This document shows, piece by piece, positions 1 to 64,000 of a stretch of 64,000 nucleotides of DNA. The notes below the pieces were generated by a model, which saw only the letters and a list, made by a program, of their open reading frames with translations, made no database searches and was not told the DNA's origin. Location of the stretch: the IMG/VR virus record IMGVR_UViG_3300027839_000001, positions 22,404 to 86,403 of that record. One strand, written 5' to 3'. Source of the DNA: a virus. A program made the position numbers and the translations under genes. How positions within the stretch are numbered: position 1 is the stretch's first letter; the number at the start of each line of letters is the position of its first letter.

Positions 1-2779
1 CAAGAACAGGGGCCTCAAGGCACCTACGATTGAGAAGGCTTGCATCGGATGGGACAAGACTTGGAAAGTAAAGAGCAACGATGGTCAGTGGACAGACGGA
101 CGCTACACCATACCAGTCAGGAACAAGAAGGGTGAAGTAAGGAACGTAAGGGGATACTCACCTCAGGCTGACGCATCATCCAAGATGATGAACCTAGTAA
201 CAGACAGGGGTTCACCGGCAGAGAGAAGGCACGGCACGCCGGTCAGGCTGTACAATCTAGACAGGCTGATAGCTGAGAACTGGGATCACGTAGTCATATG
301 CGAGGGCGAGTTTGATTGCATACTGTTGAATCAGATGTTCGCAGATGCTGGACTCACTACCTATGGTGCTGTCACTGGCACCCATGGTGTCAAAAGTTTT
401 GCACCTGAGTGGATGGAGTATCTCTTCGGTAAGTTCGTATACATCTGCTTCGACTGCGACGAAGAAGGCAAGCTGTCATCTCACAACGTAGCCAATAAGT
501 ACTTCCTCAAGGCACTGGAGGCATCCAAGTTTTCCACTGTAAAGATTATAGACCTGCCGCTGGAAGGAACGAAAGACTCGAAGGACCTCACCGACTTCTT
601 CCTTAAGTCAGAGCTTAACACCAATGACTTCCTTAAGATAATGGAAGAAACGCCAGAGCTTATATGCGGAGGCATGGACGGGGACGAGGCCACAGTCGAG
701 GCTGAAGAAGTAGACAACCTAGTCGTTGCCCTGAAAAACAGGAAGTACATCGACAAGAAGGTCACCGTGCCCATCACCATATCAGGTACAACATCAAAGA
801 TCTTCCATGCTATACGTAGCTACAAGATAAAGAAATGCCCACTGCTCGCAGGTGGTGAATGCTGTCACGCTGACGCTGGCACACAGACTATACCATATGG
901 GCACGCCCTGTTCATTGAAGCATGCATGCAGAAAGAGAGTGCAAACCTCAGGTCCATAGCCGAGATAGCATGTGCCAAGGGAAAGAAGTGCACGGTTGAG
1001 CCTATAACCAAGGTAGTCATGGAGGAGTACTACGCTCACCAAGTAGTGGAGAGATGGAGGGCTGAAGAAGATCAGGACGGCAGGCTACAGAATTCACAGG
1101 AGCTAGTTCAAACCCCAGTGTATATCCTTCAGCCAGAGGACAACATCACGATCCAGCCGCAGAACTACATGGCTACAGGCTGGATACGAACGCACCCGCA
1201 CACCGCTATAGCTACCCTGTTCGTGCAAGAGATGGTGCCAATGGAAGAGGACTGGCGACAGTTCGACATGGCACGGTCAGACAACAGGGAGGTAATGCAA
1301 GCACTGAAGGATGAGTTTACCGTACCTGAGATAATGCACGACCTAGTGCATGGGGTTACCAAGATCTATGATGCCGATCACATCCTGCTTACAGTCCTCC
1401 TCACTTACCTCTCACCATTGCACTACAACTTTAATGGAGGAAGAATCAGAGGCTGGGTCAACAGTGCCATCCTCGGTGACTCAGGCACAGGGAAGTCAGC
1501 GACTTATACTGCTCTATCCGACTGGATTGAACTCGGAGACTTGTTTTCGGCTTTATCTGGAACAAGGACTGGCCTGCTATACGCAATCAAACAGAAGGGC
1601 GGCGAGTGGATGATATCGATTGGTCGATACGTCCAAGCCTCATGTAAGATCATAGCAATCGATGAGACGCAAGAGAGTACAAAGGAAGAGATCAAGCGAA
1701 TGGCGATAGCCATGGACACTGGCTTTCTAAGCATCGAGCAGGTAGCCAGTGGCGGGTATCACACACAGACAAGAACGATCTTCCTCATGAACCCCAAGGA
1801 TGCAAACGGAGAAGCCGCCACGATATCCGACTTCGTCTTCGGGTGCGAAGCACTGAGGGAATGCTTCGACCCTATGTTTATTAGGCGTCTCGACCTAGCC
1901 GTGTTTTCCACTGGAAAGCATGACTATGATTTTTACAATCAGAAGTCAGAGATAGATGCAGAGATAAGGCTTACATCGAAAATGCTGAGAAGCTTAGTTC
2001 ACTGGGCATGGACTAGAAAGATAGATCAGATACACTGGTCGCCAGAGGCTACGGACATGTGCCTTGAGAAGACGACGGAGCTATCAGACAAGTACGGGTA
2101 TGTTGACGACATACCATTGGTCAATCCTCAGGACTTCAGGCTGAACCTAGCTAGGCTATCAACAGCCTATGCCGTACTGGACAGAAGCTTTACTGATGAC
2201 CTAATGGCTCTGAACGTAGAGCCGGAACACGTGGCCGCGATGGCTATGTTCATAGATTCAATCTACAGTTCGCCCGCCTGCTTGCTTCACCAGAAGTCCA
2301 ATCAGAACAGAAAGAGAAAGACACTGTCTGACTTCGATGAGATTAGGGAAGTATTCGAGGAGACTATCAAGCAGGCCAAGGACTCCTCCAATCAATTCTT
2401 CAGGGATGGCAATCACTTCTGTCAGATACTTCTGCTCATCGAACAGCTAGAGTCTGTCAAGAAGAGGGATCTTCAAGAGCAAATAGACATGAGATCTAGG
2501 TGGCTAGGGTCTAACATAGCCACTCTACAGGGATTCAATCTTATAACCAGCGGCAGGTGGGGATACAAGAAAACAAAGAAGTTCAACCTGTTCATGCAGA
2601 GATGGAGGCAGGACCAAGAGATAGCGGATATGCTAGAGGGAGTATTCTTAAACGTAGGAAAGGCTTCAAGGAGAGCTAACACTACAGAGTCATACACGTC
2701 TTCATTGCCATCAAAAAGCAGTGACGATCCATTCAGTGATTTCGATCACTCACAAGAGCAGGACGACCCGTTCAATTAG
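1..2779 (+). CDS. DnaG-type (TOPRIM) primase fused to MCM-like AAA+ helicase, 5'-truncated by window
   Basis: Frame is open from base 2 (KNRGL..TIEK..IGW..GRYTIPVRN, DnaG-like). TOPRIM motifs VVICEGEFD and CFDCDEEG; Walker A ILGDSGTGKS, Walker B IIAIDE, MCM-like AMDTGFLSIEQVA, FLMNPK and FIRRLDL. Confidence 0.85.
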   Translation, partial: KNRGLKAPTIEKACIGWDKTWKVKSNDGQWTDGRYTIPVRNKKGEVRNVRGYSPQADASSKMMNLVTDRGSPAERRHGTPVRLYNLDRLIAENWDHVVICEGEFDCILLNQMFADAGLTTYGAVTGTHGVKSFAPEWMEYLFGKFVYICFDCDEEGKLSSHNVANKYFLKALEASKFSTVKIIDLPLEGTKDSKDLTDFFLKSELNTNDFLKIMEETPELICGGMDGDEATVEAEEVDNLVVALKNRKYIDKKVTVPITISGTTSKIFHAIRSYKIKKCPLLAGGECCHADAGTQTIPYGHALFIEACMQKESANLRSIAEIACAKGKKCTVEPITKVVMEEYYAHQVVERWRAEEDQDGRLQNSQELVQTPVYILQPEDNITIQPQNYMATGWIRTHPHTAIATLFVQEMVPMEEDWRQFDMARSDNREVMQALKDEFTVPEIMHDLVHGVTKIYDADHILLTVLLTYLSPLHYNFNGGRIRGWVNSAILGDSGTGKSATYTALSDWIELGDLFSALSGTRTGLLYAIKQKGGEWMISIGRYVQASCKIIAIDETQESTKEEIKRMAIAMDTGFLSIEQVASGGYHTQTRTIFLMNPKDANGEAATISDFVFGCEALRECFDPMFIRRLDLAVFSTGKHDYDFYNQKSEIDAEIRLTSKMLRSLVHWAWTRKIDQIHWSPEATDMCLEKTTELSDKYGYVDDIPLVNPQDFRLNLARLSTAYAVLDRSFTDDLMALNVEPEHVAAMAMFIDSIYSSPACLLHQKSNQNRKRKTLSDFDEIREVFEETIKQAKDSSNQFFRDGNHFCQILLLIEQLESVKKRDLQEQIDMRSRWLGSNIATLQGFNLITSGRWGYKKTKKFNLFMQRWRQDQEIADMLEGVFLNVGKASRRANTTESYTSSLPSKSSDDPFSDFDHSQEQDDPFN

Positions 2780-2793
2780 ATCAGGAGTTTACA

Positions 2794-3399
2794 GTGGAAA
2801 TCTCAGACCTACCATCAGCGAACAAGCCAAGGCTACAAGAGGCTGGCCCCAGGAAATATAAGCGAGGAGAAGCAGACCTCGATCTCACAGAGGCCCATGA
2901 GATATACGAGAAGGATGCGATTGAGTATGCGTTGAACTTTGGCTGGAGCATAGCCACATGTATGAACGACGCACTTGAGAAGAGGCACGAAGGAAAGAAG
3001 TACCTGACAGTAAGGGAGTGCGACATAGCCTGGAGATCTAACTACGATCTCGGCAATGATATGATCTTCGAGGCGATGGAGATGTTCGGCACAATGCTGA
3101 CAGAGGGCATTGTTGGAGAAGACGGTAACCCGTGGGAGTTAAGAGAATACTACAACCGTGGCATAGCCTTCATGAAGAATGGAGGATGGGACAAGTCTTC
3201 ACCAGAGAAAAGAAAGAAGGCGGAGGATGCAATCAGGGACACGACCGACTCCCTAAGTCAGCTTGGGCTTCCAGCAACAGTAAATGAGATCTCTCACGGA
3301 TTCCATGCTGCACTTACTCGCCCTGAGTACATGACTGAGTATCAGTACAAGAGGGCGAGAAGCGAACGCAAGATTACATGGGGGTTCGGTGATGACTAA
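2794..3399 (+). CDS. hypothetical protein
   Basis: 201-aa ORF; AGGAG RBS; GTG start lies inside the 13-bp palindrome. Confidence 0.75.
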   Translation: MEISDLPSANKPRLQEAGPRKYKRGEADLDLTEAHEIYEKDAIEYALNFGWSIATCMNDALEKRHEGKKYLTVRECDIAWRSNYDLGNDMIFEAMEMFGTMLTEGIVGEDGNPWELREYYNRGIAFMKNGGWDKSSPEKRKKAEDAIRDTTDSLSQLGLPATVNEISHGFHAALTRPEYMTEYQYKRARSERKITWGFGDD

Positions 3400-3943
3400 G
3401 ATACTATCTATAGACCCAGGCATTAAGCACACCGGCGTTGCTTCATGGGAATTCAAGATACGAGGCATGGGCAGGGAAGGCATCAACTACGCAAAGAACA
3501 TACGGCCAAGGACGAAGTCAGAAGGGATACACGACAGAGCAAGGGACATAGCCCAGTCAGTACTAAGCCTTACCATCAAAGATGACTTTGATCACATAGT
3601 GATTGAGCAGCCGCCTCAGACAATCTACGGAGTCAAGACCCTTAAGAAGGAGATGCTTGCAGCCAGGGCACAGTCAGTATTCAAGGTGTTCGCTGTAGCA
3701 TACGCCATAGTGGGTGTACTCCTCAGCACTAAGACAGTGGACATGTGCCTTCCAATAGATTGGGAGAAGCACAGGGGCAAGAAGAAGGCAAAGCCATGGT
3801 CAGTCGAGACTGCCAACAAGCTTATAACTTCGTTTAATCCAACGTCGTCACTGATTGTTGATGGTGGAGTCAAGCAGAACATAGCCGATGCCATAAACAT
3901 CGGCTTCTACTTCGCAGTTAGCAAGGGATACTACGATGGCTGA
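3389..3943 (+). CDS. RuvC-like Holliday junction resolvase
   Basis: ILSIDPGIKHTG, IVIEQP and NIADAINIG acidic RNase H-fold motifs. Confidence 0.8.
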   Translation: MMTKILSIDPGIKHTGVASWEFKIRGMGREGINYAKNIRPRTKSEGIHDRARDIAQSVLSLTIKDDFDHIVIEQPPQTIYGVKTLKKEMLAARAQSVFKVFAVAYAIVGVLLSTKTVDMCLPIDWEKHRGKKKAKPWSVETANKLITSFNPTSSLIVDGGVKQNIADAINIGFYFAVSKGYYDG

Positions 3944-4877
3944 ACAGAAAAACATCTGCTCATACAAGGCAGTATGCAAGAAATGCAACATGGTGTCCCT
4001 CGATAACAGGCCAGCAATATGCAAAGAACTAGAATGCGAGCATCTAACCGTATGCTTAAAATGCGGAAAGAACAAGCACATAAAAGACGAAGACAAAACC
4101 CTGTGCGGGTCATGCTCTGGAAGAGGGGCGGACATAGAGTTCTCAACAAACGCAGAAGGAGACACGGTCGCCACCCCGGTAACGCAGAGCGATATCCACG
4201 AACCTATTTCCAGTGGAAACAATCAAACGGAGGGTGGTAATTCGGAGCTTGAGCAAACTGGAGTTGTCATAGAGATCACTCCACCTGGCGTAGCCCCAGA
4301 CTCATATTCTGAAGCCGAGAGGAAGTACTACCTTGAGCAGTACGAGCAGTACTCAGGCTACTACAGAGATCCGACCGCATACTTCCTGTGCCACCAGATC
4401 ATAATCACAGAGATTGAACTAAACTGGCTTACCTGTTACATGATCCAGACTAGGGGAGAGTTGACTAAGGAGCTTGACTCCAAGAAGACCAGACTCATAA
4501 GTAACCTCGAATCCCTTCGCAAACAGCTACCAGAGAAGGAAGCATTCGAGTTAAGCGACGACGAGAAGTCGATGGCGATGATTCACGACTCGTACATGAA
4601 GGAGAAGGAAGCAAGAGAGGGCCTTGGCGTGAGGAGGATGTTCAGTGATGCAGCCATAGCACTAGCACCTGTCCTAGACTTTCCAATGGACCTACAGTAC
4701 CTGCTTCAGTCACTTGGATATGATACCGTAACGGCATTAGATGTTGCACAGAAGCACTTAGACTCAGGGGCAGACCTGCCTGAGGACCCGCATCAAGTCG
4801 CCCTTTTCTTTGGGTATGAATTGAACAGCGAGTACGCATTACCACTAGATGGAAAGGCAAAAGAAGATGGCAACTAG
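3936..4877 (+). CDS. Cys-rich (zinc-finger) protein, possible terminase small subunit
   Basis: Several CxxC pairs at the N-terminus; directly upstream of and overlapping the terminase large subunit. Confidence 0.5.
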   Translation: MAEQKNICSYKAVCKKCNMVSLDNRPAICKELECEHLTVCLKCGKNKHIKDEDKTLCGSCSGRGADIEFSTNAEGDTVATPVTQSDIHEPISSGNNQTEGGNSELEQTGVVIEITPPGVAPDSYSEAERKYYLEQYEQYSGYYRDPTAYFLCHQIIITEIELNWLTCYMIQTRGELTKELDSKKTRLISNLESLRKQLPEKEAFELSDDEKSMAMIHDSYMKEKEAREGLGVRRMFSDAAIALAPVLDFPMDLQYLLQSLGYDTVTALDVAQKHLDSGADLPEDPHQVALFFGYELNSEYALPLDGKAKEDGN

Positions 4878-6615
4878 TCACGCATGGAGGAATGACAACA
4901 GGCTAACTGCGATGATGGTTGACGATTTCATACATGATCCGATTCTGGCAGCGAAGGTAATACTGAACGTAAAGCTCCCTCCGCATCAGGAGCTTAGGCT
5001 CGCAGAGATGTGGACTACCCACTTCACTATGGACGACTCAGGATTTTCCACTGGAAAGTCCTTTACTCTTGGACTGCTATCTGCACTGAGATCCTGCCTG
5101 TTTCCTAATCGAATCTCAGGAATCATCTCAGGTACGTTCCGTCAGGGACAGTTGATCTTTCAGAACTATGACAGATGGTACTCGTCATCCAAGATATTCA
5201 GAAGCTGCGTAAAGACACAGCAGGGCAGGCCAAGGATCACGCACGGAACCTCGGCATGGGAGATCCACTTCAGGGGAGGTGCCACCATCAGGGCGTTGCC
5301 TCCCAACTTCGACAAGGATAGTGAGCGGTTGAGATCAGAGCGTTGGCACGATGGGTACTTCGACGAGTGGACAATCTTTAATATAGCATCACTCACCAAG
5401 ACGCTATTCGGTCGAGTCACTGCGTTGAATGATTACCAAGATGACAAGATAATGCAGAACCACATACACTGCATGTCAACCCCAGGCTTCAGGCATGACA
5501 GGTCATACACGCTAGTCAAGAGTATCGACTCAAACATAGCCAGGGGCAATAAGGACTACGCGCGGTTTACATCCAACTACCGGCACGTGCCAGTAAACAA
5601 GAAGGAGTTCCAGGCGTTCGTTGATCGTCGAACAATCTTCACCATGCAGACCACGAACCCTGATGGCGTAGTGAAGTCAGAGATTGATGGCAGGTGGCAG
5701 AAGGACTCCATGTCTTTCTATTCGTCGAAGGACATCGATGCTAGACGGAGGCAGAACTCTCCCATGCTGCTGCAAAGACGCAGCGACAACGACATGTACG
5801 TTGCCGGGTACGATACAGCAAGGGGTGGATCTGATCACACTAAGTCTAGTGCAGATGACTTCTCTATATCTGTACTCAAGATATCCGACCTGTCAGAACC
5901 GCCGCAGCACTGCCTAACAATTCGGAAGAACAACATTCAATCTGAACACATGGCAGGAATAATCCAAGAGCTTCACAAGAAGTTTCAGTTTTCGTTCGTG
6001 TGCTACGATCCAGGCGGTGGTGGACTGTTCGTCAGGGATGAACTCAGGAAGACAGAGATACCGATACGAGGAAAGATAGAGTCAGTCATTCCAATGGTCG
6101 AGCTTGGAGATCCACATGGATTGATAGGTGACAATATACTGGTTCCGTTCAAGCGTGGAGATTTCTTCATTAATGCACTGTGGGGCAAGATGGCGTCTGA
6201 TAGCGTCATAGTAAACAGAATGCATAGAGCTATGAGGGATGCTATTTCCACTGGAAACATCATACTCCCAGGAAGATGGAACGGATGGGAAGAGGCTGGT
6301 GGTACGTGGGACGTTGGTGCCAAGAGGGAGTATCTGAACAGAGCGAAAGGAATGGCAGAGGCTGATGTGATACGTGCCGAGATGGACATAACTGTTGAGC
6401 AGTTAATCCAAGTTGACATCGCTAGACACAAAGACAAGTCGCCGTCCATAGACACATACGGAATGTACAAGTTTAAATCCAAGAATAAAAAAGATTCTGC
6501 ATACGGATTACTGTACTCGTTCGTTGCATACTCTATACTTAAAGCACTGAGCGGCAAGGACATGCCTGGAAGGCAAGGTGGATCTGATCTAGCAATTTCT
6601 ATTGACCCAATATAA
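4867..6615 (+). CDS. terminase large subunit
   Basis: Walker A-like SGFSTGKS, Walker B GYFDEW, nuclease motifs VAGYDTARGG/DDFS and KKDSAYG; precedes portal. Start ATG 4867 preferred to 4849. Confidence 0.85.
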   Translation: MATSHAWRNDNRLTAMMVDDFIHDPILAAKVILNVKLPPHQELRLAEMWTTHFTMDDSGFSTGKSFTLGLLSALRSCLFPNRISGIISGTFRQGQLIFQNYDRWYSSSKIFRSCVKTQQGRPRITHGTSAWEIHFRGGATIRALPPNFDKDSERLRSERWHDGYFDEWTIFNIASLTKTLFGRVTALNDYQDDKIMQNHIHCMSTPGFRHDRSYTLVKSIDSNIARGNKDYARFTSNYRHVPVNKKEFQAFVDRRTIFTMQTTNPDGVVKSEIDGRWQKDSMSFYSSKDIDARRRQNSPMLLQRRSDNDMYVAGYDTARGGSDHTKSSADDFSISVLKISDLSEPPQHCLTIRKNNIQSEHMAGIIQELHKKFQFSFVCYDPGGGGLFVRDELRKTEIPIRGKIESVIPMVELGDPHGLIGDNILVPFKRGDFFINALWGKMASDSVIVNRMHRAMRDAISTGNIILPGRWNGWEEAGGTWDVGAKREYLNRAKGMAEADVIRAEMDITVEQLIQVDIARHKDKSPSIDTYGMYKFKSKNKKDSAYGLLYSFVAYSILKALSGKDMPGRQGGSDLAISIDPI

Positions 6616-6665
6616 ATAAGCTGCCGATAAATCCTCTACACGAAACATTAGTGGAGAGAGTTTCA

Positions 6666-8339
6666 ATGGCAGACCTGCGTAAGATCATCATAGACGAGCC
6701 TGAAGAGACAGCCGAAGTCGGTGCCATCGAAATGATGGGCGTACCCATCAGGGAGTTCGCATTCAGCACTGTCGACACTGCGTTCACTAGCGGCAGCAGT
6801 ACAGGAGGCAGCGGCACAAGAATCAGGAAGACGACTCTTGATCGCTTGATGAATGACGCCACCCCTGCGGCCAAGCACACGCAGATTCGACGATCAATGG
6901 AGTGGTCAGAGAGGGATGACCTAGTCCAGGGACTGGTCAGAGTCAAGACTGACTTCACTACATCAGGCTTCAACATCGCCTGCGCTCCAGAAGTTTCCAG
7001 TGGAAATGAGAACGAGGTAGAGTTCTCTGCGTTCGAGGTAAAGCTCGCAAAGATCAAAAGGAAGTGGGACTTCTACGCCCTCACCAAGAAGCTTCTAAGC
7101 GACTGGTTCACATGCGATAGCATGATTCTGTACTGGAAGATCGACCCTAAGTCAGAGGGATCTCAGTCATCATCTGCGTCGGTGCCGCCAAAGCCACGCT
7201 CAAGGGAGGCACTTGTCCCTGGCCTACAGGACATCACCGCCCTTAACCCAGGCGACATCGACTGGAATAATTCGTTTGGAAACGATGTACTAAGGGTTGC
7301 AATTCCCATAGAGATAAGAAACAAGATACAGTATGCCCTTCGCCTCTATACAAAGGCAGAGCGAGAAGAGGCCCTCATGGCTCTCGTCAACGACGAAGGC
7401 ATACCGTTCGCATACATCAAGGCCGTGAAGACCGGCGACAGTATGGTTGCGTTGAACAGGGAAGACGGCCACAACTGGATAGTCAAGACCAACAACAGAA
7501 AGCATCACGGACTAGCCAAGCCATCCATGGCTAACATTTTCCTTCCGCTGGAAACTCGAAACAACTGTACGGACGGCGACTTCGCTACATCGTTCATGAT
7601 GAAGCACTTCATGCTGCACGCCAAGATGGGTGAGTCCATAACCCAAGGCCCTCTTGCTGGACAGAAGAACAACTGGGCCAAGCAGGATGATATCGACGCA
7701 CTTACAACCAAGCTCAAGGACACATCACAGGCCGCCAAGATAGTAACGAACCACACGGTGTCCTTCGACTTCATCTTCCCTCCCAACGACATGTTCTCTG
7801 GTGAGAAGTACAAGAAGCCAGAGGAGAGAATCTTCAACTGGGCAGGTGTTACCGTAGTGGTGTTCACTGGTGACGGTGGCAATTACGGCAGTGGATTCCT
7901 TGGAGTCAAGAGACTCATGGCTCACTTAGTAGACGCAAGGACTGAAGTAAAGTGGGTGCTATCTGAGTTCTTTGATCACGACAGCATAGTTGATCGAATA
8001 GAAACCCCAGAGAACTGCGTTGTCTCGGCAGGCTTCGATGAGAACGTCCTCAAGGAACCAGCACAGCTACTAAATGAGCTAAGGTTCCTCGCAGAGTATG
8101 CATGGACAGATCCACGAACAGCACACAAGGAGCTTGGAAGAGATCCTGATTCTACACTAAGGCAGAAGGCGATATCCAAAGCAGAGGAAGAGAAGACAAA
8201 GCTATGGTCATGGCCCGAGCCGCCCGATCCTTTCGGAGACAAAGGCGGTGAGCATCAGAACCCAGGTAGACCCGGCGTAGATGGAAACCCTGACGCCAAC
8301 GAAGGTACTAGAACACAACCCCCAGCAGGAGCATCGTAG
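6666..8339 (+). CDS. portal protein
   Basis: About 557 aa, between terminase and protease/capsid genes, with a Pro/Gly-rich C-terminal tail; GGAGAG upstream of ATG 6666. Confidence 0.7.
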   Translation: MADLRKIIIDEPEETAEVGAIEMMGVPIREFAFSTVDTAFTSGSSTGGSGTRIRKTTLDRLMNDATPAAKHTQIRRSMEWSERDDLVQGLVRVKTDFTTSGFNIACAPEVSSGNENEVEFSAFEVKLAKIKRKWDFYALTKKLLSDWFTCDSMILYWKIDPKSEGSQSSSASVPPKPRSREALVPGLQDITALNPGDIDWNNSFGNDVLRVAIPIEIRNKIQYALRLYTKAEREEALMALVNDEGIPFAYIKAVKTGDSMVALNREDGHNWIVKTNNRKHHGLAKPSMANIFLPLETRNNCTDGDFATSFMMKHFMLHAKMGESITQGPLAGQKNNWAKQDDIDALTTKLKDTSQAAKIVTNHTVSFDFIFPPNDMFSGEKYKKPEERIFNWAGVTVVVFTGDGGNYGSGFLGVKRLMAHLVDARTEVKWVLSEFFDHDSIVDRIETPENCVVSAGFDENVLKEPAQLLNELRFLAEYAWTDPRTAHKELGRDPDSTLRQKAISKAEEEKTKLWSWPEPPDPFGDKGGEHQNPGRPGVDGNPDANEGTRTQPPAGAS

Positions 8340-8340
8340 C

Positions 8341-10158
8341 ATGCCTTTCACACTTGACGATTTCATACACAAGATCGGCGCTCCTGAGTCAGGCGACTCT
8401 CGGGAGAGAGTAGTAGGAGACAACGCCTCCGTCCAGACCATGGACGTTGGTGAGATCAGGGACATGTTTCCAGATGTCCAGTTCTCTGATTCGCCAAACA
8501 TAATCTACTTCCCGATGAAGCTCTGCCATTCGCTACCTACAGTCAACAAGAAGCGACGGTGCTTCACCACCAAGACCCTGGCAAACTCCTTTGCTTCCGC
8601 TCAAGACAGCTTGATTGATATCGAGCATTCTCTTATTGACAATGGCATCTCCTCTCGCGATGAGATCTGTGGTCACATCAAAGCAGTGGCTTATGCCAAG
8701 GAAGGTTTACAGTGGAAAGAAGTTGCAGACGCAAGCTCGATCCCAGACAGCGCAGTCCCCTTGTACGCCCTCGGTGCCTTGTACATGCGGCACTCGAAGA
8801 TCCCAGACATAGTTAAGAACCACTTGACAGGACGCGAGCAGTGGAAGGTTTCGATGGAGTGCGGGCACAAGTGGTCCGATGCGGCCCTCTACTACCGAGA
8901 CGAGTTCATTCCATTTGCCGACGCAGATGGTGACATGCTTGAATGCGTTCACGGCAATGGAGTCAAAGACTACAAGGGTCACGAGATGGCAGTAGCCCTG
9001 GGTGGTGTCGACGGTAAGGTAAGCTTCTGGGGAGCAGGTATTACCACCTCCCCGGCAGATGATACCAGCGACGTACTGGCAATGGTTGCTGGCACCAGTC
9101 TCGAAGTCGCATCATCCAGCAGCGGAAAAATCTTTCTTCCACTAAAATATAAAATTTTTAGTGGTGAAGAAAATTGCGTGGAGGTTGCCAGCGTAGCTGT
9201 CGATACAATGATTAACGATTTAGCTAGCATTGCCATAATCGGCAAGACACAGCCTGGAGATGAAGACGGGCACGTTCATGAAATTCTTAGCGACGGAACG
9301 ATTTTGCCGTCCAATGGTCACGTACATTATCTACAGAACATGAACTTAGTGAGGGGCAACAAGCCTAAGCTCACTGGACGAACCGACACTCACCACAGTT
9401 ATTGGCGAGATCCTCAGGGCACAGAGCATTCTGAGGTTCATCTGCACATCGTTGACGTGCCGCTCAGGGGTAAGAACAACTCTGGCGACACAGTTGTACC
9501 AGAAGAAGCATCCTTACCCGGAGACATCGAAGTGAAATTCAAAGATCTATTCAAGAAAATGGAAGACGCAACTAAAAAGATTTCCAGTGGAAATCCGGTA
9601 GACGAGGCGACTCAAAAAGAGTTCGCAAGTCTAGTCACTGAGATGCGTCAGTCGTCCGTACAGGCAGACTTTGACGAGTCAGTCAAGAGTGAGATCGCCA
9701 GCCAGATTGAAGGCGGCGAACTCATGACTAAAGAGCAGCACGAAACTATGCTTAACGAGGCTCTTGAGTTGAAGCAAACTGAATTTGATGCAGTCAAAGC
9801 ATCGGACGAAAAGCATGCATCGCGACTCAAGGAAATCTCAGACATCGGAGTCAACCTTGAATACAAGTTCGAGGAAGATGACGAAGAGACAATCGAAGAA
9901 CAAGTTAAAGCCATGTCGCACGACGAAGCTGGCGACAAGATGTTCAAGAGAACGATCAATCTCCTGAAGCAACTGGCTAAGGCCGCAACCTCCGAAGAAG
10001 AAGTTGAAGAAGTTGAAGTCGTCGCTGATACTGCGAGCGTCAACAAGAAGGTTCAACTACTGGTAGGCGCTGGGTCAACTGAACAGGCCGCTGAAACGGC
10101 AAGCACGAAAGTAACGAAGAGTCTTCGTGGACGAAGTGCAATCTCTTACGCTAAGTAA
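8341..10158 (+). CDS. prohead protease/scaffold fusion
   Basis: Protease-like N-terminus (IDIEH, KVSMEC, FWGAGITTSPAD) and acidic coiled-coil C-terminus; position before the capsid genes; AGGAG before ATG 8341. Confidence 0.65.
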   Translation: MPFTLDDFIHKIGAPESGDSRERVVGDNASVQTMDVGEIRDMFPDVQFSDSPNIIYFPMKLCHSLPTVNKKRRCFTTKTLANSFASAQDSLIDIEHSLIDNGISSRDEICGHIKAVAYAKEGLQWKEVADASSIPDSAVPLYALGALYMRHSKIPDIVKNHLTGREQWKVSMECGHKWSDAALYYRDEFIPFADADGDMLECVHGNGVKDYKGHEMAVALGGVDGKVSFWGAGITTSPADDTSDVLAMVAGTSLEVASSSSGKIFLPLKYKIFSGEENCVEVASVAVDTMINDLASIAIIGKTQPGDEDGHVHEILSDGTILPSNGHVHYLQNMNLVRGNKPKLTGRTDTHHSYWRDPQGTEHSEVHLHIVDVPLRGKNNSGDTVVPEEASLPGDIEVKFKDLFKKMEDATKKISSGNPVDEATQKEFASLVTEMRQSSVQADFDESVKSEIASQIEGGELMTKEQHETMLNEALELKQTEFDAVKASDEKHASRLKEISDIGVNLEYKFEEDDEETIEEQVKAMSHDEAGDKMFKRTINLLKQLAKAATSEEEVEEVEVVADTASVNKKVQLLVGAGSTEQAAETASTKVTKSLRGRSAISYAK

Positions 10159-10215
10159 TTGCTGAAGAGACTCATGCCATACCTCACACCATCTACCAAG
10201 AAATAGGAGAGCATC

Positions 10216-10794
10216 ATGCACTTCGGAGATTCACGATTCAAACATGTTTCCGGTAGCTACGACTACTGGGACAGTGCAAAGACAACCGAACTTGACCTTA
10301 GTGTAGCCGACGCTAATGTCGGAACTACTCAAAAGGGCAAGGGCGTTACGCTAAAGGACAACGACGAAACAGAACTTGCCTACGCTGAAGTCGGAGACTT
10401 TTTCCTCGGCTTCATGCATCACTCGATCAACCTCAGTGGAACCACTGATGAAACCGGGTTCAAAGAATTCACCATCGGCAAGCTTGATATCCCCAAAAAG
10501 CGTGGAAGCCCAGTGTCCATTGTCCTGCCAGCGCCTGGATCTATCTGGGAGTTCGAGGGAACTGGAATCACGTCTGTTGACAATCTAGTCACCGATTCTG
10601 GTACTGGACTGCTCGCAACTGGCTCCACACTTCGTTCGCCGCTGACTCAGAAGAATGGTTGCTGGCAAATTGCCGTAGCAACGGACGTGATTCACGCCCA
10701 TCTCCTACAAGCCAACCTTACTCCAGAGAATGCTGCTGAAGTTCGCATTCGAGTGCAGATCTGCTCGCCACATCTGTTCGTAACTGAAACGTAA
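10216..10794 (+). CDS. capsid decoration/cement-type protein
   Basis: 192-aa beta-rich ORF between scaffold and major capsid; AGGAG RBS. Confidence 0.5.
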   Translation: MHFGDSRFKHVSGSYDYWDSAKTTELDLSVADANVGTTQKGKGVTLKDNDETELAYAEVGDFFLGFMHHSINLSGTTDETGFKEFTIGKLDIPKKRGSPVSIVLPAPGSIWEFEGTGITSVDNLVTDSGTGLLATGSTLRSPLTQKNGCWQIAVATDVIHAHLLQANLTPENAAEVRIRVQICSPHLFVTET

Positions 10795-10866
10795 AAGTTT
10801 CCACTGGAAAACCAGAGATACAATTTTCAAAATAGATTATAATAAATTTCCATTGGAGCTATAAAC

Positions 10867-12135
10867 ATGGCAGGAAAAAGCCACCTCCGCAATCTGCGAA
10901 GAGACGCGGAAAAGAATTTTCAAGGAGGCGGTGAGAATATCACAGCCTCCCCTATCAACTCAGCAAGCCCTACCCAGATGGTAGCTGAAGCCAAGCGCGG
11001 TGAGCGAGAGTTCGCTAGCATCCCATGGATGCTTCCAGAGAATGCTCGCATGCTTGACCGTGAGTACGCAAGCTACCGAGATGAGCGATTCGACCTGACG
11101 AATCAGGACGACTTGCGAGAATACCGAGCGTTGATGGTTGCCGCTGCTACGAATGCAGAAGCTGCACGAGACTTCGCTGCTTATCGAAACTTCGAGATCT
11201 CCGCCGACGTAATGGCTACGCCATGGTCGATGGGAGCCTTCCAAATGGTGGATCTCTCGGCAGACGAACTGCCAATGATCACTCGACCGCAAAGCCGGAA
11301 CTTGAATGAGTTCACGGTTCGCAATGTCGGTGTTGATGGCGGTAGTCGTCGAGCGCAATGGCGAACAACGAAAGCCGCGACAACTTTGGAGATGGATTAT
11401 CTCCAGACGGATCGCGTCAATTACCCTCTCGTTGACCTCCAGCAGGGCGACGTATCTCAAGCAGAAGCAGTGCGACAAACACTTGCCTATGACCTTGAGA
11501 TGCACTTGGACGCCTTGGCATTGACTAACATCGATGCCGCTGAAGTAGACAGTGGACTTCGTGACTCGCTGAACATCCACTCGTCCGTAGATACTGCAAA
11601 CATCCCAGACTTAAACCATCTGGACTTGAACGCAGTCGACGTAGCTACTGAACTTTCCATTGGAAAACTCAAGACGATCCTTGAGCATGTTTCCAAGTTC
11701 GGTGCAGCCGGTGGTGCTGATGAGCCAATTAGCATCCAGACGATCATGATCTCGCCGCAGAACATTCGTGACCCATGGGATTTCATTGACCTCGTCAGTG
11801 ACTTCAATGATGGCGACCGAGTGAAGCCGAAGGACACTGTCACTTCTACTACGCGTGACTCGATCTTCAGCAGTGGCATGATGACGAGCGCATGGGGACA
11901 TAACTTCTCATGGACTCCGAATGCACAGCTTGCAAAGGGCAAGATGTACGTCCTGACTAGCCAGCCTCTCGGTTGGGCTTTCACCAAATCCGCGTTTGAT
12001 AAAACGCTGGTATGGGACGAGAGCAACAGTCCTGACCATGCACAGCGCAACGAAGCAGAGATCCTTCACAAGAAGGCTATCTCGATTCACGTACCCGATG
12101 AATGGCGATACAGAGTCGTCATCGTCGATCTATAA
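10867..12135 (+). CDS. major capsid protein (HK97 fold)
   Basis: 422 aa; position; strongly biased codon usage; C-terminal VVIVDL strand typical of HK97-fold capsid proteins. Confidence 0.75.
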   Translation: MAGKSHLRNLRRDAEKNFQGGGENITASPINSASPTQMVAEAKRGEREFASIPWMLPENARMLDREYASYRDERFDLTNQDDLREYRALMVAAATNAEAARDFAAYRNFEISADVMATPWSMGAFQMVDLSADELPMITRPQSRNLNEFTVRNVGVDGGSRRAQWRTTKAATTLEMDYLQTDRVNYPLVDLQQGDVSQAEAVRQTLAYDLEMHLDALALTNIDAAEVDSGLRDSLNIHSSVDTANIPDLNHLDLNAVDVATELSIGKLKTILEHVSKFGAAGGADEPISIQTIMISPQNIRDPWDFIDLVSDFNDGDRVKPKDTVTSTTRDSIFSSGMMTSAWGHNFSWTPNAQLAKGKMYVLTSQPLGWAFTKSAFDKTLVWDESNSPDHAQRNEAEILHKKAISIHVPDEWRYRVVIVDL

Positions 12136-12154
12136 AGCATCGTTCGTTGGGTCG

Positions 12155-12253
12155 TGGAAGGGGGAAGATCGCAGTCTGGGATTTTCAAAGTGAAAAATAG
12201 CTTCGGCGAAAAGTAACACGAATTTCTATTCAGTCTCTCCCCCTTCCATTTTT
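12155..12253 (+). terminator. long-range stem plus U-tract downstream of major capsid gene
   Basis: TGGAAGGGGGA (12155-12165) pairs with TCCCCCTTCCA (12238-12248), followed by TTTTT. Confidence 0.4.
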
Positions 12254-12272
12254 AACACCAGAAAGCACTCAC

Positions 12273-12524
12273 ATGAAACTGCCAGTAGCTATTCCAAAAG
12301 ACTTACTCGCAGAGCTTCAGTCTCAGCGAGGCGAAGCAAACTCAGAGCGAATCGAAATGTTCGACAAGACCTGGGAATGCGGTACTCTAGTTTTTGAGAA
12401 AGTGATAGCCGGTCTTTCCAGTGGAAACTATGTCGGCCACATGGTCTTCAGGGTAGCCACTGGCGGTGAGTCGCTTAATCAGAATTTTGATTTACTTGAG
12501 ATATTCACCACCAATACGGAGTAA
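12273..12524 (+). CDS. hypothetical protein
   Basis: 83-aa ORF in the structural operon. Confidence 0.6.
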   Translation: MKLPVAIPKDLLAELQSQRGEANSERIEMFDKTWECGTLVFEKVIAGLSSGNYVGHMVFRVATGGESLNQNFDLLEIFTTNTE

Positions 12525-12527
12525 GCC

Positions 12528-12920
12528 ATGAGCTTTACGCATACAGTAACAAAGTCCGTTATTACTGCCAGTGGAGTCGTCTCTGACGTATCCGCACAGT
12601 ACACCGGATCTGGAACGATTGAGATTGACGAGGTGGTTGCAGATGCTGCCACGGACTTCGAGGTCGTCGCAGCAATCGACGTATCCGCAGTTCAGTCTTT
12701 CATTGTGATTTCCGACAAGGCAGTTACATTGGAAACCAACAGCGGAAGCGTACCTGATGACACGCTGGTTCTCGTTGCCAACAAGGCATACCAATGGGAC
12801 ACCGGCAGCTACAACACGTTCTTGCTGGTATCCGCAGACATCACATCGATCTTCTTCACGAACGCCTCTGGTTCTGATGCAAACATCAAGATCCGATGCG
12901 TCCTTGATACAACGCCTTAA
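12528..12920 (+). CDS. virion structural protein (beta-rich)
   Basis: 130 aa, Thr/Ser/Val-rich; GGAG RBS. Confidence 0.6.
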   Translation: MSFTHTVTKSVITASGVVSDVSAQYTGSGTIEIDEVVADAATDFEVVAAIDVSAVQSFIVISDKAVTLETNSGSVPDDTLVLVANKAYQWDTGSYNTFLLVSADITSIFFTNASGSDANIKIRCVLDTTP

Positions 12921-12940
12921 TAACAAGGCAGGATTGAGCA

Positions 12941-13396
12941 ATGGCAGCTACAACCTTTTCAAATCTGTATGGTTATATACGAGCGGTCTTAGGGGACTTA
13001 GATGCCCAGAAGATTATGTACTCTAATGATTTCCTACGGTCCATGTTAAGACTTGAGCTGATGACGCTCTGCGACGAGGCGATAGCTGAGGAAGTAGACT
13101 CAGATCCAGAAGCTTTCACTAAGGAGCTTACGGCGGTACAGCAGGCACTTGTTATATACAGTGTAGCAAGGTCCGTGGTATCGCCAAAGGATAACTTCTT
13201 CCACTACAAGACGCCAGTACTTACCATAACGCGAAAGGGCGGCGCTCTTAACTTGATCGCTCACCTTGACAATCAGATAACCAGACTTTGTGGCGGTGCA
13301 TTCCCTATTGGAATGGAAACAGATCTTGAAGCTTACATAGCCCGCGAGAACAGATACTACGACGAGCTATGTTCAGCAATCGCAGAAAGCCCATGA
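12941..13396 (+). CDS. putative head-tail adaptor
   Basis: 151-aa helical ORF in the neck position. Confidence 0.5.
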   Translation: MAATTFSNLYGYIRAVLGDLDAQKIMYSNDFLRSMLRLELMTLCDEAIAEEVDSDPEAFTKELTAVQQALVIYSVARSVVSPKDNFFHYKTPVLTITRKGGALNLIAHLDNQITRLCGGAFPIGMETDLEAYIARENRYYDELCSAIAESP

Positions 13397-13656
13397 CCAA
13401 ACACCCAGCATCAGAAGTACTTGATACGCAAGCCCGAGCCATAGATAGGGTCATCAAGGGCATGCAGATACAGGTCCTTCAAAATGCTGATCAAGTGGAA
13501 ATTTTAATCAATGAAATACTTGCGAAGTTTCCAGTGGAAAAAGGTAAGGCCGGGGAGATGAAGGTTCTCATAGAGCATCTAATCAAAATCCCAGTAAGGC
13601 GAAACGTCGGACTACTGAAAAACATACGCAAGACCATTGATCATATTAACAAATAA
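13393..13656 (+). CDS. hypothetical protein
   Basis: ATGA overlap with the upstream gene. Confidence 0.6.
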   Translation: MTKHPASEVLDTQARAIDRVIKGMQIQVLQNADQVEILINEILAKFPVEKGKAGEMKVLIEHLIKIPVRRNVGLLKNIRKTIDHINK

Positions 13657-13671
13657 GAAAGGTATTAAGTC

Positions 13672-14361
13672 ATGGCAGAAATCAATTTAACCTATGGCGC
13701 AAAGACAAAGACAGGCAATGAAGCCTGGATTTACTACAGCCTCCAAGTAGGTATCATCAAGGAAGTTCGGACACTCACAGACGCTGGTGTCCAGGCATTC
13801 GATATGACGAACACAGGCTGCGGCAACCCGATCTGCCCAGACCCTTCGTTCGATGCGTCAGTAATCGAGATTCCAAACACGGGATCGATGGGTAACATTC
13901 CCCAGCAAGCACCAGTTGGATTCGCCTCGGAAGAGGTAGCAGACCCAACTACAATCGGTGACAGCGTATCGATTGCGTGCCTGCCAAACCCAGCGGAAGA
14001 TGAATTGATCTGTTACGATCAAGGATTCTCGGCAAGCCCAGGATTATCGTACCGGCCAATCGCACGAAAGTTCCAGACCGTCGACCATTACGTTCGCCAG
14101 CGATCTGAGAACACACTGTCAATGAACGACCTGTTCGTCAGTAATCGTGATGGACTCCAGAGAATTCAGGGCCGTCCGGTCACGATCATTGTAAAGATCT
14201 CTCCTGATGGCACCGGCCAGTTCAGTGAGATCCAGTACTACTGTAATGTGATCCTGAATCCTCAGCCGATGAACAGCGGCGGCGATGGAAACGCGAGCAT
14301 CGACGTATCTCTCGAAGGCACGTTCGACTTCTTCGCAGTCTTCTCCGCAGCCAAGCCTTAG
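13672..14361 (+). CDS. putative major tail tube protein
   Basis: 229 aa, beta-rich, codon bias like the capsid gene, followed by a strong terminator. Confidence 0.55.
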   Translation: MAEINLTYGAKTKTGNEAWIYYSLQVGIIKEVRTLTDAGVQAFDMTNTGCGNPICPDPSFDASVIEIPNTGSMGNIPQQAPVGFASEEVADPTTIGDSVSIACLPNPAEDELICYDQGFSASPGLSYRPIARKFQTVDHYVRQRSENTLSMNDLFVSNRDGLQRIQGRPVTIIVKISPDGTGQFSEIQYYCNVILNPQPMNSGGDGNASIDVSLEGTFDFFAVFSAAKP

Positions 14362-14402
14362 TTTCCACTGTAAACTAATACTGTGCAAGCCTGCTGCAAC
14401 CC

Positions 14403-14440
14403 GGCGATGACTACTTCAGGTAGTCATCGCCTTTTTCTTT
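14403..14440 (+). terminator. Rho-independent terminator
   Basis: Perfect 12-bp stem GGCGATGACTAC-TTCAG-GTAGTCATCGCC then TTTTTCTTT. Confidence 0.9.
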
Positions 14441-14450
14441 GGAGAATCAA

Positions 14451-14948
14451 ATGGTACGAATGTTAAACCCAGTTTGGGTAGGACTAGACGCTGAAGTAGG
14501 AGTCTTTCTTGAGGACGATGACGGCGTAGCGACCGGCCTGTCCAACCAGAGCTACTGGAACCACAGAGAGTACGGGTATGATCAGCCGCTATTTGAGTAC
14601 TGCTACTGGCAGGACATAAAGGTGGATGCAGTACTGGAAGCAGAGCGAAGGCAGGTCCCAGGTCTTGCAAGCAAGAAGATAACAACCAGAAGCCACACAT
14701 ATGAAATAAAGGTCCAGTCATGGTACTTCAAACAGTCGGTAGAGTTTGACGTAAACGATTTTCAGAGCAGGGAAACCAGGCTAACAATAGTGCTTGCTAA
14801 CTACAGCCCATACAAGGCCAAGGAGGAGCAGATTTTCCTGAGGGGTTGCATCATCAAGGGTGTCAATCTCAACGTAAAAGAAGGCAACCCCGTACAAGAA
14901 GCTCAGGCTTCATTTTGGGCTGAGTCATTTTGGGCTGAGTCATTCTAG
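14451..14948 (+). CDS. tail-tube-like protein (second copy)
   Basis: GGAG RBS before ATG 14451; C-terminus EQIFLRGCIIKGVNL..EAQASF resembles tube-fold proteins. Confidence 0.4.
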   Translation: MVRMLNPVWVGLDAEVGVFLEDDDGVATGLSNQSYWNHREYGYDQPLFEYCYWQDIKVDAVLEAERRQVPGLASKKITTRSHTYEIKVQSWYFKQSVEFDVNDFQSRETRLTIVLANYSPYKAKEEQIFLRGCIIKGVNLNVKEGNPVQEAQASFWAESFWAESF

Positions 14949-15011
14949 TGGACGATATAGTATTAACGAGAACATGACCAAACCCTTAACGAACATGACC
15001 AGGAGAAAAAG

Positions 15012-16073
15012 ATGACGAACCTGAGAGCACTAGGTAAATCCGACGAGCCAGGCGAGGACCCGCAGGACCCGCAGGACCCGCAGGACCCGCAGTTGGCTAA
15101 CGAAGCTATCGAAGAGAAAGACCAGTTTACGTACCGCACTCTGAACGTAGGCGGGACAGAGAAGAGATTCAAGTTTCTAGTTGTTGACTCAGCCAAGAAA
15201 TGGCATGAAGCAAATTCCTTAAGTTCCGTATTTGAACTCAAGCAGCCAGGGTCGGATCAGGGGATAAAGATTCCATTCAGCGGGATCTCAATGAAACAAT
15301 GGGAGGAAGTCGAGGTAAAGTACCCGATCCCGGAGTGGACTAGCGAGGAAGAAAAGAAAACACAATCATTCATGGACCGAGAGAAGCTCGCGACCGACAA
15401 CAAGATGATAGCCTTGTTTGAAATTTCCAGTGGAAAGGAGATACCCGGCTCGAACATGGAAGAGAAGCGATCCTTCGTCGAACTGAGAAGTCCAGGCGAT
15501 TCAGATGCATTATTCCTTTACGTAACGGAAGTAATGTGCAACCTTACTAGCGGTCGAATCATGGACGACTGGAACCTATATTCTTCCCTTTCTGAAACTA
15601 CTCTTGAAGTAACTGAATTGTCAGGATGGGACGACTGGAAGCCAGCATCAGAGACAAAGCATTTCTTCAGGTTCCAACGGCCATTTCAAGATTACATAGT
15701 TGAGATACCGATGACATCGATAAGCTCAGCAGACAAGGCCATGATTGAAAGCACATGCTCAACGCCAGAGCCACCAAACGGACCCAAGAAATTTCCTAAT
15801 GGCAAGTTTGACATGAGCGGCATGGAGCCGAACTACAATGATCCTTCATGGCAACAAGCGGCACGGTCGGTAGCGCAGAAGAGAGCAGTCAAACTGTTTG
15901 AAGCATGCCTTCCTTTCGAGATACCAGGGGATACAGACAAAGACAAGTACAACTGGATTGCACTCAGGATGCCTGGTGATGTATCTAATACCAGAAGATT
16001 CATCGAAGAGGAAGTTGCGGGGTACAAATCCCGATACGATTTTTTTACTCTAAGCTCAGGCCAGACGAGCTAG
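15012..16073 (+). CDS. tail assembly chaperone (gpG-like) with internally duplicated domain
   Basis: Two similar halves (IKIPFSGIS..FEISSGKEIPG..RSPGD / VEIPMTSIS..FEACLPFEIPG..RMPGD); slippery T TTT TTT near the 3' end. Confidence 0.7.
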   Translation: MTNLRALGKSDEPGEDPQDPQDPQDPQLANEAIEEKDQFTYRTLNVGGTEKRFKFLVVDSAKKWHEANSLSSVFELKQPGSDQGIKIPFSGISMKQWEEVEVKYPIPEWTSEEEKKTQSFMDREKLATDNKMIALFEISSGKEIPGSNMEEKRSFVELRSPGDSDALFLYVTEVMCNLTSGRIMDDWNLYSSLSETTLEVTELSGWDDWKPASETKHFFRFQRPFQDYIVEIPMTSISSADKAMIESTCSTPEPPNGPKKFPNGKFDMSGMEPNYNDPSWQQAARSVAQKRAVKLFEACLPFEIPGDTDKDKYNWIALRMPGDVSNTRRFIEEEVAGYKSRYDFFTLSSGQTS

Positions 16074-16291
16074 AGGGATACATATACCACACTCCGAAGG
16101 ACCCTGTCGAACAAGTAATGATAAGCCTTGACTTAGTTAAGGGCAGGGTTGCTAAACACTGGGGCTTGATGCCCTGGGAGTTTAGAGAGCTTGAGAGAGA
16201 AAAGGCCGCTGAGTTGCATGCTATCTATCAGGTAGAGCAAGAGATAGAAGCGTACTACAATAGTGAGCAATCAAAGCGTCTCGATAAATAG
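16040..16291 (+). CDS. -1 frameshift extension (gpT-like part) of tail assembly chaperone
   Basis: T16040-T16046 heptamer; the -1 frame reads YSKLRPDE...WGLMPWEFRELE...KRLDK* and fills the gap to the next gene. Confidence 0.75.
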   Translation, partial: FFYSKLRPDELEGYIYHTPKDPVEQVMISLDLVKGRVAKHWGLMPWEFRELEREKAAELHAIYQVEQEIEAYYNSEQSKRLDK

Positions 16292-16307
16292 GGAGTTTCC
16301 ACTGTAA

Positions 16308-16784
16308 ATGTCTCACACGCAATTCCTGACATCACAAGAGATCACACTCTTGCAGGCAGATTACGATGAGCTACTTGATAGCCCAGAGGCTTCCAGTATC
16401 ACGATAGAATACTACGCCTTTGAGCCACTAGAAGCTGACGACATTGACGATGTGTATGGCACTAACGACAGGGGTAGACGGCCTGTCATCAGTGTATCCA
16501 TCTGCGGAATACACCAGATAGTAACTGACAGGAATCTTGCCTTGCTGTCCTTTGGCATCTTTGAGGTAGGTGATTCAATCTTCTACATCAGAAGAGACAT
16601 CGATCTCCAAGAGGCCCAGGACGGATTTGTTGCAGTTCCAGAGAGCGTCATCTTCATAGACCCAGGTGGGGTACGGTGGGAGCCTGACCTACAGAACCTC
16701 GGTGCAGCGCAGGACCTACTGAAGGCACGCATCGGTGGAATTCAGATCTGCCAAGCAGTACCATGTCACCTTGAGAAGAGATAG
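16308..16784 (+). CDS. putative head closure/stopper protein
   Basis: 158-aa beta-rich ORF; GGGAG RBS; the palindrome ends on the A of ATG. Confidence 0.5.
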   Translation: MSHTQFLTSQEITLLQADYDELLDSPEASSITIEYYAFEPLEADDIDDVYGTNDRGRRPVISVSICGIHQIVTDRNLALLSFGIFEVGDSIFYIRRDIDLQEAQDGFVAVPESVIFIDPGGVRWEPDLQNLGAAQDLLKARIGGIQICQAVPCHLEKR

Positions 16785-16786
16785 CC

Positions 16787-17320
16787 ATGGCAAAGGGACC
16801 AGCCAAGACAACGATAGGGGTCAAGATTGATAAGTCCAAGGGCAATCTGCTCAGGGGCGTTGAGTGGCTGGAGTATCTCACGACTCCCGAATACAAAGAA
16901 GATGTCAGGGAGACAATGAGAACCAAGGGTAGGCTCACTGAGATTGAGATGGGCGCAAGGAAGGTGATAGAAGAAGAGATCTACAACAAGTACAAAGGAT
17001 ATCAGGGCGAGGGCAACATAGCTGACTCAATGACGGCAGTTGAAGATGACAGGAAAACAGGAACTACCGTACTGTATTCAGACCCCTCTGTCGCTGAAGC
17101 AAAGTTAGGGCCTCAGTTTTCATATGCCGCATTCTTTGAGAAGCCAATTGAATTTAACTCATTCATTGGTGACGAGGATGAAGGTCTGTCAAAGAAAAGA
17201 TACAGGCCATTCTTCGACCAGCTAACAGAGATGTTCATGAAGATGACAGAGAAGCATGCCATGCAGGCTCACAGGATAAACATTTCAAAGCGAATGCCTA
17301 AGACTACAAAGAGAGGCTAG
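16787..17320 (+). CDS. putative tail completion/neck protein
   Basis: Basic 177 aa with SYAAFFE and RYRPFF motifs reminiscent of HK97 gp10-like proteins. Confidence 0.45.
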   Translation: MAKGPAKTTIGVKIDKSKGNLLRGVEWLEYLTTPEYKEDVRETMRTKGRLTEIEMGARKVIEEEIYNKYKGYQGEGNIADSMTAVEDDRKTGTTVLYSDPSVAEAKLGPQFSYAAFFEKPIEFNSFIGDEDEGLSKKRYRPFFDQLTEMFMKMTEKHAMQAHRINISKRMPKTTKRG

Positions 17321-17321
17321 T

Positions 17322-17849
17322 ATGCCGAACGACTTCTTTAATATGCAAGAGTCACTTAACAGGTCAATACACGCTGTTCTTGCCTACTACTTCACGGGTG
17401 GTAATACAAGAGACATAAACTCAGTGGCAGTGGACTTCACAGACTGTGACATAGTTCACGACATCAGGCGATTGCAGAACGACACTAGCGACAAGCCAAT
17501 GATAGCGATAGTTGGATCTAGAATCTCTTCTCACGAAAGAGTGAAGTGCAACGTCGGTGCGAAGGTGGGATTCGAGATAAGGGTTTCCACTGTAAAGTCC
17601 GTGTTCGTAAAGGTAAATCACACTGAGGATTTTACTGGAAGATCAGGCAAGAGATTGGCAGACAGGGTCTATGACCAGCTATCGCTAGTCTTCTCTACGC
17701 AGATAGCAAGGATAGCGCAGCATGACATATTCATCCCAATGCTGTCTCCAATACCAGCAGAAGTCCCGTCAGAGCAAGAAGCTATACTAAGAGGATCTCT
17801 GACATTCGATGCCAGATTCCTGCACACCATGGATGAAGTAACAGTATAA
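17322..17849 (+). CDS. putative tail terminator protein
   Basis: 175 aa immediately before the tape measure gene. Confidence 0.45.
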   Translation: MPNDFFNMQESLNRSIHAVLAYYFTGGNTRDINSVAVDFTDCDIVHDIRRLQNDTSDKPMIAIVGSRISSHERVKCNVGAKVGFEIRVSTVKSVFVKVNHTEDFTGRSGKRLADRVYDQLSLVFSTQIARIAQHDIFIPMLSPIPAEVPSEQEAILRGSLTFDARFLHTMDEVTV

Positions 17850-17868
17850 TCTTTCCACTGGAAATATC

Positions 17869-20800
17869 ATGGCTGAAGAACTTAGGTCAAATATACTTAT
17901 AGCTGGAAGAACTACCGGAAACCTAGAAGGTTTCAGGAAGATACATACCAGCCTTGACAGCATCAAGACAAAGCTTGAGGTGCTGTCTGGCAAAGAGTAC
18001 GAGATTAATCTCAGGATCAAGGGGATCGATGAGATCAAGAAGGAGCTTGCTGGACTAGGGGCGCTCGTAGACAACAAGACCGCCAAGCAGAGAGCAAGGA
18101 CCACCGCAGCAAAAGCTTCGCAGCAGGAGGGCTTACGTAGACCGGCGGGTGTCATCGGTGCCTCAGCAAAGAAAGTCGATGTCGTATCAGGCAAGGAGGG
18201 TCCTGAACTCACACACACCAGTACTGACATAATCAACCTACGCAATGTTGAAAAGATCAGAACCATAACCGAGAAGGTAATTGACGGAAAGAAGCAGATA
18301 GTAAAAATAACTGCTGAAGAGAACAACCTCACAGATCGTGCAGTACAGCTAGAGAAGAAGAGAAGCATACAGGCAGAGGAGACAAGGAAGGCGAGATCCG
18401 CAACCACTGCGAGCTTACGCCGAATGGGTGACAACGCCAGGCAGATGGGGTTCACTGCTGGAACAAAGACAACCACTGTTGACGCTAACACAGGGCAGTC
18501 AGGTACATCACAGAAGTTCTGGAAGACCTCCAGGGATGCCGCCGGAAGGCTAAAGGCCGAGATCCTTGAGGTAAACACAGCCACAAATAAGTACAAGAAA
18601 TCAGTAGCGGAAGGAACTGAAGCAGTAAGGTATCTAGACGGGGCACAAGCCAGGGTTCACAAGGCAGAGGTCAGTAGGATAAATAAGATCCTTGGATTAA
18701 TGGACAGGAAGGAAGCCAAGGTAAGGGCGGCATCAGCCAAAGCCCTGTCGACCGCAGATCTCAAGGCAAGGGGTCGGAGTGCAATAGAGAGTGGATTCAC
18801 GGCAGAGCCAGCCAAGACTACAACAGACACGTTGACTGGGAATGTAGGCGAGTCCCAGAGATTCTTCAAGTCACGAAGGGTTGGGCTTGCAGCCTGGGAA
18901 GTCGACATACAAAAGATAAACACGGCAACCAATAAGTTTACAACGGAAACTTTACACGGTGCAGCAGCAGCTAAGTTCATGGGTGACTCAATGGCTTCTG
19001 CGGCTGCCAAGGTAGCCCTGTGGACAATTGCGACCACTGCTGTATTCGGTATGTTCAGGCTGATCAGGCAAGCCGCCGACGACATGAAGGAACTTGAGTC
19101 CAACACTGTTTTCCTTGCTCGCGTAGGTAAGAACCTCGGCTCGACGTGGGACGAGCAGATAGCCGGTGCTAGGACGTTAACGCAGGACATTATAAAAATG
19201 TCGGCAGCGATTGGCGGAAACGCAACGGAAGCACAGAGGTCCGCTGCCGTCTTCCTTCGTGCAGGCCAGACAAGAAGCCAGACACTTGAGTCGGTAAAGG
19301 CTTCACTCTTGGCATCCAAGATTGCTGAGATCGAAGTAGAGGATGCAGCTAACCTGCTGTCTTCAGCATACTTGCAGTTCAATATGAGTGCCAGTGACTT
19401 GCTACCAACGCTCGACTCACTGAATACACTCTCAAATACGTACAGGGTAACTACTGACGACTTGCTTCAATCTATAAGTAGGGCTGGCTCGGTCATTTCA
19501 TCGCACGGTGGAAGCCTGGAAGAACTAGCTGGCCTGACTGCGGTGGTTGCGCAGGAGACATCAAGGACTGGTGCACAGATCGGTAATGCATTCAAGACGA
19601 TCCAATCAAGAATGGATCGATTCGATGTACGAAAGAACTTCTTTGATAAGCTCGGAGTTTCCGCTGTAAAGTTTGACGGTGAAGCAAAGGGTTTACTTGA
19701 CACCCTGCTTGAGATGCAGTTCGCAATGGATAGATTGACACTATCTGAAAAGAAAGAAATAGAACAACAGGCTGGCGGTATCAGACAGAAGAACATTCTT
19801 ATTGCCGCACTAAAGAATGCAGATGCAGCACTCATAGCTCACAACAGGGCCTTGACAAATGAAGCATCGTCCATGGTTGAATTCCATAGCACAACCAAGA
19901 CATTGTCCTCGGCTCTCGATAGGCTGCAAGGTTCATTCACGAGCCTGGCCTCGTCATCGTCAGGAATGATATCAACATTGGCAGCCTCAATGACTGAGAT
20001 ACTCATAGTCATCACTGAAGTCTTGAATGCAGGAGAAGGGATTCCGATTCAGATGGTAACGGTGGCCGCTGGAATCATACTCGCAAAGAATGCACTGATC
20101 CTCTTTGCTAAATCTTCATGGGCTGCATCGCTTGGCCTTGCTGGACTTCATACCTTCACTGCTAGGCTCAGGGCTGAGTACGCAAGGCTTACGATGTCTA
20201 CAGTCGCGCAAACGAGAGCGCAGATGTTTATGAATAGTACAGCAGCGGCAGGCAAGGTTGCGATGCTCGGTCTTGGCACAGCCATTGGGACAATCCTTTC
20301 ACCGACCAATCTTGCTCTCATAGCTGGTGCACTATTGATATCCCAGCTAGGAAGCATAGCTAGAGCACAGACTGCATATAAAGAAGCACTGGAAGACGAG
20401 GGGATAGCACTGGAAAAATCCCTCAGTATCCACGAGAGAAGATTCAAGGCCCTCCAAAAGACTTCTGGTCAAATAGGCTTGATTCTGAATCAGCTTGAGA
20501 CACTACAGGCTGCTGGGGAAGCCGATAAGTTTGCAGAGAAGCTTGAGACGCTCAGGAAATTAGCAGGTAGCGTCAATGTAAAAATAGAAGGAGAAGATCT
20601 TGAGGCAGTTGCACTTGAGGCACAGAACAAACTCCTTGAAGAACAGTTGACCCAGAAGAAAAAGATGGACAAGGCCAATCAGGTCTTACTTAAGCAGAAA
20701 AAAATCGAGCTTGACACAGCCAAGAAAGAACAGTGGGCAAGGCAGTTCTTCCACGACAGGAGAGCGCACTCGGTAGAGAAGCTCAAGAAAGATGACCAGA

Positions 20801-22371
20801 TAATAGAAGACGGCGGACTCTTATATGAGATAGATAGGTTCCTTACTCCAACCAGAAACAACAGGAAGGAATTAATAAGAGATGCATTCGACCAGATAGG
20901 ACTGGACCCAAAAAGCACAGATCCAATGCAGGATCAGATCAAGGAGATGTTCGAGAGGTATCTAGCTCAGACATCATCGAAGGTCGAGGAGCAAAAGAAT
21001 GTAGTAGATGGCCTTGAGATTATAATAAATGGACTACAGGAGAAGGTAGACAGGATTAAGGGTCCAGAAGAGACAAGGGGAATGCAGAAGAGAAAGAACG
21101 AGCTTCACGATGAACGACTAGCGATGCGGCAGAAGTTCGATAAAAGAGAAGAAATGGAAGGGTTCTTCAAGAGGAACCTTACAAGAACCGAAACGCTCGA
21201 TAGAATATCCAAGATCACTGATGAATCTGAGAAGCTAAAGAAGAACGTCGAAGACACGATGAAGCTAACTGGCGAAAGTGCTGAGATCTTCAAGGAAGAC
21301 GAAGACAGGCTAGAGAAAATGAGGAAGGCTATATCAGAGATACGCAAGCCTCAGCAGGAAAGGATTTCCACTGTAAAGAATTTCACTGCTAACGCACTCA
21401 AAGATCTCACTGAAATGAAGTTGAAGCTAGGTGAGATACAGGTAGCAAGGGAGAATGCACTGAGCGGTGCCGGTGGATTCAATCTGCCGTTACGCCAGAA
21501 TAATCAGAAGAGAGCCACGCTGGCGGCCTCAATCAAGAATGATGTCGAGATTTTCAAAGAGGCAATGGCGCAAAAGAACGATCCTAATGTCACCCTTGAG
21601 GAAAGAAGGGAAATAAGCGGAAGGATACAAGGTGTCCAAGTAGACATGACGAAAAACCTCGTAGACCTAAAGCAACTCGAACTCTCCAAGGTAGTAAGCA
21701 TTGCGAAGGCTGAGGCTGACATAGCGATCTCAAGAAAGAACTCTGCCGATGAGGCACTGCGTGCGCTAGGCGCACTATCAGATGAAGATAAGCTTAGAGT
21801 CGCAGCACAATCTGCTTTCTTTACTGAGAACCCAAACGCAAAGATAACCGCACTAGATAGGTTCAATGCCTCCAGTGAATCAAACAGTATGCTAGACAGA
21901 TTCTGGGGCACCAAGGGAGATCCATTATCTACCAATAATAAAGACCCGACCGTACAGGACCTGCTTGCCAAGGGATTCGGACAGGATCGTCAAACCGAGA
22001 GGGCGGCAGTTGCCCTTGAGCAGATGACCGGAGGCGAGTCACAGGCATCCATTACCAACACAGCACTTGAGTTAACCAGAAGGATAGCTGAAATGGCTGG
22101 CCTTGCAGTCGGAGATCAGGCATCAACAGGACTAGCCAGTTCATTCAATCCAGGCAAGGTAACCCAGAACAGCACCGGACAGATCAACCTTGCAGTTCCA
22201 ATACAGCTAAACGAAGGTGCGTTCGACATGTCACCAGTAGTTGAAGCGTTCGTACATGTTGCCGATATAGTAGTCAGGGATGAAATCCAGAGATCAGAGG
22301 CAGCTATAATGGCAGTGATAAACGCCAACAAGCTGAATGCAGACAGAGTCCCTGTTGCTCCAAGAGATTGA
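17869..22371 (+). CDS. tail tape measure protein
   Basis: 1500 aa, Ala-rich helical; TP901-type core (LLQSISRAGSV, GAQIGNAFKTI); hydrophobic mid-segment. Confidence 0.9.
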   Translation: MAEELRSNILIAGRTTGNLEGFRKIHTSLDSIKTKLEVLSGKEYEINLRIKGIDEIKKELAGLGALVDNKTAKQRARTTAAKASQQEGLRRPAGVIGASAKKVDVVSGKEGPELTHTSTDIINLRNVEKIRTITEKVIDGKKQIVKITAEENNLTDRAVQLEKKRSIQAEETRKARSATTASLRRMGDNARQMGFTAGTKTTTVDANTGQSGTSQKFWKTSRDAAGRLKAEILEVNTATNKYKKSVAEGTEAVRYLDGAQARVHKAEVSRINKILGLMDRKEAKVRAASAKALSTADLKARGRSAIESGFTAEPAKTTTDTLTGNVGESQRFFKSRRVGLAAWEVDIQKINTATNKFTTETLHGAAAAKFMGDSMASAAAKVALWTIATTAVFGMFRLIRQAADDMKELESNTVFLARVGKNLGSTWDEQIAGARTLTQDIIKMSAAIGGNATEAQRSAAVFLRAGQTRSQTLESVKASLLASKIAEIEVEDAANLLSSAYLQFNMSASDLLPTLDSLNTLSNTYRVTTDDLLQSISRAGSVISSHGGSLEELAGLTAVVAQETSRTGAQIGNAFKTIQSRMDRFDVRKNFFDKLGVSAVKFDGEAKGLLDTLLEMQFAMDRLTLSEKKEIEQQAGGIRQKNILIAALKNADAALIAHNRALTNEASSMVEFHSTTKTLSSALDRLQGSFTSLASSSSGMISTLAASMTEILIVITEVLNAGEGIPIQMVTVAAGIILAKNALILFAKSSWAASLGLAGLHTFTARLRAEYARLTMSTVAQTRAQMFMNSTAAAGKVAMLGLGTAIGTILSPTNLALIAGALLISQLGSIARAQTAYKEALEDEGIALEKSLSIHERRFKALQKTSGQIGLILNQLETLQAAGEADKFAEKLETLRKLAGSVNVKIEGEDLEAVALEAQNKLLEEQLTQKKKMDKANQVLLKQKKIELDTAKKEQWARQFFHDRRAHSVEKLKKDDQIIEDGGLLYEIDRFLTPTRNNRKELIRDAFDQIGLDPKSTDPMQDQIKEMFERYLAQTSSKVEEQKNVVDGLEIIINGLQEKVDRIKGPEETRGMQKRKNELHDERLAMRQKFDKREEMEGFFKRNLTRTETLDRISKITDESEKLKKNVEDTMKLTGESAEIFKEDEDRLEKMRKAISEIRKPQQERISTVKNFTANALKDLTEMKLKLGEIQVARENALSGAGGFNLPLRQNNQKRATLAASIKNDVEIFKEAMAQKNDPNVTLEERREISGRIQGVQVDMTKNLVDLKQLELSKVVSIAKAEADIAISRKNSADEALRALGALSDEDKLRVAAQSAFFTENPNAKITALDRFNASSESNSMLDRFWGTKGDPLSTNNKDPTVQDLLAKGFGQDRQTERAAVALEQMTGGESQASITNTALELTRRIAEMAGLAVGDQASTGLASSFNPGKVTQNSTGQINLAVPIQLNEGAFDMSPVVEAFVHVADIVVRDEIQRSEAAIMAVINANKLNADRVPVAPRD

Positions 22372-22404
22372 CCGCAAGGTAAATAATTTACACTGGAAAG
22401 AAAC

Positions 22405-23469
22405 ATGCCAGAAAATCCAGTAATACTTATACTTCAGTCAACGGCTGAAGATTACTTCTTCGCTGATGTAGACATGCCTATAATGTCTCGTCGGATTGAC
22501 AACGCACGCGCGTTGGATCAGGGGCACAGTAGAGTCAAGTACACCGTCACCTTCAGTGGGTTTTTCACAGGAAACACTCATGACGAGATCATAGAGAAGT
22601 ACATGGCACTTGAGAAGTCACTCAAGGTTAACGACCTACAGGTGTACTACTACGACGGCCAACGCGAACTTATGAACTACGTAACATGTTACCTTGACTC
22701 ACTCAACGAGCCAGGCGACTGGAAGCAGTACGACGGCACGTACGCTATCACACTGCACTACTTTGGTGACGTAACAGACAGCACGAGCCTCGGAATCCAG
22801 GCCCTGTACACATCGTCAGTTGGTACGTATTCATTTCTTCCTCCGCCAAACTGGTCGTCAACAAAGAAGCCAGTACGAAAGAACCCGTACCGCTCCCGAG
22901 TATCAGGGTACGGAAACCGGATATCGGATGACGTAGTAGTGACTCTAAGTGGATTCGTAGCAAGAGATAGCCACAGCGAACTCAAGGCTGAGGCAGAGCT
23001 AATGGATTCCATCTTTGCTGAAGATGGTCAGTTGGATTACGGAGAGTGGTCTGACACTGTCAGGATTGTAAGCAGAAATATACCAACTGTGTTCCCGGTA
23101 AATTATTTCAACTACTCAATCCAAATTGCATATAAGACAGAGGACATCCACTCTATCTCAAGCAAGCGAATCTACGGCATGGTTCACAAGAATCCGAAAA
23201 TCAAAGAGAGGTTTTACTGCGATGACATAGATGTCAAGGAGTACGGATCGTCAGGGCAAGAGGTCCAGTATGACGCATCAGTTTCCTCGAAGACAATAGA
23301 GCTTGCTCGCGAACTACTAGCTCAAGAGGTAATGCTACTCGTACATCCAGACGGAGTTCTACTGAAGGGCGGGACTGAGACTCAGGACGATGACGCCCTC
23401 AAGGTTTCCGTGTCCTTCAAGAGATACTACAAGACACCACCACTCGCAAACATCTACACGGAGATATAA
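22405..23469 (+). CDS. distal tail/baseplate-type protein
   Basis: 354 aa directly after the tape measure; repeated V-T-F/L-S-G-F strands. Confidence 0.5.
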   Translation: MPENPVILILQSTAEDYFFADVDMPIMSRRIDNARALDQGHSRVKYTVTFSGFFTGNTHDEIIEKYMALEKSLKVNDLQVYYYDGQRELMNYVTCYLDSLNEPGDWKQYDGTYAITLHYFGDVTDSTSLGIQALYTSSVGTYSFLPPPNWSSTKKPVRKNPYRSRVSGYGNRISDDVVVTLSGFVARDSHSELKAEAELMDSIFAEDGQLDYGEWSDTVRIVSRNIPTVFPVNYFNYSIQIAYKTEDIHSISSKRIYGMVHKNPKIKERFYCDDIDVKEYGSSGQEVQYDASVSSKTIELARELLAQEVMLLVHPDGVLLKGGTETQDDDALKVSVSFKRYYKTPPLANIYTEI

Positions 23470-23474
23470 CCTAA

Positions 23475-23918
23475 ATGGCCGACCCATACTTCCAGATGTT
23501 CGATAGTGGAGACACTGAGATTTCCAGTGGAAACCCTGTATCTTTCGGACTGGCACAAAAGGGAACAATCAGTTCTACCGTAACGGTAGCCATGTGGAAT
23601 GACAGGAACGGCACGTTGTCATCAGACTCAGCGGCAGCACCAATAGTGTCTGCCGTGAATTCAACCGACGACTTGTCCATTATCTTCAGTGGCACCACTC
23701 GCAATGGATTCGTGTCAATGCTTGAAGCTAGAAGCTGTACGGCAACAAATGCAGTAGCGGACGCAGGCTGTGCGTGGGTTCCGATTAGTCCCACTGAGTT
23801 CCTAACGCTTGGCGTAATGCCCTCCAACTCAAGCAGGGGCATAGAGCTAAGGCTTAACATTCCATCAGACGCTGACTCACTAGCATTGACATCGTTCACA
23901 CTAATGGTTCAAGCATAA
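23475..23918 (+). CDS. virion structural protein
   Basis: 147-aa beta-rich ORF in the tail region. Confidence 0.55.
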   Translation: MADPYFQMFDSGDTEISSGNPVSFGLAQKGTISSTVTVAMWNDRNGTLSSDSAAAPIVSAVNSTDDLSIIFSGTTRNGFVSMLEARSCTATNAVADAGCAWVPISPTEFLTLGVMPSNSSRGIELRLNIPSDADSLALTSFTLMVQA

Positions 23919-24520
23919 TGCCAACCCTGACGCTAACAGCACTTGAAACCACCGTCGAGATCGGCGGCATATCTCCACCGTTCTATGATAATGCAGACGC
24001 AGGAATCATAGACTACGGTGCTGGGATCGAAGCTACGTTCGATGCCGAGGCAGGTATTCTCGCATCCACTGAGTTCGATGCTGAAGTCGGAATAGAAGAG
24101 ATTACTTTTGCTCCACCTACCTCAGTGCTTGCAGTGCACATAGCTCACGGTCAGGTGATGGTCGTATGGGACGAGCCTGCTGAACCTACCCTAGTAAGGA
24201 GATACGAAGTCTTCGCAAAGATCAGCACCAGAACTAACTACTCCATGATCAATCACAGAGTTAGGGGCAATCAATGCATACTCAGGCTACCGATGGGTGC
24301 GTCGTACAACATCAGAGTGAGGGCTGTATACAGGACGGGAGACAAGAGTGTGTTTGCGACATCGAAGCTAGGAGAGATTACTATGCCGGAAGACGTAGTG
24401 ATGAACGTAACTGCAATATCAGGCTCGACGATTCCAGCAGGTGCAGTATTCTCGGTGAGCAATAGAAACCTGGGTGTCTCGATGGCATTTCAGGCAGTCA
24501 ACGCAATTGATATATCTTAG
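23918..24520 (+). CDS. tail protein with fibronectin type III-like domain
   Basis: VMVVWDEP..RYEV..GASYNIRVRAV..S FN3 signature. Confidence 0.65.
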   Translation: MPTLTLTALETTVEIGGISPPFYDNADAGIIDYGAGIEATFDAEAGILASTEFDAEVGIEEITFAPPTSVLAVHIAHGQVMVVWDEPAEPTLVRRYEVFAKISTRTNYSMINHRVRGNQCILRLPMGASYNIRVRAVYRTGDKSVFATSKLGEITMPEDVVMNVTAISGSTIPAGAVFSVSNRNLGVSMAFQAVNAIDIS

Positions 24521-24538
24521 GTTTACACTGGAAATAAA

Positions 24539-25255
24539 ATGGCTAACTTATTCATAGACTACTACGGAAAAGACTTGGTCGTAGGTTGCTGCACTAACCT
24601 CATCTATGCAGTCGTCTACAATCAAAGTAGTTCCTCACTTAAGGAGGTGACACCATCTGCTTGGTCGCTCCAGGCTTACCTTGACTCTGCGCATGACGAC
24701 CACGCATTGCTACTGACAGAACATTCCGAGAGAAGCAAGTACTACTTGCTGAATCTAGATGAGGCACAGTTTACGCTGGCAGATACCCCTGACGGTGAAG
24801 AGTACACCATAGAGATATGGAAGTCAGACACGGTCGCACCATACGTCAGGGCAGACGACACCCTGCTTGAGACACAGAAGTTCACTTGGCACGGACAGGA
24901 GAGAGGACTAAGAATCCTTCCGCTACAGCAAACAGCTATTTCAGGCATACAGTCACACATAGCAATGAGCTATGACTCCGACACTCAGACGATCTACTAT
25001 CTCGCTTGGTTAGAAAAAGCAGGGATAATGATAACCGATACAACGAACTGCAACGTAAAGTGGAGAGACAGGACGGGATCTCTAGTAACAAACATTAATC
25101 AGAGCACGCACCTCACCGATGAGCCTGGGGTGTTCTCTTTCGTCCAGTCCCCGATCACTCCGAACGCAGATGAAACAACGGTAGTAATCTGTAGCATAAC
25201 AGATGCCGATAGTAATGTGTATAGCACGACTCACTCAGTTGTAACGTGGGATTAG
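24539..25255 (+). CDS. tail-region structural protein
   Basis: 238-aa ORF with palindromes immediately before and after. Confidence 0.6.
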   Translation: MANLFIDYYGKDLVVGCCTNLIYAVVYNQSSSSLKEVTPSAWSLQAYLDSAHDDHALLLTEHSERSKYYLLNLDEAQFTLADTPDGEEYTIEIWKSDTVAPYVRADDTLLETQKFTWHGQERGLRILPLQQTAISGIQSHIAMSYDSDTQTIYYLAWLEKAGIMITDTTNCNVKWRDRTGSLVTNINQSTHLTDEPGVFSFVQSPITPNADETTVVICSITDADSNVYSTTHSVVTWD

Positions 25256-25280
25256 TTTCCACTGTAAAGGGAGAAGCCAA

Positions 25281-26177
25281 ATGGCTAACGGCCAGTACAA
25301 TAATTTCAATCACCGGGTATACAATGGCGACCTTGACTTTCAAGGTGCCGTGGTTTTACATGCCGTACTCCTTAGGTCTACCGGGGCGTACACATTCGAC
25401 CCAGATCACGACACGATGAGTCAGATCTTGGCTACTGGTGTGGAGATCACAGTAGCATCGTATGCCCGCGTTGCACTGTCAACCAAGGCAGTCACACTCG
25501 ACGACTCGAACGACAGGACGAAGGTGTCTTGTGACAACATCTCGTTCGGCAGCCTTGAGTCTGGACAGACGGTAGATCAGGTAGTCATCATGGAGTTCGT
25601 CACCGACGACACCGATCACATCCCGTTGTTATACTTCGATGGCACCATTGACGTAACGGCATGCTCCCCAGTGGCAGCACCGCTCTCCGGCAGTGTATCT
25701 GGAGCTACTGCTGCAAACCCAGTAGTCATCACAGCCACCGCCCACGGCATGGCAGACGGCGACCGAGTTCGACTCACTGGACTCGGTGGTATGACTGAGG
25801 TTAATGATCGAATCTTTACAGTGGCAAATCAAGCCACTAATACTTTCGAGCTTTCCGGTGAGGACGGGACTTCGCACACTGCCTATACGTCAAGTGGTAC
25901 ATGGAGGCAAGCCAAGACCGTGTACATCGAGAAGCTTCTCGAAACAGTTCCTGCTGACACGGCGCTTGACTTCGGTGGTGGTGCAACGTGCAACCTCGGT
26001 GCAGAGGTAGCAGCGGGTGCGTACTCCCTTGAAGTGTACGATCTTGGTGCAGCCATCGATTCCCGAGACGTATCATCTGATGTCGTAACGGCCCTTGCAT
26101 TTCCAGCCGCACTGGGTGGCGGTGCATTCAACTTAAACATTCCCACTGATGGATTGCTTAACATACAAAGTAAGTAA
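25281..26177 (+). CDS. tail protein with FCCH-like beta-barrel insert
   Basis: ANPVVITATAHGMADGDRVRLTGLGGMTEVNDRIFTV..NTFEL, a motif common in phage tail proteins. Confidence 0.65.
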   Translation: MANGQYNNFNHRVYNGDLDFQGAVVLHAVLLRSTGAYTFDPDHDTMSQILATGVEITVASYARVALSTKAVTLDDSNDRTKVSCDNISFGSLESGQTVDQVVIMEFVTDDTDHIPLLYFDGTIDVTACSPVAAPLSGSVSGATAANPVVITATAHGMADGDRVRLTGLGGMTEVNDRIFTVANQATNTFELSGEDGTSHTAYTSSGTWRQAKTVYIEKLLETVPADTALDFGGGATCNLGAEVAAGAYSLEVYDLGAAIDSRDVSSDVVTALAFPAALGGGAFNLNIPTDGLLNIQSK

Positions 26178-26202
26178 CTGACAGACTAACCGGAGAGCAC
26201 TC

Positions 26203-26457
26203 ATGCCAAGTAACGAAAAAGCACAACTAACACTACATATCGCGCAGCTCGAAGGTCGCTTGATAAACATCAAAGACAAGACGCCGGAATCTTTCGCTAG
26301 CAACAGGACCATCGCTAAGGCACGGTGTGCAGCAAGGCTTTCCGACATTGCCCGTCAAGAATCCCTAGTGTCAACTGAACTCGCAGCAGCAGAGGCTAAC
26401 CTTGCCACTGCCACGGAAAAGATGGTAGCACTCGACGCGGCAGAAGCCGCTGAGTAA
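26203..26457 (+). CDS. small coiled-coil protein
   Basis: 84 aa; GGAG RBS. Confidence 0.6.
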   Translation: MPSNEKAQLTLHIAQLEGRLINIKDKTPESFASNRTIAKARCAARLSDIARQESLVSTELAAAEANLATATEKMVALDAAEAAE

Positions 26458-26488
26458 CCCACGATTTACAGTGGAAATAAAATGCTTG
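26449..26488 (+). repeat. 40-bp direct repeat, copy 1
   Basis: GCTGAGTAACCCACGATTTACAGTGGAAATAAAATGCTTG; 39/40 identical to 28100-28139. Confidence 0.95.
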
Positions 26489-26747
26489 GTGAACGCCCAC
26501 CTGAATGGTTCATGGGAGACGGATGAACGCTGGCACCTGACTGGTTGATTTGGGACCTGTCAGAATCATGCAGGTGGCATGACTGGGCGCACCTCAATGC
26601 GAGAGACGATGAAGACAGGCCATTATCCACGTAACGGGTGGCTTCACAGCAGGTAGGGTCATTGCAGAAATCTACTACTTCGCCGTTCGAGTGTTCGGCG
26701 GGTTATTTTACAGAAGGCATGTCAAATGGGAATCATGGCAAACATAA
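26482..26747 (+). pseudogene. disrupted prokaryotic phospholipase A2-like (DG-C..PD..C..HD..YY.AVR.FG) gene
   Basis: MLGERPPEWFMGDG*TLAPDWLIWDLSESCRWHDWAH.. then a frame change to ..AEIYYFAVRVFGGLFY..*; TGA at 26524 and frameshift near 26619. Confidence 0.6.
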
Positions 26748-26772
26748 TCGACACGTACGAAGAGGTGTTTTG

Positions 26773-28104
26773 ATGTTTTGGTACGTCGGGCCACTCGCCT
26801 ACACCGAGGAGCCAATTGCATCCGAAGAGATCGCGACGATGCGAGCCAAGACGGTGCGCGGAAGTAATCCGCCCCGTAAGCAACTCGGGCCGAACGAACT
26901 GCCCCCGCCTCAATACGCATGGACAATGCCAGCACGACTTAGCACGCGAGGAGGTCGAATGCTCGACCTTCGCCCGTTCGGATCTATGGCTAACACCAAC
27001 GACAGCGGCGGCGAGAATCATTTCGCTATCGTGGCTACCGACAGCCGACCGGGTACGACGCCCGACGGCTGGACTTATTTAGGCGGCGGAAATCCCGGCG
27101 ATGTCACGCTCGACACGCAACAGCGCCAGCGAATCGGAACCGGCGCGGGTATCACTATCGAGTCGAACAGTCTATCCGGCGCGATCCATGAGGCGTTCGT
27201 TTACAAAGCCGACCCAGAGGGGCTTACCGGCCCCAAGCCGGTGATGCCCTCTCGACACAGCCGCGTGACCTTTCGCGGATTAGGCCGACATCGGAGTCTG
27301 TTTGTTCCGATTGAATGGAACCGGCCCGAGTTCAAGCCATACCTCGACCACATACGCAAGGAATACAAGCACCGACTCGACGGATCTCAAGACGATGTCA
27401 AGCACCGGATGTGGATCGCTCAATTCCTCGACAACCACGGCATCAACCGAGCCGAGTTCCGAAACTTCCAAGATCCGACCACGCCGCCCGAGTCGCCGTT
27501 GGACCCACAGACGCCAATTACGGAATCATTCCCCGGCACATCCGGCACTCTCGGCGGCGACCTCACTTGGTACGAATACGACAGCAACTTTCAGAACGTC
27601 GGCGGGGTCGGGTTCAAGTCGAGCAGCGCCCACGGGACGGCTCGCGTCGAGCAGGATATGAGCGGCGGCGACGTGTGGGTACAGAACGCCATCAATGGCG
27701 GGCAAAATGGGTGGTTTGGCTGCGCTGTTCGGTTCGCGTCGGACGCGGAGACGTGCTATTGGTCATACACCCGAGGCGGAAGTGCGGGCAATAAGCACGC
27801 TCGGATAACCAAGCGAGTCGCCGGAACGGATTCGACGCTAACGGATGTCATCGGTTCCGCGTTTCCTAATAGCGATTACAATGAACGCCTTGAGATAATC
27901 GGCAGCAATCTAGAATTGCTCGCCAACGACGAAACAACTAGCCACCTCACCGTGACCGATTCGTCTCTCAGTTCAGCCAACGTCCGCGTTGGAGTCAGCG
28001 GGCGAGACAGCGGTGGGGACGCATTTGCGTACGACTTCCAGGCCGATGTGTTTGCGGCTGCTGGCAACGTCGTCGGAATGGTTACAGCAGCCTACATGAG
28101 CTGA
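26773..28104 (+). CDS. tail-associated protein with C-terminal beta-sandwich (lectin-like) domain
   Basis: GAGGTG RBS before ATG 26773; GC/CpG-richer than flanks; Gly/Ser/aromatic beta-rich C-terminus. Confidence 0.55.
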   Translation: MFWYVGPLAYTEEPIASEEIATMRAKTVRGSNPPRKQLGPNELPPPQYAWTMPARLSTRGGRMLDLRPFGSMANTNDSGGENHFAIVATDSRPGTTPDGWTYLGGGNPGDVTLDTQQRQRIGTGAGITIESNSLSGAIHEAFVYKADPEGLTGPKPVMPSRHSRVTFRGLGRHRSLFVPIEWNRPEFKPYLDHIRKEYKHRLDGSQDDVKHRMWIAQFLDNHGINRAEFRNFQDPTTPPESPLDPQTPITESFPGTSGTLGGDLTWYEYDSNFQNVGGVGFKSSSAHGTARVEQDMSGGDVWVQNAINGGQNGWFGCAVRFASDAETCYWSYTRGGSAGNKHARITKRVAGTDSTLTDVIGSAFPNSDYNERLEIIGSNLELLANDETTSHLTVTDSSLSSANVRVGVSGRDSGGDAFAYDFQADVFAAAGNVVGMVTAAYMS

Positions 28105-28139
28105 GTAACCAACGATTTACAGTGGAAATAAAATGCTTG
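28100..28139 (+). repeat. 40-bp direct repeat, copy 2
   Basis: GCTGAGTAACCAACGATTTACAGTGGAAATAAAATGCTTG. Confidence 0.95.
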
Positions 28140-28152
28140 AGGGAGATAAATA

Positions 28153-29871
28153 ATGCACTACGTCGTCAAAAAAGGCACCACCAATTTCAGCGTCGAGTTG
28201 TATATCATCGACAACACCGACGGAACGCCCGAATTGGGAGTCGTCTTCGATACGAGCGGCATTGATCTCAATTATCGCCGAGAGGGTTCGGCCCTCGTGA
28301 CGGTCACAGAAGCGACGCTCGCCGCGCTGACAACAGCGCATTCCGACGGCGGATTCAAAGAGATCGGCAACGGGCGCTATCGGTTCGATCTTCCCGACGC
28401 CGCATTCGCCACCGGAAAACAAAACGTCACAATCGGCGGCACGATAACGGGCATGATCGTCATGCCCGTGTTGTGTCAATTGGTGGACTACGACCCCGAG
28501 GACAGCGTACGGCTCGGACTTACGGCGCTACCCAACGCGGCGGCAGAAGCATCTGGTGGACTCTACACGCAAGGCAGTGGTTCGGGTCAAATAGCCCAAG
28601 ATTCAAGCGGTAGAATCAATACTAATTTAGTTGCAATCAGTAGCTCGACATCCTACGTTAGCACGCTAAACACCGCGTTAGCCGACTATTATAGTTACGG
28701 CTATTTTAACGCAAACGTCTACGCAATCAATACCTCAGCGTCATACGTTTCGACAATGGATTCGTTCTTCTCTGACTACATGAGTAACGGATATGTGACG
28801 GCGAACGTCGCGTATATCTCTGGCTCGGCGTCATACGTGAGCTACCTAGATACGATATGTAGCGACTACTCAAGCGGCTATTTAAATGCGAACGTCGCGT
28901 ATATCAATGGCTCGGCGTCATACGTGAGCTACCTAGATACGATATGTAGCGACTACTCAAGCGGCTATTTAAATGCGAACGTCGCCGCGATCAGCAGTAA
29001 CACGGGTAACGTAAGCAGCTTCGATACCGCTTGTGGCGACTATTCAACTTATGGATTCAATGCGAACACCAACTACATTGAAAGCTCCGACGCGACCGAC
29101 CAGATCGGTGATGCAGTCTGGGACGAAGAAGTTACGACAGGCCACACCACAGCAGACAGTGCGGGCAAGAAGCTAAACGACGCGAGCGCAGCGGGCGACC
29201 CCTGGAGTACGACGCTAGGCGGATACGGAGCGGGAACGGCGGGGTATATCCTATACACAAACCTTGATGCACCAGTTTCCACTGTTGATACCGTGGTTGA
29301 TGGTATTGCTACAACCCTGGGAACTGCCGGTGCTGGTCTTATGGACCTGGGTGGCATGTCTACAGCCATGAAGGCCGAAGTAAACACAGAGGCCGACGTT
29401 GCATTGTCAGACATCGGATTAAACTATCTTGTTGCTGCTGACGCAATCGTGGGCGCTTACGATCCTGTCGATGGGTCAGTCTTCACTCAGATCGTATCGA
29501 AGTCAGTGAGTCCATCCTGGGGCGACTTCTCTCCGTTGTACCAGTCATTAGAGGCGGTTGGTGACGTTACGAGTGCATTAGGTGTGACGGCGGCAGGCAG
29601 GCTAAAGGAGTCTGCGAGTCAGATCATCCTCGGTGTCGTCGACACGGTGGTGAACACGCACACGCCTACGACTACCGTGCTTCAGGCAGACGATATCACT
29701 GAGGCAACTGCTGATCACTTCGTAGACAGGGTTATCATATTCACAACTGGTGTTCTGGCAGGGCAGCAGGCAGTCATAACCGGATACTCACTAGTCGGCG
29801 GTATCGGTCAGTTCACCGTAGCTGTAATGACTGACGCACCTGCTAACGATGATGAATTCATAATAGTATAG
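28153..29871 (+). CDS. tail fibre-like protein with internal ~29-aa repeats
   Basis: N-terminal GGFKEIGNGRYRFDLPDAAFATG, central ANVAYI.GSASYVSYLDTICSDYSSGYLN repeats, IGDAVWDE motif. Confidence 0.65.
   Translation: MHYVVKKGTTNFSVELYIIDNTDGTPELGVVFDTSGIDLNYRREGSALVTVTEATLAALTTAHSDGGFKEIGNGRYRFDLPDAAFATGKQNVTIGGTITGMIVMPVLCQLVDYDPEDSVRLGLTALPNAAAEASGGLYTQGSGSGQIAQDSSGRINTNLVAISSSTSYVSTLNTALADYYSYGYFNANVYAINTSASYVSTMDSFFSDYMSNGYVTANVAYISGSASYVSYLDTICSDYSSGYLNANVAYINGSASYVSYLDTICSDYSSGYLNANVAAISSNTGNVSSFDTACGDYSTYGFNANTNYIESSDATDQIGDAVWDEEVTTGHTTADSAGKKLNDASAAGDPWSTTLGGYGAGTAGYILYTNLDAPVSTVDTVVDGIATTLGTAGAGLMDLGGMSTAMKAEVNTEADVALSDIGLNYLVAADAIVGAYDPVDGSVFTQIVSKSVSPSWGDFSPLYQSLEAVGDVTSALGVTAAGRLKESASQIILGVVDTVVNTHTPTTTVLQADDITEATADHFVDRVIIFTTGVLAGQQAVITGYSLVGGIGQFTVAVMTDAPANDDEFIIV
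28801..28985 (+). repeat. 87-bp tandem repeat (2 near-identical copies)
   Basis: 28801-28887 and 28888-28974 differ only at one codon (TCT vs AAT). Confidence 0.9.
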
Positions 29872-29920
29872 CCTGCGCAGGCGAAAGGTGTCCGCATTTC
29901 TTTCCACTGGAAATTAGAGT

Positions 29921-30811
29921 ATGGCTACACGACTTGGATTAACCGGAACACCCGCTGCCGCCGCCAGCGGTCCCCCTCCAGCCTCGCCGATAAACCTCAC
30001 GCTCACTACTATCGAGCAAGTGAGCGAGAGTGGCTTCGATGCCGTCATAACAGTACGCAACATACCGTTCAGCTTTCCAGATTCAGAAGTCGAGGTCGGT
30101 GTCACTCCCGTAATCGGATGGGAGCTAGAGCTAACAACACTAGAGTCACTGCCTGAGGTGGGCGTTGACGGTCGAGCCGACATTACAATCGGTACGGTTC
30201 AGCTACAGTCTCAGAGTCCAAGTATAGACACAGAGGTACGTAATGTACCTACCATCGAAGTAGAGGTAGAGCAAAGACTTGAACTGGTATACGACCAGAA
30301 CCATACTCTAACCACTACGGAACTGGAACCTGACATCTCAGTGCAGGCTGAGACTGCCAAGGTTATAGACATAGTACTGACTAGCATCGAGACTGACACA
30401 TGGGGCAGGATAAACGCAGTCAATACTATAGCCGATACGACCAAGTTCATTCACACTGGCAGGTCGCAGTCGTCGAACGTCCTAATGGGTGTTAACGCAG
30501 GGCCGTTCAAGCTGAACCACGCCATGACTACTTACAAGCGAGGGTCTAAAGTAAACGTCCTTCACCTCTCAGTAGTCAAGCCAGTGGTAGTCACAGTGCA
30601 GGCTGACTTCAAGATGATCATACCTATCATGTACGTAGAGTCCGGTGAGTTCAGCTACAAGGACAGGGCACAGTACCTGAAGATCGAGAACGATGCATTG
30701 GTCGATGGAGTCATGGCACAGGATGGCGATACTGAAGACATACCAGTATTACTCAAAGATAACGACGGACGTTTGATCACAGGCATACAAGCCAGAAGAG
30801 TCTCGGTCTAG
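29921..30811 (+). CDS. tail-region structural protein
   Basis: 296 aa, Thr/Val/Glu-rich. Confidence 0.55.
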   Translation: MATRLGLTGTPAAAASGPPPASPINLTLTTIEQVSESGFDAVITVRNIPFSFPDSEVEVGVTPVIGWELELTTLESLPEVGVDGRADITIGTVQLQSQSPSIDTEVRNVPTIEVEVEQRLELVYDQNHTLTTTELEPDISVQAETAKVIDIVLTSIETDTWGRINAVNTIADTTKFIHTGRSQSSNVLMGVNAGPFKLNHAMTTYKRGSKVNVLHLSVVKPVVVTVQADFKMIIPIMYVESGEFSYKDRAQYLKIENDALVDGVMAQDGDTEDIPVLLKDNDGRLITGIQARRVSV

Positions 30812-30828
30812 TTTACACTGGAAATAAA

Positions 30829-33432
30829 ATGACATCAGACGAATCCATAGTAATCAACGGCGTGGAGCAGGAAGGCGGCAGCCGCAGTGTTGCCTACACC
30901 TACGGCGGGGAGATATGTCCAGACTCAGCGAACTTTGGGTACGTACATGGACCCTCTCCATCAGTAGCTACTCTATCCCACACTGAAGCCATAGACGCAC
31001 CAATGGGTTCAGACCTTTCTCTTCAGGTTGGGGTTGCACAATGGAGAGGGTTCGTCATTCAAAGCACAAAGACGCTAGATACGGAGACTGGCGAGACTTA
31101 CAGCATACGAGCGCACGACTGGAGAGACAGGCTGCACGACGTGTGGTTCTTTGCTGCATTCAACATGCATGAAGACGACGGCAGGGTGTGGCACATGCCG
31201 GAACACCTGTGGGAAAATCAGACCAAGGTATACATCTCTAAAGAACTCAGTCAGGTAGACATAGACGATCTACAGTTCTTCGAGGAAGACATAGAGGACC
31301 CGGCATACAACGACCTGCTTGAGAACCTTCTTGGAGAGAGCTACATAAGTGCAGCAAGCATCATAGAGATACTCGGCCTAAAGCACGAGTTCATATGGGC
31401 AGCAGAGGAGAGAGTATTTGAAATACTAGACGAAGCTGTGCCCATGAACATGGACTGGATATCTGGCGTAAAGGTAGTAGACGCCCTACAGCAGGTGCTT
31501 GAGTCGTGCGGCCTTCAGTTCACCATATACGGTGAAGATGTAATCATGATCACACTAAGGGGATGGACTAGCGAGGAGCTTGTCAACCAGTACATGGCAG
31601 GTCTTGACGATCCATGCATATGGGGTGCGAATCAGATTTCCACTGGAAAGGAATTGAACATGAAGGGCAGGAGAGTCTTGCTCGTCGGAGGAAAGAACAC
31701 GCAGCAGTGGACGTACCCATGCAGGCAGAACTGGAATGCCAACTGGGACTGGCAGCTATGCTATGGTGGATGGCAACTAAGTGCATTCCTTAAAACTAAT
31801 TTCAACTCAGAGGGACAGAGTCTCACTAGATGGAGCAAGATAAAAGAGCTACCAGAAGAATACCATGACCACAATCTATGGAGTGATGGCGTAAAGGTTC
31901 AAGGCGAAGGGGCTGTCGACCTGAAGAGAACAAGGATGGAGATGACAGTACAGGAGTATATCGACAAGGTGGCGTGGAAGGTTTACATAGTTGACCCTAA
32001 CTGGTCAGTCAGTGAGATGAACCCGGCCCCTGAACTCAACACCGATTTTGACGCGCTGGGAGAGGAACCCTACTACAATACCATTCTGCAAAAGATGGAC
32101 AAAGAGACGCTCGTGCCTGAGAATACTTATCGCGGAACAGAGGCAACCGTGACTCTGCCTGGTGATCCGCAACCGGAGTCGCTGGATGAGATCGACGATG
32201 TAGAGCTTGCATTATTTCCAGTGGAAGAATGGGACGATTCAGAAATAGAGTCGAACATAGACAACGGATTCACCGGCGATTATAACTTCTCATTCCCTGT
32301 ATACAACAAGCTAAACACAGACACGAACCTGAAGATGCTTCCATATATAGCTACGAGGAGAATCCTTGGCGGCATGGAGTCAGCACTTGATAGACAGGTT
32401 ACGGTGGTCCCAGTCACCAAGGGAGTGACTATCACAGAAGAAGAAGTCATAGACCCCAAGACACACAGGTCTGTCTTCAGATTAAGACTGGTGTTCTCTA
32501 ATGCACAGTTCTGGATCGATGAGGACATGGACTTCAGGAAGATGGATAGCAGAAAGGCTGACAGGATAGTGGTCACGCTGGCTCATGGCAAGGACATGTA
32601 TACACATGAGGCAGGAGAAGAGATAGGGGCTGTGTTTGATAGGGGTCCAGGTCCAGAGCAAGGCTTCCAGCAAAACGCACGGATACGAACACAAAAGCAC
32701 AACATACCTACACTGCACAAGGCTTTTGTGGATGGTGGTGAGTACAATGTTCTCGCAGAGAACTTCAGGCTAGACCTTGAAAACGGTGGGTCAGAGCCAG
32801 CAGTGAGGCCAATCAATGCCGATGCGGTTGCAGGCAAGATCTCACACCAGCTATTGTTCCACGATGCTATCAACCGTACAGGATACATGGAGTTCGATGA
32901 AACTACGGGAACCCTGCCAGATGGAATGATCGAATCAGTATCCGTACGATTCAGTGCAACAAATGGCATTACGGAGCGTGTTAATTACACAGGTGAGGAG
33001 ATAGATGACAACCTGATACGGGCACCTTTCAGGATAGGAGCAAGCAGGCTGGTCAATGATCTTGAAGATATAAACAGAGACATTCTTAATTCAGTTCTCC
33101 CTCTAATATCAACTAAGGTGCTGAATCAAGCATCGAAGAAGGACTCAACAAGTTCCGATCTAGGAATATCCGATACGTCCACCGAGGAACGTAGGATGAT
33201 AGAGTTCAACAATGCCGGTGCCGATAAAGCTGTCGTTGAGGTCAAACTGGAAAGGACGCACATGCAAATGAACGAGGCACTGGCGTGGGAGGGGATAGTT
33301 AAGCATGGAGTAGTGGTAATAGGTGAAAGAAATCGACCAAAAGAAGGTGTGTACTTAGACCCTCGGTGGTCATACGATATCGAATCATACTTAGAAGACC
33401 TTCAGGCCCTTTACGACGCGGAGGGTGGATAG
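30829..33432 (+). CDS. putative baseplate hub/central tail protein
   Basis: 867-aa acidic protein; hub-like N-terminus (WRGFV..YSIRAHDWRDRL). Confidence 0.5.
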   Translation: MTSDESIVINGVEQEGGSRSVAYTYGGEICPDSANFGYVHGPSPSVATLSHTEAIDAPMGSDLSLQVGVAQWRGFVIQSTKTLDTETGETYSIRAHDWRDRLHDVWFFAAFNMHEDDGRVWHMPEHLWENQTKVYISKELSQVDIDDLQFFEEDIEDPAYNDLLENLLGESYISAASIIEILGLKHEFIWAAEERVFEILDEAVPMNMDWISGVKVVDALQQVLESCGLQFTIYGEDVIMITLRGWTSEELVNQYMAGLDDPCIWGANQISTGKELNMKGRRVLLVGGKNTQQWTYPCRQNWNANWDWQLCYGGWQLSAFLKTNFNSEGQSLTRWSKIKELPEEYHDHNLWSDGVKVQGEGAVDLKRTRMEMTVQEYIDKVAWKVYIVDPNWSVSEMNPAPELNTDFDALGEEPYYNTILQKMDKETLVPENTYRGTEATVTLPGDPQPESLDEIDDVELALFPVEEWDDSEIESNIDNGFTGDYNFSFPVYNKLNTDTNLKMLPYIATRRILGGMESALDRQVTVVPVTKGVTITEEEVIDPKTHRSVFRLRLVFSNAQFWIDEDMDFRKMDSRKADRIVVTLAHGKDMYTHEAGEEIGAVFDRGPGPEQGFQQNARIRTQKHNIPTLHKAFVDGGEYNVLAENFRLDLENGGSEPAVRPINADAVAGKISHQLLFHDAINRTGYMEFDETTGTLPDGMIESVSVRFSATNGITERVNYTGEEIDDNLIRAPFRIGASRLVNDLEDINRDILNSVLPLISTKVLNQASKKDSTSSDLGISDTSTEERRMIEFNNAGADKAVVEVKLERTHMQMNEALAWEGIVKHGVVVIGERNRPKEGVYLDPRWSYDIESYLEDLQALYDAEGG

Positions 33433-33448
33433 TTTCCACTGTAAACAT

Positions 33449-34522
33449 ATGGCCCTTAGAACATTATCTAATCAACAAGACCACACACCAATAGCTCAGC
33501 CATCGGGTGAGTTTACTGTGTTCTGGCCTGGGTACGACATACCTGAGCGAAGAACAAACAAGGAGAAGAGGGTTTTAATAACCAGCTTAATGAAAGGGAC
33601 AAGCTTCGGAATCTCAGTGTCTGAACTTAGCCACGAGTCTCTAGTTAAGTACGGAATAGAAGACCACCAGGTCTACATCGAAATGACAGGGAACGTCATA
33701 GTTGATGGAGTCTGTCTCGTAAAGGTCTATTACGACGGGACCGATGACACCGGAAGGGTTTACGCAGGCGAGCCAGTAGTGTTTGATACGCAGACAGCGA
33801 CTGCCGTGACGGGAATAAATGAGACATGGGAGAAAGATGAGTACAAGGTAGTCGGCATAGCAATGGAGGATCACGAAACTTCGCAGAACCTTCACTGGGA
33901 CGACCAGATATACTCAGTGATACCAGTCAGGCTGATACCACCAATCCTAGAAGACGCGGAGGAGATGCACGTAGGTATCGTTGGTACGGGCGGCATTACT
34001 GGTGCTAGAAAGCTGGTAGAGGATGATGTCACTGCACCGGAAGTAGAAGAGGGGGAGCCTGAAGAAGAGGCACCCTATAATCCAGAGCAGTTCTCTGAGG
34101 GCGACATATTAATAGGCTTCGGTGAAGTTGAACTTATGTACGAGAAGAAGGTGAAGCAGGACCCAGAGGACGACGACGAAGAAGGGGAGTCCATCCTTAA
34201 GCAACGGCTAAGTGATGAAACCGTGATACTGAAAGAGGTGTCGAATGCCAAGGGATACGCAGCGCCCGGCTATCTAGTCACCGTACATAAGGACGACAAG
34301 GGCGTGTGGTGGGTAGAAGGGCCTGACAACTACGTAGCTACACTGAGTGAGGACGCCGACGCAAACGCTTCAGCACTGGCTAACCTCAAGGTAAACGATC
34401 ATGAGCTAACTGTTCACCATGACGTGTTCACTGGCGGAGGAACCCTGGAATCTGGTGCTAAGATAAGAATTCGCTGGAATAAGAAGAAGCTACACTGGAG
34501 CATTATAGGGGCGGAATGTTAA
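33449..34522 (+). CDS. tail-tip structural protein
   Basis: ATG 33449 follows the upstream stop plus palindrome; C-terminal WSIIGAEC. Confidence 0.55.
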   Translation: MALRTLSNQQDHTPIAQPSGEFTVFWPGYDIPERRTNKEKRVLITSLMKGTSFGISVSELSHESLVKYGIEDHQVYIEMTGNVIVDGVCLVKVYYDGTDDTGRVYAGEPVVFDTQTATAVTGINETWEKDEYKVVGIAMEDHETSQNLHWDDQIYSVIPVRLIPPILEDAEEMHVGIVGTGGITGARKLVEDDVTAPEVEEGEPEEEAPYNPEQFSEGDILIGFGEVELMYEKKVKQDPEDDDEEGESILKQRLSDETVILKEVSNAKGYAAPGYLVTVHKDDKGVWWVEGPDNYVATLSEDADANASALANLKVNDHELTVHHDVFTGGGTLESGAKIRIRWNKKKLHWSIIGAEC

Positions 34523-36526
34523 ATGGATAAGTTCGGAGTCAGCAGGTGCTGCTGTGGTGCTAGGTATCTCAAGTGTGATTGCAGTCTCGTATGCACTGAA
34601 GGGACTACACCCTGTTGTGTAACGATCACAATAGAGGGTGCAGAGAATCTACCGGCAGATAACTTCGCACACTGCAACGAGTGCGAGAGCCTTAACGGCA
34701 CATACATACTCACATCCAACCTTGATAGCTGCCACTGGAGGGGAAGTCTGTGCCAGAACGGCGGAACTGCAAGGCCGGGAGTGTGCTGTGCATATGAGCA
34801 TGTCGAGCTTATTTACAGAGACAGACTTCCATTCTCTGGTGAAGAGGAAGGGCATAGATGGTATCTTACTTTCGTAAACGGACCTACCTATACGGCAGAA
34901 CATGATCATGACCCAGAGGATCTCGACGATCCAGAGTACAAGATAAACTGTGAGTCATTGTCACTTACAATGGAGGCCACTGCATCTGATATAGAGGCAG
35001 AAACCACTGAATTCTGGTGTAAGTTTCCACTGGAAATCACAGTCAGGACTAGCTCGTCCGATGCCAGATCAGGATGCATTGAAGAGTACACTTGCAGGGA
35101 CGACACCGGCTCTAGGTGGCCTCGGTGCGACTGCTGGGACCTCCCTTTGTCGTACACGGTTAGCTTCGATGAGGATATTATACTCAAAGAACATGAAGCC
35201 GAGGAGGATGAGTGCGTAATAGGCGATGTCTTAAGCGACCTTAATAGTCCACTGACTCTCAGGTACAAGACCGCATACTGGTCAGAAACGGCTGGGCCAT
35301 GGGGTATTTCTGAAAGGCTCGCATACGATCAAGCTAGGCTTGACTGCATTATAGACATAGGATCGTTCACCAAGATCAACGCACTCGGTCCTTCGTGCCA
35401 GCCAGGCCAATATGTTGGCGTCGAGATGTGGATCACAAGGATGCCGACATTGACGGTGCCAACGGTTCCGTTTCAGTTTGACCTAGCTGCCGTTATTGCA
35501 TTCGTTGAATTCGATGAGCTAGGAGAGAAGACATACAGTGCATATCTTTGGAAGAGAGTCTCATCTGACTGTTCTTCACCTAGCCCTGAGACGCATTGGT
35601 CAGAGAGAAGCGGGTGTGAGTGCACTGGAACCATAGGCGACTCAAGTGGATGGGAACTAGTTGAGTCAGGTGACGTTCTCCGAACAACTGACGACGGAGG
35701 ATTCGACCCAATACAGATAGTGCCATCTGAGATATACGACTTCTCGGATCTTTCCACTGTAAATGTTAGCTTCCCAGAAGACACAGACAACTGCGGTGAC
35801 AACGATCCCTGTCCAGAAGATGGGTGCATGACCTGTATAGATGACTACAATACAGGGCCAGTTAATATCGGAGTTGAGTTCCAGGCCAACACAAAAGCAC
35901 CTGAGACGCCAGAGCCTCCACCTGGGCAGTTCATATTTCCACTGGAAATCAACGGAGATTGCGAGGACTCATGCCCACACCTAGAGTCTGGCATGTATGT
36001 TCTTGAGTACAATAATGGCAATGGTGGATCAGGAGTCAGATGCTTAGGGGGCGATGTCTGGACCACGATAACAACGGAAAGAAATGACCTTGGACAGTCA
36101 GTGTCCGTGCCAAAGAAGGTTTATAGCGGTGGTTGCTCCTGGAGGTACAGGGTAGAAGGATTCTCTGGGTGCGGAATGTACAGAATATCGCTCGGTAACT
36201 ACACTATAGGAGCCGACCCATACCACTGGATAATCAGACTTGCGATTGGTGGAAATCAGAACTTCAATGCGCAGAATCCTACGGTTTTTTCGACGACTTG
36301 GAGCCTTATATTCGAGACACAGATACCGATCCTGTCTGAAATAGGGGGAGTGCAGGCCAGTACTCCTGAGCAGACCAAGTACCTGATGATGGAGCAACTA
36401 GACGGTCTAGAGCTTGAGTTGGTGAGCCAGCGCAATGGAATGAGGAACCAGCAGATAGTGTTCAGTGAGGCGTGCCACATAGACGAGACAACAGATGCGG
36501 CACCAGTGATACTGAGGACACTATGA
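34523..36526 (+). CDS. very Cys-rich protein
   Basis: 667 aa starting SRCCCGARYLKCDCSLVC, with dozens of Cys. Confidence 0.65.
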   Translation: MDKFGVSRCCCGARYLKCDCSLVCTEGTTPCCVTITIEGAENLPADNFAHCNECESLNGTYILTSNLDSCHWRGSLCQNGGTARPGVCCAYEHVELIYRDRLPFSGEEEGHRWYLTFVNGPTYTAEHDHDPEDLDDPEYKINCESLSLTMEATASDIEAETTEFWCKFPLEITVRTSSSDARSGCIEEYTCRDDTGSRWPRCDCWDLPLSYTVSFDEDIILKEHEAEEDECVIGDVLSDLNSPLTLRYKTAYWSETAGPWGISERLAYDQARLDCIIDIGSFTKINALGPSCQPGQYVGVEMWITRMPTLTVPTVPFQFDLAAVIAFVEFDELGEKTYSAYLWKRVSSDCSSPSPETHWSERSGCECTGTIGDSSGWELVESGDVLRTTDDGGFDPIQIVPSEIYDFSDLSTVNVSFPEDTDNCGDNDPCPEDGCMTCIDDYNTGPVNIGVEFQANTKAPETPEPPPGQFIFPLEINGDCEDSCPHLESGMYVLEYNNGNGGSGVRCLGGDVWTTITTERNDLGQSVSVPKKVYSGGCSWRYRVEGFSGCGMYRISLGNYTIGADPYHWIIRLAIGGNQNFNAQNPTVFSTTWSLIFETQIPILSEIGGVQASTPEQTKYLMMEQLDGLELELVSQRNGMRNQQIVFSEACHIDETTDAAPVILRTL

Positions 36527-36960
36527 CCGACAAATGCGTGTTCGACAGAGAGGGAGATATCGCCACTTGCACCATCTGCGATAGATCCGTAAAGGTTCCT
36601 GTACATATAAAGACCTTCAAGATCAACAGGGCCTGCACGGGATTTCCAGTGGAAACAAAGGAGTTCCCGCCCGTATATATACAAGCCTGGAACTATGCAG
36701 TGTCAACATTCTGGCATCTATTCAATCTATGCAGGCATGCAGGCAAATCGGTTGTCGCCAGGAGATTTACGCAGTGCAAGCCGTGCGACTGGTACACAGG
36801 CAAGGGCGACGGTGACAAGCGTGGAAGGTGCATAGGATGCGGGTGCCCAGTCAATGACGTTGACGATGGCACTCATCCCAATAAGCTCAACAGGCTATGG
36901 GATACATGCCCGTACAAGGAAGATAAAAAACGCAAGCCGAAGTGGTTGCCGATAGAGTAA
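36523..36960 (+). CDS. Cys-rich small protein
   Basis: RRFTQCKPC..CIGCGCPV..KL..TCP..KW pattern; ATGA overlap. Confidence 0.65.
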   Translation: MTDKCVFDREGDIATCTICDRSVKVPVHIKTFKINRACTGFPVETKEFPPVYIQAWNYAVSTFWHLFNLCRHAGKSVVARRFTQCKPCDWYTGKGDGDKRGRCIGCGCPVNDVDDGTHPNKLNRLWDTCPYKEDKKRKPKWLPIE

Positions 36961-37009
36961 GAAGACTAAAAATCATAATTATTTCCAGTGGGAATATAGA
37001 GACAGAGAT

Positions 37010-37447
37010 ATGACAGGAATATGGTCAGCAGGATCTCAGGTATGGTCTATATTCAGACTACTGATCATCGGCGGGGTCATATCTCCAATTCTATACGCAA
37101 ACGCTTCGAGCTTTGATCTTGGAGAAGTGCTATCAATCCTTGGAACAATGGGGATAGCAGGCTCAAGCGAAGTTTTGCTACGAATGGCACTGAAGACAGA
37201 CAATCCCAATCATCCTGCATGGTCTATCATAAGACTAGGATTGCTAGGGGTATTTATCTGGCCCATTCTGTACGCAAACGCTTCAAACTTTGATCTCGGG
37301 GAAGTGAGAACCATAGTGGTTACTTTGATACTGGCAAGCGTCGGAGAGGTTGGAGTAAACCTAGTGTCGAGACTGGTCAAGAAGTATCAAGATGATGGAG
37401 AAAAGAATGGATCGGCCAATAGAACTACTAAAGAGAAGGAAGGGTAG
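37010..37447 (+). CDS. membrane protein (holin-like) made of two repeated units
   Basis: WSI.RL...G..I.PILYANAS.FDLGEV present twice; hydrophobic. Confidence 0.6.
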   Translation: MTGIWSAGSQVWSIFRLLIIGGVISPILYANASSFDLGEVLSILGTMGIAGSSEVLLRMALKTDNPNHPAWSIIRLGLLGVFIWPILYANASNFDLGEVRTIVVTLILASVGEVGVNLVSRLVKKYQDDGEKNGSANRTTKEKEG

Positions 37448-37649
37448 GAAAGACGGAAGAGTCCGCAAGGATGTAGACAGGGAAGAGAAGAAAAAGAAGA
37501 GGCAAGAGAGAAGGCAAAGCTTTTTCTCTGTAATAGCCGAAGCTATGACCAGGGGTTTTACTGCACAGATGTTCCCGGTACTAGCAGCTAGTATAGCTGC
37601 AATTACAGGTGCGATCATCTTGTTTTTATGGAGGTTATTTGGATCATGA
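37407..37649 (+). CDS. basic protein with C-terminal transmembrane helix
   Basis: GGAG RBS; Lys/Arg-rich followed by a hydrophobic segment. Confidence 0.55.
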   Translation: MDRPIELLKRRKGRKDGRVRKDVDREEKKKKRQERRQSFFSVIAEAMTRGFTAQMFPVLAASIAAITGAIILFLWRLFGS

Positions 37650-37957
37650 ATTTCTTTGGACTAGACACCGGACAATCCATTGGACTCAGCATAGCAGGCG
37701 TTGTCCTTGCTGCACTGGGTATCAACAACTGGACAGATATCACTGCGATGTTCAAGAAGAAAGAGGAACCCTCTAAGCCTGACATAGGCGGTGACTGCTT
37801 CGACGAGCTTCAGTTCGCAGTTGAAAGCCTAACTAAAGTCAAGGGACATGCCGACCCGGTAAACAAACCGCATCTTACCGCTGCCCTAGAGGCCCTGTCC
37901 AAGGTTACCATCAGTGCCTTCATTACATGTGAGGAACACGATGACTCGCAAGTCTAA
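37646..37957 (+). CDS. N-terminally anchored membrane protein
   Basis: GGAGG RBS; one hydrophobic helix. Confidence 0.55.
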   Translation: MNFFGLDTGQSIGLSIAGVVLAALGINNWTDITAMFKKKEEPSKPDIGGDCFDELQFAVESLTKVKGHADPVNKPHLTAALEALSKVTISAFITCEEHDDSQV

Positions 37958-38351
37958 GACCAATCTAATACTGGTTGCCGGACTTGCCTTCAGTTTATAC
38001 TTCACATTTTCCAGTGGAAATAGTGTATTCACTGACACGTTCTCCGATGTAACCAAAGAGATATCAACCGAGTGGGTGATTCCAAGGTCAGGAAGAGAGT
38101 CTTTCTGTACTGCATTGACCGAGGCTGCTGCACTTACAGATGCAACACCTAAGGACATGTACAAATCAGTCAACCCACGGTTCATGGAGCTTGAGACTCA
38201 GGACGTTACGATTGGGTGGATTGCATTCAGGACAGACCTGATGAACAAGTCTCGTTCACTTCACAATGTCGGTCGATTACCACTGGATAAGCCAGTCAAG
38301 CACGGTGCCTACATAATGGCAGTCAAAGCTGGCATTGAAGCCGCTAAATAG
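37941..38351 (+). CDS. secreted or membrane-anchored protein
   Basis: Signal-like N-terminus; GAGGA RBS. Confidence 0.55.
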   Translation: MTRKSKTNLILVAGLAFSLYFTFSSGNSVFTDTFSDVTKEISTEWVIPRSGRESFCTALTEAAALTDATPKDMYKSVNPRFMELETQDVTIGWIAFRTDLMNKSRSLHNVGRLPLDKPVKHGAYIMAVKAGIEAAK

Positions 38352-38365
38352 ATCAGGAGTTTACA

Positions 38366-39310
38366 GTGGAAATTGCCAAGAAGTACATGATAGGAGACAT
38401 GAGCGGGTGGAGGCCAGATCCTAAGCATGCCGCCAACTTCGCAGGTAGAAACCGAACGCCACTGTTCGGTGTATCAGCACCCTTGATCATGAATCAGCCA
38501 CGTCGAGAGGTATTCCTTCCGGCGTATCTTTCCATGGTCATGCGAGAGAAGGATAAGGAATGGCGGTATAAATCGCAGTACCAGAAGCGTGGCACGTGCG
38601 TCGGTCAGGGATATAAGCTGTCATGTGACATCGTAATGGCTGTCAACCGACTGATCGGCGGCATGAGATTTCCAGGCCGAGCAGCAGTAGCACCCATATA
38701 CGCCGGTAGCAGGGTAGAGGTGGCGAATCAAGCGGGCCGATGGGACGGCAGCAATGGTAGCTGGGCATCAGACTGGGTCACAAAATACGGTGTCGTTCTA
38801 CTGAAGGAACTGGGCCTACCTGAAGATGCACTCGATTCAGATGAGAAGTTCGCTACGTCATGGGCAGCAAGATCATCAGGCGTACCGGCAGAATACGAAA
38901 CGGCTGCACGAGTACGACCAATCAAGAACTCATCACTTGTAACTGACACTGATGAGGTAGCTGCTGGATTGGGAAACCTTCAGCCTGTTCCTATCTGCAC
39001 CAGCCTGATCCCTTCACCTAATCGAAACAGGGACGGCATAGCAAGAATGTCCTCTCAGGGCGGGCACTGTACTGTCATTGTAGGCATGCGCAAGGTCGGA
39101 AGAAACTGGGTGTTCGCCTATCACCAGTCTTGGAACGGCTGGGCCAAGGGACACTACGGTTGGCAGAAGCACGATCCAATTAAAGAGTATTCAAGTTGCA
39201 TTGTCGATATAACTGAAAGCGACCTAGCCAAGGTGCTTAGGTCAAGAGACTGTTACACGTTGATGGGAGTCAGCGGCACGGAGCCGATTGACACCACGTT
39301 CTTTATCTAG
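38366..39310 (+). CDS. papain-like (C1-type) cysteine peptidase
   Basis: QKRGTCVG (oxyanion Q and catalytic C), GGHCTVIVG (H), HQSW at the NSW position. Confidence 0.75.
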   Translation: MEIAKKYMIGDMSGWRPDPKHAANFAGRNRTPLFGVSAPLIMNQPRREVFLPAYLSMVMREKDKEWRYKSQYQKRGTCVGQGYKLSCDIVMAVNRLIGGMRFPGRAAVAPIYAGSRVEVANQAGRWDGSNGSWASDWVTKYGVVLLKELGLPEDALDSDEKFATSWAARSSGVPAEYETAARVRPIKNSSLVTDTDEVAAGLGNLQPVPICTSLIPSPNRNRDGIARMSSQGGHCTVIVGMRKVGRNWVFAYHQSWNGWAKGHYGWQKHDPIKEYSSCIVDITESDLAKVLRSRDCYTLMGVSGTEPIDTTFFI

Positions 39311-39321
39311 GGAGTAGACAT

Positions 39322-39849
39322 ATGGACACAAAGTCAAGCCTTATCCTCGGAGGCGCTGCTATCATCGCTGCCGCAGCCTTCATGTTTCCACTGGAAAAAA
39401 CAGCCGCATCGCCTGACCCATACGCAGCAATGACCGCTGAAGTCCTCAGCGATATTGTCACCCTTCGCTCTCGCGTCAGTGACGTAGAGGATCAGTTGGC
39501 AAGCTTAAGTTCTGAAGTGAATGGAATCGCTGGCTACGTAGACGAACGAGTCGATGGAATGAATAAGGAAATCATGAAGGGTAGCGGCTCAAGCAGTGAA
39601 TCAAAAATCATTAGCGAAGAAGAATGGGAGGTGATCGCATCTAGAGGTGGCGTCAAGGTATGCGATGAGAATGGATGTCGCATTCAATACTCACCTGCCT
39701 ATAACATGGAACACCACTCCTCAGGCTCAATGAGTTCAAGCTCAAGTTCCAGTGGAAATGGCATCTTTGGCTCTGGCGGTAACAGGCGTGCCAGAGTTGA
39801 TGCGCGACGAGAAGACCGATGTGGACTGTTTGGTCGCAAGTGCAACTAG
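39322..39849 (+). CDS. exported coiled-coil protein
   Basis: Signal-like N-terminus, coiled coil, CDENGC and Arg-rich GLFGR C-terminus. Confidence 0.55.
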   Translation: MDTKSSLILGGAAIIAAAAFMFPLEKTAASPDPYAAMTAEVLSDIVTLRSRVSDVEDQLASLSSEVNGIAGYVDERVDGMNKEIMKGSGSSSESKIISEEEWEVIASRGGVKVCDENGCRIQYSPAYNMEHHSSGSMSSSSSSSGNGIFGSGGNRRARVDARREDRCGLFGRKCN

Positions 39850-39919
39850 AGAGTTCATGATACATGTACGTTACCACATTGCGATGACTTAATCCTATCA
39901 CATAAGCTGGTTGTTAACA

Positions 39920-40264
39920 ATGATTTTTAAGCCAGACAGTAAAGTGGGGCAGGCAGTGAAGAATATAACAGAGTCTACTCCAGTTAGCATAGCGCTAGTA
40001 CTTGCGCTATGTGCTGGAGCGTATTGGACAGGCGGAGAGCTTACTGACCTGAAGTCTCGCGTTAGTAATGCTGAAGCAATAGGAAAAGACAACAGGGAGC
40101 TTCTAAACCAACTTACGGAAATATCTGTAGACAACAAGCATAGAATAGATATTTTCGTTGAGAGAATGCTGATGGATGATCGTCGTGAACTTCACGACAC
40201 GGATCTTCTTAATTCATTTCAAAGGAGAATCACAGCACTTGAGGCAAAGTCCAGTGGTAGCTAA
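39920..40264 (+). CDS. membrane-anchored coiled-coil protein
   Basis: One transmembrane helix followed by a coiled coil. Confidence 0.55.
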   Translation: MIFKPDSKVGQAVKNITESTPVSIALVLALCAGAYWTGGELTDLKSRVSNAEAIGKDNRELLNQLTEISVDNKHRIDIFVERMLMDDRRELHDTDLLNSFQRRITALEAKSSGS

Positions 40265-40301
40265 GACGTAGTTGAACTATACCCTTATTTAAGAGGAGAG
40301 C

Positions 40302-40493
40302 ATGATGGAGCTAATGAAATGGCTGCAAGGAAAGAAAACCTACATAATCGCAATCGCAATGGGAGTCATGGCGATGCTAAAACAGTTGGAGGTTATCGAT
40401 CAGGCAATGTTCGATACGCTACTGACATTACTGAGCGGCGGTGGACTCGCTTCGTTCTACGCAATGATGAATCGAAAGAAAGTTGAAAAGTAA
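40302..40493 (+). CDS. putative holin
   Basis: 63 aa; WLQGKKTYI motif, two hydrophobic helices, basic C-terminus. Confidence 0.55.
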   Translation: MMELMKWLQGKKTYIIAIAMGVMAMLKQLEVIDQAMFDTLLTLLSGGGLASFYAMMNRKKVEK

Positions 40494-41032
40494 TGAACAT
40501 GACAGCAGAACCCCATGATCAGGAAGTTGAAATGAATGACTCACTGACAGAAGTATTCCGAAAGCTTAATCAATCAGGCTTAGAGTACTCAGTCATCTCT
40601 GATTGGAGCACATTGCCTCGGGCATTTCCAGACTCGATGGTAATGCTAGTCAAAGATGCAGAGCGCGTAGCACAAATCCTCGGATGCTCTCAGTTCAGAG
40701 CGACACACCCAGTTATAAGTGTGTCGATTTCCACTGGAAATCTTTCTGAAAAGAACTGCCTTGTTACCCTTATCGAGAAGGGGTCGGGTGCATTTCCTGA
40801 ACAGTTCGAGTCGAGAGTTCTCAAGCGGCGTGTCCTTCATGAGGATGTTGTCTACGTACCGGACAACGAGGAGCAGGCTTTGATCTGCCTGTATGTCGTC
40901 ATGAGATACGGTAGCTGGGGTTCAATGAGACTCTCCGATAAGTTTGAATCGAAGATGATCTTGGATTACCTGAGCAATCGAGTCGGTAACTTCACGACGC
41001 CACGAATAGATTTGCTGCGGAATTCAATGTAG
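40493..41032 (+). CDS. degenerate nucleotidyltransferase-like protein
   Basis: FRKLNQSGLEYSVISDWSTLP..DSMVMLV resembles an NTase N-terminus but lacks DxD. Confidence 0.4.
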   Translation: MNMTAEPHDQEVEMNDSLTEVFRKLNQSGLEYSVISDWSTLPRAFPDSMVMLVKDAERVAQILGCSQFRATHPVISVSISTGNLSEKNCLVTLIEKGSGAFPEQFESRVLKRRVLHEDVVYVPDNEEQALICLYVVMRYGSWGSMRLSDKFESKMILDYLSNRVGNFTTPRIDLLRNSM

Positions 41033-41058
41033 CCCGTTCTTGGATCTAAGTTGCACAA

Positions 41059-42471
41059 CTAACCTTGAAGCCGAGTGATAGCATCACCTACAATGGTACT
41101 ATCCTCGGCTTTCTTTCTTTGCCTCTGCCATCCATCGTCTCTCAGTACCGACATACCACCGCCTATTGTATACAAAAGGTTGGCTCTCTCGTCATCATAT
41201 AGCGTATCCATAACTGGGTCGTCGCCTATCAATATGACATTTCCCCTATACGATATCAATGATCGTATGAAGGATGAAGGCACCCCGTTGCGGTGATCAA
41301 CTACAATGGTTGGTATGTCTTCGAGTCCAGAAAGCGATTGGAAATCGTCATACGTATTATACATGACGTTCTTAAGCTTCGTCATGCCTACCATCGCATC
41401 GGCTTTCCATTTAGCTATGCTTACATGGTCACCAAGCATTACGATCTTCTGCCCTACGACGCATGCAAATACATGATTGCAAAAGTCTATGATGTCTCGG
41501 TAGTTGTCCCAGCATAGATGTATCCTGCCATACCTCTTGAAGTCACTCCATGCTTCGGCGTACTGACGGTGCCCCTCAAGTGCATTAATGGCATCGGAGC
41601 CAGCATACATGTCATCTATTCCCATGTTCCTTTCTTGCCATGGAAATACGCCAGACCTGGCAAGCCATCCCCTTGCCTTCAACCCGTCTCTGATCCTCAC
41701 GCTTGGCATGAAGTCAGTGTGATCATCGTCTAGCTCCACACCTGGGATAGATTCCCATGTGCCATGCAGATCAGGACCTATGATCTTGTTGCCCATTACA
41801 CGTAGATCGAGTGGGCCGGGGTATCCTAGCGAATCTAGAATAAAAGTTTCCAGTGGAAAAGTCATCATAGTATACGGTGTGACTAGCTGCATCCTGAACC
41901 CACCACTTGTTCGTACAGGTGCACCCATTATCTTGTCGTAGAATATAGGGGCCAGTACGTAGAATGATCTCTCGCTGGTTATCTCATTGAATGCCTGCGC
42001 TGGTATAGAAAAGAACGGTGCAGCTATGAAGTCCGTCATGACATCTGGGTTTATCCTCTGCATGCACCTTGACACCTCATGTGCTGCCGAGAAGTCAGCG
42101 ACGAACTTTTCAGACAGGATGTGCAGTGATTCCTGTAGCTCGTCTATAGCATCTGCCCCGTTCTGAATGATGGCGGAAATGCCATCGGCCTGTTCCCTGA
42201 AGGACTTCATTGCGTCAGGCTTGATTTCTTCCATAGCCTCAGGCTTAGCGCTCTGTACTATCCAGGTGGGACACCCCTCGTAGTACGGCTTACCCTTAGG
42301 CAGTGGTGGTACGTCGTCCATGCTTGCTATGACCACCGAGCTATCACCACAGCCGGTACACACTAGGCGTACCGGCAATAGCTCATCATAGGCAACGCAG
42401 ACCCATTGGTCCTTAGAGCAGTTGCCACATGGTATACAAATACTGCTGCTACTCATTCTAATCCTATCCAA
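41059..42471 (-). CDS. zinc-ribbon protein with degenerate SF2-helicase-like C-terminal domain
   Basis: CGNC..CTGC at the N-terminus; C-terminal layout like XPB/Rad25 domain 1 without an intact Walker A or DEAH. Confidence 0.5.
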   Translation of the reverse strand: MDRIRMSSSSICIPCGNCSKDQWVCVAYDELLPVRLVCTGCGDSSVVIASMDDVPPLPKGKPYYEGCPTWIVQSAKPEAMEEIKPDAMKSFREQADGISAIIQNGADAIDELQESLHILSEKFVADFSAAHEVSRCMQRINPDVMTDFIAAPFFSIPAQAFNEITSERSFYVLAPIFYDKIMGAPVRTSGGFRMQLVTPYTMMTFPLETFILDSLGYPGPLDLRVMGNKIIGPDLHGTWESIPGVELDDDHTDFMPSVRIRDGLKARGWLARSGVFPWQERNMGIDDMYAGSDAINALEGHRQYAEAWSDFKRYGRIHLCWDNYRDIIDFCNHVFACVVGQKIVMLGDHVSIAKWKADAMVGMTKLKNVMYNTYDDFQSLSGLEDIPTIVVDHRNGVPSSFIRSLISYRGNVILIGDDPVMDTLYDDERANLLYTIGGGMSVLRDDGWQRQRKKAEDSTIVGDAITRLQG

Positions 42472-43622
42472 TCCGTTGGCCTACCCAGCATGATCCTACG
42501 CCACTGGTCGTCGGAACTTATTAGGTCAAGCTTAGTTAGGTACTTGAGTGTAGTAGTTACGATGCTGTGTCCTAGCATCTTGATAATTCTCATCTCACTG
42601 TGTCTATCGCCATGGTAGTTGCGATGGTACATATTGCAGGCAAACGTGTGCCTCAATGCATGGGCATGAAGGTCACGAACCACAGCACCGCTTGTAACCT
42701 GCTCATGTCGCCTAGTAGTCTCACCGATATTGTCATCTTTACTGCTATGGACGGTACTGGCCTGCATCTTTGCTATCTTCTTTCTCATCTCCTCGCTCAG
42801 TCCCTCGTGTTCGTTGAGATCTATGTCGGTATGCCTAGTAGACCTTGGACGTAGGTGAGCAACCTCTTCTCTCTTCTTCTCGATGTATGTTGCTGACACC
42901 TCACACATGTACCTACCTATGGACGATACATCATACGGGAAGATCGGAATGTTAGATCCTTCCCTGATCCCATGCACGTCCATGTACTGCTGTAGTATCC
43001 TGGCTGCAATCTTGCTTATGTATGTTGTCCTTGATTTGTTTGACTTCGCTATGTGAACTCTAGTGTCTATATGTATTGCACCGCCTGTATATTCAGAGAT
43101 CTTTCCAGTGGAAAGATCAATGGGATGCTCATCGAAATCTATGTCGCATGCCCTGAGTGCAAGGAACTCACTGACCCTGAGGCCGGACGACAGTAGAAGC
43201 TCGAACGGTAAGGCCAGCTTGAATTTAGAATGCCTAAGCTTTCGTATCTTAAATATGCTCGACGGTTCCAGTACAAGTATTCGCTTAGCGTCCACGTCAC
43301 CCTTCTTAGAGATGATCGAAGGAAAGGGGTTGTTTTCTATGTGGTCAACCAGTTCCATCCAGTCATAGAACAACTCGACGACCTTCAGCTTCAGTGCTAT
43401 CGTATTGGTTCTCCTTCCTATGTTCTTCATGTAGTCACGGTAACTACGTATGTCGTGCTTGTTAGCTTCCCTTACGTCGAACGCATTCTCCTTTGAGTGA
43501 TACCAATCTATCCATTGTCTGATCGCTATCCTGTATGTCTTCAGTGTGTTGAATGCACTGGTTCCCTCATTTTTTACAAACTGAAGCCACGGCTGAATAA
43601 ACTTATGGTCCTTGTTAGCCAT
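42453..43622 (-). CDS. tyrosine recombinase (XerC/D-integrase family)
   Basis: NTLKTY core-binding domain, SGLRVSE (R), AKSNKSR (K), HALRHTFA (HxxR), LGHS and TTLKY (Y). Confidence 0.92.
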   Translation of the reverse strand: MANKDHKFIQPWLQFVKNEGTSAFNTLKTYRIAIRQWIDWYHSKENAFDVREANKHDIRSYRDYMKNIGRRTNTIALKLKVVELFYDWMELVDHIENNPFPSIISKKGDVDAKRILVLEPSSIFKIRKLRHSKFKLALPFELLLSSGLRVSEFLALRACDIDFDEHPIDLSTGKISEYTGGAIHIDTRVHIAKSNKSRTTYISKIAARILQQYMDVHGIREGSNIPIFPYDVSSIGRYMCEVSATYIEKKREEVAHLRPRSTRHTDIDLNEHEGLSEEMRKKIAKMQASTVHSSKDDNIGETTRRHEQVTSGAVVRDLHAHALRHTFACNMYHRNYHGDRHSEMRIIKMLGHSIVTTTLKYLTKLDLISSDDQWRRIMLGRPTDWIGLE

Positions 43623-43623
43623 T

Positions 43624-44322
43624 CTATTTACCCTTTAAGCTATCGTCTAGCATGGTCAGGAAAGTTTCGACGTTGTCTCTTACCTTCCTGTCTCCTCTGC
43701 TTGTCCACACCCTGCTGTCCCCTCTGAATGCTTGATTGGCATCCCCCTTCCACATGTTGACACCAATTCCCATTACGTCTGACACCTTATCCATGCCAGC
43801 AGACGTTAGTATCGATTCGTCAACTCCACTCATTGACACTAGCTGCGCCCCTCCCACTGGCTTAGTCTCTGAAATCTCCTTGATTAATTCCTGAAGCACC
43901 ATCTCTTTTGAATCATAGATATTATAGCTCTGGTATCCATCCGACCTGTCCGAGTCGTAGTAGAAGTTACCACCGGCAGTGTTGGCACCATACCTGATAG
44001 TGCCATCAGTGTCTGCCGTTATGTAGCATGACCCTCGACCACTACATGACAGGCTACCAGAATCCATGATGTCCCTTACGAACAGCTTGTGCGGCTCACT
44101 GGTGCCCGCCTGTATGTATGCCTTGCATGCATCACCTGACACCGGATCAATCCATAAGCACGCAACAGGCAGGCGAAGCATGATCTTATTGCTAACCCCT
44201 GATTCCTTGTTGTATCTTGCGTACTCGACCTTGACCTGTGCGGATTTGCGGTCTTTCTGTACCTCGAACCTTATCTCTGCAATGTTAATCCTGTGCGCGG
44301 ATTCCTTTTGATTCCTAGACAT
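43624..44322 (-). CDS. hypothetical protein
   Basis: 232-aa ORF tiling the operon. Confidence 0.65.
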   Translation of the reverse strand: MSRNQKESAHRINIAEIRFEVQKDRKSAQVKVEYARYNKESGVSNKIMLRLPVACLWIDPVSGDACKAYIQAGTSEPHKLFVRDIMDSGSLSCSGRGSCYITADTDGTIRYGANTAGGNFYYDSDRSDGYQSYNIYDSKEMVLQELIKEISETKPVGGAQLVSMSGVDESILTSAGMDKVSDVMGIGVNMWKGDANQAFRGDSRVWTSRGDRKVRDNVETFLTMLDDSLKGK

Positions 44323-44701
44323 TCTTCTGCCTCCATTTCGGAAGGATCTTATACAGTGCCATGGTGCACGTAAAGACTCGCTTCCTGCTTACTGCTTGCT
44401 CGACGTTCGTGGCATGATGGAACGTCTTATCAACGGACGACGACTCCAAACTCAAGCGACCTGACTTCATCCACTTGCACTTAACTACTGTGCTGTGGTC
44501 AGTGTCGCTGTCAGTTGGGTTGAAGTATCTATCTATTTTCTTTCCAATGGAAAGACTCTTGGCTATCTCCACGGCACAAGCCAGCGCGGCATGCTCATTG
44601 GCATTGAGCTTGCCGATCTGCTGGATTGTGACTACGCCACCAAGAGTCCATTCAACATTAGCGAACTTACTGTCGCTGAAATGCAAAGAGAACTCAGGCA
44701 T
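44315..44701 (-). CDS. hypothetical protein
   Basis: Overlap-coupled ORF. Confidence 0.6.
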   Translation of the reverse strand: MPEFSLHFSDSKFANVEWTLGGVVTIQQIGKLNANEHAALACAVEIAKSLSIGKKIDRYFNPTDSDTDHSTVVKCKWMKSGRLSLESSSVDKTFHHATNVEQAVSRKRVFTCTMALYKILPKWRQKNV

Positions 44702-44996
44702 GTCGACTCTCCGGTTTACTATTGAACCTCATGTCTTGCCTATCGAGGAAGACTTTAAGTGCTTCGTTCCTTACCGCATTGGCTTCTATCCACTCAAGTG
44801 CAGTATACTGAGACGCTACTACGTTCTGACCCAAGTTCCACTTGAGCTTCTCTCGCTGTACCCAAGTGAGGGCGAGCAGGTCGTCCTGGGTTATCCATAT
44901 CCACAGGCAAGCATCCACTCCGATCTTAACCTTGTGCCTCATGTGGTAGATGCTTGCTATGAAGTACTGTCGAGGATTGATTTTGTCGTTATCCAT
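44694..44996 (-). CDS. hypothetical protein
   Basis: Overlap-coupled ORF. Confidence 0.6.
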   Translation of the reverse strand: MDNDKINPRQYFIASIYHMRHKVKIGVDACLWIWITQDDLLALTWVQREKLKWNLGQNVVASQYTALEWIEANAVRNEALKVFLDRQDMRFNSKPESRHA

Positions 44997-45414
44997 TTGG
45001 CATATCCGTTGTGAATGAAAGAGCGAGTAGTCTCATGATCCTAAAGGCTTCCAGAACGCGAGCCGGAAGCCTGTCCTTGGAGTCTTCGTCGTCGAACAAA
45101 TTACCTATCATTTGTATCTCTTCCTGATACTCAGAAGCCTGGGCTATCAAGCGATGCCTAGCACCAATGAAATTCAGTTGCTCACCTGACATCTTTCCAG
45201 TGGAAATACTAAGCAGTGTTTCCGCTGCGTCCCTGAACTCTTCCGATGGTACTACCAGCGTAGCGGAGGTTGCGAACAGCCCCTCAATCGGTATAGTCAA
45301 GGATGTGATTGTCACTGTCCTTACCTCGTCATTGTAGGTCCACTCAACAGTGCTGCGTGTGTCGCTATCGTTGATTGATTTATGCAGTGGCGAATTGCCT
45401 TCTTCAGTTGTCAT
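44989..45414 (-). CDS. hypothetical protein
   Basis: ATGA overlap with the SNF2 gene. Confidence 0.6.
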   Translation of the reverse strand: MTTEEGNSPLHKSINDSDTRSTVEWTYNDEVRTVTITSLTIPIEGLFATSATLVVPSEEFRDAAETLLSISTGKMSGEQLNFIGARHRLIAQASEYQEEIQMIGNLFDDEDSKDRLPARVLEAFRIMRLLALSFTTDMPNG

Positions 45415-48400
45415 ACCGTCTCCTCTTCGCCGTCTTCCATTCGTTTCTTAATGTTATCCACAGCCAGCCACATGTTTCGTTTCAGTACATCATCTGTACC
45501 ATCAACGATTGAGTCGGCATACTGGCGAATATCTGGTATCATCGACACTGAACAATCAGCGAACTCCATATAGTCAATACCTTCTGAGTGGCTACGTCCC
45601 TTAAGGTAGCACAATGCACACATGTATTCATCGATGCTTCCCTTGTGCATTAGGAAGTGCGATGTTACAACCTTTTTCTGCGAGGGCCTGAGCATTCGAG
45701 CTATGCCCTGCATACTATCCGATGGCTCCCAGCTATAGTCCTGAATGATACCGTAGTTAGCCTCAGGTATATTCAGTCCCTCTGCTAGGCATGCCAAGCC
45801 AGCCCACATGACACTATAGTTGTCATTCCTGAATGACTGAACCATCCTGTGTCGCTTGCTTCTCGTTTGTCCTTTCGCGATCTCATTGGTAACGCTCCCT
45901 TCTATGATCATTGACGGGATCTTGTTGATGTCGGCCCATCTCTTCTGGAGCTTAAGCACCCCAGTACGACGAGCAAACATAATGACCTTGTTCTCTAATG
46001 CAACCTGCTCTTTGACTAACTCTTGGGTTCGTATCATCTTCTGTGTCAATGGACCCTTGTACGTATCAATCATGGTGGCCCATTGCCGCATCTCTTTGTC
46101 CTTACTCTTGGCGATACCAGCAAGCATCAGGTGCGGTACTGTACTGGCACCGATGAGGTAGCCGAGCTTAGTCATTAGCTCACCGGGCTTAACGCCCTTG
46201 CCTTCCTCCTCTTCCTTCATCTTCTGCCACCAGTCAGAGAAGAACTGCAACCACTTGTTGTAGTAAGCCTTGTGTTCGTCGTCCATCTCTACTGATTCAT
46301 CAATTGCTACCTGTTGGATCATAGGTATGTCGCATAGTACGTTGGGCTGGTTGCGAACACTGCGCCTCATAAGTGGTGATAGCTCAGCCTGAAAAAGCTC
46401 AGCGTTGTTTATCTTTGGTATCTGCTTGGGCTTGCCACCTATCATGTCACCGTTAGGTAGCTGCACAGCGTCAATCATTACCTCTGTCTTGAACTTCTTA
46501 AGGAAAGCACCAAGACCTCCAGTGTACTTACGGTAGTCAGGGTACACTTGCCTGTCAAAGATCCAGTTGAGATACCCAACGATAGACTGAGGCATGCCCT
46601 TGAGTGGGGTGCCAGTGGCACCGTATCGAGTACGACCACACAAGTGATTCAATGCCTTAGTTCTTAGTGCATCCTCATTCTTTGCGTAAAGGATCTCATC
46701 GACGATTACGTGGTTGAATGTCCAGCGTATCACCTCACTGAATGTCCACTTGACATGTGCCTTACGAGGCTTGACTGAGTACTTAGGGGTCTGTGTCTCC
46801 TCCCCTGTTAGCGGGTCCTTGTGAACGTCGTAGCCTATTTGGCATGGCACCATCTTTTTGTGCATCTGCTTCTGCTCTACCATTTTGGTAGGCACAGGCT
46901 TTCCAGTGGAAAACTTATTGGTGAATCGAGTGTCAGTTAGCTCGCACTCGTACTCAGGTATGTCCTTCCTTGTTATATGCGACGGGTCCCAGTGAACTCT
47001 CTTCATGGTCTTGGTGTGAACCTTGAACTTCTGTCTCTTGAGCCTACCAAGCTCATCCCTTTCGGTGCTGTGTGCACTCCATTCATCGAAGTCACTAGAC
47101 GTACACTTGACACACTCTTGCTCATGCTTATAGGCTGAGTACGTTACGTCCTCACACTTCGGACACTTATAGAACCTTCCATCCCTCGGCGTGTCCTTCA
47201 GCTTATCGAACGTGATGATGTTGAATGTCTTGAGGTTAGCCGGTAAGCAATCCTCTGCGAACTGGATGATGTTAGGTGCCGTGACATCTAACTTCTTACC
47301 AGACCAATGCTTCCTCGTTGTCCTGGCGTAAGGGATGATGGTGCCTTCGATCTCGTCTTGCCATGTGCCGACAAGCTTACTAGGGCAGACGATCAATGTG
47401 TTCTCGGCACCCCTTAGGATGGCAGCGAACAGCATCTCCCGTGTCTTACCTAGTCCCATCACGTTGCCATTCAGAAGGCTCTGCTTGGCAGCGTGTTCAA
47501 TGACATCCTCGAACTGAAACTTGTACATGTTGCTGGCTAGGTGCATCTTCATCTTGATAGCACGGGCACGCCACATATCCATGATCTCTGGGAACACTGC
47601 ATTCAGATCCATATCTTCGTACAGGGTTTCCCATTTCGTTTCCTCTGTCTGATCAATCTCGCTAGTACCCTTGATCGGCACCAGCCGTGTCATTGGGGTG
47701 AGTTGAATGTTGAGCCACCTAGCTCGCTTCTTCATCAGGTGGTGGTCACTGGCTGTCATTACTGGTATCATACCAGCACGTGAGATGGCATTGGTCAGAG
47801 ATTCCCTTACGTCAACCAAGTTACCATAGAGATGCTTCATGTCGAAGTTACTTACAAGGCAATCCTTTTCCTTGTGATACTCAAACCCAAGTGAGATCCG
47901 TATGTCCTGCAATGCACCTCGACTGGCTGCATTGTATGACATGAGCTTGATCTTACTGTTAGTGGGCTTGATGTGAATGGCATGAGGCATTGACTTGATG
48001 TCAGCTACATCCTCTATCACATTGATGGCAAGCCTGTTACTGTCAGTAGTCTCGAAGAACCATGTATCCTCTGGCTCCCTTAGGCCATGGGGACTCTTGT
48101 TGGTAGTGCCACACCAGTGGCTGTAGTCATTCTCTTGGAGCATCTTCTTCCATGCCCGTACACTATTGAGCCACCATTCACTACGCTTGAATGACTTCGA
48201 GCAAGTGTCGATGGCTTCATCGCTCAGACTTTCCAGTGTAAAGTTGAACTGGTTCCATCTGTACTCAGCCCAGTCAAGCAACGCACCTTGCTTTGATGAC
48301 CGGGGTAGGTCAGTGTCTTGGGCACCGGACTTATCTCTTGGTCTGAACCATATGATCAGGTCCCATTCACCGGGTGCCTGTAGCTCAGTGGTGCCACTGT

Positions 48401-49208
48401 GTCTATCGTATGGCTTGATGTCAAAGTTCTTGTTACCGTACAGGTAGTCCTTCGACGACGTTCTACGTGGGTACTGCCATCGTACAGCAGACTCAGGTAG
48501 CCTGATCTTAGCTACCACGGCAGCATTCTCACGCCACCATGTGAGGTACTTCATGTGACGACCTGCCCAGTTCTTGGGTACGACCGATGCGAAGTAACCA
48601 CCTACCATTACGGAAGTCATGAGAGACTCAAGCCCCATTAGGTGGTTCTCTGCCTCTCTTTCATCACTGGACTTGGAGCAGTTCCAGATCAACAGCTTGT
48701 CCTTGATAAGCTGAGGCTTGATTAACTGCGTCTGTTCTTCACGCTCCAAGGCAAACGCCCGCTGTAGACAACGGGCATCTTGATTGAGATCCTTCTCCAG
48801 CTTGGTCAGTCCAGCCAGGTCATAGTCGAACACGCTGAATGCCAGGTGGAACTTATCTCTCTCTTGGTACAGTTGGTAGTCATTGGTCGTCACTCCCCTT
48901 ACTGACGTGGATAATTTCTCTTCGGTGATCTTGTTGAGAAGATCTCTGTCACTTGATATGGTTGTAATTTTCGCTTCCATGTCTGCAAGCTCACGAACAA
49001 CGTGACTTGAATTAGTGAGTGACGGGCAGTATAGCTGCACTCCAGACGGAAACTGCAAAAGACTCCTTAGTATTGCGGCGATCTTTGGATCGACTGTAAT
49101 CATTGACATTACCTTGTAAGTATTTACAGTGGAAAGAAACGCGGGGGGTACAGTGCGAGCGATGACGTAGTCATCATGATTCCATGGGGGAATCGCACTC
49201 GACTGCAC
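45411..49208 (-). CDS. SNF2-family helicase with N-terminal degenerate adenine-MTase-like domain (DarB-like architecture)
   Basis: NVMGLGKT, LIVCP, IVDEILYAKN, ATGTP, AEGLNI, QGIARMLRPSQ; N-terminal GGYFASVVP..VVAKIRLP..DLIIWF. Confidence 0.8.
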   Translation of the reverse strand: MQSSAIPPWNHDDYVIARTVPPAFLSTVNTYKVMSMITVDPKIAAILRSLLQFPSGVQLYCPSLTNSSHVVRELADMEAKITTISSDRDLLNKITEEKLSTSVRGVTTNDYQLYQERDKFHLAFSVFDYDLAGLTKLEKDLNQDARCLQRAFALEREEQTQLIKPQLIKDKLLIWNCSKSSDEREAENHLMGLESLMTSVMVGGYFASVVPKNWAGRHMKYLTWWRENAAVVAKIRLPESAVRWQYPRRTSSKDYLYGNKNFDIKPYDRHSGTTELQAPGEWDLIIWFRPRDKSGAQDTDLPRSSKQGALLDWAEYRWNQFNFTLESLSDEAIDTCSKSFKRSEWWLNSVRAWKKMLQENDYSHWCGTTNKSPHGLREPEDTWFFETTDSNRLAINVIEDVADIKSMPHAIHIKPTNSKIKLMSYNAASRGALQDIRISLGFEYHKEKDCLVSNFDMKHLYGNLVDVRESLTNAISRAGMIPVMTASDHHLMKKRARWLNIQLTPMTRLVPIKGTSEIDQTEETKWETLYEDMDLNAVFPEIMDMWRARAIKMKMHLASNMYKFQFEDVIEHAAKQSLLNGNVMGLGKTREMLFAAILRGAENTLIVCPSKLVGTWQDEIEGTIIPYARTTRKHWSGKKLDVTAPNIIQFAEDCLPANLKTFNIITFDKLKDTPRDGRFYKCPKCEDVTYSAYKHEQECVKCTSSDFDEWSAHSTERDELGRLKRQKFKVHTKTMKRVHWDPSHITRKDIPEYECELTDTRFTNKFSTGKPVPTKMVEQKQMHKKMVPCQIGYDVHKDPLTGEETQTPKYSVKPRKAHVKWTFSEVIRWTFNHVIVDEILYAKNEDALRTKALNHLCGRTRYGATGTPLKGMPQSIVGYLNWIFDRQVYPDYRKYTGGLGAFLKKFKTEVMIDAVQLPNGDMIGGKPKQIPKINNAELFQAELSPLMRRSVRNQPNVLCDIPMIQQVAIDESVEMDDEHKAYYNKWLQFFSDWWQKMKEEEEGKGVKPGELMTKLGYLIGASTVPHLMLAGIAKSKDKEMRQWATMIDTYKGPLTQKMIRTQELVKEQVALENKVIMFARRTGVLKLQKRWADINKIPSMIIEGSVTNEIAKGQTRSKRHRMVQSFRNDNYSVMWAGLACLAEGLNIPEANYGIIQDYSWEPSDSMQGIARMLRPSQKKVVTSHFLMHKGSIDEYMCALCYLKGRSHSEGIDYMEFADCSVSMIPDIRQYADSIVDGTDDVLKRNMWLAVDNIKKRMEDGEEETV

Positions 49209-49233
49209 CCCCTTGCGTCATACGGATGGTCAG

Positions 49234-51096
49234 TTAGACGATGTCTTCTTCACCGCCATCTACATCTTCGTACTCGCCTTCGGCGTCGTCGAATACGCTG
49301 TCAATATCTGCATCGGAAATCTCACCATCATCCGGTACGTCGGATGTATCATCGTCGAACGGTGTGGACTCATCCTCATCCTCATCCTCATCCTCGTCTT
49401 CGTCTTCCTCCTCTAGCTGTGGGATCTCGTACTCAGGCTTCAGTGCAAGCAGTGCTTGGTACTGCTCTTTCTCAAGCAACTCCTCGACTGTGTTCTCAAG
49501 AGCCTTGAAGTACGCCTCAAGGTTCTCCACGTAATCATTGTAAACATCTTCGACTGCCGCTGTCTTGTCATCAAGTCCAACAGCATCGTAGCACGTCAGT
49601 GCAGCGAACAGATGTGCTGCCTGGGTTACAAGCTCACGATCCTTCGGCGGCTCCAACGCGATGTTGTTAGACGCCTTGACGTAGGCATCAGCAATCTTCT
49701 CGATGTTGCTTGCCTCCTTCATGCTGTATTTCTCTTTGACTGGGGCATTGATAGCCTTCGTCTTCTTCTCACTTGTCGGTGCTGCCTTCTCAGCACTGTC
49801 TCCAGTGTCAGCGTCGGACTCACCTGCTGCTGGCACGATGTCATCATCATCACCTACATCGTGCCCTCCAATGGCTGCGTTGATCATCTCGTCTTCAGTA
49901 GCCTGCTGCTGGTCGGCGAGCGAGTCAACGTCATGCTCATTGGTGTCAGCATCAGTATTTACAGTGGAAACTGCTGGAGTAGCAGCAGGGGCATCAGCAG
50001 CAGTTACCTCAGCCGCTTCCTTCTTCTCCTCTGCCGTAGCCTTATCCCCCTTCTTGTCAATGTTCGAGAGGACTTTCGACGAGCGAAGCATCCCCATGAA
50101 CTGAGTATAATCCACAGGAGAACTGGTATCGTCAGGCTTTCCATCTTCACCTACTTTCGATAGGACCTTGAGTAACTTGGCAGTCTGCTGCCATGACAGT
50201 GGTGACGACTTATGCATCACTGACCCCGAGTACTCACGAAGGTGAGAGAACGGAATAGAAAGCTTGTCAGTGACAGGCATCTTGATTCTCTGTAGTAAAG
50301 ACTCAACGGCAGTCTCAAGTACAGCGAGTTCAGTAGCGTCAGTGACGTTGATCTTGAATAGATCTCGAAGGAACTGCGGTAGTGCATGCACCTTCTTTAG
50401 CTGCGACACAGCACCAGCAGATCGTGATCGAACAACAGTAGCGATGTCCTTCCCAGGGATTCCTTCCTCGACCATGATAGCAACATGCGTGCATCGGTCG
50501 AACAGTGAAACGTCTTCTCGAATGTCATTCTCTGCCATGCTTGCAAGCATAGCTTCGGTCTGATTCTCAATGACCTGCATCTTAACAAGCAGTGGGTATG
50601 CCTTCAGTGCGTTGTCATATTTCTCTCGCCACTCAGGTGATGCATCACGAACTTTCATTCGTTCGATGTGATTAGCGAATCCACCACCAGCGAGTTGAAT
50701 CTCTCCATCAGTTCCCTTTAGGTCATTCTCTTTGTTGTACGCCATCATAACCTTGCGTACTGCATTGCGAATGGCACTCTCTGTTCGACAGTACCCAGAG
50801 TACAGTGCTGCCTTGCCGGTGTCTCCCGCTACGAGCAGGGAGGCACAGACATTCTGCTGCTGCTGACCTGACTTGTTGTCACCGAACTGTGACTGCAAGT
50901 TCATGATGTGTTCTTCAGTTACCGACGTTCGGTAGTTCTTCCAGTGATCGTTCACTATGTCGTACAGGCTCAGTGTTACCATTCCGTCTGACGGGATGAT
51001 TGTATCACCATCTGCTGCTAGGTAAGCCATGACTGCTTTGCTGGATGTGTCTGCCTTGGGTGCTACTTTTTTGGCGGGTGTTGTGGATTTAGCCAT
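49234..51096 (-). CDS. ParB/KorB-like protein (CTPase-type N-domain plus HTH) with acidic tail
   Basis: NYRTSVTEEHIMNL, YSGYCRTESA (GxxR), AENDIREDVSLFD (ENxxREDL), HTH-like GKDIATVVRSRSAGAVSQLKKVHALP; poly-D/E C-terminus. Confidence 0.75.
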   Translation of the reverse strand: MAKSTTPAKKVAPKADTSSKAVMAYLAADGDTIIPSDGMVTLSLYDIVNDHWKNYRTSVTEEHIMNLQSQFGDNKSGQQQQNVCASLLVAGDTGKAALYSGYCRTESAIRNAVRKVMMAYNKENDLKGTDGEIQLAGGGFANHIERMKVRDASPEWREKYDNALKAYPLLVKMQVIENQTEAMLASMAENDIREDVSLFDRCTHVAIMVEEGIPGKDIATVVRSRSAGAVSQLKKVHALPQFLRDLFKINVTDATELAVLETAVESLLQRIKMPVTDKLSIPFSHLREYSGSVMHKSSPLSWQQTAKLLKVLSKVGEDGKPDDTSSPVDYTQFMGMLRSSKVLSNIDKKGDKATAEEKKEAAEVTAADAPAATPAVSTVNTDADTNEHDVDSLADQQQATEDEMINAAIGGHDVGDDDDIVPAAGESDADTGDSAEKAAPTSEKKTKAINAPVKEKYSMKEASNIEKIADAYVKASNNIALEPPKDRELVTQAAHLFAALTCYDAVGLDDKTAAVEDVYNDYVENLEAYFKALENTVEELLEKEQYQALLALKPEYEIPQLEEEDEDEDEDEDEDESTPFDDDTSDVPDDGEISDADIDSVFDDAEGEYEDVDGGEEDIV

Positions 51097-51270
51097 TCTG
51101 AAAGGCTCCTTGTTAATGATGTAAGTATGTCTTCACTTTTACAATTAGTCGATCTCTCTGAATGAAATAGGTAGAAGGACATGAACACGTCCCACATTGC
51201 TACAAAAACTAAGGCACCTATCCATACATACCAAGGTATAGAGTTGTATGCTATCAGTATCACACTCGCT

Positions 51271-51768
51271 CTACTCCCATGCTTTCTTTACAGTGGAAAC
51301 TGCACTCAGTTTATCCACAAAGCTTACGTTACCTCTGTCTTGTTCAGCCTGCACTTCGGACATGACAGTCACGCAGTGCTTCTCTATCAGTGCCGCTTCT
51401 TCCAGGCCCACTTTGAGGGACTCTGATATATCTTTTGCTTCCACCTCATACACTGGCACGTACTGCCTGACGATTGACGCAAGCTGTAGGTGCTTGCTAC
51501 GTACTATGACATGTGCCTTCGCAGCCGCTCGGGCTATAATCTTTTCAACACCGTTGGCATGGAATGCATGCATGTGCTTAGTGAACCCTTCAAGGGACAC
51601 TACCATTAACAACGTGCTGTCCTTAATCTTTATCGAGTGACTGTACTTGTCATACTCGACCTTCAACTTTACCAGATGCGGTATCTCTGGCTCTTTGTTT
51701 TTATCTTTTTCTGGTTCGCTTGGACTTGGATTCGGCCCTTGCCCTGGAGGTTTTTTGCCATCTGTCAT
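51271..51768 (-). CDS. hypothetical protein
   Basis: 165-aa ORF. Confidence 0.6.
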   Translation of the reverse strand: MTDGKKPPGQGPNPSPSEPEKDKNKEPEIPHLVKLKVEYDKYSHSIKIKDSTLLMVVSLEGFTKHMHAFHANGVEKIIARAAAKAHVIVRSKHLQLASIVRQYVPVYEVEAKDISESLKVGLEEAALIEKHCVTVMSEVQAEQDRGNVSFVDKLSAVSTVKKAWE

Positions 51769-52078
51769 AGATTGCCTTGCTCTCTTTCAAGTGAAGGATG
51801 ATTCGGATGACGTGTTCTTCTACGTACTGGAGTGATCTCTTTGACTGGGTCGCTAGGATGCCAAGTATGATCTGGTATCCTACGTCCTCGTTCTCTACAC
51901 ATCCATTGTGCTTGTCCCTCATGTGCTTGTACTTAGTTCGCAGGTCCTTCATTGCAGTACGCATGTTCGGATATGAGACTGGTACTCCCCAGTCTTTCAT
52001 GACTACTGTTCGAGTGATTGACCCGCCTTCATCACATGATTGTACCATAGTGTCGTATGCAATGCAATACCTAGTCAT
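51701..52078 (-). CDS. hypothetical protein
   Basis: 125-aa ORF tiling the minus-strand array. Confidence 0.5.
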   Translation of the reverse strand: MTRYCIAYDTMVQSCDEGGSITRTVVMKDWGVPVSYPNMRTAMKDLRTKYKHMRDKHNGCVENEDVGYQIILGILATQSKRSLQYVEEHVIRIILHLKESKAIYDRWQKTSRARAESKSKRTRKR

Positions 52079-52080
52079 GA

Positions 52081-52653
52081 TTATTTCTCTTTCTCTGCTT
52101 TCTTAAGTTCTTTCTCTCTTGCCTTCTCCGCAGCCTGCTCAATGTCCCAGTGTAGTTTCCACTGGAAATCGGAAGGGTACTTGTTGACCTCCAGTACGTT
52201 GAAGTCCTTCTCGTTTGCCTGGTCCCTCATGAGTGCTACTACATACGGACACTTCTTTGCTACCTTTGAACCACGGTACTTACCTTGCTTGGCAGGCATG
52301 AGTGATGTCATTGTGATGCACTTCTTTCCTCCGTACTTAGAAGCCATGGCAGCAAGCCTCCACCATTGACCGTACTGGCGAATGAGGGAGTTTCCTATGA
52401 CTGACTTGCCTTCTAGTCTGACGGTATCCGATACGTGGAACTCAGGCCACTCGGTATCATGCTCTGCTTCGGGGTCCGGCAGTACATCAGTCTCATCGGA
52501 TTCTGCCGAGTAATCTTTTTTCGCTTTCTCTATAGCTTCAATGAGAGTGGTGCCACATGTACCAACGTATGTGACGCCGTCCTTTTGCCATGCATAATGC
52601 TCAAGGCCAGCAAGGAATCCCTGCAACCACACTTCTGCCATTACCTTAGCCAT
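52081..52653 (-). CDS. hypothetical protein
   Basis: 190 aa; GAGGAGG upstream. Confidence 0.6.
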   Translation of the reverse strand: MAKVMAEVWLQGFLAGLEHYAWQKDGVTYVGTCGTTLIEAIEKAKKDYSAESDETDVLPDPEAEHDTEWPEFHVSDTVRLEGKSVIGNSLIRQYGQWWRLAAMASKYGGKKCITMTSLMPAKQGKYRGSKVAKKCPYVVALMRDQANEKDFNVLEVNKYPSDFQWKLHWDIEQAAEKAREKELKKAEKEK

Positions 52654-52907
52654 CAGTCATCCTCCTCGTCAGTGTACCAGCTATCACCATCCCTATCGTC
52701 AGTCCATTGTCCAATGTAATCTTGATCCCTCTCGTCGCCTGGTGCTGGCCGATTCAAGCATCCGTCGCAGATAGATGACGGGTTGTTGATTGGTAGCTTG
52801 GCACCACATGTACAGATCATGTTCAATTGTTGGCCCGTGTTGTCATCGAAGTCAGGGCAGCATCCTAGCTCGTGTCCACAGCAGGGGTAGTCTTCGCATC
52901 TACTCAT
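52653..52907 (-). CDS. small Cys-rich protein
   Basis: RCEDYPCCGH..CTC..ICDGC; AAGGAG RBS. Confidence 0.65.
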   Translation of the reverse strand: MSRCEDYPCCGHELGCCPDFDDNTGQQLNMICTCGAKLPINNPSSICDGCLNRPAPGDERDQDYIGQWTDDRDGDSWYTDEEDD

Positions 52908-52919
52908 TTGCTCTCTCCT

Positions 52920-53207
52920 TTACGTAGGTTGATTGGGGTTCTTAAAGTACACTGCCTCTGGGTCAAGGTAGTCCCATACTTTTCCAGTGGAAACTTCCTT
53001 GGCTGATATGATGCTGGCACTGTCAGATATGACATCGGTGCGAGCAAGGATCACCGCTTGTTCTAGGTCTGGTGATGGTTGGTTCATCTTGATTGATCGC
53101 TCGGCACCGTTACCGTTACAGCAATGCTCGTCACCATCCTTAGGTAGTGGGCCGAGGGTATAGTATATGACGTACTGGGAGCCGGTTATGGTACGTAGTT
53201 CTGCCAT
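52920..53207 (-). CDS. hypothetical protein
   Basis: 95-aa ORF. Confidence 0.55.
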   Translation of the reverse strand: MAELRTITGSQYVIYYTLGPLPKDGDEHCCNGNGAERSIKMNQPSPDLEQAVILARTDVISDSASIISAKEVSTGKVWDYLDPEAVYFKNPNQPT

Positions 53208-53270
53208 TGGTTACCTGTAGGTAGGGTGTTAGGTATACTGTAGAGCGTGGGGATACGATAGATTATAGAA

Positions 53271-53345
53271 GGATAGGGGGTGGTGTGAGGACAAGTCACT
53301 CACCCCCTATCCAATGAGAGAAGGATATCAAGTGCCCTCTCTCAT
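53271..53345. other. two adjacent intergenic hairpins
   Basis: GGATAGGGGGTG/CACCCCCTATCC (12 bp) and ATGAGAGA/TCTCTCAT (8 bp). Confidence 0.6.
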
Positions 53346-53401
53346 CCGTCGCAGCAAGTATATCGGCGTGTTAGTTACATTGGTTGAGCTAGGAACTTAC
53401 A

Positions 53402-53989
53402 CTATACTTGCTGCTCTGGTTCAGTAGGTTCTTCTTCTGCAATCTTCTTCACTGCGTGTGCAGTAGCATCGTCAAGCCTAGTATGCCCTGACTCAATTGG
53501 CTTGAGGTATGTCAGTTCGTATGACTTGCCAAGCAGGCCAGCTTTCTTGCATGCATCGGCAACTTTGAGTACCTCGTTGTAATCGTTGCACTCAACAAGT
53601 TCGCAGGCATCGAGCAGTTCTTTCTTGATCCACCCTCCCACTGTCATGTCACTGCTGGAACTTGACCCGCGTGTCACCTCACGGTAGTCCGAGTACGAAG
53701 CAAGGATGTCATCAAGACACTGGAACTTGACCCTCGATGATGACAGTGCAATGGTGATGATGTTCTCCATGCCTGCACTGATTGCTTGGAATCCATGGTA
53801 CATTAGCGTTACCTCTTTGTGATAGTTGGTACTAGTGTAGCCCGCACCAGGGGCACGCAGCTTTGTTGGTGACGGCAACATGCCATTGATGTGCTTGTTC
53901 TTACCGCCTCGCTTGCCTTGGTTCTTTCCACTGGAAATCTTCTTGGCTTGCTTGGCAGCGTACTCTTCAGGTGTATTAACTTTAGTCAT
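53402..53989 (-). CDS. hypothetical protein
   Basis: AAGGA RBS before ATG 53989. Confidence 0.6.
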   Translation of the reverse strand: MTKVNTPEEYAAKQAKKISSGKNQGKRGGKNKHINGMLPSPTKLRAPGAGYTSTNYHKEVTLMYHGFQAISAGMENIITIALSSSRVKFQCLDDILASYSDYREVTRGSSSSSDMTVGGWIKKELLDACELVECNDYNEVLKVADACKKAGLLGKSYELTYLKPIESGHTRLDDATAHAVKKIAEEEPTEPEQQV

Positions 53990-54191
53990 TGGTGTTGTCC
54001 TTTGTACTTTCAATGCATGCATTGTCTACGTCGAAGTGAGTGGCGTCTGTCAGGTCGTATTCAAACGCCCTGCTGTGAACTCTGTTCTCTGCAAAGGTCT
54101 TCGCTTGTTCTTCGTTGTCTGCCTCGACGCCCTTCACCAAGAACTCTATCTTGCATTCGAGTGCGACTTCGTATGTATTCTTAAAGCTCAA
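53982..54191 (-). CDS. hypothetical protein
   Basis: 69 aa; VEADNEEQAK motif common in small phage early proteins. Confidence 0.55.
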   Translation of the reverse strand: MSFKNTYEVALECKIEFLVKGVEADNEEQAKTFAENRVHSRAFEYDLTDATHFDVDNACIESTKDNTND

Positions 54192-54969
54192 CTGGCACCT
54201 CGCAATCTACCCATGTGCTACCACGCTGGACTTGATACTTGTAGCACTCACCTGTTACGTAATGGCTACCGTCTTGCAGTAGTGAGTTGGATTCAATGAG
54301 GGGATTACGCTTGACGTATAGTGCCAAGGCCAAGGTGTCGGTCCCTTGCCATAGGTTCTCGGTGAACACCTCTTCACCATTGCCATCACCGTCAGACTTG
54401 CGGTCGAATCGACACAGCCTGTACGTATCAGTACGTGCAATCAATTCGTCGGTGTCTTGAGCGTCACGCTGTAAGCACCAGACATGAGCAAAGGAACCCT
54501 TCTCACGCTGTGCCCTGTAGAATAGGATGCGTGTACCACGGACGATCTCGTCGGCTCTCTCGTTGGCTGTCTCAATGCCATCCCCATCTAGGATAACATC
54601 AAGCCCACGTTGAATGACACCACGGTAAGCAGTGGCATGGAAGTACACGTCGCCGTCCGATGTCTCCATGAAGCCGAATCCCTTGTGAGGATTGTATCGC
54701 GTGACTTGCCCTGCCTCAAGGCTACTGACGTAGTACAGTGTACTCTTTTTGTGGGTCATCTTTCGTGCAATCTTTCCAGTCGGTAGCTTGAGCTTAGCCG
54801 ACCGCTTGAGGTATCTCTTGGTATCATCTTCTACCGTATAGGTTGTATCGGTGATGGGATTTGGTTTGGCTAACTCTTGTAGAATCTCTTCGGTCAGTGA
54901 GGTGATGTCATTGGCTTGTGATGTCGTCGCTGTCACTACTGGCATTGGGATGTTGAGTTTGTTGTTCAT
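54181..54969 (-). CDS. protein containing a cold-shock (OB-fold) domain
   Basis: GQVTRYNPHKGFGFMETSDGDVYFHATA (RNP1/RNP2-like). Confidence 0.75.
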   Translation of the reverse strand: MNNKLNIPMPVVTATTSQANDITSLTEEILQELAKPNPITDTTYTVEDDTKRYLKRSAKLKLPTGKIARKMTHKKSTLYYVSSLEAGQVTRYNPHKGFGFMETSDGDVYFHATAYRGVIQRGLDVILDGDGIETANERADEIVRGTRILFYRAQREKGSFAHVWCLQRDAQDTDELIARTDTYRLCRFDRKSDGDGNGEEVFTENLWQGTDTLALALYVKRNPLIESNSLLQDGSHYVTGECYKYQVQRGSTWVDCEVPVEL

Positions 54970-54997
54970 TTGCTTTATCCTTTATTTCCACTGTAAA

Positions 54998-55249
54998 TTA
55001 CATGAACTGTATCAAGGTGCCACGCTTCTTCATTTCAAAAGCACTGCGTACCTTGATGGTAAAGTCTTTCACGTCAGTCGTACTGACCGCGTTGATAAGC
55101 CTGCCAGCTTTCCTCATGCATTCCTTGATGGCACCACGACGTGATGGTGCCCGTAGCTCAGTTACTAGCGTGAGTTCTAAGCCAGCAGGCAGCAGGGATT
55201 TCTTTGTCACCCTGTCTATTGGTGTGAACTTAATGGTGTACCTTACCAT
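54998..55249 (-). CDS. hypothetical basic protein
   Basis: 83 aa; stop codon abuts the palindrome. Confidence 0.55.
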   Translation of the reverse strand: MVRYTIKFTPIDRVTKKSLLPAGLELTLVTELRAPSRRGAIKECMRKAGRLINAVSTTDVKDFTIKVRSAFEMKKRGTLIQFM

Positions 55250-55650
55250 TAATACGGACTCGAATTACTTACAGCCCTGACCTCGTCATCAGTGAGCATG
55301 CTGCCCCACTTGTCAAGGAACTTCTGGATATGCTCAGCCCATGGTGTCTTGCCAAGGCATGTGTGATGAGTGGTGCCATCTTCAGTGTCGGTGTACAAGA
55401 TGATGAATGATTGGTACACCCCTAGCTTCGGCTTGTTCCAGCGACAGTCGCCATACTCAGGTGATATGTCATCGGGTAACCAAGGGAACGATGTCTGCAT
55501 CACCATGCGAACGGTGCCGTTCTTATGGCGTTCGATCCAGAATCTCTTGTAGCATCTCTTCACTCTGCCGTAAGGCCAACCCTTTACGACATGTGCATTC
55601 TCTTGTCCGCCTTCACATAGGTGGCGGGTTAGTGTGGTCGTGTCACTCAT
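55249..55650 (-). CDS. hypothetical protein
   Basis: GGAGGT RBS before ATG 55650. Confidence 0.6.
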   Translation of the reverse strand: MSDTTTLTRHLCEGGQENAHVVKGWPYGRVKRCYKRFWIERHKNGTVRMVMQTSFPWLPDDISPEYGDCRWNKPKLGVYQSFIILYTDTEDGTTHHTCLGKTPWAEHIQKFLDKWGSMLTDDEVRAVSNSSPY

Positions 55651-55958
55651 AGTGGTGTTACCTCCCATTCAACTTCAAGTCCGTCTCGTAATCTCTCACA
55701 TGCATCGTATGCTTCGCTGACCCTCACTCCACCGATACCTACTTGGCATCGTGCAAGTGATGATAGCTTATCAATGAACAGTACAGTGGCGGGATGCTGA
55801 CGGGCAGTGTCCCAGTCATGCGTGTCATTGATTACTGCAAGGCGGCGTGACAATTCATTGGTTACTGCCAGTGTGTTGCATGCATCTTGTACTGACAGTG
55901 CGATCTCTGCGTATCGCCTGTCATCTGGTGTGTCAAGTTTCATTTGCATTGTCCTCAT
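55647..55958 (-). CDS. hypothetical protein
   Basis: 103 aa with ATGA overlaps. Confidence 0.6.
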   Translation of the reverse strand: MRTMQMKLDTPDDRRYAEIALSVQDACNTLAVTNELSRRLAVINDTHDWDTARQHPATVLFIDKLSSLARCQVGIGGVRVSEAYDACERLRDGLEVEWEVTPL

Positions 55959-56134
55959 TCAGGGTTGTCCGTGAAAAATTCAATGTATACTGCATCTCTC
56001 TTCGCTGCTTCGTCGTCTTCAAGGTACATATTCAGCACTGTATCGACAGCAAATTGCAATAGAATTTTAAGGTCCCAGCTATCGACCACAAGATCGGCTA
56101 GCTTTTCCTTCTGCTCGGGTGTTAGGTCATTCAT
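55955..56134 (-). CDS. hypothetical protein (59 aa, below ORF-track cutoff)
   Basis: AAGGAG RBS; MNDLTPEQKEKLADLVVDSWD...PE*. Confidence 0.65.
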   Translation of the reverse strand: MNDLTPEQKEKLADLVVDSWDLKILLQFAVDTVLNMYLEDDEAAKRDAVYIEFFTDNPE

Positions 56135-56145
56135 TTGTATTCTCC

Positions 56146-56250
56146 TTAAGGTTTATAGTTAGGCGGCGAATTGAATAGCACTGCTACTCCCATGATGAAG
56201 CATCCGATAGCCGCTAGTGTGAACAGGTTGAGTGTTAGTACGATTTCCAC
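56146..56250 (-). CDS. 34-aa membrane peptide starting inside the palindrome
   Basis: AAGGAAG-TTTACA-GTG; MEIVLTLNLFTLAAIGCFIMGVAVLFNSPPNYKP*. Confidence 0.5.
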   Translation of the reverse strand: MEIVLTLNLFTLAAIGCFIMGVAVLFNSPPNYKP

Positions 56251-56287
56251 TGTAAACTTCCTTGTTGATGTGGGAATAGTGATAGAC

Positions 56288-57463
56288 CTAGAACCATGAT
56301 GCGAGCATGCCATTGGGTAGCGTGCCTTCGTTGAGTCCCTTGATTAACTCAGTGGCTGCGGGATAGCTAGACATGCTACCCTTGTGGTACTTACGCTGAG
56401 TGAATGACCTGAATGGTATGGCTGCGGTCATGTCCCACATGCCAGCCCTGCTGTTCTTTCGTTCATTGAACCGTGCCATGTGATCGTACCATTCACAGTA
56501 GCATGGCTCGCCATTGAGGTAGCAGCACAGTGCGCTGGCTACGGCGGAGGGGGAGAAATACCCAAGGGATTCACAGATCATGTGAGCTAAGAGCCGAGGG
56601 TACTTGAGTGCCACCATCTCCCGTGTCCATCTGTTGTACTGAGGCACGACGAATGAACGATGCCTGTTGCGTAGATCCCTGGCCGATACGACATGACTAC
56701 CATAGCCCATGTCGTATGAGTTGGCGGGTTCGAGTACGGCAACATCAACATCGGGATCATCATTGATGTAGAGGACAGCGAAGGAACCATAGAACGTAAG
56801 GCCCTTGGGTGTCTCGCCACTCCATGATACCAAGTGATTGGTAGTTCGTGCTGCATTGCGAGCGTGCCGAATCTCTCCAGTACCCTTGGGTCCATCACCT
56901 GAATCACTGCATTGAGAGCAGTAGCTGGTGTCATCGTGGGCGGTGAGTCCGTTACGCCATACTTCATCAGTCTGCTTGGCAGTAAGGCGGGTAGCATCTT
57001 TCTTCTCACCGAACGTGCCCTTGTCCTCGTGAGTGTTGTCGTTAATCTTGAGCCACTGTTCTTTATAGGGCTTGCTGTGGTCATGCCAGATATACATACG
57101 CTCAGTGTCAGTGTTCTTTCCATGGTCTGCAAAGCCACTGCCTTCACACCGAGGGCATACATGAGGGGTGAACGCCGTGATGGGGTCTTTGTCTGTGTCT
57201 TCGACGATGCCAACGTCCTCGATGTTACATGTGACGTATGGCTTGTCCTCACCTGGCGTACCGTACTCAACCCACACCTCGACTATCGGTGTTGGCCTGC
57301 CTGCTACCCATGGCCTGTCCCATGGTTCATTAGGATTTCCAATGGAAACCCATGCGTTTCTACCTGCGATTCCATACCGTGTCATGAGGTACGTGCTTGG
57401 CATGATGGTGCGGTATAGCATGCCGGGTGTCATTGACGCTGTCGTGTTAACCTTGGTTCTCAT
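56288..57463 (-). CDS. hypothetical protein with CxxCxGxG zinc motifs
   Basis: CPRCEGSG and CSQCSDSG; AAGGA RBS before ATG 57463. Confidence 0.65.
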   Translation of the reverse strand: MRTKVNTTASMTPGMLYRTIMPSTYLMTRYGIAGRNAWVSIGNPNEPWDRPWVAGRPTPIVEVWVEYGTPGEDKPYVTCNIEDVGIVEDTDKDPITAFTPHVCPRCEGSGFADHGKNTDTERMYIWHDHSKPYKEQWLKINDNTHEDKGTFGEKKDATRLTAKQTDEVWRNGLTAHDDTSYCSQCSDSGDGPKGTGEIRHARNAARTTNHLVSWSGETPKGLTFYGSFAVLYINDDPDVDVAVLEPANSYDMGYGSHVVSARDLRNRHRSFVVPQYNRWTREMVALKYPRLLAHMICESLGYFSPSAVASALCCYLNGEPCYCEWYDHMARFNERKNSRAGMWDMTAAIPFRSFTQRKYHKGSMSSYPAATELIKGLNEGTLPNGMLASWF

Positions 57464-57713
57464 TTGCTTTGTCCTTACTCTTGGGGTTAGATGTCTCACT
57501 CATCTCTCGTAAACTAAACTTGATTGAACACAGTGGGCAGAAGTCCATTGCTCGTCTCTTGCAATTCTCGTAGCGTAACAGCTTCCAGCCCAATGATGTG
57601 AGCCATGAGCCTATAGCTTCGATCCTTGCTTCGTTGGTATCTACATTGTACCTCTCGAAGTCAAAGACTTGGCCGCACTTGCTGCATGTTACTCGGTCGA
57701 TGATCTGTCGCAT
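57447..57713 (-). CDS. small zinc-ribbon protein
   Basis: CSKCG..GW..DFCPLC. Confidence 0.6.
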   Translation of the reverse strand: MRQIIDRVTCSKCGQVFDFERYNVDTNEARIEAIGSWLTSLGWKLLRYENCKRRAMDFCPLCSIKFSLREMSETSNPKSKDKANENQG

Positions 57714-57717
57714 GATA

Positions 57718-57918
57718 CTACCTTTCTAGTTTCATGTCATTAGTTTCTGCTGCTGATACAGCACGTCGTATGTTGTGACCTACTGATAGCAACCAGTGGC
57801 CTGCTACGTATGATGCCTCCCACCCTGTAGCGGTTAGTCTCTCTACTGCGTTGGCTCCGAGGGAATCCTTTATCCTGTACGTAGTACCATTGTAAATGAG
57901 GGTTGTTGACGCTGACAT
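57718..57918 (-). CDS. hypothetical protein
   Basis: 66 aa; AAGGAAG RBS. Confidence 0.55.
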   Translation of the reverse strand: MSASTTLIYNGTTYRIKDSLGANAVERLTATGWEASYVAGHWLLSVGHNIRRAVSAAETNDMKLER

Positions 57919-57932
57919 TAGTAGCTTCCTTC

Positions 57933-58274
57933 CTAGTATTCGCTGGGTAAAAGAACGGTGGTTACATTACGGAACGGCTCACATTCCCTGCCGTTATCAT
58001 CAACGTCCTGCAATGCTTCAGTCAGTACATACACTGGCTGGATACCATCGCGTGTCTTGATGTCATACACTGACATGATACGGCTGCCATCCTTTAGTGC
58101 GGAACCATTCATTGCCTTGTCTGCAAAGCAGATGTTACCGTAGTCACCATGGAAGTGACGGTGAAGTAGTGAAGCAAGCTCGATGTTATTCTCGTACATC
58201 AGTTCATGTGCTGCCGGTGTTGCAACGAGGTGCTTGGATGAGAACAGTGGTACTATCTTAGTGATCTTAGTCAT
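57933..58274 (-). CDS. conserved mobile-element small protein (ATP.A..RH..GD.G..TTVLLPSEY family)
   Basis: LVATPAA..LHRHFHGDYG..N..AL..GSRIMSVY..TEA..TTVLLPSEY, a pattern I recognise from plasmid/ICE hypothetical proteins. Confidence 0.7.
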   Translation of the reverse strand: MTKITKIVPLFSSKHLVATPAAHELMYENNIELASLLHRHFHGDYGNICFADKAMNGSALKDGSRIMSVYDIKTRDGIQPVYVLTEALQDVDDNGRECEPFRNVTTVLLPSEY

Positions 58275-58471
58275 TTGCATTCTCCCTGGTTAAAGTGGTC
58301 CTCGTGGAATTCATCTGCCGTTGCGGCGTAGGTTCCTATGACTTCCTCGTCTTCTGTCATGACATCTACTATCAGTCCTTCGTGCGTCAATTGCATGACC
58401 ATTACCGCGCCAGCTTCTTCGCCGTCTTTGTTAACGATTGTTATGGAGTATCTTTCTTCCTTGGTAGTCAT
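58271..58471 (-). CDS. hypothetical acidic protein
   Basis: AAGGAG RBS. Confidence 0.6.
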   Translation of the reverse strand: MTTKEERYSITIVNKDGEEAGAVMVMQLTHEGLIVDVMTEDEEVIGTYAATADEFHEDHFNQGECK

Positions 58472-58519
58472 TTGCATTTCTCCTTGCGTGTTAGTTGGCG
58501 TTAGTTTACAGTGGAAATG

Positions 58520-58867
58520 TTAGTTACCCCCAACCAGTATGACTGATCCTTTCTCAATCAGGTCGTCGAGAATGTAGTGTGTTTCATATATCATGTACGC
58601 CCATCGTTCGTGGACTGCATCGCCATCACCTCGTGTGCCAAGCATTGGTGCGGAAGTGAGGTCGCCTGTCTCACTGGGGTCTATCCATTCGAGTTCACTG
58701 TTGGCTATGAGATCCTCGAACCAGTAGTATAACTGACTGTCCGACCCCCACTCCATTCCAGGCATTTCTTCTGCGTCCATTGACCGCACTGAAATCAGGT
58801 CAAGCTGTTCTTGCTTATCCACAGTGAGGGTGAGTATGTTACGCTGACTTGATATGGAATGGTTCAT
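58520..58867 (-). CDS. hypothetical protein
   Basis: Acidic ORF; start ATG 58867 preferred. Confidence 0.6.
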   Translation of the reverse strand: MNHSISSQRNILTLTVDKQEQLDLISVRSMDAEEMPGMEWGSDSQLYYWFEDLIANSELEWIDPSETGDLTSAPMLGTRGDGDAVHERWAYMIYETHYILDDLIEKGSVILVGGN

Positions 58868-58869
58868 GA

Positions 58870-59388
58870 TTAGCCCCCTGTGCTTACGGTATTTACAGTG
58901 GAAATAGTAGCGGCGTATGGTGCCGAGGTCCACGGTGATGTGCGTACACTACAATGATACACTTCATTGAGTGCAGTGAATAGCTTGTCGGCTTGCCAGT
59001 CAACGTGCCGACGTGCTAGGTTAGGTTCGGCATACTCTCTCATGCATACACCAATGCCTTGATGCCATGCTTCACCTGCCGTATCCCATACGACAGTGAT
59101 AAGCTCGCTTGCAAATACAGCGGCGGTGTCTCTGCTGTGATTGAAGTCCTTGATGTCGTACCCGTCATCGTTGTAGTAGGACCTGATGCGATCCATTGAT
59201 GGGTACATAGAGCGAGACATACATTCAACTAGTGAAACGTATGCCTCATGGTATTCATGCTCGTCGTTAACGTCTAGGTCAAGTGAGTCGGATGACCCAC
59301 CTGGACCCATTGACAGGTCAACGTAGACCAGCCGGTAATACTCATCCCATTGATTGGGTGTACTGGGAAACCAGTTTCCTCGGCCCAT
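58870..59388 (-). CDS. hypothetical protein
   Basis: MGRGNWF start; AAGGAG RBS. Confidence 0.65.
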   Translation of the reverse strand: MGRGNWFPSTPNQWDEYYRLVYVDLSMGPGGSSDSLDLDVNDEHEYHEAYVSLVECMSRSMYPSMDRIRSYYNDDGYDIKDFNHSRDTAAVFASELITVVWDTAGEAWHQGIGVCMREYAEPNLARRHVDWQADKLFTALNEVYHCSVRTSPWTSAPYAATISTVNTVSTGG

Positions 59389-59434
59389 TTGCTTTCTCCT
59401 TCTTGTTAGATGCTGTTAAGATTTACAGTGGAAA

Positions 59435-60061
59435 TTAGTTAAGAGTACCGAGTCGTTGAGCTATGTTGGTCAGCGCTGGTCGTGCCCTGAGGTAGTCTTG
59501 CATGTTCATGGTTGCAGTCATCATGCCTACTAGCGTTTGAATGTCAGGGTCACTACTGAAAGTTGTAGCTGGCTTACAATCATCACTCCATTGCTTGTAG
59601 TCCTTGCCCCATTTCTTTGACATGGTACAGATGGGCATGTTGTCGTTGAGATTGACGTGGTATGCCTGGAACTGCTGATCGTTCTCTGCTTCCATTACAG
59701 CACATGCATGTTCGTCACCGAATCCTTCCCAGCATTCACTGATCCAACAAAGGTAATCATCGAAGTCGTGCGGGTCATCGCCTCCCGCTTCTATCTCATT
59801 GACCATGCCCCACATGATGTACTCACTGATCTTCTGAGCAAGTGTGCCATCTAGCAGGAGGTCTTGTGAGGCCAGTAGTTCAGCGTACTTGTCCATGATC
59901 ATGGTGTGGTATCCGGGCCAGTCATCAGCTATGTCATCCATGTCAATGACGTAGCCTCCCATTTGCGAGTGGCCCACTACTGGACGGTCCACTCGTATGT
60001 TAATGTAGCGGTCGAGTGTTCCTTCGTCTGCCGGTACTTGTTCATTTGCATCGTCACTCAT
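59435..60061 (-). CDS. hypothetical acidic protein
   Basis: Palindrome plus AAGGA before ATG 60061; palindrome directly after the stop. Confidence 0.65.
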   Translation of the reverse strand: MSDDANEQVPADEGTLDRYINIRVDRPVVGHSQMGGYVIDMDDIADDWPGYHTMIMDKYAELLASQDLLLDGTLAQKISEYIMWGMVNEIEAGGDDPHDFDDYLCWISECWEGFGDEHACAVMEAENDQQFQAYHVNLNDNMPICTMSKKWGKDYKQWSDDCKPATTFSSDPDIQTLVGMMTATMNMQDYLRARPALTNIAQRLGTLN

Positions 60062-60297
60062 TGTATTGTCCTTGTTTACAGTGGAAATGCGGGTGGAAAT
60101 ATAAAACATGTGGGACGGTGTGGTCGTGATGCTCCCCCCATTAAAGAAAGCATCGTACTCCATCCGTTCGTTATGCTACGTACACTATTGGAAAGACACG
60201 GCAATGTCAGCCGTGGTACATAGTAACTGCCCACATGGTGAGCAGGTGCCGTTAAGCACCATGATCTGCATGAGTGGTGAGAATTGAAAGGCTCGCC

Positions 60298-60744
60298 CTA
60301 CATACAGGCTCTAGTTACTGCTGGCATTGGGGATGCACCATCAAGCCATTCTTCCACGTCTAGCTTGTGGCATTCAATCTTAAGCTTTGCCAGTGTTACA
60401 AACTCAGCCGGTACTACTAGACTGTATAGGCTAGGCATCATGTCGTCACCGAATCGAACACGACCACCGGGACCTGAACCATGCGGTGATATGCGGCGTG
60501 CCTTTTTCTCAAGGGTTATGCATGGTATGGGTGCTTCATTGTTTAGGTACGATGCCTTCATCACTGCCTCCCACTCATGGCATTGCTTCATACCATAGTA
60601 GTCCCATGGTGTTGAGTGAGGTGAGTACACTGCCACTGCGATGTAACCTATGGGTGGTAACTGAATGCTGTGTTCTATGCCGCTGACTTCGGACGTAATG
60701 ATCTGTAGCTGGTCACGTGATGGGTTACGTGGTGTGTTAGGCAT
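60298..60744 (-). CDS. hypothetical protein
   Basis: 148 aa; AAGGA RBS. Confidence 0.6.
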   Translation of the reverse strand: MPNTPRNPSRDQLQIITSEVSGIEHSIQLPPIGYIAVAVYSPHSTPWDYYGMKQCHEWEAVMKASYLNNEAPIPCITLEKKARRISPHGSGPGGRVRFGDDMMPSLYSLVVPAEFVTLAKLKIECHKLDVEEWLDGASPMPAVTRACM

Positions 60745-61150
60745 GCGATTGTCCTTCCTTATAGTATTCCATTGCTGTATCTACTGCCTTGAGCAGTATG
60801 TTAACTTGGTCGGAACCTAGCAGGCCCATGTATAGTTCTGTTGACACGCCCAATGTTTCTGCGATGTCGTTGATCATGTAGTTAGCCATGTCATCAATGT
60901 CGAATGCCACTGATAGGCTGTCATCTGCCTTGACTCTAACTAGAGCCAGTCTTACTGCCGGTCAGCCAAAGGTTTCAATGTCATCATCTTCGCAGTCGGC
61001 TAGGTCGCAAGCACTGCGGCCCATTAGTGGACCGTATCCCCATTCATTACCCTCGCCCCCTGCCTCAGTGTATTCTTCGATGTCATCCCTTAGCTTGGTG
61101 AGTTCCTTGAGCGTGATAGCGTGGTTGTTGTGTTGATTCTGTGACATCAT
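60737..61150 (-). pseudogene. ORF interrupted by one in-frame TGA (60962-60964)
   Basis: ..DDDIETFG*PAVRLALVRVKADD..EGQSHA* is continuous in one frame and overlaps the next start. Confidence 0.5.
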
Positions 61151-61202
61151 TACTCCAATAGGTTAATGTTTACAGTGGAAATGTGAACGGAAATGTGAGT
61201 AG

Positions 61203-61478
61203 AAAAACACACCCCATGCCACGCCAAACCTGAGGGTAAGAAGGGTTGGCTTGCACTGCTAAGGATCGGGCAGGAAACCTAGCAGCGTGTGACACAGGGC
61301 ATGTGCGGTACTAGTGACTGCTCTCTAGTACCATGCTTCGATGTACAGTACAGGTCATTGAGTTCATTGAGTTCATTGAGTTCGCCAAGGTTGGTTGCGT
61401 AGTAGAAGTAGAGCTTGGGTTTAAGCTGGACAGTGAAGAGGAGCCATGATTCTTTCCAATGTAAAGATGGTGGGGAAC
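61203..61478 (-). ncRNA. candidate structured leader or small RNA
   Basis: Downstream of a consensus promoter; multi-stem fold with G-U pairs ending in a U-tract. Confidence 0.35.
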
Positions 61479-61484
61479 CCCTCT

Positions 61485-61513
61485 ATTATACCATACATAT
61501 GGCACCTTGTCAA
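61485..61513 (-). promoter_or_regulatory. consensus sigma70 promoter
   Basis: Minus strand TTGACA-17 nt-TATAAT with extended -10 TG. Confidence 0.9.
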
Positions 61514-61549
61514 GGGGGTGGTGGAATTTTGTTAGCGGTAGTAATAGAG

Positions 61550-61972
61550 TTAGCATGCGTCCATTGCTAGTCGCATGTCAGCAGCAGCTTTCATGTGACC
61601 ATTCTGTTCGAGCCATTGAGCAGCGACGACCCATTGGTCTGATGGTGAGGGATCAACGAGTGCTGTCCTTGCTGGTGCCATTAGCTCGGTGAATTGCCTG
61701 TCGCTCACTGACCTATGAGGTGGTGAGTCAGTGCCTGATACGTGAGTACCAGAAGCTATAGGTACGGCAGCCAGGTGATTCGACGTGGCTCTTGTTGATC
61801 CCATGTCACGGTTAATGACAAGTCCAGTCTCTTTAGATGCGAAGGCAATGAGTGTCTGGTAACTGAAGTACCAGTCCCTATTGAATCCATCTGTGAACAA
61901 AGTTGCCGACCAGTCAGGCTGTTCACTGCGTGTGAATCTGAATGGTGCACGGTGTGGTATGTACATTGACAT
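61550..61972 (-). CDS. hypothetical protein
   Basis: WYFSYQTLIAF..G..T..HL motif; AAGGA before ATG 61972. Confidence 0.6.
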   Translation of the reverse strand: MSMYIPHRAPFRFTRSEQPDWSATLFTDGFNRDWYFSYQTLIAFASKETGLVINRDMGSTRATSNHLAAVPIASGTHVSGTDSPPHRSVSDRQFTELMAPARTALVDPSPSDQWVVAAQWLEQNGHMKAAADMRLAMDAC

Positions 61973-62040
61973 GTGTAACATCCTTGCATGTTTACAGTAT
62001 TTACAGTGGAAAGAATCTACTGGCATCCCTGCTGGCATCC

Positions 62041-62604
62041 CTACTCATACTCAAGTGCTGCGGCGGCGTTGAGTGCTTGCTGTTCTACACGTGTCAGCTT
62101 ATACCACCAGTGTGGTGCCTTGTCTGTGTTATCGGCATCGAGTCTACCATCGGGTGTCTCGACTGTACCATCAGGGGTGTCCGTTACATGGTCATGTCCG
62201 TCACCACCCAGCGGGGTAGCAGTGCCCGCCTCTACTGACTCTTGATGGATGCGCCATAGCTTACGGTAAAGCTTGTCACTATTCCTGTCCTCTTCAGGTA
62301 GGAACTGCTGGTATGATAGGCATTCGGCTGCCTCGTCAGCAGTGTATGAGGTGAGGTAGTAATTCATTGGGGTGGGTGGTAGCTCATCAGTCAGGTCAGC
62401 GGAAGGATCGTGTGCTGGCATTCCCTTGTCGTGAAATGTCAGCCGCTTTACCTTGATTACCTCGCAGACCTTACGCTTGCAGTCCCTTGCTGCCTGCCTC
62501 TTGACTGACGCGAATGTAATGCCATCCCCTTCCCACTCTTGAGGCAGTAGGTGTCGTGCATTGGGCAACGGTGCAAATGTGACTCGGAATCTACTAGTCT
62601 TCAT
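62041..62604 (-). CDS. hypothetical protein
   Basis: 187 aa; GAGGA RBS. Confidence 0.6.
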   Translation of the reverse strand: MKTSRFRVTFAPLPNARHLLPQEWEGDGITFASVKRQAARDCKRKVCEVIKVKRLTFHDKGMPAHDPSADLTDELPPTPMNYYLTSYTADEAAECLSYQQFLPEEDRNSDKLYRKLWRIHQESVEAGTATPLGGDGHDHVTDTPDGTVETPDGRLDADNTDKAPHWWYKLTRVEQQALNAAAALEYE

Positions 62605-62622
62605 TGTTCTTTTCCTCTTGTG

Positions 62623-63111
62623 TTAGTTGTCTGAATGTATCATCTGAATGCACCAATCATCATGGTCCCGTTCCCAGTAACCATCTTCAATGGAGTCTTC
62701 AATGTCGTCGGGAATTTCGCCGTTGGTGTGTTCTTCTATGAGTGCCCTGAAGAGTGCCTCTGCCTCTTCGGATGTGCTGAAAGAGTGCAGTGAAACTACT
62801 GTCCCTGTACTGTCAACCTCTAGTACATTAATTGTGTCCATTGTTCTTGTCCTCTGTGTCGGTACAGGCGTTGGTACTAGTATGTCATCAATTGAAATGC
62901 GGTAGTCAAGGTCGCGCTTATACTGGTGCAGTGCGTCGATGTCACCACCCTCATCAAGAGTAATATGGACAAAGACTTGCGTGACGATGGACTGTCCATT
63001 GGAGCTGCGAGTTAAGGGCTGGCTTTCCAGTGTAAACTCTTTGGTAACTGGTCGGCCATCTATCAGTGCGATGAAGTCATTGCGGTCCAGTGTTAGTCGA
63101 AGCCTAGCCAT
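62623..63111 (-). CDS. hypothetical protein
   Basis: 162 aa; GGAGGA RBS. Confidence 0.6.
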   Translation of the reverse strand: MARLRLTLDRNDFIALIDGRPVTKEFTLESQPLTRSSNGQSIVTQVFVHITLDEGGDIDALHQYKRDLDYRISIDDILVPTPVPTQRTRTMDTINVLEVDSTGTVVSLHSFSTSEEAEALFRALIEEHTNGEIPDDIEDSIEDGYWERDHDDWCIQMIHSDN

Positions 63112-63583
63112 CGGTGTCCTCCTCTTCTACTATGTAGCCACTGAAGTCTTGTCCGAATGTCTTAGCGAGCCATTCATACCCAGCACCCTGGCTTGCAAAG
63201 CCTGACTCAAGGCAGGTGCCACAGTCATCTATGCTTACTGACCAAGTGCGAGGTTGGTCATTGATCTCCTGTTCTATGGCATCAATGTCAAGAGGGTCAG
63301 TCACTCGTTTGATGACCTGCATCTTGCCATCGGCTGTGATCATGCAGATCCTATAGCTGTTGTCATCGTAGGAGTACTTCAGCCAGTCATACACTACATG
63401 TATGTCCATTACATACAATGGACTGGGATCGTAGTGATCGAACTTAAAGAGTATGACATAGCGATAGCCAAGGCTATGCCGTTGCTTGATACGGTCATTG
63501 CTTGGTGGGTTGTCGGAAGGCGATTCATTAGTCATCATAGTCCTCGCTAGTGTATGGTGAGTCGGCATCGAAACAAGTATCAC
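63104..63583 (-). CDS. hypothetical protein
   Basis: ORF tiling the array; true start may be near 63538. Confidence 0.55.
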   Translation of the reverse strand: MILVSMPTHHTLARTMMTNESPSDNPPSNDRIKQRHSLGYRYVILFKFDHYDPSPLYVMDIHVVYDWLKYSYDDNSYRICMITADGKMQVIKRVTDPLDIDAIEQEINDQPRTWSVSIDDCGTCLESGFASQGAGYEWLAKTFGQDFSGYIVEEEDTDG

Positions 63584-63998
63584 TGTAGCCTAGCCGTAAC
63601 AGTATGGCTATTACATACGTCACGCCTCCCGGCATGGTGGGAATCAATTCATGCATCTGAACGTAGTTGTTCTCCATTAGCCAGTCATATATGACCATTG
63701 CATTGGAGAGCATGCAGTATCGGAAGTCGTCGCGATCTACACCTTCAGGGTAATAGAACCTGGATTGTTCAATGTTGCAAGCAGTCAGGCACCGAGCATA
63801 CTCCTTTACGGCAGGTAGTATGACTGCCGGTAGTTTAAGAAAGGGCTGGTGAGGTATGACACCACTCTCAATGGTGCCAAGCCACTTTGCGATGTCCCAA
63901 CCCTGTTCATTGGTCAGCGGCTCACCTTCAAGCTCATTGTAGTCACACCCACTGGGATTAGGGTGAGGGTATTTAGGTTTATGTTTCTGTTTAGTCAT
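63528..63998 (-). CDS. hypothetical protein (may extend beyond window)
   Basis: 156-aa ORF at the window edge. Confidence 0.55.
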   Translation of the reverse strand: MTKQKHKPKYPHPNPSGCDYNELEGEPLTNEQGWDIAKWLGTIESGVIPHQPFLKLPAVILPAVKEYARCLTACNIEQSRFYYPEGVDRDDFRYCMLSNAMVIYDWLMENNYVQMHELIPTMPGGVTYVIAILLRLGYSDTCFDADSPYTSEDYDD

Positions 63999-64000
63999 GG

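Follow-up and report, generated by a model that had tools for sequence, protein, structure and literature searches.

Results

The stretch of DNA analysed here (the window; 64,000 nt, positions 22,404 to 86,403 of IMG/VR record IMGVR_UViG_3300027839_000001) comes from a marine tailed phage. It opens in the 3' part of the gene for a 1,100-aa Toprim and MCM-type primase-helicase (1-2779, + strand; the gene starts 523 nt before the window) and also carries genes for a portal-like protein, a tape-measure protein, a tyrosine recombinase/integrase (42453-43622, - strand), which suggests a temperate lifestyle, an SNF2 helicase and P0012, a 620-aa orphan ParB/KorB-like protein (49234-51096, - strand). 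From 531 to 63036, the window is studded with 60 copies of a 13-bp palindrome, TTTMCANTGKAAA, and this lattice continues round the circular genome to a total of 85 copies. As the 86,403-bp record includes a 99-bp terminal repeat, the circular length is 86,304 bp.

The first-pass annotation had reported about 60 exact copies with even spacing. Our recount returned 60 exact matches to TTT(C/A)CA-N-TG(G/T)AAA at the same coordinates, against a mean of 0.01 in 100 dinucleotide shuffles, and agreed that 5 of the 59 gaps are below 500 bp. The single gap above 2 kb (17852-21365) does hold the two near-copies described there, TTTACAACGGAAA in the tape-measure gene (18937-18949) and TTTCCGCTGTAAA (19658-19670), each one mismatch from the degenerate pattern. 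For the 85 copies of the whole genome, the gaps have a mean of 1,015 bp, a coefficient of variation (CV) of 0.453 and a gamma shape of 4.7. We compared this CV with five null models: uniform placement, placement at gene junctions only, junctions plus uniform placement, junction sites fixed with internal sites randomised, and internal sites fixed with junction sites randomised. Under each of them, the observed CV was reached in 0 of 20,000 trials. The even spacing is real, and gene length is not its cause; within long genes, internal copies are still about 1 kb apart.

For about 33 of the 85 copies, a gene 3' end is no more than 40 nt away, so that copies are strongly enriched at gene boundaries. 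Boundary copies in the window are perfect at 10798-10810, 17852-17864 (directly 5' of the tape-measure gene) and 29901-29913, and carry one variant half-site at 2788-2800, 14362-14374 (immediately 3' of a stop codon), 16296-16308, 22387-22399, 24522-24534 (where the motif is followed by TAAA and then ATG), 25256-25268, 26465-26477, 28116-28128, 30812-30824, 33433-33445 (a stop/start junction), 38360-38372, 51287-51299 (about 190 nt upstream of the P0012 start), 54985-54997, 56244-56256, 58505-58517, 58892-58904, 59422-59434 and 62000-62012. Further variant copies lie directly upstream of a - strand ATG (60075-60087), in an intergenic region (61169-61181) and, with a central A, between a perfect sigma70-like promoter (about 61485-61513, - strand) and its ATG (61453-61465). 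A role as a promoter element was rejected, there being 85 sites and 11 promoter-like hits. Near ORF 5' ends are perfect copies at 23521-23533, 38008-38020, 39385-39397 and 53925-53937 and a variant at 63024-63036; near ORF 3' ends are perfect copies at 52156-52168 and 52981-52993.

Some junction linkers are nearly identical. The 25-mer at 2788, where ORF 2794-3399 starts, after AGGAG, with the GTG of the motif, equals that at 38360, where a GTG start again lies within the motif, and a near-identical repeat of about 37 bp is centred on the copy at 26465 and paired with a second at 28116, the two flanking one gene. Such linkers, and the sharing of the same word by unrelated phages (below), are what would be expected if the junction word served as micro-homology for recombination between co-infecting phages, as in the T4-type promoter/stem-loop cassettes. 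However, a stretch of 13 bp offers very little length for homologous exchange, and module exchange leaves the in-gene copies, the even spacing and the ban on double variants unexplained; we regard it as very improbable.

Forty-six copies lie at least 60 nt inside ORFs, in all three reading frames (32, 11 and 3 copies), and encode the peptides quoted at such copies in the first-pass annotation. Perfect copies occur in the primase-helicase gene (1905-1917), ORF 3936-4877 (4207-4219), ORF 4849-6615 (5045-5057 and 6245-6257), the portal-like ORF 6651-8339 (6994-7006), ORF 8281-10158 (9581-9593), ORF 10867-12135 (11654-11666, centre T), ORF 15012-16073 (15424-15436), ORF 30829-33432 (31637-31649), ORF 34523-36526 (35024-35036 and 35936-35948), ORF 36472-36960 (36643-36655), ORF 40493-41032 (40728-40740), the - strand ORF 41059-42471 (41847-41859), the integrase gene (43102-43114), the - strand ORF 44989-45414 (45194-45206), the SNF2 gene (46900-46912) and the - strand ORF 56288-57499 (57336-57348, centre A), as well as in small ORFs (12415-12427, 13528-13540 and, with centre A, 44541-44553). 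Variant copies occur in the primase-helicase gene (531-543), ORF 8281-10158 (8706-8718), ORF 17322-17849 (17584-17596), the tape-measure gene (21365-21377), ORF 34523-36526 (35751-35763), the SNF2 gene (48230-48242, and 49123-49135 at its 5' end) and the P0012 gene (49958-49970). When synonymous codons were shuffled, 0.76 +/- 0.86 in-gene copies remained (maximum 4 in 200 shuffles), compared with the 46 observed. These data support the earlier proposal that selection acts on the DNA and not on the protein.

We next considered the form of the motif. Among the 85 genome copies, 38 are perfect, 46 have exactly one half-site change (C4>A or G10>T) and one is a double variant, while about 7 double variants are predicted if half-sites vary independently. 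The earlier claim that at most one half-site deviates thus holds within the window but not for the genome, where the sole double variant lies at position 16426, outside the window. The only mark of orientation in the palindromic sites is a 2:1 bias of the central base: of the 80 copies centred on C or G, 53 have the C on the sense strand.

This bias, together with the fixed distance of the word before start codons in two unrelated viral contigs (L003 and L004) and the ability of the perfect 15-mer, G-TTTCCASTGGAAA-C, to pair over 6 bp around a 3-nt loop (-4.3 kcal/mol), would suit an RNA-level hairpin acting in processing, stability or termination. Yet 54% of the phage copies have an uncompensated mismatch and give 0 kcal/mol, the compensated double variant is not used, and in-gene copies would do harm as processing sites. 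A hairpin of RNA or DNA is unlikely, as single-variant copies do not fold, and the RNA-level reading, already largely refuted for this phage, is the least probable that we weighed. The first-pass annotation had likewise argued against an RNA hairpin, and the 13-bp palindrome is best explained as a predicted DNA-level binding site of a dimeric phage protein.

The lattice recurs in distant relatives with protein identities of 24-50% and GC contents of 39-59%. One of them, G007, has 28 copies with a CV of 0.43 (P < 5e-5), and L100, L093 and L096 carry the lattice too. Of about 12 in-gene sites compared with relatives, 4 are at a conserved position and the remainder have moved. The copies at residue 812 of the primase-helicase (1905) and residue 93 of ORF 3936-4877 (4207) are shared with G007, and that at 5045, which encodes F-S-T-G-K of a conserved G-F-S-T-G-K-S, has the same position in G007 and L100, while the relatives are without the copy at 6245. 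A scan of the genomes of 185,579 prokaryotic species found no chromosome-wide lattice. Unrelated viral contigs, L003 (66% GC) and the L004 group (40% GC), have clusters of this 13/15-mer in front of small early genes, and in L003, L004 and L096 it lies 15-30 nt upstream of start codons.

This last placement, the enrichment of sites at gene boundaries and 5' ends, the integrase and the fact that phage repressor sites are the closest published analogues (PMC9283540, PMC4351075) would all fit stoperator-like silencing, in which a non-ParB temperate immunity repressor, comparable to L5 gp71 at its 13-bp stoperators, sits on many copies and blocks prophage transcription. Stoperators, however, are asymmetric and oriented with transcription, unlike the palindromic lattice sites with their central-base bias alone. 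About half of the copies are deep in long genes at kilobase spacing, where they are unneeded for blocking operon starts, and no candidate repressor was found, the early genes being without family matches. We consider such silencing rather improbable.

A search for a protein reader revealed two orphan ParB-family proteins, P0012 and P0001, in the complete phage genome, and no ParA. P0001 is Noc/ParB-like and encoded upstream of the window (L001:14959-16335); it matches HTH_ParB (2e-16), the NCBIfam Noc family (1e-21) and the Spo0J structure (2e-15), and has an orthologue in G007. The N-terminal part of P0012 is an NTP-binding fold containing GxxR (GYCR) and ENxxRxD boxes; an insert of ~60 aa comes next, then an HTH, a helical C-domain and, finally, an acidic tail. 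Its family, of proteins of roughly 600 aa, comprises 64 cluster representatives at E < 1e-10; of 39 members, 10 match Pfam ParB_N, 6 KorB and 5 HTH_ParB. The family profile matches ParB/Noc (1e-13) and KorB (1e-5) structures, and the top Foldseek matches of the P0012 AlphaFold model are exclusively ParB, Noc or KorB. A P0012 homologue (27% identity) is encoded in the lattice contig L093; its gene is preceded by a perfect sigma70-like promoter, with a lattice copy 11 nt further upstream.

The reader is most likely one of these two candidates. Between P0012 and its L093 homologue, the HTH is conserved no less than the remainder of the protein (about 37% versus 27%), while between P0001 and its G007 orthologue it is less conserved (about 21% versus 32%); we therefore favour P0012, with P0001 as the alternative. 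Four residues are reported to set parS versus NBS specificity (PMC7383237). At these positions P0001 has E-L-R-S and P0012 approximately A-L-A-S; neither set agrees with ParB or with Noc, and they allow no prediction. In both proteins, GxxR alone replaces the canonical GERRxR box, which leaves it uncertain whether they behave as CTP clamps. The available parts of the L003 and L004-group contigs (52-76% complete by CheckV) yielded no ParB-like gene, so the word may have another reader, or a host factor may read it.

The first-pass annotation had likened the palindrome to KorB and Noc sites. The comparison is apt, since the phage encodes two ParB-family proteins, one of them in a family matching Pfam KorB and ParB domains. 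Taking the RK2 operator sequence as given there, the KorB site has the same architecture as the phage site, a 13-bp TTT-N3-S-N3-AAA palindrome, and the TTTCC half-site of the phage word matches the Noc site (PMC7383237). What the annotation missed is that the phage 13-mer is identical to the dyad core of archaeal origin recognition boxes (ORB; PMC4153887), whose consensus is GTTCCAGTGGAAAC..GGGG (PMC4153887, PMC1868953). This identity makes a replication role the main rival: the word would be an ORB-like element for the Toprim and MCM-type primase-helicase, or for an unrecognised initiator, marking either many helicase-loading sites or the places where the lagging strand is primed, at intervals of about one Okazaki fragment (about 1 kb), and, being palindromic, it would serve forks of either direction.

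Several findings are consistent with this role. Among the archaeal pair-hits in the prokaryote genome scan, 7 of 8 adjoin orc1/cdc6; the phage helicase fuses an MCM P-loop domain (3e-11) to Toprim and is among the proteins best conserved with G007 (44% identity); and, as a lead only (score 0.85), MCM_lid and winged-helix clusters are among the atlas look-alikes of the helicase's C-terminal 300 aa. Bacterial Okazaki fragments are usually about 1 kb long, in agreement with the lattice spacing. However, no Cdc6/Orc1 winged helix was found in the phage genome and no G-string or other flank information beside the sites, which are not clustered around any AT-rich unwinding element. The sites that DnaG-type primases are known to read are trinucleotides and not 13-bp palindromes. 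Moreover, a separate iteron-like palindrome cluster in the divergent control region looks like the real origin or centromere, and in contig L004 the word occurs alongside a T7-type DnaB-primase, with no MCM. On balance, we consider a replication role unlikely.

Discussion

Our analysis confirms the first-pass observation as a whole and partly supports its interpretation. The phage and its relatives keep a lattice selected at the DNA level, and the phage encodes proteins with a ParB-family fold. We tentatively propose, at somewhat less than an even chance, that a ParB/KorB-type clamp of the phage covers the chromosome and that the palindromes are the evenly spaced sites at which it loads. Selection maintains about one copy per kilobase all around the chromosome, and ParB-family dimers would nucleate at each palindrome, then close into nucleotide-dependent clamps like those of KorB, Noc or ParB. 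If these travel only a short distance into the flanking DNA, kilobase spacing would suffice to leave no part of the chromosome uncovered. Such coverage would probably serve genome-wide transcriptional silencing or timing, or else the compaction and sequestration of phage DNA. As the phage lacks ParA, classical partition is unlikely.

Even spacing would also suit a signal of limited protective range. In a Chi-like scheme, a nuclease, helicase or modification enzyme of host or phage would recognise phage DNA by the word, and density would matter because protection has limited reach. The phage encodes RecD2, a PD-(D/E)XK nuclease and the large SNF2 helicase, and the word would discriminate phage DNA since no prokaryote chromosome carries it at lattice density. 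Known Chi and uptake words, however, are short, asymmetric and common to the host chromosome, no modification enzyme such as Tet/JBP was found in the phage, and none of its nucleases is tied to the word. Self-marking appears improbable, slightly more so than repressor-based silencing, and clamp loading remains our preferred explanation.

The first-pass annotation knew of no described phage system this dense and regular. We likewise found none of equal density and regularity in the literature, but analogues exist: Cluster O mycobacteriophages have a 17-bp dyad repeat in more than 30 copies without assigned function (PMC4351075), and both this repeat and the Cluster A stoperators are sparser than the lattice and not reported to be evenly spaced. 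This phage and its distant relatives keep one 13-letter palindrome per about 1,000 bases, genes included.

An evenly spaced palindromic word covers the phage chromosome

The window spans bases 22404-86403 of an IMG/VR virus record of 86,403 bp, which carries a 99-bp terminal repeat and therefore represents a complete circle of 86,304 bp. Across this genome the 13-bp palindrome TTTMCANTGKAAA occurs 85 times. The first-pass annotation had reported about 60 exact copies in the 64-kb window, far above expectation, and a pattern scan returned 60 copies there, compared to 0.01 in dinucleotide shuffles. Its count of five gaps under 500 bp among 59 was reproduced, as was the single gap over 2 kb with two near-copies inside it, and the copies indeed span both transcription arms and every reading frame.

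Genome-wide, 38 copies are perfect, 46 differ by a single change, either C4>A or its mirror image G10>T, and one has both, whereas ~7 doubles would be expected if the half-sites varied independently. The suggestion that at most one half-site deviates holds throughout the window, the single exception lying outside it. The central base is C or G in 80 of the 85 copies, and the flanks are nearly information-free (≤0.14 bits), apart from a rule of "no fourth T". On the sense strand the central base is C rather than G by 53:27 here, by 18:8 in the related viral contig G007 and by 10:1 in another relative, L093; this preference fails in L096 and L100, two further contigs with the lattice. An RNA hairpin can be rejected, as the folding energy is only -1.7 kcal/mol for the perfect 13-mer and 0 for the variants, and compensatory pairing is lacking (46 single uncompensated variants and one double), which supports the earlier argument for a site of the dimeric-protein type. 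A promoter reading was also rejected, with 11 sigma70-like hits in the genome against 85 sites.

The circular gaps between the 85 copies average 1,015 bp, with a coefficient of variation (CV) of 0.453 and a gamma shape of 4.7, and eight are shorter than 500 bp, compared to ~33 under random placement. We compared this distribution with several null models: uniform placement, placement at 85 of 120 gene junctions, a junction and uniform mix, junction copies held fixed while internal copies were randomised, and the converse. The CV of the lattice was reached in 0 of 20,000 simulations under each of them, and the even spacing noted at first sight is therefore beyond chance.

Selection acts on the DNA word and its spacing

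Gene ends are strongly enriched for the word: approximately 33 copies fall no more than 40 nt from one, in a genome of which a crude ORF caller assigns ~95% to ORFs. Long genes are filled at a pitch of ~1 kb, with internal copies or near-copies in the 3.3-kb primase-helicase, 3.8-kb SNF2 and 4.5-kb tape-measure genes. Deep within genes we observed 46 copies, compared to 0.76 +/- 0.86 after within-gene synonymous-codon shuffling. Selection therefore targets the DNA word and its spacing, consistent with the first-pass view that it acts on the DNA, and intergenic spots are merely the cheapest placements.

Some gene starts incorporate the word, with a GTG start codon within the motif at window 2794 and 38366. 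An identical 25-mer comprising a stop codon, AGGAG and the motif is found at window 2777-2801 and 38349-38373, the internal GTG of the motif being the predicted start of the next gene. The copy at window 5045-5057 encodes F-S-T-G-K inside a conserved G-F-S-T-G-K-S, a Walker A P-loop form, in ORF 4849-6615. This ORF, which had no match in the Pfam or PHROG families, is a neighbour of the portal gene and may encode the large terminase. Elsewhere, a near-identical repeat of ~37 bp centred on a lattice copy (window ~26453-26489 and ~28104-28140) flanks one 1.65-kb gene (26638-28104) and could be the mark of a cassette exchanged by recombination.

The lattice belongs to a marine tailed phage

The phage is tailed, encoding a tape-measure protein and a portal. 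Its other genes include a 1,100-aa Toprim and MCM-type primase-helicase, a tyrosine integrase, a 1,265-aa SNF2 helicase, a PD-(D/E)XK nuclease and a RecD2 helicase in two ORFs, the N-terminal part (L001:18659-19570) and the motor part (L002:2423-3856) being separated by two small genes. This two-gene insert has a lattice copy at either edge. A FliA/WhiG-type sigma factor (L001:16498-17379) is encoded directly downstream of P0001, a ParB/Noc-like protein, an arrangement that G007 shares. The sigma factor, RecD2 and AGGAG ribosome sites point to a bacterial host.

This phage's sequence turns up repeatedly in the seawater metagenomes of many studies, and among cultured phages (50,697 records) there was no nucleotide or protein match to the window DNA, the portal, P0012 (a 620-aa orphan ParB/KorB-like protein) or P0013. 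The coding strand has a very strong excess of A over T (AT skew +0.13 to +0.22), the sign of which flips at ~40.5 kb with the direction of transcription, as does the GC skew. ARAGORN predicts a 91-nt tRNA-Asp at window 26945-27035 (-), inside a protein-coding ORF, and this call is probably a false positive.

The word is conserved in distant relatives

Relatives were found by scanning for two copies of the word at a set distance (gap ≤500 bases). G007, a 33.7-kb fragment of 47% GC, is syntenic with genome positions 9.9-31 kb at 24-46% protein identity and carries 28 copies, all with perfect arms, at a mean gap of 1,205 bp and a CV of 0.43 (P < 5e-5). L100 (39% GC) encodes orthologues of the portal and of ORF 4849-6615 (51% identical) and has five copies in 4.8 kb. 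L093 (51% GC, 11 copies in 9.6 kb) and L096 (59% GC, 16 copies in 12 kb) have weak protein matches to the phage. When viral contigs were scanned with protein seeds, neither the primase-helicase nor the ParB-family alignments A3 and A4 gave a hit, and alignment A6, of ORF 4849-6615 and its orthologues, found G007 and L100 only.

In aligned orthologues, copies are conserved in position at aa 68 of ORF 4849-6615 (the copy in the G-F-S-T-G-K-S stretch, common to three genomes), at aa 93 of ORF 3936-4877 and at two points in the primase-helicase (aa 812 and ~aa 350), while the remaining copies have shifted position, a pattern of conservation with turnover. The TTTACA half-site variant is used by the phage of the window only and is absent from its relatives. 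The word itself remained unchanged while protein identity fell to ~25-50% and base composition moved by 20 points, which would be difficult to account for had the reader not been conserved. Collectively, these data confirm, with very strong statistics, a selected and conserved DNA-level lattice of putative dimer-type binding sites.

Two ParB-family proteins are candidate readers

The phage encodes two ParB-family proteins, P0012 (window 49234-51096, -) and P0001 (L001:14959-16335), both of which combine an N-terminal NTP-binding fold with a helix-turn-helix (HTH) on the same replicon as the sites, as in a ParB-family protein of the KorB-OB type. A ParA (IncC) partner was sought in the complete genome, with no AAA_31 or CbiA match. 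P0001, which has distant ParB relatives only, matches Pfam HTH_ParB (2e-16), the NCBIfam Noc model (1e-21, its best NCBIfam match) and the Thermus thermophilus Spo0J structure (2e-15); its Box II is shortened to GFCR and its specificity residues are E-L-R-S. P0012 alone matched no Pfam or PHROG model, and a word-indexed search with it found nothing. An exhaustive profile search placed it in a family of ~540-690-aa proteins (64 cluster representatives at E < 1e-10), members of which match ParB_N, KorB and HTH_ParB, with the Pfam KorB domain in 6 of 39. The family keeps the invariant G and R (GxxR) and ENxxR, and lacks the second and third arginines of GERRxR. The AlphaFold model of P0012 has a pLDDT above 90 over 340 residues, and its leading structural matches in Foldseek are without exception ParB, Noc or KorB clamps (probability 1.0), the best target-normalised TM-score being 0.55, to the KorB-KorA complex.

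Contig L093 carries a homologue of P0012 (27% identity, E 7e-10), the gene for which is preceded by a perfect TTGACA-17-TATAAT promoter with a copy of the word 11 nt upstream. Between P0012 and this homologue the HTH is at least as conserved as the remaining protein, whereas between P0001 and its G007 orthologue it is less so. Because of this pattern and of the L093 homologue, we lean modestly towards P0012 rather than P0001 as the candidate reader.

The genome also holds 17 copies of another 13-bp palindrome, AGWCR-N3-YGWCT, of which 15 are clustered in a divergent non-coding control region (L001:4510-5410; genome 4.5-5.4 kb), where they are often paired 20 bp apart and interleaved with two lattice copies. 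This cluster is likely an origin, centromere or operator array, and the other ParB protein or a replication initiator would be an obvious candidate to bind it. A ParB-activated thymine dioxygenase (PMC13229309) was ruled out, since the phage has no Tet/JBP gene.

KorB of plasmid RK2 is a CTP-dependent sliding clamp that silences at a distance from 12 dispersed 13-bp TTT-N3-S-N3-AAA operators (PMC11790492), and it is the nearest mechanistic model. As in the KorB/OB system of IncP RK2 (PMC11790492, PMC13768133), a ParB-family protein is encoded by the same replicon, and the dispersed 13-bp palindrome has a central S and outer TTT/AAA, with sites near promoters, away from promoters and inside genes; as with KorB class I operators, a word copy lies near each of two perfect phage promoters. 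The two differ in that RK2 has 12 sites in 60 kb and the phage 85 in 86 kb, evenly spaced, and in the inner six bases of the word. The phage also lacks the ParA (IncC) of RK2, its scanned proteins include no KorA-like match, and P0012, the putative binder, is ~600 aa, with an insert and a different C-terminal domain. Bacillus Noc and its sites (NBS; PMC7383237, PMC8429893) likewise pair an orphan ParB paralogue lacking ParA with many dispersed palindromes, the reader role here being putative, and NBS (ATTTCCCGGGAAAT) has the half-site TTTCC in common with the phage word. However, the Noc site is an even palindrome of 14-16 bp on a 4-Mb chromosome and the phage site an odd 13-mer, and the specificity residues are Q-K-K-R in Noc and E-L-R-S in P0001 (PMC7383237). 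We hold it at a little short of an even chance that the lattice serves to load a ParB/KorB-type clamp, with both reader and purpose being what we infer.

The word matches the core of archaeal origin recognition boxes

The main reason for keeping this ParB reading below one half is that the word is identical to the core of the archaeal origin recognition box (ORB). A scan for word pairs in prokaryotes, with one genome for each of 185,579 species, returned 20 loci only, and no chromosome-wide series of the word was found in these species' genomes. No represented host therefore carries the lattice, and, unlike Chi, DNA uptake sequences or HIP1, the word is not frequent in any represented prokaryote chromosome. 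Many of the hits were archaeal, and seven of the eight tested adjoin orc1/cdc6 and are flanked by C- or G-rich strings. Contigs L019, L021, L022, L023, L024, L028 and L036 have inverted word pairs ~270-310 bp apart, with C/G-rich strings, beside orc1/cdc6. Given this adjacency and these strings, the archaeal pairs are the ORBs of oriC.

The consensus ORB GTTCCAGTGGAAAC..GGGG, for example TTTCCACTGGAAACAG-AGGGGT, includes the phage word, and a TTACA variant also occurs (PMC4153887, PMC1868953). ORB and mini-ORB sites, bound by Orc1/Cdc6, have the identical dyad core (PMC4153887 Table 2); ORB3 of 'Ca. Methanomassiliicoccus alvus' starts TTTCCACTGGAAAC, and ORB variants with TTACAGTGGAAA exist (PMC4153887, PMC1868953). 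Chance identity over 12 specified bases is unlikely. Candidate explanations are a reader domain common to both, convergence towards a DNA shape that is favourable, and a function in replication. The archaeal boxes differ from the phage sites in having a G-string and in occurring in small numbers about an AT-rich unwinding element, beside orc1/cdc6, none of which is seen at the 85 phage sites.

We consider it unlikely that the lattice is a multi-site replication system tied to the MCM-type helicase of the phage. Such a role is suggested by that helicase and by the identity with the origin word that archaeal Orc1/Cdc6 reads; against it, the phage genome has no match to the Cdc6 winged helix (Cdc6_C), and no G-strings were found next to lattice copies (flanks ≤0.14 bits). 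Readings other than the clamp lattice and this replication role received smaller estimates than those two.

The word also occurs in unrelated DNA

The 15-mer G-TTTCCASTGGAAA-C is carried by unrelated viral contigs, namely L003 (66% GC) and a marine group of L004, L006, L009 and L012 (40% GC, with T7-type replication genes). In these contigs the copies concentrate in front of small early genes, at 15-25 nt upstream, and do not form a lattice; the clusters lie at L003:1900-6492 and L004:8206-12707, and likewise in L006, L009, L012, L052, L066 and L069. No ParB-like gene was found in the examined parts of L003 and the L004-group contigs. A GP88 (PF17338) gene lies amid the word copies in both groups. 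It was rejected as a shared reader because the gene is absent from the phage of the window, and Roseobacter phage CRP-235 has a 48%-identical GP88 and zero copies of the word. A 2.8-kb contig of Shewanella hafniensis has 12 copies of G-TTTCCASTGGAAA-C (L026:1119-2190) in a compound repeat with units of ~64, 110 and 175 bp, which looks like a plasmid or phage iteron or centromere array. Together, these cases argue that the word's constituency is wider than one phage lineage.

Other loci were set aside. The AT-rich L005, L007, L008, L010, L011 and L013-L015 represent one conserved gene or protein repeat with two degenerate matches, attributable to chance, and tandem arrays with 32-41-bp periods (L042, L043, L048, L060, L070) are satellite-like and uninformative.

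Phage precedents and the meaning of the lattice

The nearest phenomenological precedents in phages are the Cluster O dyad repeat (PMC4351075) and the Cluster A stoperators (PMC9283540). Cluster O mycobacteriophages carry a 17-bp repeat, TGTTCGG-N3-CCGAACA, for which the authors predict a dimeric binder (PMC4351075). As in our phage, dozens of copies of one palindrome lie between and inside genes, in a genome of ~70 kb (PMC4351075), but the word is different, there are ~34 copies (~1 per 2 kb) and most are in one arm; even spacing and conservation in distant relatives, both found for the phage lattice, are unreported for Cluster O (PMC4351075). Cluster A stoperators (L5 gp71; PMC9283540, PMC6550527) are also 13-bp sites repeated across a temperate phage genome. 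They act in genome-wide silencing and are asymmetric, transcription-oriented, intergenic and read by a monomeric repressor (PMC9283540, PMC6550527), whereas the phage sites are palindromic, evenly spaced and half in genes (46 deep), with a central-base bias of 53:27. A stoperator reading is weakened accordingly, as that bias alone marks the sense strand.

None of RK2, Cluster O and Cluster A has one site per kb, measured regularity or demonstrated conservation in distant relatives. The first-pass statement that no described phage system is this dense and regular therefore stands insofar as the precedents are sparser and their regularity unreported, and needs qualifying in that phage analogues have been published. 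A recent survey lists numerous orphan ParB-fold proteins in phages, their function unknown, and no such lattice (PMC12704722).

Phages commonly carry orphan ParB-like genes, for which no role is known (PMC12704722), and genome-wide phage dyad repeats such as that of Cluster O have been unexplained since 2015 (PMC4351075). The lattice links a defined 13-bp word to two candidate readers, a pairing that is open to test. That one site per kb persists in relatives with as little as ~25% protein identity implies a function that acts additively and at short range along the DNA. The identity with the ORB core is unexpected and calls for explanation under either reading. More doubtful than the clamp reading is the broader proposal that the kb lattice of a marine tailed-phage lineage organises the whole chromosome, read by an unrecognised ~600-aa KorB-like branch of ParB, as a form of "chromatin" that would coat, silence or sequester it. 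If the reader is a ParB/KorB-type clamp, this virus would be programming full-length coverage of its own chromosome, and the finding would bear on phage gene silencing, protection from host defence and DNA compaction.

Follow-up and report, generated by a model that had tools for sequence, protein, structure and literature searches.

A 620-residue protein (P0001, here ParB-L) encoded by a tailed phage is, on the evidence of family profiles and a predicted fold, a highly divergent member of the ParB/KorB superfamily, and the genome that encodes it carries 85 sites of a 13-bp palindrome, TTT(C/A)CA-N-TG(G/T)AAA, at about one per kb. We tentatively propose, with a confidence that falls a little short of even, that a ParB-L dimer reads this lattice genome-wide and so organizes or silences the phage DNA. 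Coordinates of ParB-L are those of the window, i.e. the whole 64-kb stretch of DNA analyzed, which lies within a complete phage genome of 86.4 kb (Table 1). The gene is real and conserved, with 64 homologue clusters of 540-690 aa, and it is a core gene kept by a group of ~80-100-kb marine siphoviruses using a DnaG-MCM primase-helicase. A gene for an SNF2-family helicase follows in the same direction, 25 bp downstream. A tRNA-Asp called by ARAGORN at 26945-27035 (-) is doubtful, being 91 nt long and situated within a large ORF.

Table 1. Features of the ParB-L locus (window coordinates unless marked as genome coordinates).
Feature	Position	Strand	Description	Basis
ParB-L gene	49234..51096	(-)	620-aa divergent ParB/KorB-superfamily protein P0001	ORF, profile and fold matches
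Shine-Dalgarno AAGGAG, ParB-L	51106..51111	(-)	9 nt before ATG	sequence reading
N-terminal tail, aa 1-36	50989..51096	(-)	Lys-rich, disordered	pLDDT <50
ParB/Srx-type nucleotide-binding domain, aa 37-200	50497..50988	(-)		HMM alignment to Spo0J/ParB/Noc
Family-specific helical insert, ~aa 112-170	50587..50763	(-)	between box II helix and box III	
HTH DNA-binding domain with helical extension, aa 201-365	50002..50496	(-)		profile match to KorB/ParB DNA-binding domains
Disordered acidic linker, aa 366-455	49732..50001	(-)	22 D/E vs 5 K/R	pLDDT <50
All-helical C-terminal domain, aa 456-556	49429..49731	(-)	predicted homodimer	pLDDT >90
Acidic tail, aa 557-620	49237..49428	(-)	36 D/E, 0 K/R in 64 residues	
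Palindrome copy in ParB-L linker codons	49958..49970	.	TTTACAGTGGAAA on +, read V-S-T-V-N (aa 376-380)	
Palindrome copy downstream of ParB-L	49123..49135	.	5' part of SNF2 gene	
Palindrome copy upstream of ParB-L	51287..51299	.	191 bp before start codon	
SNF2-family helicase gene	45411..49208	(-)	1265 aa	PF00176 5e-9, PF00271 1.2e-8
ParB-S	genome 14959-16335		458 aa; 57 kb from ParB-L, outside window	PF17762 E 2e-16

Searched directly, P0001 yields nothing useful in Pfam, PHROGs, NCBIfam or PDB sequences; PF02195 gives no match even at an E value of 1, the Pfam gathering threshold not being reached, and a word-indexed search with P0001 returned no homologue, having probably been swamped by low-complexity words. 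The affiliation emerges at the level of the family. A ParB-L family profile retrieves Spo0J (8e-18), ParB (2.5e-14), Noc (2.7e-14) and KorB (5e-8) from PDB sequences, and Pfam matches are found among 61 homologues to PF02195 (14 of them, with E values up to 0.01), PF17762 (6) and the KorB model PF08535, which matches 11 of these relatives, at best with 4.5e-8, and does not match P0001 itself. An AF2 model of ParB-L has a mean pLDDT of 80, exceeding 90 at aa 30-360 and 460-560, and the top Foldseek matches of the model are all Noc, ParB or KorB. By VIA-align its best match is KorB (8qa9; Z 12.2, rmsd 3.5, 204 of 208 residues), followed by ParB-parS (6t1f; Z 10.6) and Noc (Z 9.9). Taken separately, the N-terminal domain resembles ParB-CTPgammaS (7bm8; Z 10.1, rmsd 2.4 over 99 residues) and sulfiredoxin (Z 7.0), while the HTH domain resembles the complex of the KorB DNA-binding domain with its operator (1r71; Z 6.0, 114 of 115 residues). 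Profile and fold place ParB-L in the family at the level of the superfamily only.

These results bear out much of a preliminary description of the locus, which had proposed a ParB/KorB-like protein that AlphaFold could check: a ParB/Srx domain plus HTH is predicted with high confidence, KorB being the best match. All of the ParB-like motifs that it had listed are present in the order given, namely NYR (aa 54), TEEHIMNL (aa 60), SGYCRTESA (aa 100), AENDIREDVS (aa 188) and an HTH that ends in ALP (aa 238). The linker, helical domain and D/E-rich tail that it had noticed are likewise seen in the AF2 model and in the composition, and its ~55-aa insert after the GxxR helix appears in profile alignments to Spo0J/ParB as a gap separating two matched stretches. 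The insert is confidently modeled (pLDDT >90) and conserved in the family at N121, R146, W156, Y160, A163 and L164; it is not present in a paralogue, ParB-S, encoded elsewhere in the genome. The most conserved residues of the HTH domain are S231, R270 and R287. Most homologues lack the acidic tail, 10 of 12 close ones among those compared.

The pocket motifs of ParB-L read N54-x-R56, G101-Y-C-R104 and E189-N190-x-x-R193. Five residues at nucleotide-pocket positions of ParB (N54, R56, G101, R104 and N190) are each kept by 90% or more of 61 sequences and are the most conserved of the family, a pattern that speaks for a ligand. In box II, GYCR stands in place of GERR, so that the minimal GxxR is kept and the Glu and first Arg are replaced; box III, ENxxR, is present as E189-N190-D-I-R193, with E189 varying in the family. 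Hydrolysis of CTP by M. xanthus ParB requires the box II Glu, going by the entry for its E93A variant (PDB 7o0n). Since GYCR lacks this catalytic residue, CTP gating of ParB-L is something that we infer, and, given the changes in boxes II and III, CTP hydrolysis or binding may have been lost. The C-terminal domain is predicted to homodimerize: it scores 0.85 as a homodimer, the best control scoring 0.00, with at least 97% of contacts the same between runs and a partner pLDDT of at least 88. Among proteins of solved structure, 20 of 30 one-chain pairs and 1 of 23 single chains reach this homodimer mark. Its fold differs from PF23552 and from the KorB C-terminal domain, that is, from the known ParB/KorB C-terminal domains, and its matches are generic helical bundles, MIT domains among them (Z 9.4).

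The palindrome grid of about one site per kb, also claimed in the preliminary description, is real. Spacing has a coefficient of variation of 0.45, compared with 0.98 for random placement, and none of 10,000 random sets was equally even. Intergenic sites account for 41% of the total although the genome is 90% coding, and a single benign codon offset is used by 33 of the 50 intragenic sites, which lie inside genes on both strands. There is no constant orientation of sites relative to transcription; the central base is oriented one way towards one end of the genome and the other way towards the other, independently of transcription. A common variant, TTTACA...TGGAAA, alters one half-site without a compensating change, which fits the site of a dimeric protein and not a conserved hairpin. 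The arrangement TTT-NNN-S-NNN-AAA is also the format of the KorB operator OB, TTTAGCGGCTAAA (PMC11790492), and the TTTC half-site is ParB/Noc-like. As judged from its sequence, the 13-mer is a candidate loading site for a ParB-type protein, of KorB/Noc format.

In relatives, the lattice was judged from its protein-coding footprint in homologues. Read as codons, the palindrome gives [FLIV]S[ST]G[KN], which occurs 27 times in ParB-L homologues against 0.4 expected and 51 times in MCM homologues against 0.85 expected. It is found at numerous positions of the alignments, where exchanges of S and T reflect the G/C at the palindrome's center. ParB-L relatives commonly carry it in the N-terminal tail (VSTGK/N at aa 6-20), and VS[ST]G[KN] recurs in homologues at the equivalent linker position. 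MCM has 73 homologues, and homologues of ParB-L and MCM occur together on contigs of 79,035, 96,207 and 87,563 bp. By this indirect measure, the footprint, the lattice is conserved across the phage group, together with the ParB-L gene. Related loci were sought in viral, metagenome and genome contigs with P0001, P0002, P0003 or alignments, and none was found; tblastn and megablast against INPHARED phages gave none either. In IMG/VR, the listed matches to a 14-mer version of the site were only single ones at chance level, and Logan runs with partial shares of the phage DNA recovered low-coverage copies of the same phage (at least 99% identity), which are uninformative on site conservation. Contig searches with the MCM-primase alignment reached distant phages only, at 22-35% identity. 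In four distant MCM-primase phages (one 97% complete, three 40-78%) there is no grid in 14-22 kb around MCM, and their records contain neither ParB-L nor ParB-S. The HTH recognition helix of ParB-L is highly variable among homologues sharing the footprint, and splitting the homologues by presence of the footprint revealed no signature in this helix. A sequence-specific reader common to these phages would not be expected to vary in this way, unless its specificity resided elsewhere than in the HTH, as in KorB.

Two aspects of the preliminary description concern the company that ParB-L keeps. Its statement that no parA is recognizable in the window extends to the complete genome: no ParA-type family occurs in the Pfam matches of 93 ORFs, and six-frame searches of the genome with PF13614 and PF01656 found none, while controls were positive in 14 of 14 genomes. 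ParB-L thus departs from ParABS systems in having no cognate ParA ATPase in its genome and no N-terminal ParA-binding motif ([LFI]G[KR]G[LFI]) in its sequence. The genome encodes an integrase, and its presence together with the absence of ParA makes classical partition by ParB-L unlikely. The term "orphan" is apt as regards ParA, and not as regards other ParB proteins, since a second ParB-like gene, ParB-S, lies outside the window. ParB-S matches four PHROG ParB families and is more canonical than ParB-L; it sits within the replication module, its neighbors being a sigma-70-like gene and the replication genes, and palindromes surround its promoter. With this paralogue present, ParB-L is not the sole candidate reader, and the earlier claim that it is the best one is not borne out: ParB-S is an equally good candidate, and the MCM-primase has a predicted winged-helix domain.

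The alternatives turn mainly on which protein, if any, binds the lattice, and in what manner. That ParB-S reads it and ParB-L has another job is possible, though we consider it doubtful. ParB-L might then bind another site, e.g. a second palindrome family in the divergent control region, or act with the SNF2 helicase as a nucleotide-dependent regulator or anti-defense factor. ParB and Noc are themselves paralogues with split DNA specificity (PMC7383237), and ParB-S has the stronger canonical ParB HTH, a place in the replication module and palindromes at its promoter. In our own alignment to the proteins of that study, it keeps an S-H-A-R motif corresponding to the DNA-contacting R204 of ParB/Noc, and its residue at the permissive position 184 is Arg, where Noc, a reader of TTTCCC, has K (PMC7383237). 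A ParB-S homologue, P0141, also shares an 18,163-bp contig with an MCM homologue; it is, however, the one homologue of ParB-S that a word-indexed search found. The ParB contacts K171, S172 and N178 are V, K and R in ParB-S but R, S and Q in ParB-L, by an alignment made by eye that is weak, and both paralogues may bind the palindrome. Assigning DNA specificity from ParB/Noc positions 173, 179, 184 and 201 was dropped as too alignment-dependent. A different reading, and an unlikely one in our estimation, keeps ParB-L on the palindromes and dispenses with sliding, making it a nucleotide-independent static or bridging binder for which each site is a local roadblock or condensation node. The degenerate box II (GYCR) and variable box III Glu of the family favor such a non-clamp binder, and with sites ~1 kb apart long-range sliding is not needed. 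Precedents exist in ParT of SCP2, a CTP-independent ParB-like protein (PMC12260392), and in Cluster A mycobacteriophages, whose genome-wide repressor sites halt elongation (PMC9283540). Weighing against it, the residues most conserved in the family are those of the pocket, and the sites, unlike stoperators, have no fixed orientation with respect to transcription.

Of a different kind is the proposal that the palindrome is a replication element, read by the MCM-primase winged helix or an unrecognized initiator, to which ParB-L is unrelated; the lattice would then provide ~85 helicase-loading or priming sites at roughly the spacing of Okazaki fragments. We hold this to be very unlikely. It arises because the 13-mer is identical to the dyad core of the origin box of archaeal Orc1/Cdc6: an S. 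islandicus ORB used in a study of MCM recruitment begins with TTTCCAGTGGAAA (PMC12890983), a sequence that also lies within a T. barophilus primer (PMC11005403), and mini-ORBs of 13 bp, in which TTCC and GAA are conserved, are bound by Cdc6/Orc1 (PMC1904270). The phage does encode an MCM AAA+ domain, in its DnaG-MCM primase-helicase, whose conserved C-terminus (the C-terminal domain spans aa ~880-1100) models as a winged helix similar to MarR/CggR DNA-binding domains, and the flip of central-base orientation between genome ends, which does not follow transcription, would suit a replication function. Primases, however, normally recognize 3-nt sites. That winged helix shows no specific likeness to the one of Orc1, its matches being generic (best Foldseek E 0.016), and the genome has no Orc1/Cdc6 among the Pfam matches of its 93 ORFs. 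The four distant phages without a grid around MCM have homologous MCM-primases, C-terminus included. The host, moreover, is most likely bacterial, since the phage has a gene for sigma-70 region 2, a primase of the DnaG type, ribosome-binding sites of SD type and a proteome that is not halophilic. Among cultured phages with an MCM-primase, the nearest infect Bacillus, Microbacterium and Arthrobacter. The idea of a halophilic or archaeal host, raised by the ORB identity, was rejected on the same features (median pI 5.4, SD-type ribosome-binding sites, sigma-70, DnaG-type primase). Similarly improbable is a lattice read by no phage ParB at all and serving a host protein or a non-protein function, such as uptake, recombination, an RNA hairpin, packaging or condensation. 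The uncompensated half-site variant and the occurrence of sites in genes on both strands speak against it, as do the TTTC(C) half-site, which is of ParB/Noc type (PMC7383237), and the presence of two ParB paralogues in the genome.

Among known systems, KorB of the IncP-1 plasmid RK2, a global repressor of the ParB-CTPase family, provides the closest parallel to the proposed reading by ParB-L. KorB consists of a disordered N-terminal peptide, an N-terminal domain, a DNA-binding domain, a flexible linker and a dimerizing C-terminal domain (PMC11790492), and ParB-L has the same order of modules, with the HTH directly after the N-terminal domain, a disordered linker and a C-terminal domain predicted to dimerize. 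Both replicons carry 13-bp odd-centered sites of the form TTT-NNN-S-NNN-AAA, scattered inside and outside promoters. The differences are nonetheless substantial. Identity is ~11-16% and P0001 has no Pfam match; ParB-L has the ~55-aa insert in its N-terminal domain, a GYCR box II and an all-helical-bundle C-terminal domain; the phage has no IncC/ParA partner; 12 OB sites in 60 kb compare with ~85 in 86 kb, many of them intragenic; and the replicon is a plasmid in one case and an integrase-bearing tailed phage in the other. Noc of Bacillus, which is CTP-dependent, is like ParB-L a partner-less ParB paralogue, with many palindromes spread over the genome (~70 NBS sites), and its half-site, TTTCCC, is near the TTTCCA of the phage (PMC7383237, PMC8429893). 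The NBS, however, is an even 14/16-bp palindrome, and Noc carries a membrane-targeting helix at its N-terminus and functions in cell division; its Q173, K179, K184 and R201 are not recognizable in ParB-L, where the alignment is weak.

Orphan proteins of the ParB-CTPase fold are, according to a recent survey, common, with many uncharacterized examples on phages, and can bind CTP, ATP or GTP (PMC12704722). ParB-L shares with the class as described there its position outside a parAB operon, its lack of a ParA-binding motif and its residence on a mobile element. The passages of the survey considered here describe no site lattice, and, to the extent that the survey relies on PF02195, it would miss the ParB-L family, which falls below detection by that model. 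The Cluster A stoperators (13 bp) and the 17-bp dyad repeats of Cluster O (31-35 copies) resemble the lattice as tens of copies of a short motif in the genome of a siphovirus, frequently where two genes meet (PMC9283540, PMC4351075, PMC6439249). Stoperators differ in that they lack symmetry, are oriented along the direction of transcription and are recognized by an immunity repressor of gp71 type, not by a ParB, and the phage lattice is 2-3 times denser than the mycobacteriophage repeats and far more even, with over half of its sites intragenic. Archaeal ORBs and mini-ORBs share the dyad core (PMC12890983, PMC11005403) and the association with an MCM-type helicase; they cluster at origins, whereas the phage sites extend genome-wide in a virus of apparently bacterial host that has no Orc1/Cdc6.

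In the reading we tentatively prefer, a ParB-L dimer would dock on the 13-bp palindrome and, the sites being spaced at ~1 per kb, act genome-wide, either by sliding between sites as a nucleotide-gated clamp or by static or bridging binding, the outcome being that the phage DNA would be organized or silenced. We infer the choice of ParB-L over ParB-S as the binder, as well as the nucleotide gating, the sliding and the biological role. A bolder extension, which strikes us as improbable, is that the two partner-less ParBs load on the lattice and coat the whole genome as nucleotide-gated clamps, a virus-encoded chromatin in a cosmopolitan group of marine siphoviruses. Such a chromatin would silence the genome in lysogeny, or shield or compact the DNA, possibly with the SNF2 motor remodeling it; gene adjacency is all that suggests the phage chromatin and the "coat-plus-remodeler" idea offered in the preliminary description. 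ParB-type CTP switches serve in partition (ParB), nucleoid occlusion (Noc), long-range silencing (KorB) and anti-silencing (VirB), and we know of no ParB system described with a whole-genome coating role or with such a density of sites.

ParB-L defines a ParB family that is invisible to standard domain models, in which the insert beside the nucleotide pocket and the dimerization domain are new. The ORB-core identity in a phage with an MCM helicase poses a second question, which is independently testable. An in vitro test of lattice reading needs only protein, the 13-bp site and nucleotides, and, if either paralogue does read the lattice, these phages would offer a simple system for a ParB clamp with loading sites at ~1-kb intervals and no ParA.

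The 620-aa protein under study, ParB-L, is preceded by an AAGGAG 9 nt upstream of its ATG and contains every ParB-like motif quoted in the preliminary description, in the order claimed there. As a single query it found no match in Pfam, PHROGs, NCBIfam or PDB sequences. An exhaustive phmmer search with aa 1-345 against 1.84 billion representatives nonetheless returned 64 proteins, nearly all of 540-690 aa, and by homology ParB-L represents a real, conserved family. The profile of this family (61 members) matched Spo0J (8e-18), Caulobacter ParB (2.5e-14), Noc (2.7e-14), KorB (5e-8) and also Myxococcus ParB; each match was in two parts, jumping a family-specific segment of ~50 residues that corresponds to the insert previously put at ~55 aa. 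Scanned singly (n=61), 14 members reached PF02195, 11 reached PF08535 (KorB) and 6 reached PF17762. The acidic tail of ParB-L (64 residues, 36 D/E, no K/R) is missing in most homologues, and may serve, in this phage specifically, as a DNA mimic or an autoinhibitory appendage. A SNF2 gene in the same orientation begins 25 bp past the stop codon of ParB-L, a spacing that would be compatible with co-transcription and speaks to nothing beyond that.

The suggested kinship with ParB, KorB and Noc is borne out by the AlphaFold2 model, predicted on the family alignment, in which pLDDT exceeds 90 over aa 30-360 and 460-560 but falls below 50 over aa 366-455 and in the tail. Its top Foldseek matches were exclusively Noc, ParB and KorB, and in VIA-align the best match was 8qa9, the complex of KorB with KorA and DNA (Z 12.2, rmsd 3.5, 204/208 residues), followed by ParB-parS 6t1f (Z 10.6). 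The C-terminal domain (CTD) matched generic helical bundles only, and is predicted to homodimerise (score 0.85, where three controls reached 0.00 at best, with at least 97% of contacts agreeing between runs and partner pLDDT of at least 88); the mark applied was attained by 20 of 30 proteins whose solved structures are pairs of one chain vs 1 of 23 whose structures are single chains. ParB-L resembles KorB (PMC11790492) in its order of modules, namely a disordered N-tail, N-terminal nucleotide-binding domain, HTH DNA-binding domain (DBD), flexible linker and dimerising CTD.

Conservation reaches 90% or more of the 61 sequences at N54, R56, G101, R104, E106, N121, N190, R270 and P554. In HMM alignments N54-x-R56 corresponds to Q-P-R of ParB, G101 and R104 to the G and last R of GERR (box II), and N190 to the Asn of box III. 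Constraint within the family is therefore strongest on the ParB nucleotide pocket, and this speaks for a ligand. Box II reads GYCR in ParB-L and GFCR in most relatives, without the Glu that E93A replaces in M. xanthus ParB (PDB 7o0n), and the box III Glu is not constant across the family. Nucleotides that the ParB fold can bind include CTP, ATP and GTP (PMC12704722), and a ParB-like protein independent of CTP is known (PMC12260392).

The candidate binding site is a 13-bp palindrome, TTT[CA]CA-N-TG[GT]AAA, which forms a lattice of 85 matches in 86.3 kb. Its spacing has a CV of 0.45 vs 0.98 for random placement on the circularised genome, and the 10,000 random sets included none with spacing this regular. 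In a genome that is ~90% coding, 35 of the 85 are intergenic or placed at the end of a gene, and 33 of the 50 intragenic sites share the codon offset xTT-TCC-A(G/C)T-GGA-AAx, encoding the harmless peptide [FLIV]-S-[S/T]-G-[K/N]. The common variant carries a change in one half-site with the other left uncompensated, which fits a site for a dimeric protein rather than a hairpin. The KorB operator TTTAGCGGCTAAA (PMC11790492) has the same format, and the phage half-site TTTCC(A) resembles both TTTCCC of the Noc site and TTTCAC of parS (PMC7383237). On the + strand the central base is mostly C-type over the first ~9 kb (genome 1-9000), mostly G-type over the last ~22 kb (window 41800-64000) and mixed between, and the degenerate half-site is likewise polar; the switch in polarity coincides with the terminal repeat and is independent of gene orientation. 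Whereas stoperators (PMC9283540) are oriented with transcription, the lattice sites hold no single orientation relative to it.

Coordinates and strands of the features discussed, with other phage genes
Feature	Coordinates	Strand	Remarks
ParB-L	window 49234-51096	-	620 aa
Acidic tail of ParB-L	window 49237-49428	-
Palindrome copy within ParB-L gene	window 49958-49970		V-S-T-V-N, aa 376-380
Other palindrome copies (examples)	window 4207-4219; 9581-9593
ParB-S	genome 14959-16335	+	458 aa; outside window
MCM-primase (DnaG zinc ribbon + Toprim + MCM AAA+ fusion)	window 1-2779, upstream part back to genome 21880	+	1100 aa
Tape-measure protein
Integrase
RecD2-like helicase			split in two
Sigma-70 region 2 protein
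tRNA-Asp call (ARAGORN)	window 26945-27035	-	91 nt; doubtful

In relatives the site was tracked at the protein level, through its coding footprint in homologous proteins, and this offers a way to detect a DNA motif from relatives' proteins. In 65 proteins of the ParB-L family (ParB-L and 64 homologues), 27 instances of the pattern [FLIV]S[ST]G[KN] were counted, vs 0.4 in shuffled and 1 in reversed sequences, and 73 MCM-primases (that of the phage and 72 homologues) contain 51, vs 0.85 and 0. The enrichment is 60-fold in both families, and the footprints lie in segments that are disordered or variable. Among the MCM-primases the pattern appears at 15 or more alignment positions, with F, L, I or V as first residue and with S/T and K/N swaps, the S/T swap mirroring the central G/C of the palindrome. 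So many positions and residue swaps imply that the footprint marks a DNA-level element in relatives' genes rather than a protein motif. In ParB-L homologues it falls without exception in the disordered linker or disordered N-tail, and seven carry both, 1.11-1.27 kb apart. Footprint-positive members include the most distant relatives (~20% identity to ParB-L), so that the same palindrome is seen to be preserved over the whole range of the family.

Contigs of 79,035, 96,207 and 87,563 bp are each common to ParB-L and MCM-primase homologues. We compared four IMG/VR phages with a distant full-length MCM-primase homologue (one 97% complete, three 40-78%): no repeated motif was found in the 14-22 kb around their MCM genes, and their records yielded neither ParB-L, in a search with a positive control, nor a ParB HTH above cut-off. 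ParB-L gene and lattice thus appear to occur together, but ParB-S and the MCM-primase accompany them, at least in this genome.

ParB-S, a second ParB-like protein encoded 57 kb from ParB-L, matches PF17762 (2e-16) and four PHROG ParB families; the ParB-L family profile aligns with its N-domain (1e-11) and HTH (1e-6), the insert is absent, box II is GFCR, and the two proteins are best read as paralogues. ParA was found nowhere in the phage genome, and a ParA-binding motif in neither protein. The label "orphan" accordingly holds with respect to ParA but not with respect to a second ParB. Plasmid-type partition is unlikely, since an integrase is present and ParA absent.

ParB-L is a candidate reader of the lattice on the strength of its modelled fold, for which KorB is the best match, and of the KorB domain matched by 11 relatives. 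Its most conserved DBD residues are S231, R270 and R287, positioned where the recognition helix begins and beyond the HTH, and work on 1r71 reportedly places the specificity determinants of KorB downstream of its HTH. Pointing away from ParB-L is a recognition helix that is highly variable among footprint-positive members. ParB-S has a canonical HTH, an S-H-A-R motif and, when aligned by eye to PMC7383237, Arg at the Noc-type permissive position 184. The earlier ranking of ParB-L as best candidate must accommodate the paralogue as an equally good one, and both may bind the palindrome. A quite different and rather improbable reading makes the palindrome a replication element like the archaeal origin recognition box (ORB), read by the MCM-primase. 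The 13-mer TTTCCAGTGGAAA is identical at every position to the start of the S. islandicus ORB used in a study of MCM recruitment (PMC12890983) and to the dyad core of the box bound by Orc1/Cdc6, recurring in a Thermococcus barophilus cloning primer (PMC11005403); mini-ORBs, sites of Cdc6/Orc1, are 13 bp with conserved TTCC and GAA (PMC1904270). The MCM-primase (about 73 homologues, 36-60% identical, many of them from contigs of 80-101 kb) also has a conserved C-terminal winged helix (aa ~980-1035, pLDDT 90). Its fold matches are weak, however, and are to MarR/CggR-type DNA-binding domains rather than Orc1; the phage genome encodes no Orc1/Cdc6, the host is apparently bacterial, and the distant MCM-primase phages are without the lattice.

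The IMG/VR virus record, of which the window is bases 22404-86403, is complete (86,403 bp with 99-bp direct terminal repeats), and its gene content indicates a siphovirus. Metagenomes of seawater, marine, brine and sediment origin, taken from 22 studies (2017-2024), contain near-identical DNA (window 45000-54999). Four partial metagenome copies compared with the window are at least 99% identical to it and belong to this phage, which is cosmopolitan and varies very little. Its host is most likely bacterial, given the non-halophilic proteome (median pI 5.4), SD-type ribosome-binding sites before many genes, and the hosts of the nearest cultured phages by primase-helicase (Bacillus, Microbacterium, Arthrobacter). 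The tRNA-Asp call, opposite a 488-aa ORF in a GC-rich tail-gene segment, is doubtful given its length and position.

Orphan ParBs on phages are an already known class (PMC12704722), and sites repeated throughout the genome have been described for mycobacteriophages of Clusters A and O (PMC9283540, PMC4351075, PMC6439249). New, as far as sequence and model indicate, is a family of ParB proteins under the detection level of Pfam, which has an insert next to the nucleotide pocket and a predicted dimerisation domain of a new kind, and whose member here is paired with a paralogue. We know of no denser or more even ParB-type site lattice, and the association of ParB-L with such a very dense, even lattice of candidate sites, conserved across a marine phage group, is likewise new. 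Because site density and KorB-like architecture fit such a role, we infer that the system would act genome-wide, in silencing, compaction or protection of the phage DNA.
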